Source of the DNA: Eledone cirrhosa
Lineage: Eukaryota
Length of the DNA stretch: 64,000 nt
NCBI GenBank assembly: GCA_964016885.1
Contig: OZ024741.1
Span: forward strand, 78,368,001 to 78,432,000
Reading direction: 5' to 3'
The position numbers and the translations under genes are program-made. The notes under the pieces are model-generated. The model did not search any database, was not told the DNA's origin, and worked only from the letters and a program-made list of their open reading frames with translations. Below are positions 1 through 64,000 of this stretch, one piece after another (the first letter of the stretch is position 1; every line of letters starts with the position of its first letter).

Positions 1-90
1 AACGAGCCAGAACATATATAAACAAGGTTTAGCAAATAATGAAAAAGTTTCAAAATAAATTTTAAAAAATTGACTTTACCTAATATAGTT

Positions 91-173
91 ACCTTTACCG
101 ATCGGTTTCGAATCCCAAAAATAAACGGAGGCCATAAGGCCTTCGTTGCAAAGAAAGATTCTCGTCAGAAGGT
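91..173 (-). ncRNA. Type I hammerhead ribozyme (intact core, long stem II)
   Basis: Minus strand: ACCUU-CUGACGA-GAAUC...GAUUC-GAAA-CCGAUCGG-UA-AAGGU. Stem I is ACCUU/AAGGU and stem III is the palindrome ACCGAUCGGU. Confidence 0.85.
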
Positions 174-516
174 TCTTTTCATTCGAAGAATATAAAATTC
201 TTGAATTTAAATTACGAACTAGCGCTATCCAAAACTGTTCCCGAGATGAGAGTGAATGAAGTGGAATCAATTTGTGCATAAAGGAACACATATCCTATTA
301 TTACTATTCTCCTCTATTGTTGAGAAGCAAATTTGGTCGTTCCGACTGCTGCTAGTGATAGTTGCGGCCGGTTGACCTACCTCCCTCTGCCTCTGTCTTT
401 ACTTCGGCCCTTGAAAAAATTGATTCCACTTCATTCACTCTCATCTCGGGAACAGTTTTGGATAGCGCTAGTTCGTAATTTAAATTCAAGAATTTTATAT
501 TCTTCGAATGAAAAGA

Positions 517-599
517 ACCTTCTGACGAGAATCTTTCTTTGCAACGAAGGCCGTATGGCCTCCGTTTAATTTTGGGATTCAAAACCGATTGGTAAAGGT
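517..599 (+). ncRNA. Hammerhead ribozyme copy with GAAA->AAAA (G12A) core mutation
   Basis: ACCUU-CUGACGA(522-528)-GAAUC...GAUUC-AAAA(581-584)-CCGAUUGG-UA-AAGGU. Confidence 0.75.
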
Positions 600-666
600 A
601 ACTATAGTAGGTAAAGTCAATTTTTTAAAATTTATTTTGAAACTTTTTCATTATTTGCTAAACCTT

Positions 667-702
<36 letters not shown>

Positions 703-1451
703 GATAAGAAGGGTAGAGTAGAATCCAAAGCCATGTAGTTGCAAAACGAACCTCTTAACCACACAGCCATGCATGTACGTACATTTGTGAATAACCACAA
801 GTCTATGTTAAGTGCTAAATTTGTGAAAAGTCACTAGTCTATGTTGATTGGTGCATTCTTCAATGGTTAAGAATTAGGAACTTCCTATTTACATCAGGTT
901 CTCACCTATCCCACTTCCTGGTGAGTATAAAGTCTATCTTGCTTGCATGAATATAAATATCTATACATAGAACTCTTGGTTAAGGAGATTATTTCACAAT
1001 CATGTGATCACAGGTTTCATCACATGTTGTGCTATCATGGGTTCTTGGATAAGTGTCTTTTACCATAGCTTTGGGTCACCCCCAAAATTGTGAATGAAAC
1101 TGTGTAGAGGGGAAATGTGTAGAAGTTTGGTGATAGATTGTACCTTAATTCAAAGGTCCAGCTTTGTCACATATTGTACCATTCTGATTCTGCTTGAAAA
1201 TTACATTTAATGTATACATGTTTGTGGAATACTCAGCCACTTACACATCCTCGAAACTGAGAGAGAATCCATCATGTAATGTGTGTATGTGCATTACTAT
1301 GTGTGTGTACATTATGTATGTATGTGTGTGTAATGTATGTAGACACTTTATAAAGATCAACATCAGGAATCACATAATGAAGCAATTCAAGAATGGTGTG
1401 AATGTTTCTTAAAATACAAGATGGTATTCTTGGTATTTTTCTCCCCTCTCC

Positions 1452-1483
<32 letters not shown>

Positions 1484-1778
1484 CTCTCATAGACACACAA
1501 ACACCAAAATATAGCTGACAAAAAATACATCAGGGAATTTTCTGCATACTAAAAATATAGTAAAGTCATATGTAATATATCTAAGATTATCCATGCAATT
1601 AATAGGTAAAAAATCCCCAAGAAAGTGTTTAAAATAATCTAAAAAAAATAAAGAAAAAAAATATAACAGATAATTCCAATAGAATTAGTGAAATTTTGGA
1701 AAATATACAAAATACAGTATGGGAATGTATCTTGTCTTTAAGGGCAGTTGGTGGAAGCAATTGAAATGTTTCAGTCAA

Positions 1779-1833
1779 ATTAAACCTCTTCAGCAAACAT
1801 ACTCTACTCAATTGGCAAGATTAAGAATGCTTA

Positions 1834-1891
<58 letters not shown>

Positions 1892-1973
1892 TAAGCATTC
1901 TTAATCTTGCCAATTGAGTAGAGTAGAGTAGAGCAAACATACTCTACTCAATTGGCAAGATTAAGAATGCTTA

Positions 1974-2041
<68 letters not shown>

Positions 2042-2096
2042 TAAGCATTCTTAATCTTGCCAATTGAGTAGAGTATGTTTGCTGAAGAGGTTTAAT
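1779..2096. repeat. Four alternating-orientation copies of a 35-57 bp segment separated by (TA)n
   Basis: The segment CTCTACTCAATTGGCAAGATTAAGAATGCTTAGT lies within 1779-1835 and 1931-1975; its reverse complement lies within 1890-1926 and 2040-2096. Confidence 0.9.
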
Positions 2097-2108
2097 CTAT
2101 ATATATAT

Positions 2109-4119
2109 AGAATGGGGTTGTTCCGAAGGACTGGCGTAGCAGCATCATCGTTAACTGTTATAAGGGTAAAGGAGATGCCCTAGATAGGAGTAACTATAGA
2201 GGCATTAAATTAATCGACCAGGTCATGAAGGTCACAGAAAAAGTAATAGCGCAACTAATCAGAGAGAGAATTGATCTAGATGAAATGCAGTTCGGGTTTG
2301 TGTCAGGCAAAAGTACCACAGACGCTCTTTTCATTGTACAACTACAGGAGAAGTACCTAGCTAAAAGTAAACCCCTATACTTAGCTTTTGTCGACTTGGA
2401 GAAAGCCTTCGACAGAGTCCCCCGTTCCATTATCTGATGGGCTCTTAGAAAACTAGGTGTTGACGAATGGCTTGTGAGAGCTATACAAGCCATGTATAAA
2501 GAAACAGTCAGCAAGGTTAGAATTAACAACGAATATAGTGAAGAGTTTAGCGTAAAAGTTGGCGTCCATCAGGGCTCTGTTCTCAGCCCCCTACTATTTA
2601 TTATTGCCCTTCAGGCTATAACAGAGGAGTTCAAGACCGGTTGCCCATGGGAACTCCTATACACAGATGACCTAACACTCATAGCTGAATCAATGGCCGA
2701 GCTAGAGAAGAAATTCCAAACATGGAAGCACGGCCTAGAATCAAAAGGCCTTAAAATTAACCTGGCTAAGACTAAAGTTCTAGTTTGTAAGAAAGAAAAT
2801 AAGGCGGCGGTCCCTTCCGGGAAGTGGCCATGCTCAGTGTGTAGGAAAGGCATAGGTAGAAACTCCATTTGGTGTCCCAAATGCAAAGTATGGGTGCATA
2901 AAAGATGTCGTGGGATCACAGGTAAGCTAACTTAGAACATAGATTTTACATGTGGCCGGTGCTCTGGTGCAATAAGTAGCAGCAAGTGCCCACAAAATAC
3001 TAGCTCTTTCAACTGCGCAGAGGGTTCTATAGAAATAGTGGACAGCTTCCGTTACCTGGGTGACAAAATCAGCAGTGGGGGAGGGTGCTCTGAAAGTACA
3101 GTAGCTAGAGTCAGAACTGGATGGAAAAAATCAGAGAGCTTATACCACTATTAGCCGCTAAAGGGTTCTCCCTAAAAATGAAAGGCAGGTTGTATGATGC
3201 CTGCATACGAACAGCAATGTTGCATGGCAGTAAGACCTAGGCATTGTGTGCAGAGGATATATGCAGACTAGAGAGAAATGAAGCTTGCATGCTCCGCTGG
3301 ATGTGTAATAGTAATATACGTGAACGGCAAAGCATAAACGAACTAAGGAAAAAATTAGAAATAAGAGGGATCAGATGTTGTTTACTCGAGAGAAGGCTAC
3401 GTTGGTATGGTCACGTGATGCGCATGAAGGACGATAGCTGTATAACAAAGTGCAGGGCAATAAAGATAGACGGTAGCCACGGAATAGGCAGACCCAGAAG
3501 AACCTGGGACGAGCTGATAAATTCCGACCTCACACACTTACACCTCACCAAGACAATGTCACTGGACCGAGACCTTTGGCGGTACTCAGTAATAGAGAAG
3601 ACCCGCCTTACCTAAATACAAAGTAAAACCTACTACAGTCAGTAGGCATCTTTAACAAAATACACCCCTGTCCCACCACCCCCACCCCATCCACACCGCC
3701 CCTTTCAATGTAAAGTTATGTTGGTACCACAACATCCAGGCCGAAACAAATGAGATCGTGTAGGTGTCACGTAAAAAAACACACAGTTCACGCTGTAATG
3801 TGGCCGTGTAGGCAACACGGTAAAAACCTGCCAGCCCCACACTGTAAATGTGGTTGGTGTTAGGAAGGGCATCCAGCTGTAGAAAACCCGCCAGACAGTC
3901 CACGCTGTAATGTGGGCATGTAGGCAACACGGTAAAAACCTCCCAGACCCACACTGTAAATGTGGTTGGTGTTAGGAAGGGCATCCAGCTGTAGAAAACC
4001 CGCCAGATAGTCCTATGCGAGCAAGATAATCACTCTTGCCTCAAGTGGGAAAACCCCCGTCCAAACCCATGCAAGCGTGGAACACGGATGTTAAACGTTA
4101 ATGATGATGATGATGATGA

Positions 4120-4123
<4 letters not shown>
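2109..4123 (+). mobile_element. 5'-truncated, disrupted RTE-clade LINE
   Basis: RT fragments (FVDLEKAFD, QGSVLSP, YTDD) with stops and frameshifts. The 3' UTR has an internal ~110-bp tandem duplication and a (GAT)n tail running into (TA)n. Same family as 34163-37662. Confidence 0.95.
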
Positions 4124-4195
<72 letters not shown>

Positions 4196-4314
4196 AATGA
4201 ATAATAACAGGTAGACATCATAAAAAGGTAATCTTCCCTACTTTTCTCTCTTCCTTTTCTACTCTATCTTCCCCAACAACCCCACTTAAGGGTATTTACA
4301 TTGTACATTTTACC

Positions 4315-4438
4315 ATTCTGCTCTGAGGAAACAGTGGTCACAGCATTGGATATTTGAGTTCTGCAAGTACTTGTGAATTTGCACGTAGCATAACTAGGCT
4401 GCAGTACCAACGTGGAAACACTTGTAAGCACACGGAAT
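4315..4438 (+). ncRNA. Hammerhead ribozyme-like motif in the Penelope-like element's upstream pseudo-LTR
   Basis: AUUC-UGCU-CUGAGGA(4323-4329)-long imperfect stem II-GAAA(4415-4418)-CACUUG-UA-AGCA-cacg-GAAU. The first pair of stem II is mismatched. Confidence 0.65.
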
Positions 4439-4675
4439 AAATTACCTTTTTATGATGTCTACCTGTTATTATTCATTCTTTATACACACTCCGGAATACT
4501 GAAGGATCAGGAACTAAGTTTCTTCAACAATTCTTCCATAACTCGTAGAGTAACCTCTTACCGTACGTCAACTATATCCAGTGTAGTAATTAACCATTAC
4601 TACATCTTGGATAATCCTATACCTAATAATCGCCTCCTACACAGTTGAGCAACCACACCGACACACGGCATTAAT

Positions 4676-6814
4676 ATGGAAAGGCATCATATAGGTATGT
4701 CACTTAAAAACATACCTATACCTAACAAAAGGGAATATATTCTTAGTATGATTCAACGCAATAACGACTTCATTCGGCGTGTACGATGGAAAGCTTTCCA
4801 TTTCGATAAAGGACGCACCAATCACTCGTCTGAATCATATGGTTTTAAATCATGTAAAAACCCACCTACAAACCCTCATCTCGATGCTTTCGAACAAGAT
4901 TTAATGAAAACGACCATGAACATTAAGTTCAACAAACATAGAAATAATGAGCTGCAGAACAACATGAAAGCACTACTCCGAAGATTGCAAAATACCAATG
5001 GAATTGTTGTGAAAGCTGACAAGACTTCTAACGTGTATACCATGGATATCGATACGTACAATAACTTCATACGCAACGAACTACACAAAAAATATAGAAA
5101 AACAAATGAAACTACGCTAGCAAATATTAACAACGAGGCATATAAAGTGGTGAAGAATCTCAAAATAGACGATAGAACCGAGCCGATTATACCCGCTACC
5201 CCCACCTTCAACCTGAAGGACCATAAGGTAAATTTTGACTCTAACCCTAAGATCAGACTTATATGCCCTTCTAAATCAGACATAGGGAAAATTAGCAAAC
5301 ATATACTTGACAGAGTAATAACTCAAGTGAAAAAGAAAATTGAAATTAAATTATGTGGCAACACTAGCGAAGCAATTCGCTGGTTTAATAATGTTAAGAA
5401 TAAGAATAAATCTAAGTTTATACAATTTGACATAGACGAATACTACTCTTCCATCTCACCAAGCACTCTACGTAAGGCCCTATCGTTTGCTAAGGCCAAT
5501 TCCAACCTAACGGAGGACGAAATTAATATTATTCTCGAGGCTAGAAAAACCATTATTAAGTTCGATAACTGCTACTGGGAACGTAAGGACAGACCCACAA
5601 ATTTCGATATTACCATGGGTTCCGACTCGGCGGAGGTCACGGATCTCGTGGGAATTTACATAGCCCACATATTACATAGTAAATTTAGTAATCTACAGGG
5701 GGGGATATACAGAGATGACGGGCTCTTATTAGTTAATAACTTGAATAACCAAAATCTTGAAAGGCTACGGAAAAATATTAGAAAATCTTTTAGTGAACTC
5801 GGTCTAAAAATAACATACGAATACAATCTTAAAGTAGTAAACTTTCTGGACGTAACTCTTAATTTAAATACCGGACAGATACGACCCTTCCACAAGGTAA
5901 ATGAGAACCTTACGTATATTAACTTTAACTCTAACCACCCACTCTCCATGATCAAATCAGTTCCCCGGAGTATTTCTCTTAGAATCTCTCGCCTATCGTC
6001 TAACTCTGATATTTTTAGTGAACACGCTGAATACTACAATAATGCATTAAGGAATGCTGACCACCGGGATACAATAGAATACATTGATAGGAATTTCCAT
6101 AACACACATAGCTCTACACGAAATCAAGGAATGCGTAACCGGGGGACTAAAATACAAGCACACACACACAGTACTACCAGACATACTAATAATAGAAGAT
6201 CACCACCAAATAAATCACGTTGTAGAAAGTATATCTGGTACAATTCTATTTTTAATGCCTCGATTAGTACAAAACTATCTCTTTCATTCTTTAAGTTAAT
6301 CAACAAACACTTCCCTAGTTCCCATAAATACAGCAAAATTCTGAACTCTAAAACTATTAGACTATCATACTCCACGGCACCAAACCTTGAAGCATACATA
6401 AAAAAACTTAACTTAAGGCAATTAAACAACTCTACAAAACAAAACATTTTAGTAACAGATGGGCAGAACGCAATATCTGCCTCCCAACCACTAAATGGGA
6501 GACGGGTATTACACAACCCACCTGTACCGCTATCACAACCTATCCATGGTATACCTGCTACCCACAACAAAGAATGTAACTGCCATCTACCTGAAAGATG
6601 TCCATTGAAGAATGAATGCCTAAAGTCCAACATTGTTTACCAATGCACGGTTGAATCGAACGACCAGAAATGGTATTATATCGGATCTACCACCACATCG
6701 TTTAAATCTCGCTGGTACCGTCATCGATTCTCAATCAAACATCCAAATCACCGTTTTGTGACCACGCTCGCCAACAAGACCTGGCAACTCCGTGAACACA
6801 ACCAACAGTTATAA
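4676..6814 (+). CDS. Penelope-like reverse transcriptase plus C-terminally truncated GIY-YIG endonuclease (probably Naiad-type)
   Basis: 712 aa. Motifs: SLKNIPIP..RWKA N-terminus, KADK, FDIDEYYSSI, MGS..AEV, YRDD, FLDV, CNC..CPL..CL linker, IVY..YIG..FKSR..H. Confidence 0.9.
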   Translation: MERHHIGMSLKNIPIPNKREYILSMIQRNNDFIRRVRWKAFHFDKGRTNHSSESYGFKSCKNPPTNPHLDAFEQDLMKTTMNIKFNKHRNNELQNNMKALLRRLQNTNGIVVKADKTSNVYTMDIDTYNNFIRNELHKKYRKTNETTLANINNEAYKVVKNLKIDDRTEPIIPATPTFNLKDHKVNFDSNPKIRLICPSKSDIGKISKHILDRVITQVKKKIEIKLCGNTSEAIRWFNNVKNKNKSKFIQFDIDEYYSSISPSTLRKALSFAKANSNLTEDEINIILEARKTIIKFDNCYWERKDRPTNFDITMGSDSAEVTDLVGIYIAHILHSKFSNLQGGIYRDDGLLLVNNLNNQNLERLRKNIRKSFSELGLKITYEYNLKVVNFLDVTLNLNTGQIRPFHKVNENLTYINFNSNHPLSMIKSVPRSISLRISRLSSNSDIFSEHAEYYNNALRNADHRDTIEYIDRNFHNTHSSTRNQGMRNRGTKIQAHTHSTTRHTNNRRSPPNKSRCRKYIWYNSIFNASISTKLSLSFFKLINKHFPSSHKYSKILNSKTIRLSYSTAPNLEAYIKKLNLRQLNNSTKQNILVTDGQNAISASQPLNGRRVLHNPPVPLSQPIHGIPATHNKECNCHLPERCPLKNECLKSNIVYQCTVESNDQKWYYIGSTTTSFKSRWYRHRFSIKHPNHRFVTTLANKTWQLREHNQQL

Positions 6815-6845
6815 TCCTATACCTAATATATATATATATATATAT

Positions 6846-7180
6846 ATGGAGGCACATGGCTTAGTGGTTAGAGCATTGGTCTTGCAATCGAAAGGGTTGT
6901 GCATTCAATTCTCAGACCGGGTGATGTGTTGTTTCCTTGAGCAAGACACTTTATTTCACATTGTTCCAGTTTACTCAGCTGTAGAAATGAGATGATAGGG
7001 ACTGGGGTCCCTATTATTCCACTGCAAAGTGGTCGTGGAGGTGCCACGGCAAAAAAGCACCCAGCACTCACTGTAAATGAGGTTGGTGTTAGGAAGGGCA
7101 TCCAGCTGTAGAAATCAAGCCAAAATCAGTTCCCGTCCCACGCTTGCAAGCAGGGAAAAAGCGGACGTAAAAATGAAAAA
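6846..7180 (+). mobile_element. tRNA-derived SINE with CORE-like middle and RTE-derived 3' tail
   Basis: A box TGGCTTAGTGG, B-box-like TTCAATTC, CCTTGAGCAAGACACTT, and tail GGTTGGTGTTAGGAAGGGCATCCAGCTGTAGAAA shared with the RTE 3' UTR. A second copy is at 51578-51930. Confidence 0.85.
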
Positions 7181-8933
7181 AAAACAAAAACAAAAAATAT
7201 ATATATATATATAATGAGTACTTTCCATAATATTACATCAAGATTGACCATACGGAATGATCAATTCTAGCCGGTGGTGAACTAACAAACCTAAATAAAT
7301 AATGCTCCGATAATGTTGAGCACTTTCAGATGTAATATTAAACAGCGGCACTGACTTCAGTGTACAGCTATTGCCAGCATGGGATTAACTGATCTACTTA
7401 CCATTCAGATTTTGGCTGCTCTGTGCTTTGTCTACCGCCCACCCAATCCAATGCTGCTTCCTTGTCGGGAATATTCGGATTCCGACAAAATTCTACGTAT
7501 TATACTTAAACATGTATTGTATTGACTGAACTCTCTACTCTATACTTCAGGACTTTTTGTGATTCTCACTGAGTTCTGGGACCCGAACTTACACTAGGTA
7601 CCACCTGATACCATTCCATCTCTTCCATCCTCTATACATGTGGAGGCTTAGTAAAATCGAAGCTTTGGCTGTGGGCAAGCAAAGTCGACCTACAATATGA
7701 ATGAGTTAGCAAAGCACTCGATAAGGGTAGATCCTTAGAGTAACAACATACGTTTAAATAGCTTGACAAATTGAACATTGTGGTAGGCAAAACCTAACAC
7801 ACAATACCAGAGCAACGAAAAAACTAATAGGTTAAAAAAGATACACCTGGACAAATTAAACGTTTAAAGTGTTTCTGTGAACCCGAAATCATATATCCGA
7901 CTTACCTAACAAGCACGCTCGTGGTATTCCATGACGAACAGAGGATTCATTTCATCAACAGGAGTTCTGTTCTGTCCAAAAGCGAGGTGGATTTTAAATG
8001 CTGCCGCTATGAGTGAGCTGAACGCACATTAAGTTATCACGTGTTATTTCCAACAAGGGAAGCAACCCTCGGTTTTATATATATATATCAAAATTATCAC
8101 AGGGGTACGAAATGCAGGTTAAAATAGCTATAATGTTATTGCCGGAAATAGCTATGATGAAACTTCTGGTATTTAAGCCAAGTTCTCACTTTTAAGTAAC
8201 CTCACTTTGCAGATATCTTCTCACTATGCTGGTCTCTGCAACATCTGACTGTGCAGTAGCTGTGTTATTATGGTGCTACTCTGGCATTTATCACATATGT
8301 GCAATTATTGGATCTTACTCCATGGATTATACCTTAGATTTTGTTTGTTCTATTTGATTGTGATTGTAATAACACATTGAGCTTTATAACTTCTTGGCAT
8401 ATCACAGTATAGTAGATCTGATTACTTGTTAAATTTGTTTATATATATATCAATGTGTTAGGAAAAACAGGCAAGGTGTGAGTAGAAAAACTTATTCAAT
8501 TACACATTCTAATGTGTTTCATCATCGAATTACATCACAATGTCTATGTGAGCTGTTTAGAGATATTAATTGCTCCAATCACTGTGATTTCAGGGTCCAG
8601 TTATAGCTGCCACTGTATAGTGAAGGAGCCATTTCAAAACTGGCTTCTCATAGGGTGCCAGGACAAAATTACGAAAATAACTGTTATCCCACTATATTTG
8701 GTTTTAATATAGCAGGCTAATGTTTTTTGCGTAAATACACTAAATAAGCTCTCTTGCAATAGAGTCAGCATTGTTTTCGTAGTTACACACATATACATGG
8801 CTGTGTGGTTAAGGAGTTTGCTCCCCCAACCATGTGATTTTGACATCACTCTGATTGTACAACACCAAGAGCAAGTGTCTTGCACTATTATAGCCTTCGG
8901 TTGACTAATACCTTTGGAATTAAATTTGATAAA

Positions 8934-11189
8934 GAGTGAGGTGTTCAGGATTGCTAGGCAATGTGTCAAGGAAAACCGTGATATTGTCGGGGAGAAGTGT
9001 GTCCTTAATGATGATGGTGTACTTGCCATCACTGACTCTGATAAGAAGGTAGCTTGGAAGTGTCACTACGAAAGGCTACTAAATGAGGAGAATAAATGGG
9101 AGAAAGACAGTCTCCCCCACATCGATCCAATAGAGGGACCAGCAGTGCAAGTTGAAGGTAGTATAATAAGTAAGGCAATCAAAGATATGAAGACGGGTAA
9201 GGTGGCTGGGCCTTCGGAAATAGTTGCTGAAATGCTGAAAGCATCTGGAACGGTGGGACATACTATGGTCACCCGGATAGTAAACCAAGTCATACAGAAT
9301 GGGGTCGTACCGAAGGACTGGCATAGCAGCATCATCATTAACTGCTACAAGGGTAAAGGAGATGCCCTAGATAGGGGAAACTATAGAGGCATTAAATTAA
9401 TTGACCAGGTCATGAAGGTCACAGAAAAAGTAATAGCGCAACTAATCAGAGAGCGAATTGATCTAGATCAAATGCAGTTCGGGTTTGTGTCAGGTAAAGG
9501 TACCACAGACGCTCTTTTCATTGTACGACAACTACAGGAGAAGTACCTAGCTAAAAGTAAACCCCTATACTTAGCTTTTGTGGAGAAAGCCTTTCACAGA
9601 GTCCCCCGCTCCATTATCTGGTGGGCTCTTAGAAAACTAGGTGTTGATGAATGGCTTGTGAGAGCTATACAACCCATGTATAAAGAAACAGTCAGCAAGG
9701 TTAGAATTAACAACGAATATAGTGAAGAGTTTAGCGTAAAAGTTGGTGTTCATCAGGGCTCCGTTCTTAGCCCCCTACTATTTATTATTGGCCTTCAGGC
9801 TATAACAGAGGAGTTCAAGAACGGCTGCCCATGGGAACTCCTATACGCAGATGATCTTACGCTCATAGCTGAATCAATGGCCGAGCTAGAGAAGAAATTC
9901 CAAACATGGAAGCATGGCCTAGAATCAAAAGGCCTTAAAATTAACCTGGCTAAGACTAAAGTTCTAGTTTGTAGGAAGGAAAATAGGGCACTTGTCCCAT
10001 CTGGTAAATGGCCATGCTCAGTGTGTAGGAAAGGAGTAGGCGGAAACTCCATTTTATGTCCCAAATGCAAAGTAAGGGTGCATAAAAGATGTAGTGGGAT
10101 CACAGGTAAGCTAACAAAGAATATAGATTTTATATGTGGCCGGTGCTCTGGTGCAATAAGTAGCAGCAAGTGCCCACAGAATACTAGCTCATTCCATTGC
10201 ACAGATGGTTTTATAGAAATAGTGGACAGCTTCCGTTACCTGGGTGACAAAATCAGCAGTGGTGGAGGGTGCTCTGAAAGAACAGTAGCTAGACTCAGAA
10301 CGGGATGGAAAAAGTTCAGAGAGCTTATACCACTATTGGCCGCTAAAGGGTTCTCTCTAAAAATGAAAGGCAGGCTGTATGATGCCTGCATACGAACAGC
10401 AATGTTACATGGCAGTGAGACTTGGGCATTGTGTGCAGAGGATATACGCAGACTGGAGAAGAACGAAGCTTGCATGCTCCGTTGGATGTGTAATAGTAAT
10501 ATACGTGAACGGCAAAGCATAAATGAACTAAGGGAGAAATTAGGAATAAGAGGGATCAGATGTTGTTTACTCGAGAGAAGACTATGTTGGTATGGTCACG
10601 TGATGCGCATGAAAGACGACAGCTGTATAAAAAAGTGCAGGGCAATAAAAATAGACGGTAGCCACGGAGTAGGCAGACCCAGAAAAACCTGGGACGACTT
10701 GATAAATTCTGACCTCACACACTTACACCTCTCCAAGACAATGTCACTGGACCGAGATCTTTGGCACTACACAGTAATACAGAAGACCCGCCTTGCCTAA
10801 GTACAAAGCGAAACCTACAGTCAGTAGGCACCTCTTAACAAAAATACACCCCCGTCCCACTACCCCCACCCCATCCACACCACCCCTTTCGATGTAAAGT
10901 TATGTTGGTGTCACAACATCCAGCCCGAAATAAATGAGGTCGTGTAGGTGTCACAACAAAAAAACACACAGTCCACGCTGTAATGTGGCCGTGTAGGTAA
11001 CACGGTAAAAACCTCCCAGTCCACACTGTAAACGTGGTTGGTGTTAGGAAGGGCACCCAGCCGTAGAAAACCCGCCAGACAGTCCTATACAAGCAAGACA
11101 ACCAATCTTGCCTCAAGTGGGAAAATCCCGTCAAAACCCATGCAAGCGTGGAAGATGGACGTTAAACGATGATGATGATGATGATGATG
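8934..11189 (+). mobile_element. 5'-truncated RTE-clade LINE with an open RT region
   Basis: ORF 8914-10800 (628 aa) has YADD and a Cys-rich finger but no endonuclease, and lacks DL in FVDLEKAF. (GAT)n tail present. Confidence 0.95.
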
Positions 11190-11207
11190 AGAAACTACAG
11201 GAGCCCC

Positions 11208-11271
<64 letters not shown>

Positions 11272-11659
11272 ATATATAACGAAGGAAATGTGGTAAGGAA
11301 CCAGATGGACCATAACGCACCAAATTACTCAATACTTAGGGTAGTAGAGTGGGTAATAGGAACATATAGGAATATATATATAGAAAGTCAGAAGAAACAC
11401 ATATATTTAAACATGAGCATAGATACATATATGAGTGTAGCCCACCTTCAACGATGTGGCTCAATGAATGAATTAAATAAATAATCATTAATCAGAGCTA
11501 TATAAAATCACAAGTTTGAAGAACAGGCAGATAAAATGTACCTAATTTTTCTTCTTAGTCCGGAGAAATTAACTAACTTGTAATTTTATATGTGTGTATG
11601 TGTGCTGTGCATGTGAGTGTTTGTATCCATATTTGAGTTTGTGTTTGTGTGTATGTCTT

Positions 11660-12175
11660 ATAAGTTAGCATTTTCACAAAAGAGGTCAATAAAATAAGTA
11701 CCAGACTTTAAAATATAAGTATTGGGACTGATATGATCGACTAAATCCCATTAAGGCAATACCCTAGCATGGCTGCAATCCAGGAATAACATATGTGAGT
11801 GTGTGGGAAATAGATGTTTAACAAAGAAGAGGATGTACTCCCCTTCCCACCTTCCACACCCCTGATACACCTCTCCATACATGCATGGAAAACTGGACTT
11901 GGTCTGTACCTGCTCTCCCACAGTGCTGTAAAATGCTCAAGTTGGTAACAATAAAAAAGTACCGAGTCCACCTTGTTAGTGGCCATGGTGGTACCACAAT
12001 AAAAAAGCACCCAATTCTCACTGTAATGTGGTTGGCATTAGAAAGGGCATCCAGCTATAGAAACTAAGCCATAAAATAGATCCATATGAGCAAGACAGTG
12101 ACTTGTCTCGTAATGTAACAACCTGTCTAACCCATGAAAGCGTGGAAAATAGATGTTAAATGGTGATAATGATAT
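11660..12175 (+). repeat. ~520-bp composite repeat with RTE-like tail; a highly similar inverted copy is at ~26150-26745
   Basis: ORFs 11741..12010(-) and 26433..26648(+) translate almost identically. Confidence 0.85.
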
Positions 12176-12205
12176 ATATATCTATATATATATATAGATA
12201 TATAT

Positions 12206-12760
12206 ATCATCATAATCTTCGTTTAACGTCCATCTTCCACGCTAGCATGGGTTAGACGGGAGTTGTTCCACTTGAGGCAAGGTTGGTCGGGTGACCGTGT
12301 CTCGCTCATATAGGACTATCTGGCAGGTTTTCTACGGCTGGATGCCCTTCCTAACACCAACCACATTTACAGTGTGGAATGGGAACTTTTTACTGTGTTA
12401 CCTACACGGCCATATTACAGTGTGGACTGTGTGTTTTTTTTTGCTGTGACACCTACACGAACTCAATCTCATTATCTCTTTCATTTGGACTGGATGTTGT
12501 GGTATCAACTTTACAGAGAGAGGTTAGTGGGAGTGGGAGGATAGGGTAGGGGTAGTGGATTGGGGTGTATATTTGGTTAAGAGGTGCCTACTGACTGTAG
12601 GTTTCACTTTGTACATAGGCAAAGCGGGTCTTTTGTATTACTGCGTAGCGCCAAAGATCTCGGTCCAGTGACATTGTCCTAGAGAGGTGCAAGTGTGTAA
12701 GGTTGGAATTTATCAAATCGTCCCAGGTTTTTCTGGGTCTACCTACTCTGTAACTACCAT
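12206..12760 (-). mobile_element. RTE LINE 3' end fragment
   Basis: Reverse complement of the RTE C-terminus and 3' UTR. Confidence 0.9.
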
Positions 12761-12844
12761 GTATATATCATCATCATCGTTTAACGTCTATCTTCCACGC
12801 TAGCATGGGTTTAGATATATATATATATATATATAAATATATAT

Positions 12845-13320
12845 ATATAAATATAAGTATGTATACGTACATACATATATGTATACAGACGTACAGTAGT
12901 ATGTATATATATATACATACATGCACACATATATATATGTACGTATATTATGCATATTAACGTTAATATGCATAAGGAAAGTATATACTTTCAAACGTTC
13001 AATCGACTGACAGGAAGGTATACGGTGCTGATGACAACTAATAAGCTAGAAACTAGTTCATCGTTCCTTTGTCAGTGTTGAACAAAAGGGCAACGATGGT
13101 TGCCGAACACTGTACGTCATAATAAATGTTCGGTAAACATAATAATAACATCATAATAAATGTTTGGTAAATCCATACGTACGCATATATATGTGTGCAT
13201 GTATGTATATATATACATACTACTGTACGTCTGTATACATATATGTATGTACATATACATACTTATATTTAATTATCAGCCGCACTAAGAGTGAGAAATG
13301 AAATTTCATTTTTTCCATTT
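12845..13320 (+). mobile_element. Non-coding hammerhead-bearing element with a partial inverted 3' copy (same family as 33155-34150)
   Basis: 12845-12945 is the reverse complement of ~13175-13270. The body matches 33835-34150 and 33483-33729. Confidence 0.8.
13022..13064 (+). ncRNA. Type I hammerhead ribozyme (weakened stem II)
   Basis: ACGGUG-CUGAUGA-CAACUAAUAAGCUA-GAAA-CUAG-UU-CAUCGU. Confidence 0.7.
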
Positions 13321-14884
13321 ATATATATATATATAAATATATATATATCATATATATATATACATACATACAAACACACACACACACTCACATGATTAGT
13401 TAGATGATTACAAATTTTGAGTCACATACATCATATGGTCATGTGTGTGCTCATATGTATGTATTGAGTTTCATAATCTATTAGGTTATTGGGTTAGCAC
13501 TAAAGAATAATAGTTAGTCATCAACAGTTTATGTCAGTTTATTAGATACTCCCGTCCCTCACCCACTATAAGCTCTATTCATGACATTCAAAGCTAATTT
13601 TACAGTGCCTGCAACACAATGGTATCCACTACAGGCACCCAAGTGTGAAGTGGTGATATCAAACACAGCAAAGGTTTAAGTCTATCACTCAAGTAAAACT
13701 CAGAATGCAATGTGTTGGAAAAATAATGCAAAGTATCTCATCTAACACTCTAACAATTTCATAATTCTATAACTCTGGACTAGTACCTGTTCTTTTTCTC
13801 TTTATCAAAGCTGGAAAAGAAGAGCAGCAAATTGACTGTGGCAAGATTTGAAGATAAAGGGTAGGATCTAATACAACAAAATATTTTGTCAGATGTTCTA
13901 AGAAGCATGCTAGTTCATTGCCTTATTTAGATCACTGAACCAACATTTAAGCCATGACTATATCTACTTTTCTAACATAATATATTCAGTATATCTTTAT
14001 AATGGTAGGGTAAAATTTCTTGGAATGGCAATAGTGCCCTGGTAACTAGTAGTTTTATGTCGCTCAAAGCTCATGGGCATGCTGACCTCTCAACCACCAT
14101 TCACACTTAATTTATTCATACAATCTCTTCCTGAATGACTTGATTTCCTTGGGTGGTGTTTGGTGGCTTACTGAAGGATTCACACTAGGTGATTTTATTA
14201 CTCATTCTACAACTATTTTAAAACTATCTCATTAAATTTGTAATTCTTGATATTTATGTACCTAGCTAGTGTTGGTGATCAACATGATAAACACACCCAG
14301 TACATGCTGTAAAGTGGTTTTTAAAGGAGGGCATGAAAAACTTGCCAAACAAAGGGCTGGGAGGACCCGATGGTTGTGTAAAGGGCATGACAACCACCCA
14401 AATGTTGGTGATCTGTATGATAAAAGAACCCAGTACATGTTGTAAAGTGGTTGGTGATAGGAAGGGTATCCAGCCATAAAAAGTTTGTCAAACAAAAGGT
14501 TGGGAAGACCCTCCAGTTGTGTCAAGGACATAACTTCTCTAATGCCTCTGCCACAATAAAATGCACTTGGTAGAATGTGGAGCCATACATAAACCCGTCT
14601 GGGAAGTCAGTAGCCTCACTTCAGTACAGGCTCGGTCTGTGAAGACCTGGCCAACTCTTGCTAGCAGGGAAGGTGAACGATAAATAATGATGATGATGAT
14701 GTATATGTGTGTACTCACAAATTTGGTGGAAAGGGATATAGTTGATTAAATCAACCTCTGAATGTGACTGTTAGTTTATTTTATGAAACTTAGAAAGCTG
14801 ACCTTAATGGTATTTAAACACCAAATTTAAAGGGTTTTAACTACAGCATTTTACCTGACACTACTGATAATGCCATCCACTGCT

Positions 14885-15545
14885 CTGATATTAATAATAA
14901 TGGTTTTTAATTTAAGCACAAGGCCAGCAATTACCCAGTACATTACTGTTACTTTATTTTATCGACCCCGTAAGGATGAAAGGCAAAATTAACCTCAGCG
15001 GGATTTGAATTCAGACTGTAAAGGGACGTAACTATGCTAGAAAGCCCTCTACTGATACTGCCAATTCACCACCCTGATATTAATAATAATGGTTTCTAAT
15101 TTAGCACTAGGCCAACAATTTGTGGGGAGGGGAAAGTTGATTATATTGACTCTTGTACTTTATGAGTTTTTTTATTTTATTGACCCTGGAAGGATGAAAA
15201 GCAAAGATGACCTCAGTGGAATTTGAACTCAGAATGCGAAGGGACGTAACTAAATGCTGCAAAGCATTTTGTCTGATGATCTACCAATACTGCCAATCCA
15301 CTGCCATTTCTGATATTAATAATAATAACTGCTTCTAATTTTGGCACAAGGCTAACAATTACCCCAGTGCATTACTGGTACTTTATTTTATCTCCCCTAT
15401 AAGGATGAAGGGCAAAGTTAACCTCAGCGGGATTTGAACTCAAACTGTAAAGGGCTGAAACTCTATGCTGCAAAGTATGGTGTCTGATGCTCTACCGATT
15501 CTGCCATATAAACCACCCTCTGATATTAATAATAATAATAATTTC
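14885..15545 (-). mobile_element. Three tandem copies of a tRNA-derived SINE with a Meta-like central domain
   Basis: Minus strand carries B box GAGTTCAAATCC, GCCTTTCATCCTTACGGGGTCGATAAAATAAAGTACCAG and an (ATT)n tail. Other copies: ~16590-16767, 20655-20840, 21087-21305, 28197-28520, 29435-29618, 47845-48062, 55505-55720, 60557-60742, 62050-62240. Confidence 0.85.
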
Positions 15546-16423
15546 TAATATAGAAATAGCACAAATTTTAGGGAAGGCATAATTAGTTTCATCAACTTCA
15601 GAACAATGACAAGCAAAGTCAAACTCAGTAGGATTTGAGCCCTAAACGTCGCAGGAAGTTATAGATTTGTAAGAAGGTGGGTATCATCATTTCATTTTAC
15701 GTCCACTTTTCCCTGCTTGCAAGGGTGGGACTAATTGATGGAATTAAATTCCCAGAGTATTACTGATATTGATTTTATCAACACTAGAAGCATGAAGGCA
15801 GCAAAATACCTTGTGGTATTTGTTTCATCTCTCTGCGCTCTGACTTCATCCTCTCATGTGGTCACTTGACCTTCTCGAAATATCAGTAATAATTTGGCAG
15901 AAAATATCTGAAAGCAGGTTTGTTAATTCAAATATTTATAGTATCTTTATAGGTGGACAGAATGTTGTGAACATTTGCAGTAAATTAAAGACTTCAATAT
16001 TTAGTATGATGTAGCCATAGTGCTGTTTTGTACTCAAGAATGTTTTGCTGATGGGATTTCATGTGGTATTAAATGTTAAGAATTTTTTTAAATGGTAAGA
16101 CACATAGATGGAATGTCTTAGCTGACTATGTTACAAACATTATCTTAATCATAAAATAAATAATCATTCAAGTGAATCTCTCCAAATTCTTCATCAATCA
16201 GCTAAAATACAGTGAAATTTGTTAGAAATATGGTAACAGAAGGGTTAAACCTACAACCAAGAATTCAGAATGCAAAAGAGTCAGCACAAACACTGCAAGA
16301 ATGCATTGTATCTAATACTCTAATATCACCAGTCCACCACTAATACTTCATTTTATCAGCCTCAAAATGATGAAAGATAAAGACTAACTCAACTGCTTTG
16401 AACTCAGAGATTAAAAAAAAACT

Positions 16424-16820
16424 TTAACTCTTTAGGATTTAAACTGGCCATATCTGTTCAGAATTCTCTCACATCTTTCTGTTCAAATCAGCTGTTAACT
16501 TGTCACTCATACTGATGTTAAGGTATTGTTCTCAAAACAAAATCTCATAGATTTGATATTATATGAGATAATTTACCGTGAAAATATAATTGTTTCTACT
16601 TTTGGCACAAGGCCAGCAAATATCCAGTACATTACTGGTACTTTATTTTATCGACCCCGTAAGGATGAAAGGCAAAGTTAACCTCGGCGGGATTTGAACT
16701 CAGACTGTAAAGGGACGTAACTATGCTAGAAAGCATGGCGTCCGACCCTCTACCGATACTGCCAATCTACCGTGAAAATATAATAGTATATATAGAGTAA
16801 TGTAAATGCTAAAGGGTTAA
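16424..16820 (+). mobile_element. TTAA-flanked piggyBac-type MITE interrupted by a SINE
   Basis: TTAA-CTCTTTAGG...TAAATGCTAAAGGG-TTAA. The nested SINE is flanked by a 17-bp TSD, TACCGTGAAAATATAAT. Confidence 0.8.
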
Positions 16821-17477
16821 TGACTGCCAATTCACCATGCTTGTATGTGTGTGTTTGTGAATCAACAATTGGGGTGACTGAGTGATAAAGATGTCAGGAA
16901 GGTAGAAAGGAGAACGTTTTACTATGTTTAAGTAACAGTTGTTTTGTTCTGTTTTTTTTTTTTATCTTTGGAGTTATTGATAAAAATATCTAATGTCTTC
17001 AATATTTAATTAGCATCTAACCCCTGATCTTATACATAACTACTCTTTCTTCCACCACCACCAACATATACTTCTACAGTTGTATTTTTCTCTAAACAAC
17101 AACAGACAACAATAATGCAAGTAAACTTTTGGATGGTATTTATTTTTTGCCAACTTGTATTATTTAATATCCATGACTTCTTATCAGACTTGTCATTTAA
17201 AGGCAAATTAACCTTGATCAAGCAGACATGTGGCACACATAACTAAAGATCTATGGATCCATTGTACCAGATATACTATGTACACTGCTTAGTTGTGGAC
17301 TATACTGTAAACACTGACCTGCAGTGGTTTATTATACGGCACTGTAATGTAGCAATTAAATATCATTTTTTAATTTTGTTACTGTTTACTTAGGGAATGA
17401 GAGACACTACTCATGACTCTTTTTAGGGCATCTAAGACTGGTGGGAAGAAGGTATCCTCAAAAAGGAGACACCATGC

Positions 17478-17790
17478 TATATCTATAAGCAGTAAACTTT
17501 CAAATGGCACAGTTCATTAATCCAACGTGGTCAGTGTTATATCTATAAACAGTAAACTTGCACATGTAACAGTCTACCTTGGACAAAAGAGTACCAGACT
17601 AAGCAATTGTGGTTAGTGTTATATCTATAAACAGTAAACTTTCACATGTCACAGTCTACCTTGGTCAACAGTGTACCAGACTGACCAACTATGGTCAGTG
17701 TTATATCTATATATAGTAAACCTTCAAATGTCACAGTCTACCTTGGACAACAGGATACCAAACAAAATAACTGTGTGGTCAGTGTTTGTT
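17478..17790. repeat. Minisatellite, ~82-bp unit, 3-4 copies
   Basis: TGGTCAGTGTTATATCTATA...ACAGTCTACCTTGGACAA recurs at ~17528, 17609 and 17691, with a partial copy at 17775. Confidence 0.85.
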
Positions 17791-18868
17791 TATATATGAC
17801 ATACCTTTATGCATGGTGCCATGATAAAATGCACCCTGTACACTCTGTAAAGTGGTTGGTGTTGGGAAGATCATCCAGCCATAGAATCCATGCAAAAAAT
17901 GGAATGTATGAATGAAACATTTTCTCCGAATTTCACTTGTACCATGACAACTCACCCTATCCATGTCAGTATACAAGGCAGATGTAAAATGATGATGAAG
18001 CATACAGCTATGTCATATATCTAGTATATATTCATATATTTTCTAGTTCATAGTCTGTTTCCATGTGTTCATAAATTAAAGATTTTTCTTACATTTTCTA
18101 CATTTTCTAATTTACACTTTGACTGACATTTAAAGTAATATTAACCAATGTTTTGGTTCACTGTCAACAATGTACACACATTTACCCTAAATAGAAAACT
18201 TGTTATTTAACATTATATATATATCCGCTTGTAAATAATACTTCTACTTATCTTACACTATGTTACTCTATATCTTTCACAACCTTCTAACACACTTATA
18301 AACGTGCATGTTTGTGTATGTACACACACACACACACACATATAAATATACATGCACACACACACACACATATCTAATGTGTTTATATGAATATATCTTG
18401 CACTCATATTTCATTGAAGGAAAATGTCAAAATAAACTTTTATTAAATTGCTTAAAATTCTAGCTAGATTTAGTTGAAAATGTCATTACATGTCTCTGTT
18501 TATGTAGCTAAACATCATCATCATCATTATCATCATTATAACATCTGATATTTTCAATTTTTTTCTCTTTTATGATTTAGGCAAGAGACCCTTGACTATG
18601 TTCACACATCTCTCATGCAGGTGACACTGACATGGTTGATGTTTATTTTGAACATAGGACAGTTGACTGCAGGAAGATAACCTGTTTGGGAAAGGAAATC
18701 TAGAAGAGTATCACTTTGTGGAGAAAGAACATGGCATAGTAGTTAGAATAGAGCCTGAGGGTGGAGTATCATACAGTAGAGATGATAACCTGAAGATCTA
18801 TTTGTGGATTAAATAACGTATCAGTCAAATGCTGGATGCAAGCTTCTCTATCCTCCAGTTGTTATGTT

Positions 18869-19082
18869 TTAACCCTTTAGCATTTACATTACTCTTCCTC
18901 CATATATATACTATTGTATTTTCGCAGTAAAGGCATTATCTCACATAATATTGAATCTATGAGTTTTTGATATTATTTATTTTGAGAACAATACCTTATG
19001 AGTGGCTGGTTACAGCCAGTTTGAACAGAAAGAGGTGAGAGCTTCTGGCCGGATACAGTCAGTTTAAATGCTAAAGGGTTAA
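18869..19082 (-). mobile_element. piggyBac-type MITE
   Basis: TTAA-CCCTTTAGCATTTA...TAAATGCTAAAGGG-TTAA. Confidence 0.85.
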
Positions 19083-19544
19083 TATTTAACATGACCAAAG
19101 GTATGTGTGGGCGAGATAATACACAATTCTCTGCACACTGCAGTCTTAATAACTGTAGCTGTGAAGAATATTGCACAGAAACAGAATCCGTCCAGGAGAT
19201 AGATACATAACGTATCTCTACCAAAACACAGCCACTGCACTCGCTATTTAACTATTATGTATGCACTCAAAACATTGAGATGCAGTTTTACTACTGCAAC
19301 CTTATTGATTCATTGAGTGAGTGAGTCATTGCTGGAGATAGTTGAAATAACATCAGTCATTTTTGTATACCTTGTATATATATATATATATATATAGATT
19401 TTGAGTTTATGTTAGTTGTATACCAACACCTCAGTGTGCAGGCTGGAGCACTCGACGAAGTGCGCAGGTTGGTTTGGTTACTCCGGAGTAGTGTAAAATA
19501 AAGTTAAATAAAAGTCAAATGATTAAAATTTAGCTTCGTTTATT

Positions 19545-19599
19545 ACTGCTATATATATTTCAGTGACAGCCATCTTTGGCTGTGACCTCTTCAGGCAGT
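19545..19599 (-). ncRNA. Type I hammerhead ribozyme (canonical core)
   Basis: Mirror copy of 19779-19833. Confidence 0.85.
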
Positions 19600-19778
19600 T
19601 TGAATTAGTATGGTATAGACAAGTACATATGTTGTTTAGGTGTATGATATTGTCAATACTCTGATATGCCCAGTTCCTCAGTGAATTAACAACCCAACAA
19701 GGAACTCGGCATATCAGAGTATTGACAATATCATACACCTAAACAACATATGTACTTGTCTATACCATACTAATTCAA

Positions 19779-19833
19779 ACTGCCTGAAGAGGTCACAGCC
19801 AAAGATGGCTGTCACTGAAATATATATAGCAGT
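19779..19833 (+). ncRNA. Type I hammerhead ribozyme (canonical core)
   Basis: ACUGC-CUGAAGA-GGUCACAGCC aaagau GGCUGUCACU-GAAA-UAUAUA-UA-GCAGU, followed immediately by AAUAAA. Confidence 0.9.
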
Positions 19834-19996
19834 AATAAACGAAGCTAAATTTTAATCATTTGACTTTTATTTAACTTTATTATATATATATATATATATA
19901 TTTATTGAATGTCAGCAGTGTGAAGACCGGGAGAACCAGAAATAATAGTAGTCGATGCATGGTGGGATGCAGATTGGGTATATTAATAAGATGGAT

Positions 19997-20052
19997 ATTC
20001 GACAGCGAGCTCGTGTGGTTTCAGCTTAACTTTGATGGGCTTCTTCAGGAAT
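19997..20052 (-). ncRNA. Type I hammerhead ribozyme candidate (GUC site)
   Basis: Minus strand: AUUC-CUGAAGA-AGC...GCU-GAAA-CCACACGAGCUCGCUG-UC-GAAU. Confidence 0.7.
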
Positions 20053-20329
20053 GCTGATGTTTTTCAAGAAATAAGAGAAGAGAAAAAAAAAAATTTCTGG
20101 TGAATGTGTAGAATTGGGTCACATAGTCAGGTGACAGGCCATGACTAGCCCAGAGAAAGGGAAGTATTGGTCAGTTGTAATGTTATTTATACAACAGTTA
20201 AAAAGGCACTCAATACATGTGTGAAAGTGACGTTCGAACGAGTATCCTTCACTACCAACTAACTTATCCTCTGCTTCTGGGTCCCAGCCGAAAGGATGGA
20301 GAATGCATTGTTCTGGAGGATGGTCAAGG

Positions 20330-20545
20330 AGACGTGCTGGAACAGCCACTCCTCCTCGCGGGGCTCGTACCTGCAGGTGGCCAACTCCACTCCGATATCA
20401 GTGAGTAGGGATGTGGTCCAGGGGCCAAGAAGTCTCCACTGCTACAGTCTCTACCACAAACCTATCTGAGAGCGGCTGATACTTGGACAGTTTGGCCTCT
20501 TCGGCTTGGCGGAAAGCAGAGCCTGGGCTAGTAAGTGGCTTAGAA
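20330..20545 (-). mobile_element. Decayed CRE-like non-LTR retrotransposon RLE-domain fragment
   Basis: AEEAKLSKYQPLSDRFVVETVAVET resembles the AE..K..KY..L....P.AVET segment of restriction-like endonuclease C-termini. Confidence 0.55.
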
Positions 20546-21399
20546 GAATGGCAGAGAGGGAGAGGGGAGAGAGTGGTTGGAAGTAGAGAACACCAGTATA
20601 CACATACACACACACACACACATCTGAGTAAGTATATAAATACAATTTTATAGATAATAATTGTTTCTACTTTAGGCACAAGGCCAGCAATTACCCAGTG
20701 CATTACTGGTACTTTATTTTATCGACCTCGTAAGGATGAAAGGCAAAGTCAACCTCGGCGGGATTTGAACTCAGATCGTAAAGGGCCGTAACTCTATGCT
20801 GGAAAGCATGGCGTCTGACCCTCTACCGATACTGCCAAATAATAATAATAGTAAAAACAATAAAAAATAATACAAGAAGTGGCACGAAATTGGCAGTCTG
20901 TTTAAATCCAACCCCATCACAAGACTGGCTCTTAGTTCCATCCTTCCTGGAAGAGCAAGAGGCATGGTTAACTGCAGCAGGGCTGAAATGCAGAACTGGA
21001 ACTGGGGGTGGGTAGCTATAACTAAAATCGATGCAATTAGTTCAACGCTCGATGGATCAACTGGTCCCAAAAGAGGAAGGGTGTATTAATAATAATGGTT
21101 TCTGATTTAGGCACAAGGCCAGCAATTTTTTAGGAGGGGAAAGTTGATTAAATCGAACTCAGTTCATGACTGGTACTTTATATTATCGACCCCCATAAGG
21201 ATGAAAGGCAAATCTAACTTTGGCAAGATTTGAAATCAGAATGTAAAGGGCCATAACTATGTCGCAAAGCATATTATCTGACACTCTACTGATACTGCCA
21301 ATCCACCACCCATAATAATTAACTAATAATAATAATAATAATAATGATTTCTTTATAATAATAATAATAAGATTCGTTTTCTCCTCTGATATTTTGCAT

Positions 21400-22600
21400 T
21401 GCACACACACACTGCCGTCTTTAGCGTTCAACAAAAAAAATATGGCTACAAAATAGATAGCAAAACCACAAATCACCTGTTTTATATGGAAGACTTGAGG
21501 CTGTATGCCAAAAATGACAATGAATTGGAAGGTCTGCTGAAGACAGTCAAGGTGTTCATCGATGATGTGGGGATAGAGTTTGGATTGGAAAAATGCGCCA
21601 AAGCAACATTCAAGAAAAGCAGAGTGATAAGCACAAACTCAATGAAAATTGATGTGAATACGGTAATTAGGGAACTAGAACAAGAACAAGCCTACAGATA
21701 TCTAGGGATCAATGAAGGCCAAGGTATTCACCACACCAGCATGAAAGAGAGAATTAGGAAGGAATGCTACTATTGAGTGGTACATGCTGTTATGGAAACA
21801 GAGCTTAACTAAAAAAATAAATTATCTGCCATAAATGCACTTGGAATCTCAGTTGTCACCTACAGTTTCAATATTATAAATTAAGAGAATGGACACCAAA
21901 ATCAAGAAAAAGCAGATGTGGATCACCTCTATCTTCCTAGACAAAATGGAGGTAGAGGAATGATCCAGCTCAAGCTATTATACAAGATATCAACCATTGG
22001 ACTTGATCAGATGACTGGATGATGAAAATGGTTGCAGATCACGAAAGGAAGAAGAGATTACATTTAGTCACAAAGGAAAGTAGGAAGTTTGCAGAAGAAC
22101 TGGGATTACAGTTTGAAAATTATGGCGATTCTGCAATAAAGCTCACAAAGAATATCAAAGTGTTGGCAAAACATGGAGACCAACAAAGACTTTGCACTAA
22201 ATGGGAGCAAAAACCACTGCATGGGCTGTATGTTTTCTGTAGCAAAAAACCTGATGTAGATCAAGCTTTTACCTATCAGTGGCTGTGGAGTTCTGAGCTA
22301 AAGGCAGAGAGTGAGGGCTTCATTTTGGCTGCGCAAGACCAGTGTCTTTCAATGTGCAACTTTCAAGCCAATATGATCAGAAATGGAACTGACCCAAAGT
22401 GTCAATTCTGTGATGACCATTGAACACTTGTTTTCAGGCTGCAAGGTGTTAGCTCTCCAGGAATATAAAACAAGGCATGATAGAGTGGGGCAATACTTAC
22501 ACTGGATTATGTGCAAGTTTTATGATCTGGAAACGGATGGAAAATGATACAACCATCACCCAGATGTAATAATAGGAGGCAAAAACGTGGCAATGCTCTA
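21400..22600 (+). mobile_element. Decayed R4/Dong-like non-LTR retrotransposon (RT C-terminus plus CCHC/RLE region)
   Basis: NHLFYMEDLRLY, FGLEKCA, YRYLGI, KPLHG, LAAQDQ, C..C, then SGC and RHD downstream. Several stops and frameshifts. Confidence 0.8.
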
Positions 22601-24454
22601 ACATAAAAATTTATTATATAGATATACAGCTTGCTAGACACATAATTATAGATAGAGTTAATATAGTCAGACATATATAAATATAAAGATAGACAGGTGA
22701 CAATATCTTACACACTATATAAATTAAACTATGCTGCCCAACCTTAGATACCAAATGTCTAAGAACCATAACCAACCACTACTATCACCACTGGTGGCAA
22801 TGGGGACACACTGTGTCATATCTATTGAAGAAAACACTGAATTCCCTGTGACCCAGTCTACAAAGCTGTGTAAATAAATATTCAAGTCTCTGTAGCAGTG
22901 GTAGCCACAGCAGTAATGGTGGTGATGGCAGTAATAGTAGTACAGCTCACAGTGTAATTATTCAAAAGCCAACCTTTTGTTTATTTTGTATTCATTAATA
23001 CCAAATCTTTACAATGGGTATTAAAGAAAAGATGCAGTTACACATGCCATGTTAATCTGTCCTAGTTTCATTGAGCAGTAGTTTTAAGATCCCCCAAGTG
23101 GTGCTAGTACATATTATGGTGGTCACAGCACCAAACTCCACCACCATTGACCCACCTTATATGACAGTCCGAACCAGTTATACAGGCAGAGTGAATAGAA
23201 CACATCCCACTATTAATTTATTTTTACTATTTCACAAATCATATTTCCAGAGACACACAAACCAAACACTGTTCTGGAGAGATAGAGAGACACATCTGTG
23301 GACATTTGATATTTGAAAATTCGGGCATGGCAGCATGGTTAAGAAGTTCGCATTACAATCAAATGGCTTTAATTTCAATCCCACTGGTGACTTAAATCTT
23401 ATCAATGAATGATAGTTTCTTTAGAATTGAGAATGAGAAAATGCATCCAGTACACCCTGTAAAGTGGTCGGTGTTAGGAAAAGTATCCAGCTGTAGAAAT
23501 CAGGCCAAAAATAAAACATACAGAAAGGCAGTAACATTGAATAAGAATTGACTTGGACTGTGTCAGCATGAAAAGATGACATAAAATTCATATACATCCT
23601 GATGATTTCATATGAACGAAACAGTTCTGGTCCTGTAAATTTCTAGAATATGTAACCTGGGCATTGGAGGTGCAACATCAAAACCTGCTCAGGACATATC
23701 GCATGTTGAACAAAAGATATATATATATCTAATAAAAAAGAAAGTTTCACTCTACATGGCCGAATACAATAAATGTAATCTGAGTTTTTCGAATATTAAT
23801 AATAACATTCGATTTGTTTGCAATTATGCATACAAGTCTCAATTTTATAGCCATGTCAGTAGAATGAACACTTCATTCTTGCTCTTATTGTGGTGGGTCT
23901 TGATTTCATTGTTCTATACACAAACACACACACATATTGTATTACAATTACTCCTTTGCGTACGCTCCAAACGAATTTGTTGAGCAAATTGCAAACAACA
24001 AGATCAAAATCACAGGATATCAATCTAAATCCTTATTATATATATATATACATATATATATATATACGTATATCATCATCATCATCGTTTAACGTCCATC
24101 TTCCATGCTAGCATGGGTTAAACGGGTTTGTCCCATTTAGAGGCAATTTGAGTCGGATGACCGTGTCTCGTTCATATAGGACTGTTTCTGGTTGGTTTTC
24201 TATGGATGGATGTCCTTCCTCACGCCAACCACATTTATATATTACAATTTAGCTTCAGCATAGCTGTATACAGGAAAGCCCAATGATTTCTTTTGAATGA
24301 AACAGTTCTAGTCCTATAGAAGCCATTTCTATATTAAACTTGATGTTTACACTCTACTAATGTACTGAGTACCTTACTTACTATGGTTACCCTCGATTGA
24401 ACCTGGGACTCACAGACACCACACATATATACACATACACACATATATGTATAT

Positions 24455-24485
<31 letters not shown>

Positions 24486-24552
24486 CATACACACACATAT
24501 ATACATACACATACACACACATATATACATACACATACACACACATATATAT

Positions 24553-24880
24553 ATCATCATCATCATTTAACGTCCATGTTCCACGCTTGCATGGGTTTGG
24601 ACGGGAGTTTTCCCACTTGAGGCAAGAGTGGTTGTCTTGCTCGCATAGGACTGTCTGGCGGGTTTTCTACGGCTGGATGCCCTTCCTAACACCAACCACA
24701 TTTACAGTGTGGGACTGGGAGGTTTTTACCGTGTTGCCTACACGGCCACATTACAGCGTGGACTGTGTGTTTTTTTGTCGTGACACCTACACGATCTCAT
24801 TTGTTTCGGCCTGGATGTTGTGGCACCAACATAACTTTACATTTAAAGGGGTGGTGTGGATGGGGTGGGGGTGGTGGGAT
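24553..24880 (-). mobile_element. RTE LINE 3' UTR fragment
   Basis: Reverse complement of ~37320-37660. Similar tails occur at 24072-24237 and 53999-54163. Confidence 0.9.
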
Positions 24881-27122
24881 ATATATATATATATATACAT
24901 ACACACACATATATATATACTTACACACACACACACATATCAGGAAGTCCTTTCGATGAATAAGTGTCTGGGTAGATTTTTCAGTAACAATTAATAGAAT
25001 ACATTACATTCAAACTTGTAAATAATATTAATTTAATTTGATTTCTATGTTATTTGATTTACTGGCTTACTAGTGACACAAGGCTTAGCTTTATATACTA
25101 GCTAATCAGGGGAAAAAGAAAATGCTGGGGTCAAGACACCATATTACTTGAACAAGGACAGGATATTTTTATATTTTTAACACTGAATATAATTATCATA
25201 ATCTCATCTCTCATCACAGAAAATATATGATTATGATATATGAGATATAGTAACCCTTTAGCATTTACATTACTCTATATATACTATTATATTTTCATGG
25301 TAAAGGCATTATCTCACATAATATCAAATCTATGAAATTTTGATATTATTTATTTTGAGAACAATACTTTAACATCAGTATGAGTGGCCAGTTACAGCTA
25401 GTTTGAACAGAAAGCAGTGAGAGAATTCAGGCCAGATATGGCCAGGTTTAAATGGTAAAGTCTAGACCAAGTCTAAAGGTTCATCAGGCCAGGGATTATC
25501 TCAGTTTCATGAAAGGGAAAACAGCTAAGAGTAGAAGATACTTCCATGGATAGGACACCAGTTCATCATAAGGTTAACTCTCAGCTGCTGCTGCAACTCA
25601 TTGTTTCAGCTGAATGAACTTGAGTGAAGTGTTTTTTTCAAAGACACAATGTACCAACTGGTACATAGATCAATTCACCACCACCAATCTTACAATGAGT
25701 TCAACATCTTCAGTACGTCAGACTAGTAACTCTTAAAGATGAGGTTAATAGTCCAAATTTTATATATAATCTAATAAACAACAATTCAACTCAGACATTT
25801 AATTCTGTACCTTGTGCCTTAATCTGAATTTAAACAAAGCCTCAACAGAACAGTAATCTAAATAAAAAAATAAAGCAAATTGAAAACTTGTCATCAATTT
25901 GACTCAAGTTTCTGGATTTTACATTAAAACATCAAACTCTGCTATAGACATTATTTTATTGGGAAAAAGAGAAGAGCCTTCCCTTGGCAAAACATTTGTC
26001 TATCCCACGCTCTAGATCCATTATTCAATCTGTGTTGTCTGTGTGATTTAGCTGTGAAAAGGCTAGATTATAGACAGCACTCAGTAAATACATAAAACTA
26101 TGAAGGCTAAAACTTAGAAGCCAATATCTAACTGCTATATGATATATATATCATCATCATCATCATCATCTTCATTATCACCATTTAACATCTATTTTCC
26201 ACGCTTTCATGGGTTAAACAGGTTGTTACATTACAAGACAAGCCACGTCATGTAACTGTCTTACTCATATGGATCTATTTTATGGTTTGGTTTCTATAGC
26301 TGGATGCCCTTTCTAATGCCAACCACATTACAGTGAGAATTGGGTGCTTTTTCATTGTGGTACCACCATGGCCACCTAACAGGGTGGACTGGGTGCTTTT
26401 TTATTGTGTTACCAACATGAGCATTTTACAGGGTGGACTGGGTGCTCTTTGATGTGACAGCAGCACTGTGGGAGAGCAGGTACAGACCAAGTCCAGCTTT
26501 CCATGCATGTATGGAGAGGTGTATCAGGGGTATGGAAGGTGGGAAGGGGAGTACATCCTCTTCTTTGTTAAACATCTATTTCCCACACACTCACATATGT
26601 TATTCCTGGATTGCAGCCATGCTAGGGTATTGCCTTAATGGGATTTAGTCGATCATATCAGTCCCAATACTTATATTTTAAAGTCTGGTACTTATTTTAT
26701 TGACCTCTTTTGTTAAAATGCTAACTTATGAGACATACACACATATTTTATTCCTGGATTGCAGCCATGCTAGGGCACTAGTGAGCCAATGATTACTTCC
26801 GCAATTCTGTCCTGGCACCTGATGTGAGACCAGCCCTGGAGTGGCTCCTTCTCCACACAGTGGCATCCACAACTGAACCCTGAAAGCCAAGGTCATGCAT
26901 ACATGTTAAGTGAGTGTATGAAATTTTAAATATACTATATATATATATAGTAGCAATAATGAATACAAAGACCAAAATCCAGAGAGGACTTAATAACAGT
27001 TGTATATACATATACATATAATCCCATATATATGTGGTTGGTGTTAGTAAGGGCATCTAGTCAAACTCGTCTAACCCATGCTAGCATGGAAAAATGGATA
27101 TTATACAGTGATGGCGATGATG

Positions 27123-27169
<47 letters not shown>

Positions 27170-29899
27170 GTGGCCTGAACCCCCTCCTTCCACCAAAGGT
27201 CACTAACAGAGGCTACCTGGGGTTAAATAACATCAGCAGCAGGGATTAATCATTAGTTAACAAACATGACACATGTGCGTAACAGTCACAAGTTTATCAT
27301 GAGAAACAGTCTTCTTCTTCACTGTCCCATTTACAGTTAGAAATTTGGTGAATACATGTTGGATGTCTTATTTCTCTTTTTATTGAAAATATCAAGTTTC
27401 TGAGAGGAAGGGCGAACATGGATGGGTAGAAGAATGTATGTATATGGGTAAGTATCGGTATCTATGTGTTGGGCTAAACTAAGTAGAGTGACAGACCATT
27501 CCTACCATTCAACAAATTCCCATTGCCGCCATGCAGGGAGTTTTTAAGTGGTTGTTAAACCTGCTAGAATTAGCAGTGAAATCTCCATTAAATCACACTA
27601 TCATCTTAAAAATCTAAGAATAGATGCAGTCAGAGACATATAAAGTGACCTATGGTCATGTTTGTTATGCATTAATTGTAGGTCTGCTGGATCCAGGCAG
27701 ACCTGTAAGTAAATTATAAAAAAACAACAGTAAGTCTTCTTTATTATGATTCACACAGGAAACACAGGATGAATATATTTTAGAATCCCTGTGGCTATTT
27801 TCTGACAACTGTGCATTACATGTTATTACGTGTAAGAATAGTGACAATAAAAGGGACAGATTAATTGAAGTATGCAAGGATAAAAGGTCATGAATTCATC
27901 TTTTCCTGGGTCACACACAGACACAGTGTGTGTCTACATGTGTGTCCAGAGAAAGAGAGAGGAGGGGGTGAAAATGTATATATGTTCACTCACACACATA
28001 TGCATACAACAGACAGTAGCAATAGATCAACTTTAATTAGTATAGAGTGCAGGGAAATAGAAGTGTCACAACATTTTCCTTTTCGGGTGAAACCTGAAAA
28101 AGTCAATGAGTGTCACGAAAGAGGAAAGTGCCCGTTTCCAACTCTTTCAGACGCGTCCACCATATGACCTCTTTCACCATGGTCACTAAGTAGATAATAA
28201 TAATTGTTTCTACTTTTGGCACAAGGCCAGCAATTATCCCAGTACATTACTGGTACTTTATTTTATCAACCCCGTAATTTGAACTCGGCGGGATTTGAAC
28301 TCAGACCATAAAAGGCCGTAACTCTTTGCTGCAAAGCATGGCGTCCGACCCTCTACCGATATTGCCAATCCAATAATAATTGTTTCTACTTTTGGCACAA
28401 GGCCAGAAATTAACCCAGTACATTACTGGTACTTTATTTTCCAATAATAATAATTGTTTCTACTTTTGGCACAAGGCCAGCAATTATCCACTGCATTACT
28501 GGTACTTTATTTTATCGACCGACCCCGAATGAGGTATAAATATTGCACCATGATGTCTATTTTTGCATTTCGTGATCGATCAGCGGAAGGAACGATCGGT
28601 ATTGATCGTGCTCGACTCAGGAATCAATAAATAGATAAATAAACAAATAAATAAATAAATTAATATATATAATAATAATATTTATATAATACATATATTA
28701 TATATATATATAATATATCAAGAAAGTTATTAGTTTAACGCTTGATATAATAGGAAAAGAGTTTTAACGTTTCGGACACTAGTCCTTCATCCGAAGGTAG
28801 ATTGTGAAATAAAAGATGAAATGGAAAGATGGAGTGAGAAGAGAAACGAACGAGAAAAAATTAAACTAAGGAAAGACACGTGTGTATTTAGTTAACCATT
28901 TTGACACACTCACACATATAAATCAGCTCGACAATATATATATATATAAACACTGTGTAGACATTATTACAGAAAGAAAAGAGGGAGACTACCATAAAGA
29001 AGGAGTAGGAAAAAAGAGAAAGTGGGTGGACAAATCAAAGATCTGTACCTACCAATCTATATTGAGGTAAACAGCATTGATCACACATTTCTTTATATCT
29101 AAAATAACATCAGGGATGGTGGAAACATGTCTGAATTGATGAAGGAGTAGGGGCAAATTAGGTCAATTTAGTTGTAGTAATTAGTTTAGCTGCAAATATC
29201 AACCAAGATATAAAAAAGTTTCGATATATGATAAACATAACATGTGCATAAACTGTAGCACATATACAAATAGATGTGTTTTGAATATACAGAAACATTG
29301 CAGAAGAGACGTTTAGTACCCCACCACCATCACCATCACACACAAAGAAAGGTTCTCGGATTTTCATCAATCCTTTATCCTGAGTTTCTCGTTACCGATC
29401 TTTGAACAATTATTGATGATTATATGTTTGTTGGTGAATTGGCAGTATTGGTAGAGGGTAGGATATGCTTTCCAGCATAGTTACGTCCCTTTACGATCTG
29501 AGTTCAATTCCCGCCGAGGTTTACTTTGCCTTTCATCCTTACGGGGTCGATAAAATAAAGTACCAGTAATGTACTGGGTTAATTGCTGGCCTTGTGCCAA
29601 AAGTAGAAACAGTTATTATATATATTGTACGTTAGCAACGATCGAGAAACATATACACACATATATGCATAACAATATCATTATTACTTGTCTATGAATA
29701 TAATTATAATAATATAATGCTTACAGAATTAAAATATAGACACAAATAATATATACAATACTTAATGAATACTTCATACAGAATGAAAATATAAACACAT
29801 TTAATAAATATAATTAATTATTGCTAGGAAACAAGATCAAGCGAGAAAAAACACAAACAAAAAACATCCATTCACCACCAAGTGTGTCAGCCGGTTGGA

Positions 29900-30345
29900 C
29901 ACAACAGGTGTCATCGGACATTTTTGAAGTAAGCCAACACACTCGCAGCATTATCGCAAGTGATGTCGTGGCTAAGGTGCTGAAACAGCCAAGCACTCTC
30001 ACGGGCATCATCTGACACCTCAATAAGGCGAGTCGCTAACGATGACAAGAATTTCGGTGTCAGCGGCCCACCTTCACCAAATGTCTCGAACGTCACAGAC
30101 GGGGGTAGTTATTTAATAGTTCCCGGCATTTGAGGATTTTATTCCGTTCGGCAACGGAAGCAGTGGCACCCACACATTTACCGCGGCATCCATCATGTGG
30201 AAGGGAGCCAAAGAGTCACTGACTGTGACGTACCCAGGAACAAAGGGTGAGACCATCTAGTCTCTTCACATCAATTCTGGATAGTCCAGTCAGCTCCAGA
30301 ACCGAAAGGGTATTTACTCGCGCTGTGACTGGCTTGATGATCAGC
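29900..30345 (-). mobile_element. Decayed CRE-like non-LTR retrotransposon 3' fragment
   Basis: TFETFGEGGP..FLSSLATRL...DARESAWLFQHLS....NAASVL matches the C-terminal pattern ET.G..G...L.QRLS....GNAA. Confidence 0.7.
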
Positions 30346-30477
30346 TTGTTTCCACCTCCGACTGTATTTCCTCTTAACCTTTTTTTATAATGCGTATTAT
30401 TTTCTTAATGAAAGTTTACGGATACGTTTTCGAAAATACAATTCACGATTACATTGATGACAATTTGGGTTCTGAAC

Positions 30478-30816
30478 TGTAGTTTAGTATGGTTACTTGG
30501 AAACGAAGAAAACAATATAATACTTTCAGCATAGTATAGTTCCATTTATTAAAGTTTTCGTTACTTTCGATCTGTACTTGTAATAGACTAAACATAAACT
30601 CGAACACACACATATATATACATTGGTACATACATATATACATATTATATGTATATATTTATGTACCAATGTATATATATATGTGTGTGTTCGAGTTTAT
30701 GTTTAGTCTATTACAAGTACAGATCGAAAGTAACGAAAACTTTAATAAATGGAACTATACTATGCTGAAAGTATTATATTGTTTTCTTCGTTTCCAAGTA
30801 ACCATACTAAACTACA
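30478..30816. repeat. Long palindrome (~155-bp arms) with a TA-rich centre
   Basis: ORFs 30449..30643(-) and 30669..30854(+) share an identical peptide stretch. No convincing hammerhead. Confidence 0.95.
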
Positions 30817-31109
30817 CATACACACATTTTCTCAACCATATCTTCTCTTCATAAGTTTTTTCACTTTTTGTTTGTTTTTAATACTTTATATCACCCCCGT
30901 TCTTTTGTATCATCCTGTCCTCCTATTCCTACTCTCTCTCTCTCACTCACTCACACACACGCATATATATATAAAATAATACAGCCGATTATCCACACAA
31001 TACAATATAGTTAGTACCCCAAACGTTTAATTGGGAATATACCCCGGTATTTCCTAATGTTTGTTGAGTGAGTTGGAAAGTGGTCGGAGTATCGCTAATA
31101 GCTTTCTCC

Positions 31110-31150
<41 letters not shown>

Positions 31151-31738
31151 CTCGGCATTGGTTAAGTTTAACGTCCTCGAAATTGAAAGTGGAGAAGGGA
31201 TTTGGGTAAAAACATCTAAACGATGATGATGACACACACACATATATATATACAAACACACATATATATATACATACAGACACACATATATATACACACA
31301 TATATATATAAGAGAAAATAATCACACACGCAATACTAATTAACACCATATCACTATAGAGACCTGTTGTAAATAAACTAAGAGTGTATCGTAACTTTCA
31401 CTGTAAAAAAAAACAAAAAAACACATTCACTTGTCAAAAAATCCACTTTCAATTACCAGGAAGTTAAACTTAACCAATGCCTACAATCTCTATACCTCTC
31501 ATTTATATATATATATAGTACCAGGTTTTGAATATAGAAAAAAAAGTTACAGCGTAAGGCCTCCTAATCCCCGTAGGATTTAAAATAATTAAAAGGCAAT
31601 ATATATATATATATATATATATAGTAATAATAATAAATGTGAAGACTAAAATCTGAAGAGGGCTCCATAAGGATAATATGTGAATAAATATATATAAAAA
31701 CCGTAGAGCAAATATTTATTAAAATAACAGATTCAAGT

Positions 31739-31968
31739 TTAACCCTTTAGTATTTAAACCGGCCAGAATTCTCTCACCTCTTTCTGTTTAAACCAGCTGT
31801 GACTAACCACTCATACTTATGTTAAGGTGTTGTTCTCAAAATATATAATATAAAAATCTCATAGGTTCGATATTATGTGAGATAATTATGAGATAATTAT
31901 GTGAGATAAAGTGTTTACCATGAAAATACAATAGTAAATATAGAGTAATGTAAATGTTAAAGGGTTAA
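31739..31968 (+). mobile_element. piggyBac-type MITE inserted in the left arm of a hairpin
   Basis: TTAA-CCCTTTAG...TAAAGGG-TTAA. Removing it rejoins 31717-31742 to 31969-32005, which mirrors 32007-32068. Confidence 0.85.
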
Positions 31969-32197
31969 GCAAAGAATCGCTGCTTTCACTCTTGACGGGA
32001 TCTTCAGAAGATCCGTTAAGAGTGAAAGCAGCGATTCTTTGCTTAAACTTTAATCTGTTATTTTAATATACATACACACATATTTATACATAATCATACA
32101 TACCGATGCAAAACAAGGTCGCTCATCTCAGTTATATAATTTCATATCAGATAGTCCACCGTGTGAGTTCTGTCACAAACTTAACTCAATCCACTGT

Positions 32198-32252
<55 letters not shown>

Positions 32253-32473
32253 GAGAGTGATGTAAAATACCGACTGATTGGGTAAATCGATACTTAACTT
32301 ACATTCACTCATTACAACTTGACAAATAAATGTTGAAAGAACGATGAATAGGATATGGGACTAACTTCCGGAATAGAGAGAAAGAGTGGGGACGAAGTCG
32401 ACGTCAAAAACAGGTGTCAATGTTAGTGATTATCTATTGGCAAATGTCATAAACAACTGATTATATTTGTACG

Positions 32474-32505
<32 letters not shown>

Positions 32506-32517
32506 TATATATATTTA

Positions 32518-32586
<69 letters not shown>

Positions 32587-32792
32587 TTTCTGAATTTGTT
32601 TAGCAAGATTCTTTATCTGAAAAAGTGTGTTGAAACTGATATTGTTATACTTTGGGAGGGTCATGTTGCCAATAAGAAACACACGCACCAGTTGCTTTCA
32701 CTTCAATTTATTATAATAAATTTATAAATTTAGGAATTTATAAATTTCCGGTTGGTTGGTTGGTTCCACAACCAGATGATTGTTTATATATT

Positions 32793-32835
32793 GTCAAAGT
32801 TCTTTCGTCACACATTCTGTGACCTCTTCAGTGAC
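32793..32835 (-). ncRNA. Hammerhead ribozyme candidate (mirror of 32948-32990)
   Basis: Reverse complement of 32948-32990. Confidence 0.65.
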
Positions 32836-32947
32836 TGGGGATTCTTTTCTTTGTTTTTGTGCCTCTCTTTTGTTCTGTCCTACGCCATCTTGTTTTTGTG
32901 TGTGTCAGAACAAAAGAGAGGCACAAAAACAAAGAAAAGAATCCCCA

Positions 32948-32990
32948 GTCACTGAAGAGGTCACAGAATGTGTGACGAAAGAACTTTGAC
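32948..32990 (+). ncRNA. Minimal hammerhead ribozyme candidate with one extra G after A9
   Basis: GUCA-CUGAAGA-g-GUCACA gaaug UGUGAC-GAAA-GAAC-UU-UGAC. Confidence 0.7.
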
Positions 32991-33412
32991 AATATGTAAA
33001 CAATCATCTGGTTGTGGAACCAACCAACCAACCGGAAATTTATAAATTCCTAAATTTATAAATTTATTATAATAAATTGAAGTGAAAGCAACTGGTGCGT
33101 GTGTTTCTTATTGGCAACATGACCCTCCCAAAGTATAACAATATATATATATATATGGAAAAAATGAAATTTCATTTCTCACTCTTAGTACGGCTGATAC
33201 TTAAATATAAGTATGTATACGTACATACATATATGTATACAGACGTACAGTAGTATGTATATACATACATACATGCACACATATATATATGTACGTATGT
33301 TTACCGAACATTTATTATAATGTTCGGTTTGTTTGTAAACAAACAGCCCGAATTAAGCCGTACAGTGTGTTCGGCAATCATCATTGTCCTTTTGTTCAAC
33401 ACTGACAAAGGA

Positions 33413-33455
33413 ACGATGAACTAGTTTCTAGCTTCTTAGCTGTCATCAGCACCGT
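33413..33455 (-). ncRNA. Type I hammerhead ribozyme
   Basis: Minus strand: ACGGUG-CUGAUGA-c-AGCU aaga AGCU-a-GAAA-CUAG-UU-CAUCGU. 6-bp stem I, palindromic stem III, C.A mismatch at the base of stem II. Confidence 0.75.
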
Positions 33456-33900
33456 ATACCTTCCTGTCAATCGATTGAACGTTTGAACAAAAAGGCAATG
33501 ATGGTTGCCGAACACACTGTACGGCTTAATTCGGGCTGTTTGTTTACAAACACACCGAGCATTATAATAAATGTTCGGTAAACCCATACGTACATATATA
33601 TATGTGTGCATGTATGTATGTATATACATACTACTGTACGTCTGTATACATATATGTATGTACGTATACATACTTATATTTAAGTATCAGCCGTACTAAG
33701 AGTGAGAAATGAAATTTTATTTTTTCCATTTATCGTTTTCGGTACACTGGCCGACTAACTCACTCGATATGCAAATTATGCATCATCATCATCATCATCA
33801 TCGTTTAACGTCCATATTCCAGGCTTGCATGGGTATTAACGTTAATATGCATAAGGAAAGTATATACTTTCAAACATTCAATCGATTGACAGGAAGGTAT

Positions 33901-33941
33901 ACGGTGCTGATGACAGCTAATAAGCTAGAAACTAGTTCATC
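33901..33941 (+). ncRNA. Type I hammerhead ribozyme
   Basis: (AC)GGUG-CUGAUGA-CAGCUAAUAAGCUA-GAAA-CUAG-UU-CAUC. Confidence 0.72.
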
Positions 33942-34162
33942 CTTCCTTTGTCAGTGTTGAACAAAAAGGCAACGATGGTTGCCGAACACACTGTACGGCT
34001 TAATTTGGGCTGTTTGTTTACAAACAAACCGAACATTATAATAAATGTTCGGTAAACCCATACGTACATATATATATGTGTGCATGTATGTATATACATA
34101 CTACTGTATGTCTGTATACATATATGTATGTACGTATACATACTTATATTTATATATATATA

Positions 34163-37100
34163 AAGCACTCTTCTTTGTTTCGCCCGCGGATGGCTAACAT
34201 AACCCCATCTCCCCCCGCCCCCACACCACCCCCACCCTCCAAACGCGATCCAAAACTTCAGAGTTGGTACCATAAATGTAGGCACCCTAAAGGGGCGCGC
34301 TAACGAGGTTGTAGAAATGCTTGAACGTAAGGAGGTCGATGTTTGTTGTATTCAAGAGACCAGGTGGAGGGGTGGGTCTGCTAGATTCATTGAGGGTAAA
34401 AAACGATGTTATAAGCTTTTCTGGGTGGGAAACGACGATGGGCTGGGTGGAGTAGGAATCATGGTAGCAGAAAAGTGGGCGGATAAGATAATAGACGTAA
34501 ATAGAGTGAACGACAGAATAATTAAAATACGACTTGTCCTCAATAGAACTACGGTGACAGTAATATCTGCGTATGCACCCCAATCCGGACTGCCCGGCAC
34601 TATAAAAGACAGATTCTATGAGACACTGATGCTCACTACCTCCCAAATATCTGACAGTGACTATATAATTATTGCAGGCGACCTAAATGGTCACGTTGGG
34701 CAACATTGTGACGGCTACGACGAAATCCATGGAGGCTATGGGTTTGGTACTAGAAATGAGGAAGGCTCCAGAATCCTGGAATTCTGTGATGCAAATAACC
34801 TAACTATCTGTAACACTAACTTCAAAAAACGTGACAATCACCTGATCACCTATAGATCCGGGGAACACACAAGCCAGGTAGATTATATCCTTACCAGAAG
34901 ACGTGACAGAGTGTCTGTTGTAAACACTAAATCCCTCCCCCATGAAGAATGCACCTCCCAACATAGACTGATAATTAGCGACCTCATAGTCAGGTCGAGA
35001 CGTACTCGACAGCAGAAGAGGACTATCCTCAGGAGAAAAATATGGAAGCTAAAGGACCCCACAGCCAAAAATAAATTTCAAAACATATTACTTGATGCTT
35101 TCGACAGTAAGGAAGAACACTTAGAGTCGGACAATATAGAGGGACAGTGGGAATTTCTGAAAGCAAACCTGCTGTTGGCCACAGACGAAGTCTGTGGCTG
35201 GAGCAGGCCTGTAGGCAGGAGGAGAGTAACATGGTGGTGGAACAGTAAGGTGGAGGAGTCAATTAAGGCCAAAAAGCAGGCTTGGAAAGTATGGCGGGAT
35301 GGGGGAAGTAGAGTAGACTATCAAGTGGCCAGGAGGGAAGCTAGGAGAGAAGTGTACTTAGCAAGAAGGGAAGCTGAGGAAAGAAAGTTCAAGCATGTCC
35401 TACAACGCGATGACCAAAAACGTGAGGTGTTCAGGATTGCTAGGCAATGCGTCAAGGAAAACCGTGATATTGTCGGGGAGAAGTGTGTACTTAACGATGA
35501 TGGCATACTTGCCATCACCGACACTGATAAGAAGGCAGCTTGGAAGTGTCACTATGAAAGGCTACTAAATGAGGAGAATAAATGGGAGAAAGACAGTCTC
35601 CCCCATGTCGACCCAATAGAGGGACCAGCAGTGTTAGTCGAGGGGAGTATAATAAGTAAGGCAATCAAGGATATGAAGACAGGTAAGGCGGCTGGGCCTT
35701 CGGAAATAGTTGCTGAGATGCTGAAGGCATCTGGCACGGTGGGACACACCATGGTCACCCGCATAGTTAACCAAGTCGTACAGAATGGGGTTGTTCCGAA
35801 GGACTGGCATAGCAGCATCATCGTTAACTGTTATAAGGGTAAAGGAGACGCCCTAGATAGGAGTAACTATAGAGGCATTAAATTAATCGACCAGGTCATG
35901 AAGGTCACAGAAAAAGTAATAGCGCAACTAATCAGAGAGAGAATTGACCTAGATGAAATGCAGTTCGGGTTTGTGTCAGGCAAAAGTACCACAGACGCTC
36001 TTTTCATAGTACGACAACTACAGGAGAAGTACCTAGCTAAAGGTAAACCCCTCTACTTAGCTTTTGTCGACTTGGAGAAAGCCTTCGACAGAGTCCCCTG
36101 CTCCATTATCTGGTGGGCTCTTAGAAAACTAGGCGTTGACGAATGGCTTGTGAGGGCTATACAAGCCATGTATAAAGAAACAGTCAGCAAGGTTAGAATT
36201 AACAACGAATATAGTGAAGAGTTTAGCGTAAAAGTTGGCGTCCATCAGGGCTCTGTTCTCAGCCCCCTACTATTTATTATTGCCCTTCAGGCTATAACAG
36301 AGGAGTTCAAGACAGGCTGCCCATGGGAACTCCTATACGCAGACGACCTGACACTCATAGCGGAATCAATGGCCGAGCTAGAGAAGAAATTCCAAACATG
36401 GAAGCACGGCCTAGAGTCAAAAGGACTTAAAATTAACCTGGCTAAGACCAAAGTTCTAGTTTGTAGGAAAGAAAACAAGGCGGCGGTCCCTTCTGGGAAA
36501 TGGTCGTGCTCGGTGTGTAGGAAAGGCGTAGGTAGAAACTCCATTTTGTGTCCTAAATGCAAAGTATGGGTGCATAAAAGATGTAGTGGGATCACAGGTA
36601 AGCTAACTAAGAACATAGATTTTACATGTGGCCGGTGTTCTGGTGCAATAAGTAGCAGCAAGTGCCCACAAACTACTAGCTCTTTCAATTGCGCAGAGGG
36701 TTCTATAGAAATAGTGGACAGCTTCCGTTACCTGGGCGATAAAATCAGCAGTGGGGGAGGGTGCTCTGAAAGTACTGTAGCTAGAGTCAGAACTGGTTGG
36801 AAAAAGTTCAGAGAGCTTATACCACTATTAGCTGCTAAAGGGTTCTCCCTAAAAATGAAAGGCAGGTTGTACGATGCCTGCATACGAACAGCAATGTTGC
36901 ATGGCAGTGAGACCTGGGCATTGTGTGCAGAGGATATACGCAGACTAGAGAGGAACGAAGCTTGCATGCTCCGCTGGATGTGTAACAGTAATATACGTGA
37001 ACGGCAAAGCATAAACGAACTAAGGAAAAAATTAGAGATAAGAGGGATCAGATGTTGTTTACTCGAGAGAAGGCTACGTTGGTATGGACACGTGATGCGC

Positions 37101-37662
37101 ATGAAAGTCGATAGCTGTATAACAAAGTGCAGGGCAATAAAGATAGACGGTAGCCACGGAATAGGCAGACCTAGAAAAACCTGGGACGAGCTGATAAACT
37201 CCGACCTCACACACTTACACCTCTCCAAGACAATGTCACTGGACCGAGACCTTTGGCGGTACTCAGTAACAGAGAAGACCCGCCTTGCCAGTAGGCATCT
37301 CTAACAAAATACACCCCGTCCCACCACCACCACCCCCACCCCATCCACACCACCCCGTCCTATGTAAAGTTATGTTGGTGCCGCGCCATCCGGGCCGAAA
37401 CAAATGAGATCGTGTAGGTGTCACGACAAAAAAACACACAGTCCACGCTGTAATGTGGCCGTGTAGGCAACACGGTAAAAACCTCCCAGACCCACACTGT
37501 AAATGTGGTTGGTGTTAGGAAGGGCATCCAACTGTAGAAAACCTGCCAGACAGTCCTATGCGAGCAAGACAATCACTCTTGCCTCAAGTGGGACTACCCC
37601 CGTCCAAACCCATGCAAGCGTGGAACACGGACGTTAAACGTTGATGATGATGATGATGATGA
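34163..37662 (+). mobile_element. Near full-length RTE-clade LINE inserted in (TA)n
   Basis: Short 5' region, a single long ORF, ~350-bp 3' UTR and (GAT)n tail, with (TA)n on both flanks. Confidence 0.97.
34317..37304 (+). CDS. RTE LINE protein: APE endonuclease, reverse transcriptase and PHD-like Cys/His finger
   Basis: 995 aa. Motifs: IQETRW, SAYAPQ, GDLNGHVG, QVDYIL, SQHR; FVDLEKAFD, QGSVLSP, YADD, FRYLG; CSVC..CPKC..WVHKRC..CGRC. The frame stays open upstream to 34203 (GTINVGTL). Confidence 0.97.
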   Translation: MLERKEVDVCCIQETRWRGGSARFIEGKKRCYKLFWVGNDDGLGGVGIMVAEKWADKIIDVNRVNDRIIKIRLVLNRTTVTVISAYAPQSGLPGTIKDRFYETLMLTTSQISDSDYIIIAGDLNGHVGQHCDGYDEIHGGYGFGTRNEEGSRILEFCDANNLTICNTNFKKRDNHLITYRSGEHTSQVDYILTRRRDRVSVVNTKSLPHEECTSQHRLIISDLIVRSRRTRQQKRTILRRKIWKLKDPTAKNKFQNILLDAFDSKEEHLESDNIEGQWEFLKANLLLATDEVCGWSRPVGRRRVTWWWNSKVEESIKAKKQAWKVWRDGGSRVDYQVARREARREVYLARREAEERKFKHVLQRDDQKREVFRIARQCVKENRDIVGEKCVLNDDGILAITDTDKKAAWKCHYERLLNEENKWEKDSLPHVDPIEGPAVLVEGSIISKAIKDMKTGKAAGPSEIVAEMLKASGTVGHTMVTRIVNQVVQNGVVPKDWHSSIIVNCYKGKGDALDRSNYRGIKLIDQVMKVTEKVIAQLIRERIDLDEMQFGFVSGKSTTDALFIVRQLQEKYLAKGKPLYLAFVDLEKAFDRVPCSIIWWALRKLGVDEWLVRAIQAMYKETVSKVRINNEYSEEFSVKVGVHQGSVLSPLLFIIALQAITEEFKTGCPWELLYADDLTLIAESMAELEKKFQTWKHGLESKGLKINLAKTKVLVCRKENKAAVPSGKWSCSVCRKGVGRNSILCPKCKVWVHKRCSGITGKLTKNIDFTCGRCSGAISSSKCPQTTSSFNCAEGSIEIVDSFRYLGDKISSGGGCSESTVARVRTGWKKFRELIPLLAAKGFSLKMKGRLYDACIRTAMLHGSETWALCAEDIRRLERNEACMLRWMCNSNIRERQSINELRKKLEIRGIRCCLLERRLRWYGHVMRMKVDSCITKCRAIKIDGSHGIGRPRKTWDELINSDLTHLHLSKTMSLDRDLWRYSVTEKTRLASRHL

Positions 37663-37709
37663 TATATATATATATTTAAAAAATAGAGGTGTGACACACG
37701 AATTGTGAT

Positions 37710-37949
37710 ATATTAGTAAAAAGGAAAAGAAAATGGTGACAAATTTTTCCCAGTGAAAAATAATTTAATTAGGAATAAGTATAAATTAGTAATAAGTATT
37801 AGTTAGTATTCAGTTTTAGTTTTAAGTTTTTACCGGTTGCGCATTTCTAATGCTTTTCAAAAATAATTCTGAGATAAAGCGCTCGTGATTTTTGCTCTAA
37901 ACTTAAAACTAAAACTGAAAAATTTGTCAGCATTTTTTTTTCCTTTTTA

Positions 37950-37955
<6 letters not shown>
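37710..37955. repeat. Imperfect AT-rich inverted repeat beside (TA)n
   Basis: TATTAGTAAAAAGGAAAA...GACAAATTTTTC pairs with GAAAAATTTGTC...TTCCTTTTTACTAATA, and TTCAGTTTTAGTTTTAAGTTT pairs with AAACTTAAAACTAAAACTGAA. Confidence 0.75.
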
Positions 37956-37992
<37 letters not shown>

Positions 37993-38836
37993 GAAAATAT
38001 AAAAATTAATGTGAGCAAGAAGCCAACAGTATTTCATAATATATAAGTGACTATAACGTCAAAATGGAAAATAATTAACATAAGATATGGGAAAATAATT
38101 CAAACTCAATTAAAAAAAAAATCAAGACAGAGATTTTATCCACGGATTTTGTGAAATCCAAGGAAAAAAATCAATAGAGTCTTAACTCAGAATAAAATAA
38201 AGTTTAAATACTCATCCTTCAATTTGGAAAAACTACAAATGCTCTATATAGTCTTAAAAAGACTATTTCACGAAACTTTTCAGTGGGATTGGTTACGGTT
38301 GGAACCGTTCCTCAGTAGAGCTCAAACACGATAACCCAAAGGACCACTGCTAAAATATGCCAAAAAGGGAATTTAAAAGCAGGCTAGTTCACCTCGTGCG
38401 GAATTATGAAAATAAACACACATGGAGAGACATGGCTGGTGACGTCAGAATGAGACGAATGTCTATTTACAAGAAACAGCAGTCAAAAACATTCCGAAAA
38501 AACTCTACAAAATGTAAGGAGTTCAGCAAAATAGCAATATTATCGTGTTTTTTTTTTTTAAAAAAGACCGGGATTAGTCACAAATAATTTTAAGCACTCT
38601 AGGAAAAATTCTGAGTATAAATATAAATGAAAATATAGAAATTAATGTGAGCAAGAAGCCAACAGTATTTCATAATATATATATATATACAAGTGGAAGC
38701 TTAGTAAAATCGAGGTTTTGGCTGTGGCCAAGCTTACGACCTACAATTAGGAATGAGCAGCAAAGCACTCAATAAGGTTGCAGGCCTTAGTGTAATAACA
38801 TACGTTTAGACAGCTTGACAAATTGAAAATTGCGGC

Positions 38837-38883
<47 letters not shown>

Positions 38884-38931
38884 AATAATTGTTTCTATTT
38901 TTGGCACAAGGCCAGAAATTATCCCAGTGTA

Positions 38932-39922
38932 TTGTCCAGATGGTTCTATAGAAATAGTGGACAGCTTCCGTTACCTGGGTGACAAAATCAGCAGTGGGGG
39001 AGGGTGCGCTGAAAGTACAGTAGCCAGAGATAGAACGGGATGGAAAAAGTTCAGAGAGCTTATACCACTATTAGCTGCTAAAGGGTTCTCTCTAAAAATA
39101 AAAGGCAGATTGTATGATGCCTGTATATGAACAGCAATGTTACATGGCAGTGAGACATGGCATTGTGTGCAGAGGATCTGTGCAGCCTGGAGAGGAACGA
39201 AGTATGCATGTTCCGTTGGATGTGTAATAGTAATATACGCGAACGGCAAAGCATAAATGAACTAAGTGAGAAATTAGGAATAAAAGGGATCAGATGCTGT
39301 TTACTCGAGAGAAGACTACGTTGGTATGGTCACGTGATGCGCATGAAAGACGACAGTTGTATAAAAAAGTGCAGGGCGATCAAAATTGATGGAAGTTACG
39401 GGGTAGATAAACCCAGAAAAACCTGGGACGATTTGATAAATTCCGACCTTACACACACCCCTCTAAGACAAGGTCACTAGACCGAGATCTTTGGTGCTAC
39501 GCAGTAATACAGAAGACCCACCTTGCCTATGTACAAAGTAAAACCTACAGTCAGTAGGCACCTCTTAACCAAAATACACACTCCCATCCCACTACCCCTA
39601 CTCCCACCCCCATCAACACCACCTCTTTCTCTGTAAAGTTATGTTGGTACCACAACATCCAGTCCAGAATAAACGAGGTCGTGTAGGTGTCACAACAAAA
39701 AAACACCCAGTCCACGCTGTAATGTGGCCGTGTAGGTAACACGGTAAAAATCTCCCAGTCCACACTGTAAACGTGGTTGGTGTTAGGAAGGGCATCCAGC
39801 CATAGAAAACCTGCCAGACAGTCCCTATACGAGTGAGACCCAATCTTGCCTCAAGTCGGACAATTCCCATCTAAACCCATGCTAGCGTGGAAGATAGACG
39901 TTAAACGATGATGATGATGATG
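38932..39922 (+). mobile_element. 5'-truncated RTE LINE
   Basis: GSIEIVDSFRYLGD... C-terminal peptides, 3' UTR and (GAT)n tail. Confidence 0.95.
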
Positions 39923-40859
39923 ATATATATATATTTAGCTGGTGGTGGTGGTGGTGGTCAGCCCTTAGGTCTTGACTCTTTATAATATCACCATACTCTA
40001 TTACCTCAAGTACCAAGTACTCTGTTGAGTAATAGTCTAACTAGTTTCAAACTGGTTCTATCCTGATTTATATATATCATCATCACTATCATTTAAACTT
40101 TTCACGGCTAGTGATTTAGTTGAACTAAATTACAATGAAATGAGTGGGATCTATTTGAACTGATATGTCATCATTGTCATCATTTAACATCTATTTTTCC
40201 ACATTTGTATGGGTTAGAAGGGTTGTCATGTTACGAGACTAGTCTGGTCAAGTGGCCATGTCTTATTTATATAGATCTGTATTTTGTCTTGGTTTCTACA
40301 GCTGGATGCCCTTCTTAATGCCAACCACATTACAGTATGGACACGGTGCTTTTCATCATGGCACCAAGATGACCATCTATCAGAGTGGACTGGGTGCTTT
40401 TTGATTGTGTCACCAGCAAGACCACCTTATATGGTGGACTAGGTGTTTTTTGTTGTCACCAGCCTGACCACTTTACAGGGTGGACTGGGTATTTTTTTCT
40501 CATGCCACCAACATGGTCACCTTACATGGTCATGAACTGAGTGATTTTGTTGTTGTGGCACTGGATTACAATAAAGTGTGGATTTAGTGTATTTTTTGTT
40601 GTGGCAACAGCATTGCGAGAGATCAGATGTGAAGTGTGTCCAACTTTCATGCTTTTATGCATGGGTTGGGCAGGAGTGGTGTATCATGAGTGCGAGTTTG
40701 GGAACAAGTAAGCAAGTTCAACATAAACAAGGTGTATGAGATATTTAGCTGTTGGTGGTGGTGGTGGTGGTATTAATACCGGGGAGGGTGAATAGGGAAG
40801 AGTAAAAAAAAAGATCGGTGCAGACTAGTGTCCTCTACATGTTTGTTTCATCCTGTGCA

Positions 40860-41290
40860 CATGGACTCCTACTTGCGCACTAAATTTCTCATTATAATCA
40901 TTTTTAATTCTAACATTCCCGACTGCTCCTCTGTACATAGCTTGTACCATCCTCACAAGCCACTCATCTATCCTTAGTTTTCTAAGAGCTCACCAGGTTA
41001 TGTAACAGAGACTCTGTCCAATGCTTTCCCTAGGTCAACAAATGCCAAATAGAAGGGCTTACTTTTAGCTAGGTACTTCTCCTGCAGTTGACTCACAAGG
41101 AAGAGGGCGCAAATCCAAACAGCATCTCCTCTAGGCTAACTTGGTCCTTAATCAGCTGTGTGATAACTCTTTCTGTAACCTTCATGATCTGGTCCATTAA
41201 CTTGATGCCTCTATAATTTCCTGTCTAGTGCATCTCTTTTGTCTTTGCAGCAGTTGATCATGCTGCTACACCAGTTGTTGAGTATGATAA
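40860..41290 (-). mobile_element. Old RTE RT fragment
   Basis: Reverse complement resembles the RGIKL.DQ.MKVTE and LQEKYLAKSKP segments. Confidence 0.75.
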
Positions 41291-42518
41291 CAATCTTTAT
41301 TATACACACACACAGACACACACAGTTGTATAACCATGTGTATGTGTATGCAAGCATGTATATAAAAGGTTTGAAAAAGTTAAAATAGATGAAGTGAAAG
41401 CCCTAAATCTGTACTCCATGATTTTAGGGGAAGATCACAGCATGGTTGACCTTAATATATTTAAAAGAAAAAAACCTCCAAAAATAAGGATTAAAGATTA
41501 AACAGCCTAAAATATAGGTTAATCTCAAACCTAATATATAGTAATGAATAAGGGCTGATAACTAAAATGTTAAAGATCATGTCTTTTTTTCTTGATTGCT
41601 TAAGTTGGCTTAAGTTCTAATAAAACGATGGCTAATAAAATGATGGCTTAAGTTCTAATAAAATAGCTTCGTCATCATTAATCTGGTATTTGGAACATAG
41701 CTTAACAAAGGTTTATGACAACATTATGACAAAAGGTTTTAATTTAAGTGAACAGTTTAAAATGGAATGATTTGTACTGTTGAACCAAAGGTGGTCTGTG
41801 ATGGGTTGATATCAAAATAATTAAAATATGAAGGACATGTAAAATACTGCTAGAAACAGCAGCTTATTTACTCTTCTATCTTAAGCTACTTGGGATCTTA
41901 TTTCTAATACATTTTGTTTATCTTTCAATTAATTTTGAAAAACCACTAAAAATTTGGAGTAAAATAATGAATTTCATCATATAATAATGAAAATTAGTGT
42001 GTACAGTGCTCAGGTGCACTACAAAGGTGCATGTATAGTACATAGAATAATGTACAAATGTCAGGAAAGTGAACAGTATGAGTCATGATATACACACAGA
42101 TACACACGTATGTGTGTTTATGGAGGGGGGAATATCGGGTGCAGTGTTGGTGAATTTCAGGAAGCATTGAAGTTTTGAAGGATGCAGTGCTCTGACAGCT
42201 AACAACTGATGCAGGTAGTTGTCCATGCTTCAGAAACTCTGAGCATGAAAAAATGTTTCCGAAAGTCATGGGAGCTGTGCTGTTTTCTGACTTTGACATA
42301 TGGAATTCAAAAAGGTGCTCAGGGTTGTTGCTGGAAAGATGGTTAATAATCTTGTCATCATCATTTTACATCTATGACATAGGTTGGATGAGACTTTTTG
42401 AGTTGTTTTTCAAATGACTGGATGCTCTTCCTGGTGCTTTAAAAGTATGGTGTATACTGATGATTTTTGTCACTGTTAAGCAATGGGATATATTGTTGGT
42501 GATACATCACCACTTACT

Positions 42519-42745
42519 TTAACCCTTTAGCCTTTAAACTGGCTGTATCTGGCCAGAATTCTCTCACCTCTTTCTGTTCAAACCAGCTGTAACTGGCTGC
42601 TCATACTGATGTTAAGGTATTGTTTTCAAAATAAATATCAAAATCTCAGATTCGATATTATGTGAGATAATTATGAGAGAAAATACCTTTACCATGAAAA
42701 AAATATAATAGTAAATATAGAGTAATATAAATGCTAAAAGGTTAA
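42519..42745 (+). mobile_element. piggyBac-type MITE
   Basis: TTAA-CCCTTTAGC...TAAATGCTAAAAGG-TTAA. Confidence 0.85.
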
Positions 42746-43058
42746 ATTGTGTCATTATACAAATGCATAGAAACAGACACACACACACAGCCTTAGACTA
42801 CTATAATCCTGATCACTGATTTTCTCTGGTCACTGTAGAAATATGAGAACAGTAATGATGTTGATGCCAAGAGGAGGAATGTGATGTTACCAAAGCTGAT
42901 AATGATGCCATGCTGTTACTGCTGGCTAATGATGATGAAAATGATATTGCTAATAAAATTGATTAATCACTAGTATATAGTAATCACAAACACATTTGAT
43001 TTGGCGAGCTCAATAACTTTAATCAATACGGCACCAGTGATTTAACAAGGGTCTTCAC

Positions 43059-43214
43059 CACTTGAGAGTAAAGACAGTTTTGGTGCCTTCACCTAAATTA
43101 ACAGATATGACAAGCCAGGGTAAATTTTGTGCTCCTTCACACTTGCATCTGGAAAGAGGAAAGTCTGTTCCTTCATTTACATCCTTCTTACTACACCTTT
43201 GGACGATACCAATA
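43059..43214 (-). CDS. Putative exon of an unidentified gene (may instead be a terminal exon ending at the TGA at 43055-43057)
   Basis: Acceptor TTTACTTCTCTTCAG, open frame IGIVQRCSKK...VFTLK, weak donor GTGAAG. Phase 2 matches the exon at 47140-47334. Confidence 0.4.
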
Positions 43215-45563
43215 CTGAAGAGAAGTAAACATTGTTGAACAATGCTCAAAATCAACCAAACAAAAGCAAATGGGGACAACTCAGAAACAAAAATGATAGT
43301 CCCAATTAATTAAAATTTAGAAATAAGCAATACAGTGTGATAAATAAAATTTCTGATATTTCTTATGAACTTTAAATTCAATTAATCCTGATTGATTTTA
43401 TTTGAACAGATGAATGACCTGCAAGACAAGTAAGGTAACTTGTCCAATCAGAATGTCCAACATATTAATGGTAACCTCAGCCCTTTGTTTACATCACTGT
43501 TCCAATCTCATCTAGTCAATACATTATATATGTTAACGCTAAATTCCTTATGTTGTTGTTGTTGTTTAGCTACAGGTTAGTCCTGATTGAGCAGACCAAT
43601 AATCAGCTGTCTAGAACTATATTATGTAATGTGTTCTTTCCTTGTCTAAAATGTTATAGGGGCATTTGAGAGGCATTTGGCTCCAATTTTTAGCAAGTTG
43701 AACTACCACTTGGCAGCTCTATTTTCGGCTCAAAAATTGTTTTTTGTTGTTTAATCCCAACTTATCCCTGATGAAGGAAACATATAATCAAAGGCATTTC
43801 AGCCAAGATGACTTTTTTTGTCTACCTGTATTATGTGATGTATTTTATTCTTGTTTAAGATGTTAGGGTGTGGTTTGAGGGAGATATAGTCACTATTTCT
43901 AGCAGTTCAAGCTACCATGTAGAGGCTCCAAAGGAATGAACAGGAAAAAAGCTGATCACCAGAAAACTGTTTCCATGACTCTTTCCATTGTTGATACTAT
44001 CTCTTGGTCAAAGTGTCACCTCTTTTCTGGTGACAAGGTGAGATTTGAACCCAAAGTGCACAAAGCTGGAACAGATACTGCAAAGCATTACATCTGATGC
44101 TATAACAATTCCACCAATCCTCTGGACTGTACTTATTTAGTGATCCTAAAGAATGAAAAACAAAGTTGAGTCCAGTGGGATTTAAATTCATAACACAGAG
44201 AACCAGAACAAATACCAAATCATTTAATCCAATGCTTTTATAACTCTGCCAATTCACCACCTAAAGTCACCATCGTTGGCTGAAATAGTGTTTTGCTATT
44301 GTTTAACCCCAGTTCAGCTCTGATCAAGCAAATTCATGATCAAATGATTTCCAGTCATGGCCATAACATCGTTTATTTTGAGGAAGGTTATCTTGGGCCA
44401 CATTATCCAAAACATTCGTCATTTTCGTTGTGGCTTTTACGAAAATTAGCTGCTATTTCTAGCAGATCCAACTACCAAAATGAGGCTTTATTGTTGACTG
44501 CGGGTTTGTGTTTTGCTGTATAGCCCCAGTTCAACACTGATTATGCAGATATTTAATCAAAGTTATTTCAGTTATGACCACACTCATTTATATATATTTT
44601 TTATGCTGAAGTGTGAGTATGTGTGAGTCTAGAACTACCATACCAATTGTGTTGTTTTTTCCGAAGATGAGAGATTATGGTTTACAGGAGATTTGACAGC
44701 TATTTCTTATAGGTCAAGGGCCCAAATAGAGGCTCTTAGTGGCTTGTCTAATTTACATACTCTAACTGTAAGTGACCATCCCACCCCATCTTTATATTGG
44801 ATATTCCAGTCTGTCATCAACATTCAAAGAATACAAATCTGTGGCATCACGTACATTGACACTTCACTGAGGAGCTAAACAACAAAAATCAATTTTTGAG
44901 CCAAAGCATTTATATTGAATAAAAGTTGTTGTGTTTCACCCCAGGCCAGTCCTCATTGAGCAAACCTATAAAAAGTATTCCAGCCATGATCATCCTGTCT
45001 TTTTGGTGATAATCTACTACTAAACAGATTTCTATCAGTGTCAAAGATGAACATTCCAGTTTGTTGATCCACTGAAGTATCTATTCATTGAAAAAGTATA
45101 TAAATGGCTGAGCATTCCACAGAAGTATTCTGACACAATGTGTGGCTAGGCCAGACTTATAAATTATAGATACAATTCATGGGTTTCCACACAATTTCTT
45201 TCTACGCTATTTTATTAAGGCTATCGTAAAAGGCACTTGCCCCAAGACAATGCAATGGGATTGAAACTGGGAGCCTATGATTGCAAAGTGAATGACAACC
45301 ATTCAGCAATGCTGCGTCTACAACTATTGTAACACTATCTAATGTGTCCTTCCCTTTTTCAGGACAGTAGGGTGTGATTTAAAGATTTAACTGATATTAC
45401 TAACACATTGAGTGGCCATGCAGAGGCTCCTTCACTAGTTAGTATTGAACAAGGTCAAATCACTAAGGGAAGCTCTTAATATCTCACCACCACTTCTGGG
45501 TGCACCCTATATGCCCTCGCTGCCCTTCTGTTACTATATATATAGAAGAAATATTACTGCCAA

Positions 45564-45791
45564 TTAACCCTTTAATGTTCAAACCGGCCAAAACCGGCCA
45601 GAATTCTCTACCTTTTTCTGTTGAAACTGGCTGTAACTGGTCACTCAAACTGATGTTAAGGTATTGTTCTAAAAATAAATACTTTCAAAATCTCATAGAT
45701 TCGATATTATGTGAGATAATTATGCAAGGTAAAGCCTTTACCATGAAAATATAATAGTATATATAGAGTAATGTGAATGCTAAAGGGTTAA
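45564..45791 (+). mobile_element. piggyBac-type MITE
   Basis: TTAA-CCCTTTA...GCTAAAGGG-TTAA. Partial copies at ~25251-25460 and ~46405-46601. Confidence 0.85.
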
Positions 45792-47139
45792 ATGAACAGA
45801 ATGTGACATTAAAGGCCCAAAGTTGACCTAAATATGGCTGCTCTTCTCTTGCTAGCAATACTGAAATTAATTAATGAATAAACAGTGTTTATATCTCTGA
45901 GTGAAAATAAAATTTCAATTGTTACCAAGCAATAGTAGCAGCAGCAGTACCAGCAGCATTTGTGCACACGTGTGTGCATAATTTAATAATGGATCTTTTA
46001 TTGGGTATCATGATGTTCGATCAACTGAATTATATACAAATTAAATTATACTGTAAGTGACTGAGTATTCCACACACAATGGAATTAAGCCAAAGACACC
46101 ATGATCAAACCGTATGCCTGCACCCACATACACAGAAACTTCAGTAAAATATAGGACCTAGGTATATAGTAAAACAATATTCAGTGACTAAGGAAATAAA
46201 CTCTTTAACAAGCAAACATCTACAGAATTACTTGAGAATTAGCAACCAAGTATTCCTTATATCACACTCTACTGTTTTATGAATGTAGTTCTAGATATAC
46301 AGTATCATCATCATCTTCATTGTTTTTATGTTAACTTTTCCATACTGGCATGGGTTAGGATATGTTGAAGCAACGTTTTACAGCTGGATGTCCTTCCCAT
46401 AACACATTTAGTTTTCATAGTAAAGGCTTTATCTCACATCATAATTATCTCAAATAATAACAAATCTATGAGATTTTGATATTATTTATTTTGAGAACAA
46501 TACCTTAACATAAGTATAAGTGGCCAGCTACAGCCAGTTTGATCAGAAAGAAGTGAGAGAATTCTGGCCAGATATGGTTGGTTTAAATGCTAAAGGGTTA
46601 ATATAATGTAATGTTGACTTTTTTCGATCAATTGAATAATTTATGCTAATTATTAATCTGTGATACATATTCATATCACAGCTCAATGCTGATAATGGAA
46701 AAAAGAAAAAGAAAAAGTTAACAAAAATATTAATACATAATACAGTGTCAAGGGAAGCAATTCATAAAAGAATTCAGCCTCCTAAATATTAATCAACTGT
46801 ATGAACTATTCATTAAATCAATGTATAAGTGGCTGAGTATTCTACAGACATGTGTACCCATAACCTAATTCTGAGGCAGTATCAGCATGGCACTTTGTAA
46901 TGACAAATTTTGAGCTTTGAATTACATTTACAATCCATATGATGGGCTTCTACATAGTTTCCATCAACCTAATTTTACTTACAAACTTGGATTAATCCAA
47001 GACTATGGTAAAAGCACTTACCTATGATGCCATAGTGGGATCAAATTCGGAACTTCAAGATTGTGAAGCAAACTTTTTAACTAATCAATTATGCTTATGA
47101 CCCTAGAATTTAACTGGCATGTCTTTTACTGATTCCTAC

Positions 47140-47334
47140 CCAATATCTAGGGTCTTTTGTAACGATGCTAAGAGATGTTTCAAATATAGGTCAAATGCTT
47201 GAATAACCTTTTGGAAAGTGCAAAATATCTGAAAGGCTAATACCAACATTCTACAAAAAAAAATCAAATTTGTAAAAGTATCAGTCTCTTCTGTTTCTTC
47301 TATGAAAACTGAGTCATAAACTGCCACAAAGATG
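47140..47334 (-). CDS. Putative internal coding exon of an unidentified gene
   Basis: Strong acceptor CATTCTTTTTCTTCTCTAG, donor GG|GTAGGA, 195 bp open in phase 2-2 (IFVAVYDSVFIEE...KTLDIG). Confidence 0.45.
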
Positions 47335-48149
47335 CTAGAGAAGAAAAAGAATGCCTTTTAAACACAGTGCCTGAGAATCATACTTAACATCAGCAGAACA
47401 GACCATGTCACCAATAAATATGTATACAAGTATACAAGTACGTACCCACTAGTTAAAGATTTATCATCAGTTATCATTTACTGGATATTCTAGTAGAAGC
47501 AAGGAAGATTTGATTCAGCAATACTATCTGTAGGTCCCACAACACATAGGCAAAGAAGCAGAGATAGAGAGAAACCAAGCTATGTGAAGCATATTGCTGG
47601 TTGCTTCAGTTGTGATGTCTGACTTGAATGTGAAGCTGCCAGGGACAAAGTGGCATGAGATCTGTTGCTGAAGTTACCTCTTGTTTCTCCCCACGAGCAT
47701 GAGATGGAGCAAACATAGTGTGAAAGTTGACTTCTGGGGTTGATAAAAATACCAGTCAAAAATTTATGTTGATATAACTGACTATTTGCTCCTTACCAAA
47801 ATGTCTGGTTTTATACCTATATAAGAAACCATTATTACTGGGTGGTGGATTGGCAGTATCAATAGAGTGTCAGACACCATGCTTTGTGGCATAAAGTTAC
47901 CACCCTTTATGTTCTGAATTCAAATCCCACCGAGGTTAGCTTTGCCTTTCATCCTTACCGGGTCGATAAAATAAAGTACCAGTAATGTACTGGGGTTGAT
48001 TTAATCAACTTTCCCCTCCCCCCAAAATTGCTGGCCTGGTGCCTAAAGTAGAAACAATTATTAGAGATTAGTGCCATAATAACAAGACTGCACCTCCAAG
48101 GGATCTGAGTTGTGATTAAGTTGTTGTTTAGCTTCAGGTCAGCCCCACA

Positions 48150-48700
48150 TAATACTGAAGCAGGTGGAGAAGTTCAAGTATCTCAGGGCTGTATTCATGA
48201 GTGATGGAAGGCAGGAGATTGAGTTAAGTGCAAGAATTGCAGGAGCTGGTGCAATAATGCACCAGCTTTAGCAATCGGTAATCAAAAGAAGGGAGGTAGG
48301 TGTAAAAGCCAAACTCCCTATCTTTAATATAGTATTCATACCAACTTTTACCTATGGTCATGAATCTTGGGTAATGACTGAAAGAATACAATCGAAATGG
48401 GGTTCCTCCGAAGAGTCTTTGGAGTAATGTTACTCAATAGAGTGTGTAGCTCAGAGATCAGAGAATTAATCCAAGTAGAGCTGCTACTTCTCTGAATTGG
48501 GAGATCACAGCTCTGGTACTATGGGCATGTGGTTAGAATGTCTCAGGAAAGAATTGTTGGACAGGAGTAGACCCTGAGCAGGATGGTTGGATAACATCCA
48601 TGAGCTTGGCTGGTCTTGCTTGGGGATCCAGCCAAATCAGTTGGAGATAGTTGCTTCTGTTGAGGACTCTGCCCCAATGACCCTCTCAGGAATAAGTGGG
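48150..48700 (+). mobile_element. Decayed 3' fragment of a second RTE family
   Basis: QVEKFKYL, PT.TYGHESWVMT and L.YYGHVVRM peptides, interrupted by stops. Confidence 0.75.
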
Positions 48701-49832
48701 CGAAGGAGGAGGAGGAGAAGGAAAAGAGGAGGTGGAAGAGGTGGAGGCAAAGGAGGAGAAGGAAAAGGAGGAGGTGGAAGAGGTGGAGGCAAAGGAGGAG
48801 AAGAAGCCTTATTTTTAAAGATGCCTAATTTTTAAAACAGTAATTGGGTCTGTTTTTCATTTGCCTTTAGAAATAGTGTATCTAGTACTACATTATCTAG
48901 TATTACTATTTTTTAAAACAGTAGTTGGACTGAACACCTTGTATGAATGAATGATTAGAGGATCCCAAAGCAGATGTTAAATGGTGAACTTGTATGTGGA
49001 AAGCATCCCCCAACACAACACCAGACAACAGCTTAAAGACTATGTAAAATTTTCTTTGGAAACATTTGAAATGTGTGAGGAAAATTGGTAAAGAAATGCT
49101 TTTACAACTGGCAGGAGACCCATGAGTAGACCCTGAGCAAGATGGTGAAAAAGTCTTTGAAAAGTATGTATCTTTCATTCGGAATTTAAGTAGGCTGCAC
49201 AGTGTTTTGAATTTTCGTCAATAATAGTTAACATAATGTTTTAAAGAATAAATTTTAATTATTAATTCTTTTTCTATATGTTCTGATATTTCATCTGCAA
49301 AACTCACCAGACAGAATTTTATCGATTCTATTCTATAATTGTGAGAGATTTATGTTTAGAAATTCACTACATCAAAAGATACAATATGTGGATTTTCACT
49401 GACTTTCTAAATGTTATTAAAAATATCTTTTATATAACTTCTGTGTTTTAACCCTTTTGATACCAACTGATTTAATGAAACTGCCAACATTAAAATGTCC
49501 ATACTTATATTAATACCTCTACCATAATGTTATTTAAGAAATTTTTGTTAAGTATTGTTCCAAGCATTAGTTTACTAATGAAAAACTTCAAAATTTTATT
49601 AAATCCATCAACATTTCCAATTATTTTCAAATTTATTGAAACACATAATGGTAACAGAGGGTTTCAGTAAAATGTCTTTAAATGTTACTCAGCTGCTGTT
49701 TCTAGTAGTATTTTACATATCCCTTTTATTTTAATATGTTGGATTTGCTACTATTTGATGGGAAAATAATACATATATACATATAGATTATTTTCATACT
49801 TCACTTATATTGCTTTTCTGAATTTTGAATAA

Positions 49833-49871
<39 letters not shown>

Positions 49872-50121
49872 GGTACATTGTACCCTCAGATATATATTAA
49901 CCTTATTCAACAATCTCCAGTATGTAGAGATAAATCTTTGTCGTTCTATTTAGTTGCTAAAAATCTTTTTAGTAGCGATCATAGACGGCTAGTCTATGAT
50001 TTCCCGCCTTCACTATACACCAATGTATTTACGGGTCACTTTCACGACCTTTCAGACCTGTATTAGTTGGAGTGAGGTCATATATTTTGTCGTTCCTGGG
50101 GTTTTTAACCCTAGGACAGGA

Positions 50122-50211
50122 AAATGCTTCTCTGATGATCGTTGCTTTTCCATTAATATCCTCGTGATATTTAATGTTTTGCACCGTGAAACTGTACAGT
50201 TAGGGCCATTT
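50122..50211 (+). ncRNA. Type I hammerhead ribozyme candidate with long stem II, in a ~450-bp segment between (TA)n tracts
   Basis: AAAUGCUUCU-CUGAUGA(50132-50138)-uCGuUGC..CAUUAAUAUC/GAUAUUUAAUG..GCAcCGu-GAAA-CUGUACAG-UU-AGGGCCAUUU. Stem III is the palindrome ACUGUACAGU. Confidence 0.7.
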
Positions 50212-50320
50212 GAATAGGTAAATATTTATATTATATTTTTTAATTTTGATTAATTTTAATTGTATATTAATTTTGATTTATTTTGAAAAATTGGTTGAAT
50301 TTTACTTGTTCTGCTTATCT

Positions 50321-50367
<47 letters not shown>

Positions 50368-50519
50368 AATAAATCTAAGGTAAAAGACGAATTGTCAACA
50401 ATATATTTTGCAATTGCATTCTTTTTTCTATGTCCATACCTGCATTGTTTGGCTTTATTATACATATTCAAACGTTTATACCTCATTACACAATGCTTCA
50501 AGTGAACTATAACCTCCTC

Positions 50520-50563
<44 letters not shown>

Positions 50564-50628
50564 TCATACATTAAATATATTATAATCGCACGCACACAGA
50601 CACACATATATAAATGTATAGTCTACAG

Positions 50629-51271
50629 CACAAGTTCTCAACCCATTTTGGCCAAACGCCCCCTTTTGTCCCTCAAAATCACGAAACGCCCCCCACCCGC
50701 CACCCTATTTTTTCATTTTTCAATATACTACTGATTTTTATATCAGTAGATTACTAAAAAATTGATTAACAATATTCCAAACATGTGTGTATTATCTGAT
50801 TATGTGTTGTATGTGGTCCTAGATGTGTGTTCTACTCGCTTCTGTTTTTTTCTTTTCTTTTTTTTTATTTGTAATATTATTTATACAATAGGGAATAAAA
50901 TAGATCTACATAGTGTTAATTCGTTACGGTTGAGTCAATAATTTCAGACATGAAATACATTGTTATCGGTGAAGGAAAGATAAGATTCTAACTGGCTGCG
51001 CTCAAAGTGTCTTTGACTCAGTTGACTGTGGGTTTTTCCATGTTTAGGATCTTAATTACCGCAGACAGCTTAACTATAGTCTGACCGCAGCTGTGAGCAG
51101 GTGTGCAGGCATGTCCGGTAATTGAGATCCTAAAAATAGAAAAACCCAGCACCCCCCTAACCTCCTCCCCCAGCTCCAAACGCCCCCCTAATGCGACCTT
51201 GCTCCCAAATGCCCCCCTGGAGTTCCGAAACGCCCCCCGGGGGTGCATATGCCCCCTGTTGAGAACCTTAG
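50629..51271. mobile_element. Non-autonomous hAT (Charlie-like) DNA transposon
   Basis: Imperfect TIRs CACAAGTTCTCAAC / GTTGAGAACCTTAG, perfect 8-bp TSD GTCTACAG (50621-50628 and 51272-51279), and subterminal AACGCCCCC repeats. Confidence 0.85.
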
Positions 51272-51577
51272 GTCTACAGTACTTCAGTTAAACTTGAATA
51301 AGACATTTTATGTAGTTCCCACAGTCTATGTATGAGATGTGTGTGCAGATGGATATGTGTCGGTATGTCTATGTATATATATCAATAAGTGTGTGCACAA
51401 ATGTATACCTGAGAGAGTGTGTGTATGTGTGTGTGTGTTTCAGAATACAAACAGGGGGAAAAAGTACTCAAGACAGATTTATATATTCATTGTATCCCAA
51501 ACTTAGTTGCTAGTCTTAGATTCATTTCTCACATGCATTCATATACATACATACATATATATACATACAAATAGATA

Positions 51578-51930
51578 TGGAGGCACATGGCTTAGTGGTT
51601 AGAGCATTGGCCTTGCAATCGAAAGGTTGTGAGTTCAATTCTCAGACCGGGTGATGTTTTGTTTCCTTGAGCAAGACACTTTATTTCACATTGCTTCAGT
51701 TTACTCAGCTGTAGAAATGAGATGATAGGACTGGGGTCCCTATCATTCCACTGCAAAGTGGTCGTGGAGGTGCCATGGCAAAAAAGCACCCAGCCCACAC
51801 TGTAAAGTGGACGTGTAGGCGCCACGGAAAAAAGCACCCAGCACTGTAGAAATCAAGCCAGAATCAGTTCCCGTCCCACCCTTGCAAGCAGGGAAAAGCG
51901 GACGTAAAATGATGATGATGATAATGATGA
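51578..51930 (+). mobile_element. tRNA-derived CORE-like SINE with RTE tail
   Basis: Near-identical head to 6846-7180; (GAT)n tail. Confidence 0.85.
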
Positions 51931-52519
51931 TGCAGACTCGTGGTATGCAAAAATACAAAAGTCCCAACCACCAATACGAGCACTGTGACACCAAAAGTAA
52001 GTGTAGTGAGAGACTGAAGGCTAGACTATTTGGCAACCAAATGGAAACAATGTAGGGTTTAAGAAGACTCTTTAGTCTGGCCAAGCATGTGACAACCTTT
52101 CTAGTGCTTGTGTCATAATAAAATACATTCAGTACACCCTGTAATTGTAATGGGGTCACATTAGTGACATGACAAAAATCACCTGGCCTACCCTGTAAGG
52201 TGGTTGTGCTCGTGAAATGATGAAAAAGTGCCCAGTCCAACTTGTCAGTTGGTTGTTTTGGTGTCATGATAAAAAGCACCCAGTTCACTCTGTAAGGTGA
52301 TTGGTATTAGGAAAGGTATTAAGCTACAGAAAACAAACCAAATATGGAAAGTATGGGTAAGATGAGGACGCTCCAACCTATCTGGTCTAAGACAATGACA
52401 AATACACCCAACCCATTCAAGAGTAAAAAACAGACATAAACGGTGATAATGATAATCATCATCATCATCATCATCATCATCATTCAACCTCCTGTTTATA
52501 TATTTACTAAAATCCTTGT

Positions 52520-53300
52520 AAATAGTAAAGTAGACAGGATCCAGCTACCAACAAGCAAATTGCCATGCTTGATATGCAGAAAAAGAGTAAGTAGGAATTC
52601 CATATGATCTACTCAGTGTAAAAAATGGGTCTACAAGAGGTGTAGTGGGACTACAAGTAAGATGATAAAGAAGATAGATTTCCCTTGTAGCAGATATCCA
52701 GGAATTATTAGCAATTAAAGAATCAATAAAATAGAGTCTTCCAAATACTTGAAAGGCTACATAGAAGAAATCAATAAGTTATGATGCCCAGGTGATCTAA
52801 ATAGCAAAGGGGGAAGGTGCTTTTACAGCATAGTAGTGATAATAAGAACAGGGTGAAAAAGGGAGCTATTACTTCTACTGGCAACAAAGAGATTCTTTCT
52901 TTGAATGAAAGCTAGATTGTATGATGTGTGTACATAGTGCAATGTTACATGATAGTGAGATTTATGCACAGAATACAGAGGATATGCAAAGGTTAGAAAG
53001 AAATTAATCAAGCATGTTCCATTGGTGCACATTAACTAGGGATAGATAAGTTGAGAGTGTAAGAGGTATCAGCTGTTGAGTGCAGGAGAGAAGTTTGTAC
53101 TAGCATAGACATGTAATGCATATGGATGATGATCATTAGGTGAAGAAGTGCCAAGAGTTCCAAATTGAAGTAAGCTATAGAAGCATAAGACAAAGGAAGA
53201 CTTAAGCAGAAGTAGTTAAAGTTGATCTCAAAATGCTGAACCTCACAAGGGAACTGTCAAAGGAACATGACATGTGGCAAGATACAGAACTGAAGACCTA
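52520..53300 (+). mobile_element. Highly decayed RTE LINE 3' part
   Basis: Residual similarity to the finger and C-terminal region of the RTE ORF. Another RT remnant is at ~59990-60360. Confidence 0.65.
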
Positions 53301-53893
53301 TGGAAAAATGGTCATAAAAAGGATGATCAAAATGCTATTATGTATATTTATACACACACACGAGTCTATACATATTTACACATACACACAAACATGATTC
53401 TATACATATTTACACACACACATTGGATGTGCAATGTAAATGTGAGAGAAAAGAAGAGCTTGGATGAACTGAGGGAGAAACTGGTTTTAAGAGGAATCCG
53501 AAGTGGTGTGCAAGAGATAAGACTGCTGGTAGGAGCATGTGATGCACATGGATGATGATCACTGGTGCTTTGAATTACAGGTACAGTCCATCTGACAATT
53601 TCATTCACTAAGCATGAATCAGCTCGAGGCTTTGGCAAATGACAGCTGCCCAATATGTCACACGGTAGGTTCCAAGATGTCACATGGTAGGTTTGAACTC
53701 AGGACTTAATGATTTTGAAATGAACTGCTTAACCATTTGGCAATATACACAACCACACACATGCACAACCAAATACAGTTAATCAATATCAATAAATCAA
53801 TACTTACAAAAAGGATGACTAATTGTAAAACAAGATGGAAAAAATATACACTGTATGTATGAATAGACATAAAACAAAATGATGTGATGATGA

Positions 53894-53951
<58 letters not shown>

Positions 53952-54162
53952 ATATATATTTATATATGTGTGTGTGTGTATATATATATATGTAAATATA
54001 TCATCATCATCATCATCAACGTTTAACGTCCGTGTTCCACGCTTGCATGGGTTTGGACGGGGGTAGTCCCACTTGAGGCAAGAGTGATTGTCTTGCTCGC
54101 ATAGGACTGTCTGGCAGGTTTTCTACAGTTGGATGCCCTTCCTAACACCAACCACATTTACA

Positions 54163-54222
<60 letters not shown>

Positions 54223-54265
54223 ATATATATATATATATATTGAAAAATGTGTGAGATCCTTGGTA

Positions 54266-54446
54266 TTTGAAAAAAGGAAAATAATGACTTCACTTGAAGT
54301 TGGTATTCTATAACAATTTCATTTTATAATTTTACAATTTTATATTTTATGATTTTGCTATGTAGGAGGTACATAGCAAAATTATAAAATTAAATTGTTA
54401 TAGAATACCAACTATAAGTGAAGTCATTATTTCCCCTTTTTCAAAT
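54266..54446. repeat. Imperfect palindrome between (TA)n tracts
   Basis: TTTGAAAAA..AATAATGACTTCACTT..GTTGGTATTCTATAACAATTT is mirrored around GCTATGTA ggagg TACATAGC. Confidence 0.85.
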
Positions 54447-54490
54447 ATATATGTACATATGTATATGCATATACATATGTACATATATAT

Positions 54491-54524
<34 letters not shown>

Positions 54525-56347
54525 TTGTGTGTATGTGTGTTTAAATACATTGTTCTGTTTGGTTCTAATGGTAATCCTCAACAACATCAAAAAAAGAAAA
54601 TTGGTTAATTTAAACAACTTTAAATTCTAAAATGTAGAAAATGGTATATGTCCCTCAATATATCCCAAATAGTGAATGTAGCAGCAACAACAACACCAGC
54701 AACAACAACAACAAAGACAAACACACTATGATAGGAAACGAGACAATGAAAATTATAATATTTAAGATACTTTTTTAAAAGCTGCTTCCCAGTCTATCTT
54801 TCTATATCTTTGAATAAATCCAGTTCTCTGTTTACATCTCTTGAACAATTTGTTCAAATCTAAGTATCTGAGCCATTAGCATCATGGTGAGATAATTGTG
54901 GTTGGTGAAAGTGTTGGCTAGATGGTGTTTGTAGTGGTCTTAAAAGTATGTTAGTGGTGGTGGCAGGGGTAATGATGTTGACAGTGTGGTGGTGGTGGTT
55001 GTGGTGGTAATGGTAGTAATGATGTAGGTAGTATGTTGGTGGTGTTGGTAGTGTTAGAAATGATGTTGGTGGTGGCGTTGGTAACGATCTAAGTAGTAGG
55101 TTAATGTTGGTCATGATAGTATTAGTGTATATCATTGTGTGTTTGCCTCTGTATTAGGAGTGTTCTGAGAGAGAAGGAAAGAATATGTGTGCGTGTGAGT
55201 GAGAAAGAGAGAGAGTGTGTGAGTGATAGAAAGCACAAAGTTGACCTTGATTAAAAAAACAATAAAACTCCAAATATCCTCTCCTCTGTCATATGTCATT
55301 CTCACGAATGTCTACCATCCATCCTTTCAGGATGTGTGTGTATGTGTGTGTATATATGTAAATACATACTAGAGTTATACTGATTAATCGGCAAATAATC
55401 AGTATCAGTATCGGCAATACTGGCCATTTGGCTGATTAATTGGTATGTTTCGGCATTTTTTTTGCAGGTTAATTGATTTTAATTAACCATTATTGCTTTT
55501 TTGTGGATTGGCAGAATTGGTAGAGAGTCGAGCACCATACTTTGCAGCAAAGAGTTACGTCCCTTTACGTTCTGAGTTCAAATCCCACCGAGGTTAGCTT
55601 TGCCTGTCATCCTTATGGGGTCAATAAAATAAAGTACCAGTAACACACTGAGGTCAATTTAATCGACTTTCCCCTCCCCCAAAATTGCTGGCTTTGTGCC
55701 TAGATCAGAAACCATTATTATTGATAGCCATGTATGCTTGAGTAAGAAAACTATTGATGACAGAAATCCCTAAGTGAAAATAACATTTATTTTTCAGTTT
55801 TATCAATGTAATCACTTTCTATACCTATGAAATCCTCTCTTTACCAAATAGATGTTATTAAGACATCTATGAAGAGTCAAAGTCATGCAGTAACTAAATC
55901 CAAGTTTACATCTAAGAAGTTGGCATTGGTTAGATTAGGATCTATGATTATTTTAAATCCTATGTTAATAAAAGTGAGTGCAAATTATCCAGGAAATGCC
56001 CATTGCAGTTATGGGATAATAATAAAAATGAAAATTATTGTGTACAGTGCTCAGGTGCACTACAACTCATCAAAGGTGCATGTATCATCATCATCATCAT
56101 CACCGTTTTACGTCCGTTCTTCCACGCTAGCATGGGTTAGACGGGTTGTCCTGTTGTGGGCAGTGTCTGGTCGGCTGACCATGCCTTGCTCATACAGGAA
56201 CTGATTTGGCTTGATTTCTACAGCTGGATGCCCTTCCTAACACCAACCTCATTTACAGTGAGTGCTGTAGTAGATAGAATAATGTACAAATGTCAGGAAA
56301 GTGAACAGTGTATGAGTCATGTTATACACACACACACATACACAACC

Positions 56348-56681
56348 TGTGGTGTTAGTCCTTTAAGGAACTGAAAGCATATGCTTTCAGTTCCTTAGAG
56401 GACTAACACCACACTCTGGATCTGAACATATCAATGAATTAACAAGGTAAAATCTATTATTCCTGTTTTTTCTGTTCAAGTTCTTACTGCATGATGAGGT
56501 CATAGCTGTTGAATAATGGCGATCACTGAAATATATATAGCAGCGAATATGAATAAACGAAGGTAATTTATCCTCTTGAATTACGCTTCTTGTTTTTACA
56601 TTGCTCCTGTTTAAACAGACCAACCTGCGCACTTCGTTGATGCTCCAACCTGCATATTGAAGTGTTGGTAAACACATACTC

Positions 56682-56690
<9 letters not shown>
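56348..56690 (+). mobile_element. Diverged relative of the 19395-19880 element: a 66-bp hairpin followed by a degenerate hammerhead; ends at (TA)n
   Basis: Hairpin at 56348-56413. Motif ACUGC-AUGAUGA-GGUCA..CACU-GAAA-UAUAUA-UA-GCAG at 56486-56543. 56595-56690 matches the reverse complement of 19398-19497. Confidence 0.75.
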
Positions 56691-56730
<40 letters not shown>

Positions 56731-57094
56731 TACATATATTCATAACTACAGTGAACTTCTTTGTTTCCTTACAACTTTTGTAAAAAGTCGTATTTTGCAG
56801 ATATAATTTCTGAATGTGTGAAGTATGATTACGATGATAATATTGAAAAAAAATATTGCCATTTTTACTCATGGAAGCTACTGGAACCATTTGTATGTAT
56901 TTCTATCTTTTTGTCTATTTATCTACCCATCTGTTTTTCTAGCATCCATCAATCCATATCTATCAGTCCATTTTTCTCTTTCTCTATCTACCCCCCCCCC
57001 CCCCCCCCCACCGTCCTTGCCTCTCTCTCTGTGAGTGTATGTAATCTAATTTTTCAAAAGAAAAAAATCAAATATGAAATTAATTGAAAAAAGT

Positions 57095-57100
57095 TTTATT
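57095..57100 (-). terminator. Candidate polyadenylation signal of the fuzzy gene
   Basis: AATAAA on the minus strand ~200 nt after the stop codon. Confidence 0.45.
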
Positions 57101-57301
57101 AAGCTACAAACATCAATACATTTTGTGTGTGTGTGTTAGAAGGAATGACGTTTTTTACATAAGAAATAACATTTTTGTTAAGATTAAAGAAATCTGTTAC
57201 TTATCAACCAAAACTAAAAGTGAAGTTCTATAACAAATCCTCTTTGGTTGGATTTGTAACAATTGTGATTAAGAAAAGATTTCTATTATTGGTAACTCCT
57301 G

Positions 57302-58567
57302 TTAAATTTGAATGGATTTATCTTTAGTAAGCATAGACAGTGTCTTCTGTGTGACACTGCGCATGGCATATGTTGGAACATCATTGTTATAAAGAATAAA
57401 GAATTGATATGGTAGAGACTGAATGGCATAGCACTTGTGGGTGTTTGTTATAATGTAGGTCTCTGTAGCATTGTGGCTCAATTTGGAAGGATCTGTGTTA
57501 CTCTGATCAATTGTGGAAGTAAAAAATGAACCGATGATCTGATGATAGAAACTTCTCAAGATTTCTATCCGTTTTTTTCTGGATAAAGTTTTTTTGTCTT
57601 TAGTTTCTTCTAGCTCTGGTGAAATCGTACTCAGGCATCGGTGAGTTTCATTATTTAGTAACAGAAACCCAAGGATGTTTGGATCAATGGGTGTTGTCAT
57701 TTGAAAATTTTGTGGATAAACTTGATGTACTGATTTCAAAGTGTCAAGAGCTGGTTTCCAGAACCTTGTTATTTCTCTCTCTAGTTTTCCTAAAGTTGGG
57801 TTTGAACCACATAAGAGACATACTTGGACATCTTTTATCAAGTTGAAAATGAGTAGACGATATGGAACTGTAGGACTTTCATCCGTCAAGTATATAGGTA
57901 TATCTTGGGAAATGCACTTTGAAAGCTTTTTGGTTGAGGTGGAGGCATTCACTGTTGATGAATCAGCCAACATATTAAGTAGTATTAGCTCAGTTGCAGA
58001 TAAATTCCACCACCTGCGTGTTGCAATAGCAACCTTTTTGTGGACTGTTAAACACCCAAAGGGTGTTTCTGTGGCATCACAAAAAGCATCCAAGAAGTTT
58101 TGAAGCGGAAGGCAGTCAGGTGCTGAAATGATTTCAACAGTGTTTGTCATAGCAGAGAAACAAGCACTGTTCACTTGGTTCAACAGGTCATCAATCAGTT
58201 TAAAACAGACTTTAATTTCATTTTTGAACCTTTCTGGATTTTTAATGTTAAAAACTTCTTCTTGACCACAGAAAAAAACAATAACATTGAAGATGATTCT
58301 CAGAAAGTTTCCAATATGGCAGTCTGAGATGTAATATTCATCAGTAATTAGTATCAAAGTAATGCTGTCCTGAAATACTTTCCAAAACACTTTAGAATTT
58401 TCTGTAGTAGTTGACTGCAGTTCCATATCTCTTGAGGCAGCAAACATTTGAATACCATTTAATGTACCAATGAGTGGGAAGGGAAGCTGCCGTTTAGTTC
58501 CTTTGTTTCGTGTAAATAGTGGCACACCTCCACATGTTGTCAAGCACATTAAACTACAAGCCTCCAT
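57302..58567 (-). CDS. FUZ: Protein fuzzy homolog (planar cell polarity / CPLANE effector with longin domains); uninterrupted CDS
   Basis: 421 aa. Motifs: N-terminal LMCLT..GGVPLFTR...LPFPLIGTLNG..MF, WKVFQDSITLIL, AT..WWNL, DIPIYL...SPTVPYRLL...L...V.VCLLCG..P.L. Kozak-like ACCATGG. Confidence 0.9.
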   Translation of the reverse strand: MEACSLMCLTTCGGVPLFTRNKGTKRQLPFPLIGTLNGIQMFAASRDMELQSTTTENSKVFWKVFQDSITLILITDEYYISDCHIGNFLRIIFNVIVFFCGQEEVFNIKNPERFKNEIKVCFKLIDDLLNQVNSACFSAMTNTVEIISAPDCLPLQNFLDAFCDATETPFGCLTVHKKVAIATRRWWNLSATELILLNMLADSSTVNASTSTKKLSKCISQDIPIYLTDESPTVPYRLLIFNLIKDVQVCLLCGSNPTLGKLEREITRFWKPALDTLKSVHQVYPQNFQMTTPIDPNILGFLLLNNETHRCLSTISPELEETKDKKTLSRKKRIEILRSFYHQIIGSFFTSTIDQSNTDPSKLSHNATETYIITNTHKCYAIQSLPYQFFILYNNDVPTYAMRSVTQKTLSMLTKDKSIQI

Positions 58568-58652
58568 GGTTGTTAACTGATTTTAATACATGTGCATTGA
58601 CAATACAACTTGCATTTACACCTTGATGACTGACAAACCGAACACAGACTTG

Positions 58653-58682
58653 CTAAATGTAAAAAACAAAACAAAAATAAAA
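58653..58682 (-). other. 3' splice acceptor in the fuzzy 5' UTR
   Basis: Minus strand TTTTATTTTTGTTTTGTTTTTTACATTTAG|, 85 nt upstream of the ATG. Confidence 0.65.
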
Positions 58683-59081
58683 CATTGTTAGATCACTGTC
58701 ATGATAATAGGGATCCTTACATTTCCCCAGCCAGATAACATACATCTGAATGATATATACTCTATATACTCGTGTATAAGGTGCATTTTTTCTACAAAAA
58801 CATGATCTGAAAAACCAGCATGTAGACTTATCTATTGGATCTACAAAACATAAATTCAAAATACATTATAAATGTTTTTGTAAAATGGATGTGACTTATC
58901 TATCTGTGACATACACATGAATACATATGGTATATATATATATATATATATATATGGATGTATATATAATGTATTTTGCAATACACTTTATGCTTAATTA
59001 AAAGCATTTTGAAGACCGTAAGCTATTGTTTTAAAGTAGTGACAAATTCACTCACTTTGATCTCAGCAAACAGGGGAGATA

Positions 59082-59125
59082 AGCCGACAAGACTTGTTTC
59101 GCTTTGGTTGAAGCTTATCAAGGCC
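59082..59125 (-). ncRNA. Hammerhead ribozyme, U3-A8 core variant (mirror copy)
   Basis: Reverse complement of 59219-59262. Confidence 0.7.
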
Positions 59126-59218
59126 AACTACCCCACCTGTTTACTGAGATCATTGATGTTATATTCTTATAGAAATCTAGTAAATAATCAGGAGCTGATT
59201 ATGCAGAGCGGGGTAGTT

Positions 59219-59262
59219 GGCCTTGATAAGCTTCAACCAAAGCGAAACAAGTCTTGTCGGCT
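59219..59262 (+). ncRNA. Hammerhead ribozyme, U3-A8 core variant
   Basis: GGCC-UUGAUAA-GCUU caacca AAGC-GAAA-CAAGuCUUG-UC-GGCU. Confidence 0.75.
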
Positions 59263-59422
59263 TATCTCCTCTGTTTGCTGAGATCAAAGTGAGTGAATTT
59301 GTCACTACTTTAAAACAATAGCTTACGGTCTTCAAAATGCTTTTAATTAAGCATAAAGTGTATTGCAAAATACATTATATATACATCCATATATATATTG
59401 CTATTTCAAAGCTCCAATTCTA

Positions 59423-59486
<64 letters not shown>

Positions 59487-61022
59487 TGGAATTGTTAAGA
59501 TATAGAATAATAGATAAGAACAAACATTTTCTAATATAGTAGAATCAAGTTTATTAATAATAATGAGTTGACTAGGATTTGTAGGTAGTTTTTGAGAAAT
59601 TGTAGAGAAGCTTGAGTGGAGGCCTGTGGATGTGTGCCATGTGCATGAGGTAAGATAGAGAGGAACTTCACCCAAACTCTTCATGAGCAAGGAACATAGG
59701 TACAAATTCTTCTGATAGTTAGCAGCTATGGCATAAGTGGTGAACTATTGGCAGAGAAATTGATGGATAAAGTAATCAAAGAAGTCAGCATATGTGATAA
59801 GATAATTAAGCTTTTGTTAGCATGGAAAATGGACGTTAAACAATGATGATGATGATGATTAGTCTTGGATAATACAATTGTTACTTTTATCAGATGAGCA
59901 GAGAGACCACTTCCAGGGTTCTCCTGCAGATTATCTCAATGACTAGTGACAGTGATAGCATTATCTTAGTTGGTGACTAATGAACATTTTGGGCAGCATC
60001 AGGATAGATTCATGTGCATGGAGGTACAGAATTAATCTTGAAGTGATGATGCAGTTTGGTTTTGTGCCAGAGTGAAGCACTCCCAATGCCATCTTCCTAG
60101 TGAGAAAAACTGCAGAAATTCTTAGCTAAGAGTAAGCCCCTATGCTTAATATTCATTAACCTGATATAAGCCTTTGCCAGAGACCCATGTTCTGTAATTT
60201 GGTGATCACCATAGGAAGCTAGGGATAGATGAATGGCTTGTGTGGGTCATACAAGCCATGTACAGAGGTGCAGTTGGCAATTAGTAGAGCAACAAATTTA
60301 GTGTGTATGTAGCTCATCAACTCATCAGCCCACTCCTGTTTAGTATAACTCTCCAGTACCTTTTTATGTGTAGAAACTGTATGGACATCTGAAATAGCTG
60401 ATGATCAAGCAATGTTATTTATACTTTCTTTCATATTTATCTGTTCATTATTACCATCTTTTTATCATACCATTTTTTTATGTTCTTTGTTTTTACTGAC
60501 TCTGTGCTATTCTTTTATTTTTGTCTGTTTGTTATTGTCATCTCTGTCTTTTTTAAATAATTGTTTCTATTTTTGGCACACGGCCAGCAATTAACCCAGT
60601 GTATTACTGGTACTTTATTTTATCGACCCCGTAAGGATGAAAGGCAAAGTTAACCTCGGCAGGAGTTGAACTCAGAACGTAAAGGGCCATAACTCTTTGC
60701 TGCAAAGCATGTTGTCTGACGTTCTACCGATACTGCTAATCCACCACCACACACACATGTATATATACACACATAAGACATCTTGTGTATGTGTGTGTGT
60801 AAGGTAGCATTTAAATGTTTTATATTCAAGAACCTGATAGACTTGTAGGACACCACCATGCATTTAAAATGACTCTTCCAGAGAAATATCCATTCTAAAA
60901 ACTATCTTAATAGTTTGTGAATCACTACAACAGGAATTATGTTAAATACATACTCACACAATTAGTGGAGTAAATGGATAAATTGACAGGTAGTTAAATA
61001 GCCAAATACATAGGTACTTTGA

Positions 61023-61060
<38 letters not shown>

Positions 61061-62259
61061 GAGAGACAGAGAGACTAAGAGACAGACAAAAGACAGACAA
61101 ATATACAGAGATGAATAAGATAGACAAACATATAATTGGACAGGTGTGTGTGTGTGTGTGTACATTTATATGTATTGACAGATATATATTGTGTTTCTTT
61201 ACACACAAATGCACATTAAGATCAGTAATTAAAGAACATGCTAGCTATTATATCCATATGATTAATCAGGCAACTTACAATTATAGATACATTGGACTTA
61301 TGACCTGACAATAAGAATCTGACCCAAATTCCTCAAATTTAATCTTCAAATGACCTGATTATAATATGTAAGATATTTTAAAAGTTCAGCAATTGATCAA
61401 AGTTATTTTTATTTAAATACCTAAAGAAATCAACTGGTTTTTAGTTAGATAACACAAAAACAATATATTATTCATAAAGTGTTAACTTCTCAGCCCACAA
61501 ACTACTTCTTGTGTAGCCACTAAACAATAATGGGCACACATGTTACTAGACCCTTAAAACAACAAACAAACAGTAACCTTAGCTTCAACATTCCTTCTAA
61601 ATGAACAATACACCCCCCCCCCCCAAAAAAAAACGAAAAGAAGATTCCATATATAGAGGATTGGATTGACAGACAAATCACAACCCATTCTTCATCCTGA
61701 AACACACTTCAACAACTCACACTTGATGTTAAGAAGAATTAACATTGACCACGTAGGTTGAAGAAAGGGAGAAGCGATTATTTTGTTCATTGAGTTCCCT
61801 ACCACGAATACAAGATATGTTTTCCAACGGCTACAGTGAATCTGTCTGTTCAATTAACTTTGCCTTTCATCGGGATCGATAAAATAAAGCACCAGTAATG
61901 CACTGGGATAATTGCTGGCCTTGTGCCAAAAGTAGAAACAATTATTAATGACCTAACCATAATAGGACTCTGCAGACCACTTAAAGTATCTCTGCTGTGT
62001 TTCAACAAAATTAAATCCTTTACACAAAAATGTGATTTATGAAACATAATAATTGTTTCTACCTTTAGCACAATGCCAGCAATTATCCCAGTGCATTATT
62101 GGTACTTTATTTTATCGGCTCTGTAAGGATGAAAGGCAAATTTAACCGAGGCAGGATTTGAACTCAGACGGTAAAGGGCCGTAACTCTATACTGCAAAGC
62201 ATGGCGTTCGAGCCTCAACTGATACTGCCAATGCCCTGCCCTTTATGAAACATAATAAT

Positions 62260-63960
62260 GATGGTTGACTTCAACTTTCCTTATGTGTGTTGGCTGCCAA
62301 ATACTCTGAAAGCAGGTAATTACATTTCAATCCCTAACAAAGTGGTACTAGAAAGAATGTTTACCCTTATGAATGATATTTTCTTGTTACAGTTTATCAT
62401 TGAGCCAAGACATAAATGTATTTTGTTTCAAGTGTTTAGCAGCTAGTCTATTAATATCTATAATATCTCAGTTGGGTAACCTTTTCTCTCCAACCATATA
62501 ATACAATGTAAGCTTAGTTTCCAGCATTCCAAGAACAAACCAACCTCATTCTCTCCAGCACAACCAGTTGACAATATGTATCTGCAAAAATCAAACTAAG
62601 GAACAATTATAAATGGCATCTCGGATATCAACCCATCAAAGCTATTTGGCATGTTTTTGAGAATATAAGTTATCAATATACGTTGAAACCACACTAACAC
62701 AGTAACCAAAATAAAAGTAAGATCCCAAGAGAGAAAACAAAAATCCTCATTGGGAAAATATAAAGATTAAATAAAAAAAAAAATGAATCAACTGAATACA
62801 GTAGGCAGTAACACCTGCATTTGGCAACAATAACAACACTCGAATAAAAAATAAACATCATCTTCAAAAGAGCATGGACACTATCATCAAAAATGAAAGA
62901 GTCATAGATGAAGACAGGGTCATTGAGAAAATTAAATGCAATGGAAAAGCTTAGTTTACATATGCCAAAAACTATAGAGTCAGTTTCACCTATTGGTTCA
63001 CTGATTGATGAAAACAACATTCTCCATAATGACTATAAAGAAATGGGGGAGGATTTTACAGAAACAGTATGACTTTGTCTTCAGTGATGCCACAAATGTT
63101 GTTTAGGTGGAATCAGTAAAGAAAACCATCAACATTTTCATCCCTGCTATAACTTTTGACACACAAGATATCACAGCAGCAATAGATAAAATAAAACACT
63201 GCTCAATATCAGGCTTTGATAAATTCACTGCATGCATGCTGAAGGAGTGCCAACACAAACTTGAATCTAGTTAATCTGTGGAGAAAATCGCTAAAAGCAG
63301 GTTATATACTCGAAAACATTTTATCCCAATTTGTCATCCCAGTTTTCAAAAAGGGAAATAATTACTTGCAGTATCAGTAAAGTATTTTAGAAGATAGTGA
63401 GATCAAGAATGTGTTCCTGGAGAGCAACAATCTCCTAAATCTCAATTAGCATGGCTTTTTGTGAAGCAGAGACTCTTTAACATTGCTTCTACACGGTTTG
63501 AGAGTATCTTAAACATTTTGAAAGACGGCATCAACACAGGTTCCATATATTTTGACTTCAGTAAGTCCTTCAACAGAATCTACTATAGAATTCTGTTGAA
63601 AAATATATCTAACATAGGAAAGAGTTCATGGAAAATTATTGCAGGGGATTTATTATTTCCTGTAAAGCAGAAGCCAGTATGCTGTGATTATCAGAATCCA
63701 TTCTTCCAGCAAAAGACATCTATTGTGCTTCCTAATGACGAGATAAAACTCCAGTTTAACCTAAAATATGCTGTTAAATGAGGGGAAAATGTGAGGTCAT
63801 CCACTTTGGAAAAGAGGATGTACTTAAACTGTGATATTCTCTTCTCTGAGGAGGACTTCTCATATGAACAATAGTAAGAGGCTTAAGAGTAATTATTGAC
63901 AATGACCTCAACTGAAGTACCTACAATAAAGTCTATATGGCTTGCAGGATGAGCTTTTGG
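62260..63960 (+). mobile_element. Heavily decayed CR1/L2/Jockey-group LINE
   Basis: Remnants of APE (DFNFP...W) and RT (PVFKKG, IYFDFSKSFN), with many stops. Confidence 0.6.
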
Positions 63961-64000
63961 ATCTCAATAGCATTCTCAAGATGGATGGATAGATAGATAG

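Follow-up and report, generated by a model that had tools for sequence, protein, structure and literature searches.

Head-to-head insertion of Penelope-like elements and retrozymes as a likely origin of hammerhead palindromes at (TA)n tracts in Eledone cirrhosa

The window analysed here, a stretch of 64,000 nucleotides from Eledone cirrhosa (contig OZ024741.1), carries long palindromes in (TA)n tracts with hammerhead ribozyme motifs on both strands. A preliminary description of the sequence raised the question of whether this layout is selected or is a by-product of the integration of Penelope-like elements (PLEs). We decide this question in favour of the by-product. The layout itself has been described before and does not amount to a novel type of RNA element: the published accounts considered below already report inverted copies truncated at the 5' end, tails on one side only, insertion into (TA)n and hammerhead pairs on opposite strands.

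Palindromes and hammerhead motifs of the window

All four long inverted repeats claimed previously were located, at 14-278/412-676 (arms 97% identical), 19494-19678/19700-19884 (99%), 32639-32877/32906-33144 (1 mismatch, 100% rounded) and 58946-59134/59210-59398 (99%), with arms 1-5 changes apart. In 4/4 of them the left arm bears the minus-strand motif and the right arm its plus-strand counterpart; the flanking (TA)n tracts were also confirmed. A fifth family had been assigned the same polarity, which applies to 33155-34152, where motifs are present in both arms (-/+), but not to 12845-13320, where the motif is on a single strand. The elements are longer than the palindromes, with a tail of 26-109 nt on one arm, and the loop of each palindrome is part of one arm. 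The features are as follows.

1..273, minus strand: family 1 left arm, 485-nt retrozyme monomer, 109-nt tail; starts 96 nt before the window
281..676, plus strand: family 1 right arm, short end, then (TA)15
96..168, minus strand: type I hammerhead, intact core, long stem II (family 1 left arm)
522..594, plus strand: family 1 hammerhead, G12A, predicted inactive
19396..19678, minus strand: family 2 left arm (pLTR of putative Hydra-type PLE), 98-nt tail, hammerhead 19550-19594
19670..19881, plus strand: family 2 right arm, short end, 9-nt junction overlap, hammerhead 19784-19828
32585..32905, minus strand: family 3 left arm (3' UTR of PLE with CX4CxxC linker), 61-nt tail, hammerhead 32797-32831
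32906..33145, plus strand: family 3 right arm, short end, hammerhead 32952-32986
33155..33487, minus strand: family 5 left arm (~424-nt retrozyme monomer), long end, hammerhead 33419-33449
33483..34152, plus strand: family 5 right arm, more than one unit, short end, hammerhead 33907-33937
12845..13320, plus strand: another insertion of family 5, its short inverted arm lacking a ribozyme and its direct arm bearing a damaged motif 13028-13058
58946..59211, minus strand: family 4 left arm (316-nt retrozyme monomer), short end, U3-A8 hammerhead 59086-59121
59210..59429, plus strand: family 4 right arm, 26-nt tail, U3-A8 hammerhead 59223-59258
4189..6826, plus strand: putative Hydra-type PLE copy between (TA)n tracts
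38247..38315, minus strand: hammerhead motif
50132..50201, plus strand: solo hammerhead motif in TA-flanked insert
20001..20048, minus strand: weak solo hammerhead candidate
56491..56539, plus strand: degenerate (C3A) family 2 relative, 74% identity over 194 nt

A type I hammerhead descriptor detected 11 motifs in the 64-kb window, compared with 0-1 per shuffle in 20 shuffles. Overall, about 18 motifs were counted, of which about 13 have an intact core and recognisable stems, and the earlier figure of about 17 is a fair one. The Rfam scan of the window returned just two sub-threshold HH9 matches (E 0.095, 0.16) and microsatellite-driven miRNA matches. A relaxed descriptor with one core mismatch, which was run without a null and gave chance matches, some within a Fuzzy ORF, was applied only to describe known candidates. 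Both arms of the four palindromes carry a motif, as had been proposed, but the core is mutated in 1/8, the right arm of 14-676 having AAAA in place of GAAA. The hammerheads of 58946-59398 have the U3-A8 core variant; among 16 chosen family 4-type motifs, 97% of the cells are paired and 4/12 pairs show double changes, in terms of both fold and covariation.

The solo motifs listed previously fared unequally. The motif at 50132 passes the descriptor and that at 4323-4426 has an intact core, but the candidate at 20001 passes weakly and fails in fold prediction, and the motifs at 56491 (C3A), ~28760 (U4G) and 1762-1793 (without the monomer stem III) are degenerate, the last two by eye. The motif at 4323-4426 has an 85-nt stem II domain that is kept in 16/16 family motifs found; its interpretation, under position 4315, as a remnant without stem II was dropped once the family motifs were compared. 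The good motif at 38247-38315 was absent from the earlier list. The minimal PLE hammerheads (Cervera and de la Pena 2014, PMC4209133) have in common with ours a short palindromic stem III, an unpaired base 5' of stem II and the U3-A8 variant, and the opposite-strand pairs described there, 100-700 bp apart, correspond to the layout seen here. On the other hand, polarity and end rules are absent from the passages of that paper considered here, and several motifs of the window have a long, branched stem II.

Two further palindromes, 1779-2096 and 30478-30816, have a TA-rich centre and perfect arms and fall outside the PLE grammar. A descriptor search of 30478-30816 found no hammerhead.

PLE ends and retrozyme monomers

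The palindromes had been regarded as one class of non-coding elements, a view that we abandon. On the one hand, families 2 and 3 (2/5 families) are the 3' ends of PLEs encoding RT and GIY-YIG domains. On the other hand, families 1, 4 and 5 consist of monomers (485, 316 and ~424 nt, respectively) repeated in tandem, with one type I hammerhead per unit and without an ORF.

At two loci, L199 and L197, RT and GIY-YIG ORFs, whose motifs were read directly, continue directly into the arm sequence of families 2 and 3. Locus L199 has the order inverted copy, pLTR, ORF and pLTR, and its ORF contains an N-terminal frameshift, with RWK in the frame preceding the shift. The PLE at 4189-6826 has a 44-nt inverted arm, then a pLTR with the long-stem-II hammerhead 4323-4426, and an RT ORF (4649-6814) that is interrupted within the GIY-YIG domain and fused to a short piece of the pLTR long end; a Pfam search of this ORF gave zero matches. 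In families 2 and 3 and in this copy, the pLTR is partially tandem or inverted and the tail is optional, an arrangement that identifies PLEs. Family 2 and the 4189-6826 PLE have RWK, DKT, a CxCX5C linker without CCHH, one cysteine between GIY and YIG, and TA flanks. These are features of Hydra-clade PLEs in the account of that clade by Craig 2021 (PMC8557442), and by motifs alone both may be placed in this clade. Family 3 differs, as its CX4CxxC linker and two cysteines between GIY and YIG are as described there for Neptune/Nematis; accordingly, it appears to be of Neptune/Nematis type, the pair not being told apart.

The monomers of families 1, 4 and 5 carry the motif on one strand only, form arrays of up to 26 units (with 9 identical 485-nt units at L195) and have a GC content of 34-38%. 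Metazoan non-LTR retrozymes, as presented by Cervera and de la Pena 2020 (PMC7229834) and Li 2026 (bioRxiv 10.64898/2026.07.22.740005), are likewise low-GC tandem monomers of a few hundred nt, with one type I hammerhead per unit and co-existing with PLEs. Based on sequence, we therefore consider families 1, 4 and 5 to be putative non-LTR retrozymes. Unlike those, the arrays of our families change strand and terminate at two constant positions within (TA)n. The word 'inverted' has 0 occurrences in the main text of Cervera and de la Pena 2020; in the text of Li 2026 it appears once, within a reference title, and 'tail' is absent. The family 1 monomer was not listed in the RNA records consulted, a result that is uninformative on expression.

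The expectation that the arms would match autonomous PLE termini held for families 2 and 3 but not for families 1, 4 and 5, for which no PLE ORF contiguous with the arms was found and comparison with three PLE 3' regions gave one 18-nt match only. These three families share their insertion signature with the PLE families and, as small non-coding ribozyme repeats, they probably ride on PLEs. The microsatellite-associated and PLE-linked nature of the elements was upheld, in that families 2 and 3 run into PLE ORFs and 135/166 classified ends touch (TA)4+, compared with 6.7% of random positions.

Junctions, polarity and ends across loci

We compiled 165 loci, chosen as those matching the copies of the window best, which favours young copies. 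A head-to-head (-/+) junction was present in 96/165 loci and a tail-to-tail (+/-) junction in 0, and opposite-strand hammerhead pairs in 60 evenly spaced 10-kb genome samples were -/+ in 9/9 cases, bearing out the polarity bias suspected genome-wide. Among the 96 junctions, 91 coordinate pairs are distinct. Four pairs repeat at 2-3 loci, and the junction seen three times lies on an 8-nt palindrome, where 5' ends pile up. The window's family 3 junction has a single occurrence in the 3.0 Gb genome. Junction positions differ between loci, and therefore each palindrome was built at insertion. In the contigs of one sample, joints elsewhere in family 3 had a depth of 8-54 with sides below 31 nt, and were left uncounted.

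Each family has two fixed end sites, a long and a short one. When the 23/96 junctions unclassable for end type are set aside, a long end is paired with a short end in 67 of the remaining 73 insertions, whereas at most half would be expected if the two ends were chosen independently (p 4e-14). This rule is present in five families, the retrozyme arrays following the same grammar as the PLEs, and it suggests that each arm was copied separately from one cut target end. The arms are mutually non-nested in 31/67 insertions (6/21 in the two linear families), with the tail-less arm extending further 5'. Arm lengths span <50 nt to 4.9 kb. The mean overlap at 72 flush or overlapping junctions is 3.1 nt, compared with 0.93 in simulation; palindromic overlaps of 8 nt and 16 nt were observed, and a gap is present in 24/96 junctions.

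Divergence between arms is lower within one insertion than across different insertions in family 4 (1.1 vs 2.6%) and family 2 (1.7 vs 3.3%), and the effect is small in family 3 (2.1 vs 2.3%) and family 5 (4.9 vs 5.9%); gene conversion could explain this arm identity. When the partner arm was compared with the array units, the unit copied at informative loci was the outermost in 12 cases and an inner one in 9, with 2 ties. A search for empty sites, which would show whether (TA)n was present before the insertion, found no collinear flanks in the sequence compared. As for an accumulation of 5' ends where the ribozyme cuts, 0/49 family 2 arms end in positions 40-50, where the query kept matched arms from ending, and four family 1 arms, a small number, end within 8 nt of the cut site.

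Proposed insertion mechanism and its alternatives

We consider that the palindromes are very probably a by-product of PLE-type insertion, and that the best explanation overall, and a likely one, is that two copies of a PLE or a tandem ribozyme repeat, both truncated at the 5' end, were inserted head to head. The two-primer detail is inferred, and we regard it as somewhat less secure though still probable. The Penelope enzyme would cleave a (TA)n tract on both strands, copying RNA from each cut end, so that each end primes its own antisense cDNA. One cDNA would start at the long and the other at the short internal start site, on the same RNA or on sister RNAs, and the two cDNA 3' ends would anneal via a few complementary bases, followed by fill-in. 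The ribozymes would face outward because both outer ends are RNA 3' sides, and a hammerhead would be found in both arms only because the start sites lie 55-220 nt downstream of it. The ribozyme would work in ordinary transcripts of the sense strand, giving unit-length or circular RNA, and not in the hairpin. With a purified PLE protein, cleavage and extension were seen on both strands, and two start sites bound the tail (Frangieh 2024, PMC11167929). The same study found equal start sites on both strands, and the pairing rule is therefore unexplained in vitro. About evenly balanced, in our judgement, is the more specific proposal that a Penelope enzyme dimer primes two coordinated cDNAs on one RNA, each from its own cut end of the (TA)n target and together using both internal start sites, and joins them head to head, and that the same reaction integrates retrozymes, including circular monomers read round repeatedly.

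The same elements could instead be inverted through a self-priming, fold-back hairpin intermediate, from which endonuclease resolution trims the tail of one arm. For PLEs, it has been proposed that an antisense template primes itself (Arkhipova 2013, PMC3846280) and that the tail arises via endonuclease-mediated resolution (Craig 2021), and fold-back predicts near-identical arms, junction palindromes such as the 8-nt and 16-nt overlaps, and exactly one tail. However, the tail ends match the in vitro RT start sites (Frangieh 2024), and fold-back of target-primed cDNA is unable to give the shorter arm a tail, as seen in the 31/67 non-nested insertions. Fold-back is viable only when the hairpin forms prior to target attachment, and we regard it as unlikely. 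Far less probable is an origin of the palindromes as fold-back artefacts of the assembly, or through cruciform rearrangement at (TA)n, with no relation to retrotransposition. The two TA-rich palindromes with perfect arms would fit such an origin, and none of the reads aligned to the family 2 and family 3 palindromes spanned the window's own junctions; however, the 1-5 changes between arms speak against it, and an artefact would yield neither a single polarity in 96/96 junctions nor the end rule in five families.

The preliminary description had likened the ambisense layout to viroid-like RNAs. A reading in which the palindrome is itself a selected, mobile ambisense RNA element that is transcribed both ways and self-cleaving is the least credible, and we give it almost no weight. 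An intact core is often kept in both arms and four junction pairs recur, but nearly all pairs are locus-specific, the thrice-seen pair coincides with the 5'-end pile-up, and arm length is variable. Moreover, the core of the family 1 right arm is already dead, and in the predicted hairpins 70/73, 45/45, 35/35 and 36/36 ribozyme bases pair with the opposite arm. The locus-specific junctions, and monomers with a motif on one strand only, are not those of a unit that is copied whole and bears ribozymes on both strands.

The head-to-head insertions proposed here resemble the inverted EN+ PLE insertions covered by Craig 2021 and Arkhipova 2013, with a head-to-head inverted 5'-truncated copy beside a direct copy, a single-end tail, (TA)n targets and a pLTR hammerhead. 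The published tails are 30-40 nt, compared with 26-109 nt here, and three of our five families are without an ORF. A literature search on octopus hammerheads and Penelope had Craig 2021 as its sole match. Our analysis adds the counted long/short pairing, the non-nested arms, the same grammar in retrozyme arrays and a genome-scale motif estimate of 200,000-500,000 hammerheads (extrapolated). If the proposal of an enzyme dimer with coordinated priming is true, the few hundred thousand hammerheads of the genome record that mechanism, and their number exceeds the 120,000 copies of retrozymes reported for the axolotl. The formation of tandem and inverted PLE insertions is named an open question by Craig 2021, and in the literature considered here PLE mobilisation of animal retrozymes has so far been based on co-occurrence and phylogeny. 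The end-pairing rule, the non-nested arms and the signature shared by ORF-less families provide a genomic test of both questions, and the end rule gives exact start sites usable in vitro.

Palindromes and their hammerhead motifs

We found that the palindromes are real and common across the Eledone cirrhosa genome, and that they represent a known insertion pattern of Penelope-like elements (PLEs) that is common to new retrozyme families. The positions of the four inverted repeats in the preliminary description were confirmed in the window sequence, and a fifth family has asymmetric arms:

14-676, palindrome of family 1
19494-19884, palindrome of family 2
32639-33144, palindrome of family 3
58946-59398, palindrome of family 4
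33155-34152, asymmetric arms of family 5

The window contains 11 matches to a descriptor of the type I hammerhead (core CTGANGA or TTGANAA, plus GAAA, plus three stems), whereas each of 20 shuffled versions contained 0-1. A hammerhead had been described in both arms of the four palindromes; the core is intact in seven of the eight arm motifs and broken in the right arm of 14-676, where AAAA replaces GAAA. The family 4 hammerhead has the U3-A8 core known from PLE hammerheads (Cervera and de la Pena 2014, PMC4209133). In 16 distinct motifs of this type, hand-chosen from 48 variants, 97% of cells pair and double changes occur at 4 of 12 pairs, counts that are inflated by kinship among sequences.

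The genome that holds the window (G000:C2:78368001-78432000) measures 3.0 Gb. A 600-kb sample from six large contigs (L201-L260) contained 71 motifs, including an array of 11 units and a few matches that are probably due to chance, against 2-9 in three shuffles; this extrapolates to ~330,000 in the genome as a whole (bootstrap 190,000-500,000). Up to 120,000 retrozyme copies are reported for axolotl, with a different descriptor (PMC7229834). The 71 motifs belong to many unrelated families, several with the U3-A8 core, and PLE ORF pieces occur in 25 of the 60 samples.

The layout had also seemed reminiscent of ambisense, viroid-like RNAs, which is not borne out. Minimum-energy folding of either strand predicts, for each palindrome, that nearly all ribozyme bases pair with the opposite arm; the antisense arm comes first in the transcript, whichever the direction; and the palindrome is not propagated as one unit.

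Families behind the arms

The genome was searched with one arm of each palindrome. Per search, the best 40 of 105-1968 candidates were scored and 30 loci returned, so that young copies are favoured, and one family 4 query spanned the junction, which biased that search towards inverted loci. Removing 31 loci that duplicated another's place left 165, with one array counted twice.

Families 1, 4 and 5 consist of tandemly repeated monomers, 485, 316 and ~424 nt long, respectively, and no PLE ORF contiguous with their arms was found in the fetched loci, which are the best matches per family. The family 3 arm is the 3' UTR of an RT + GIY-YIG ORF (locus L197), and a longer family 3 palindrome (L119) carries ORF pieces in both arms. 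The family 2 arm is the pseudo-LTR (pLTR) of a PLE, seen at L199 in the order inverted 1.2-kb copy, short pLTR, 860-codon open stretch with a frameshift upstream, and 3' pLTR. Judged by the clade motifs described in Craig 2021 (PMC8557442), the Hydra clade would take in family 2 as well as the PLE of the window itself (4189-6826), and family 3 would belong to the Neptune/Nematis type. The Hydra-type pLTR (window 4193-4640; L261-L275) gave 2702 candidates, with 97-99% identity among those scored; the stem II domain of its hammerhead measures 85 nt, and its end sites number at least three (163, 305, 508).

As for the 5' ends, 10 of 49 family 2 arms start between -125 and -119, where there is an 8-nt palindrome; a CCAAT motif lies ~65 nt upstream of it. 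Several family 3 arms start near a putative YY1-like motif. Both are likely transcription starts, in which case the short palindromes would be copies of an uncleaved 5' leader.

Pairing of ends at insertions

Outward polarity, proposed from the window, holds genome-wide. Among the best matches per family, a minus-then-plus junction was present at 96 of 165 loci and the reverse at none; in 60 evenly spaced 10-kb samples of contigs C1 and C3-C7, all nine same-family opposite-strand neighbours face outward. Each family has two fixed end sites, long and short, separated by 26-109 nt, the long-end arm bearing an extra tail. After 23 of the 96 inverted insertions were set aside because one of their ends was damaged or truncated at the edge of the locus, a long end was paired with a short end in 67 of the 73 classifiable insertions among these best matches (long/long 4, short/short 2; p 4e-14), and in 18/20 family 4 loci fetched apart from the junction-spanning search. 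(TA)4 or more adjoins 135 of 166 classified ends, compared with 6.7% of random positions. The 96 insertions show 91 different junction coordinates, and the family 3 junction of the window occurs once in the whole genome. The overlap averages 3.1 nt at the 72 flush or overlapping junctions, against 0.93 in 960 simulated joins; the other 24 of 96 have a gap.

Elements of different families are nested in one another's TA tracts at three loci (L122, L126, L015), and family 3 and family 5 elements abut at 33141-33156. Further short inverted ends adjoin (TA)n tracts and are probably more PLE-type insertions:

31141-31494, short inverted ends
37708-37958, short inverted ends
54264-54447, short inverted ends

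Several of these traits have been published: 5'-truncated copies in inverted orientation, a tail on one side and insertion into (TA)n (Craig 2021, PMC8557442), the head-to-head layout as the usual one (Arkhipova 2013, PMC3846280), and hammerheads paired on opposite strands at a spacing of 100-700 bp (Cervera and de la Pena 2014, PMC4209133). In the open-access main texts searched, we found no earlier statement of the counted end rule, of arms that are not nested or of retrozyme arrays with inverted parts. The remaining interest of the palindromes is mechanistic.

Origin of head-to-head arms and neighbouring features

We propose that each cut end of the target would prime its own antisense cDNA. 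The left arm would then be minus-strand and the right arm plus-strand, and a layout forced by priming would be outward without need of selection. In vitro, purified Poseidon protein cuts both strands and extends them, uses two internal start sites bounding the tail, and does not require ribozyme cleavage for its reaction (Frangieh 2024, PMC11167929). Of the 67 insertions with one long and one short end, 31 have a tail-less arm that extends further 5' than its partner, 26 have a tailed arm that does so, and 10 are level, as physical lengths that include internal deletions in some arms; back-copying of one target-primed cDNA could not produce those 31. Alternatively, a hairpin may be formed before attachment to the target and trimmed afterwards, as suggested in Arkhipova 2013 (PMC3846280) and Craig 2021 (PMC8557442).

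Arms within an insertion are more alike than arms between insertions in families 4 and 2, and barely so in families 3 and 5. In two heterogeneous arrays (L183, L184), the partner arm agrees with the outermost unit; over all informative loci, it agrees with the outermost unit in 12 and an inner unit in 9, with 2 ties. The nine identical units of array L195 could fit a circular template read repeatedly, assembly polishing being another cause. Another array, the 26-unit family 4 one at L181-L182 (G000:C1:293635000-293643500), has diverged units plus an exact duplication of a 6-unit block, which is either a higher-order repeat or a duplication made in assembly.

Other features of the window are as follows:

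30478-30816, palindrome whose 143-nt arms match perfectly around a TA/CA-rich centre
1779-2096, two adjacent TA-centred perfect palindromes, interrupted by an RTE-type LINE
31957-32053 and 56348-56413, short hairpins folding back in or beside hammerhead-like sequence
57302-58582 (minus strand), uninterrupted 426-codon ORF
34203-37304, open 1033-codon LINE ORF

The palindrome at 30478-30816 sits in an old low-copy repeat whose other copies are 71-80% alike, with one short match higher; a hammerhead was looked for in it and none was found, and the PLE insertion pattern does not account for it. The pair at 1779-2096, whose left side bears a weak hammerhead and whose right side bears half a hammerhead, possibly represents fold-back at (TA)n or an assembly effect. 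A motif pair similar to the short hairpins, 18 nt apart, occurs in sample L237. The 426-codon ORF encodes the three longin domains of FUZ/MON1/HPS1; its distance to the family 4 palindrome is 360 nt. The LINE ORF encodes an AP endonuclease, RT and then a PHD finger, and shorter copies are at 2105-4097 and 8905-11167.
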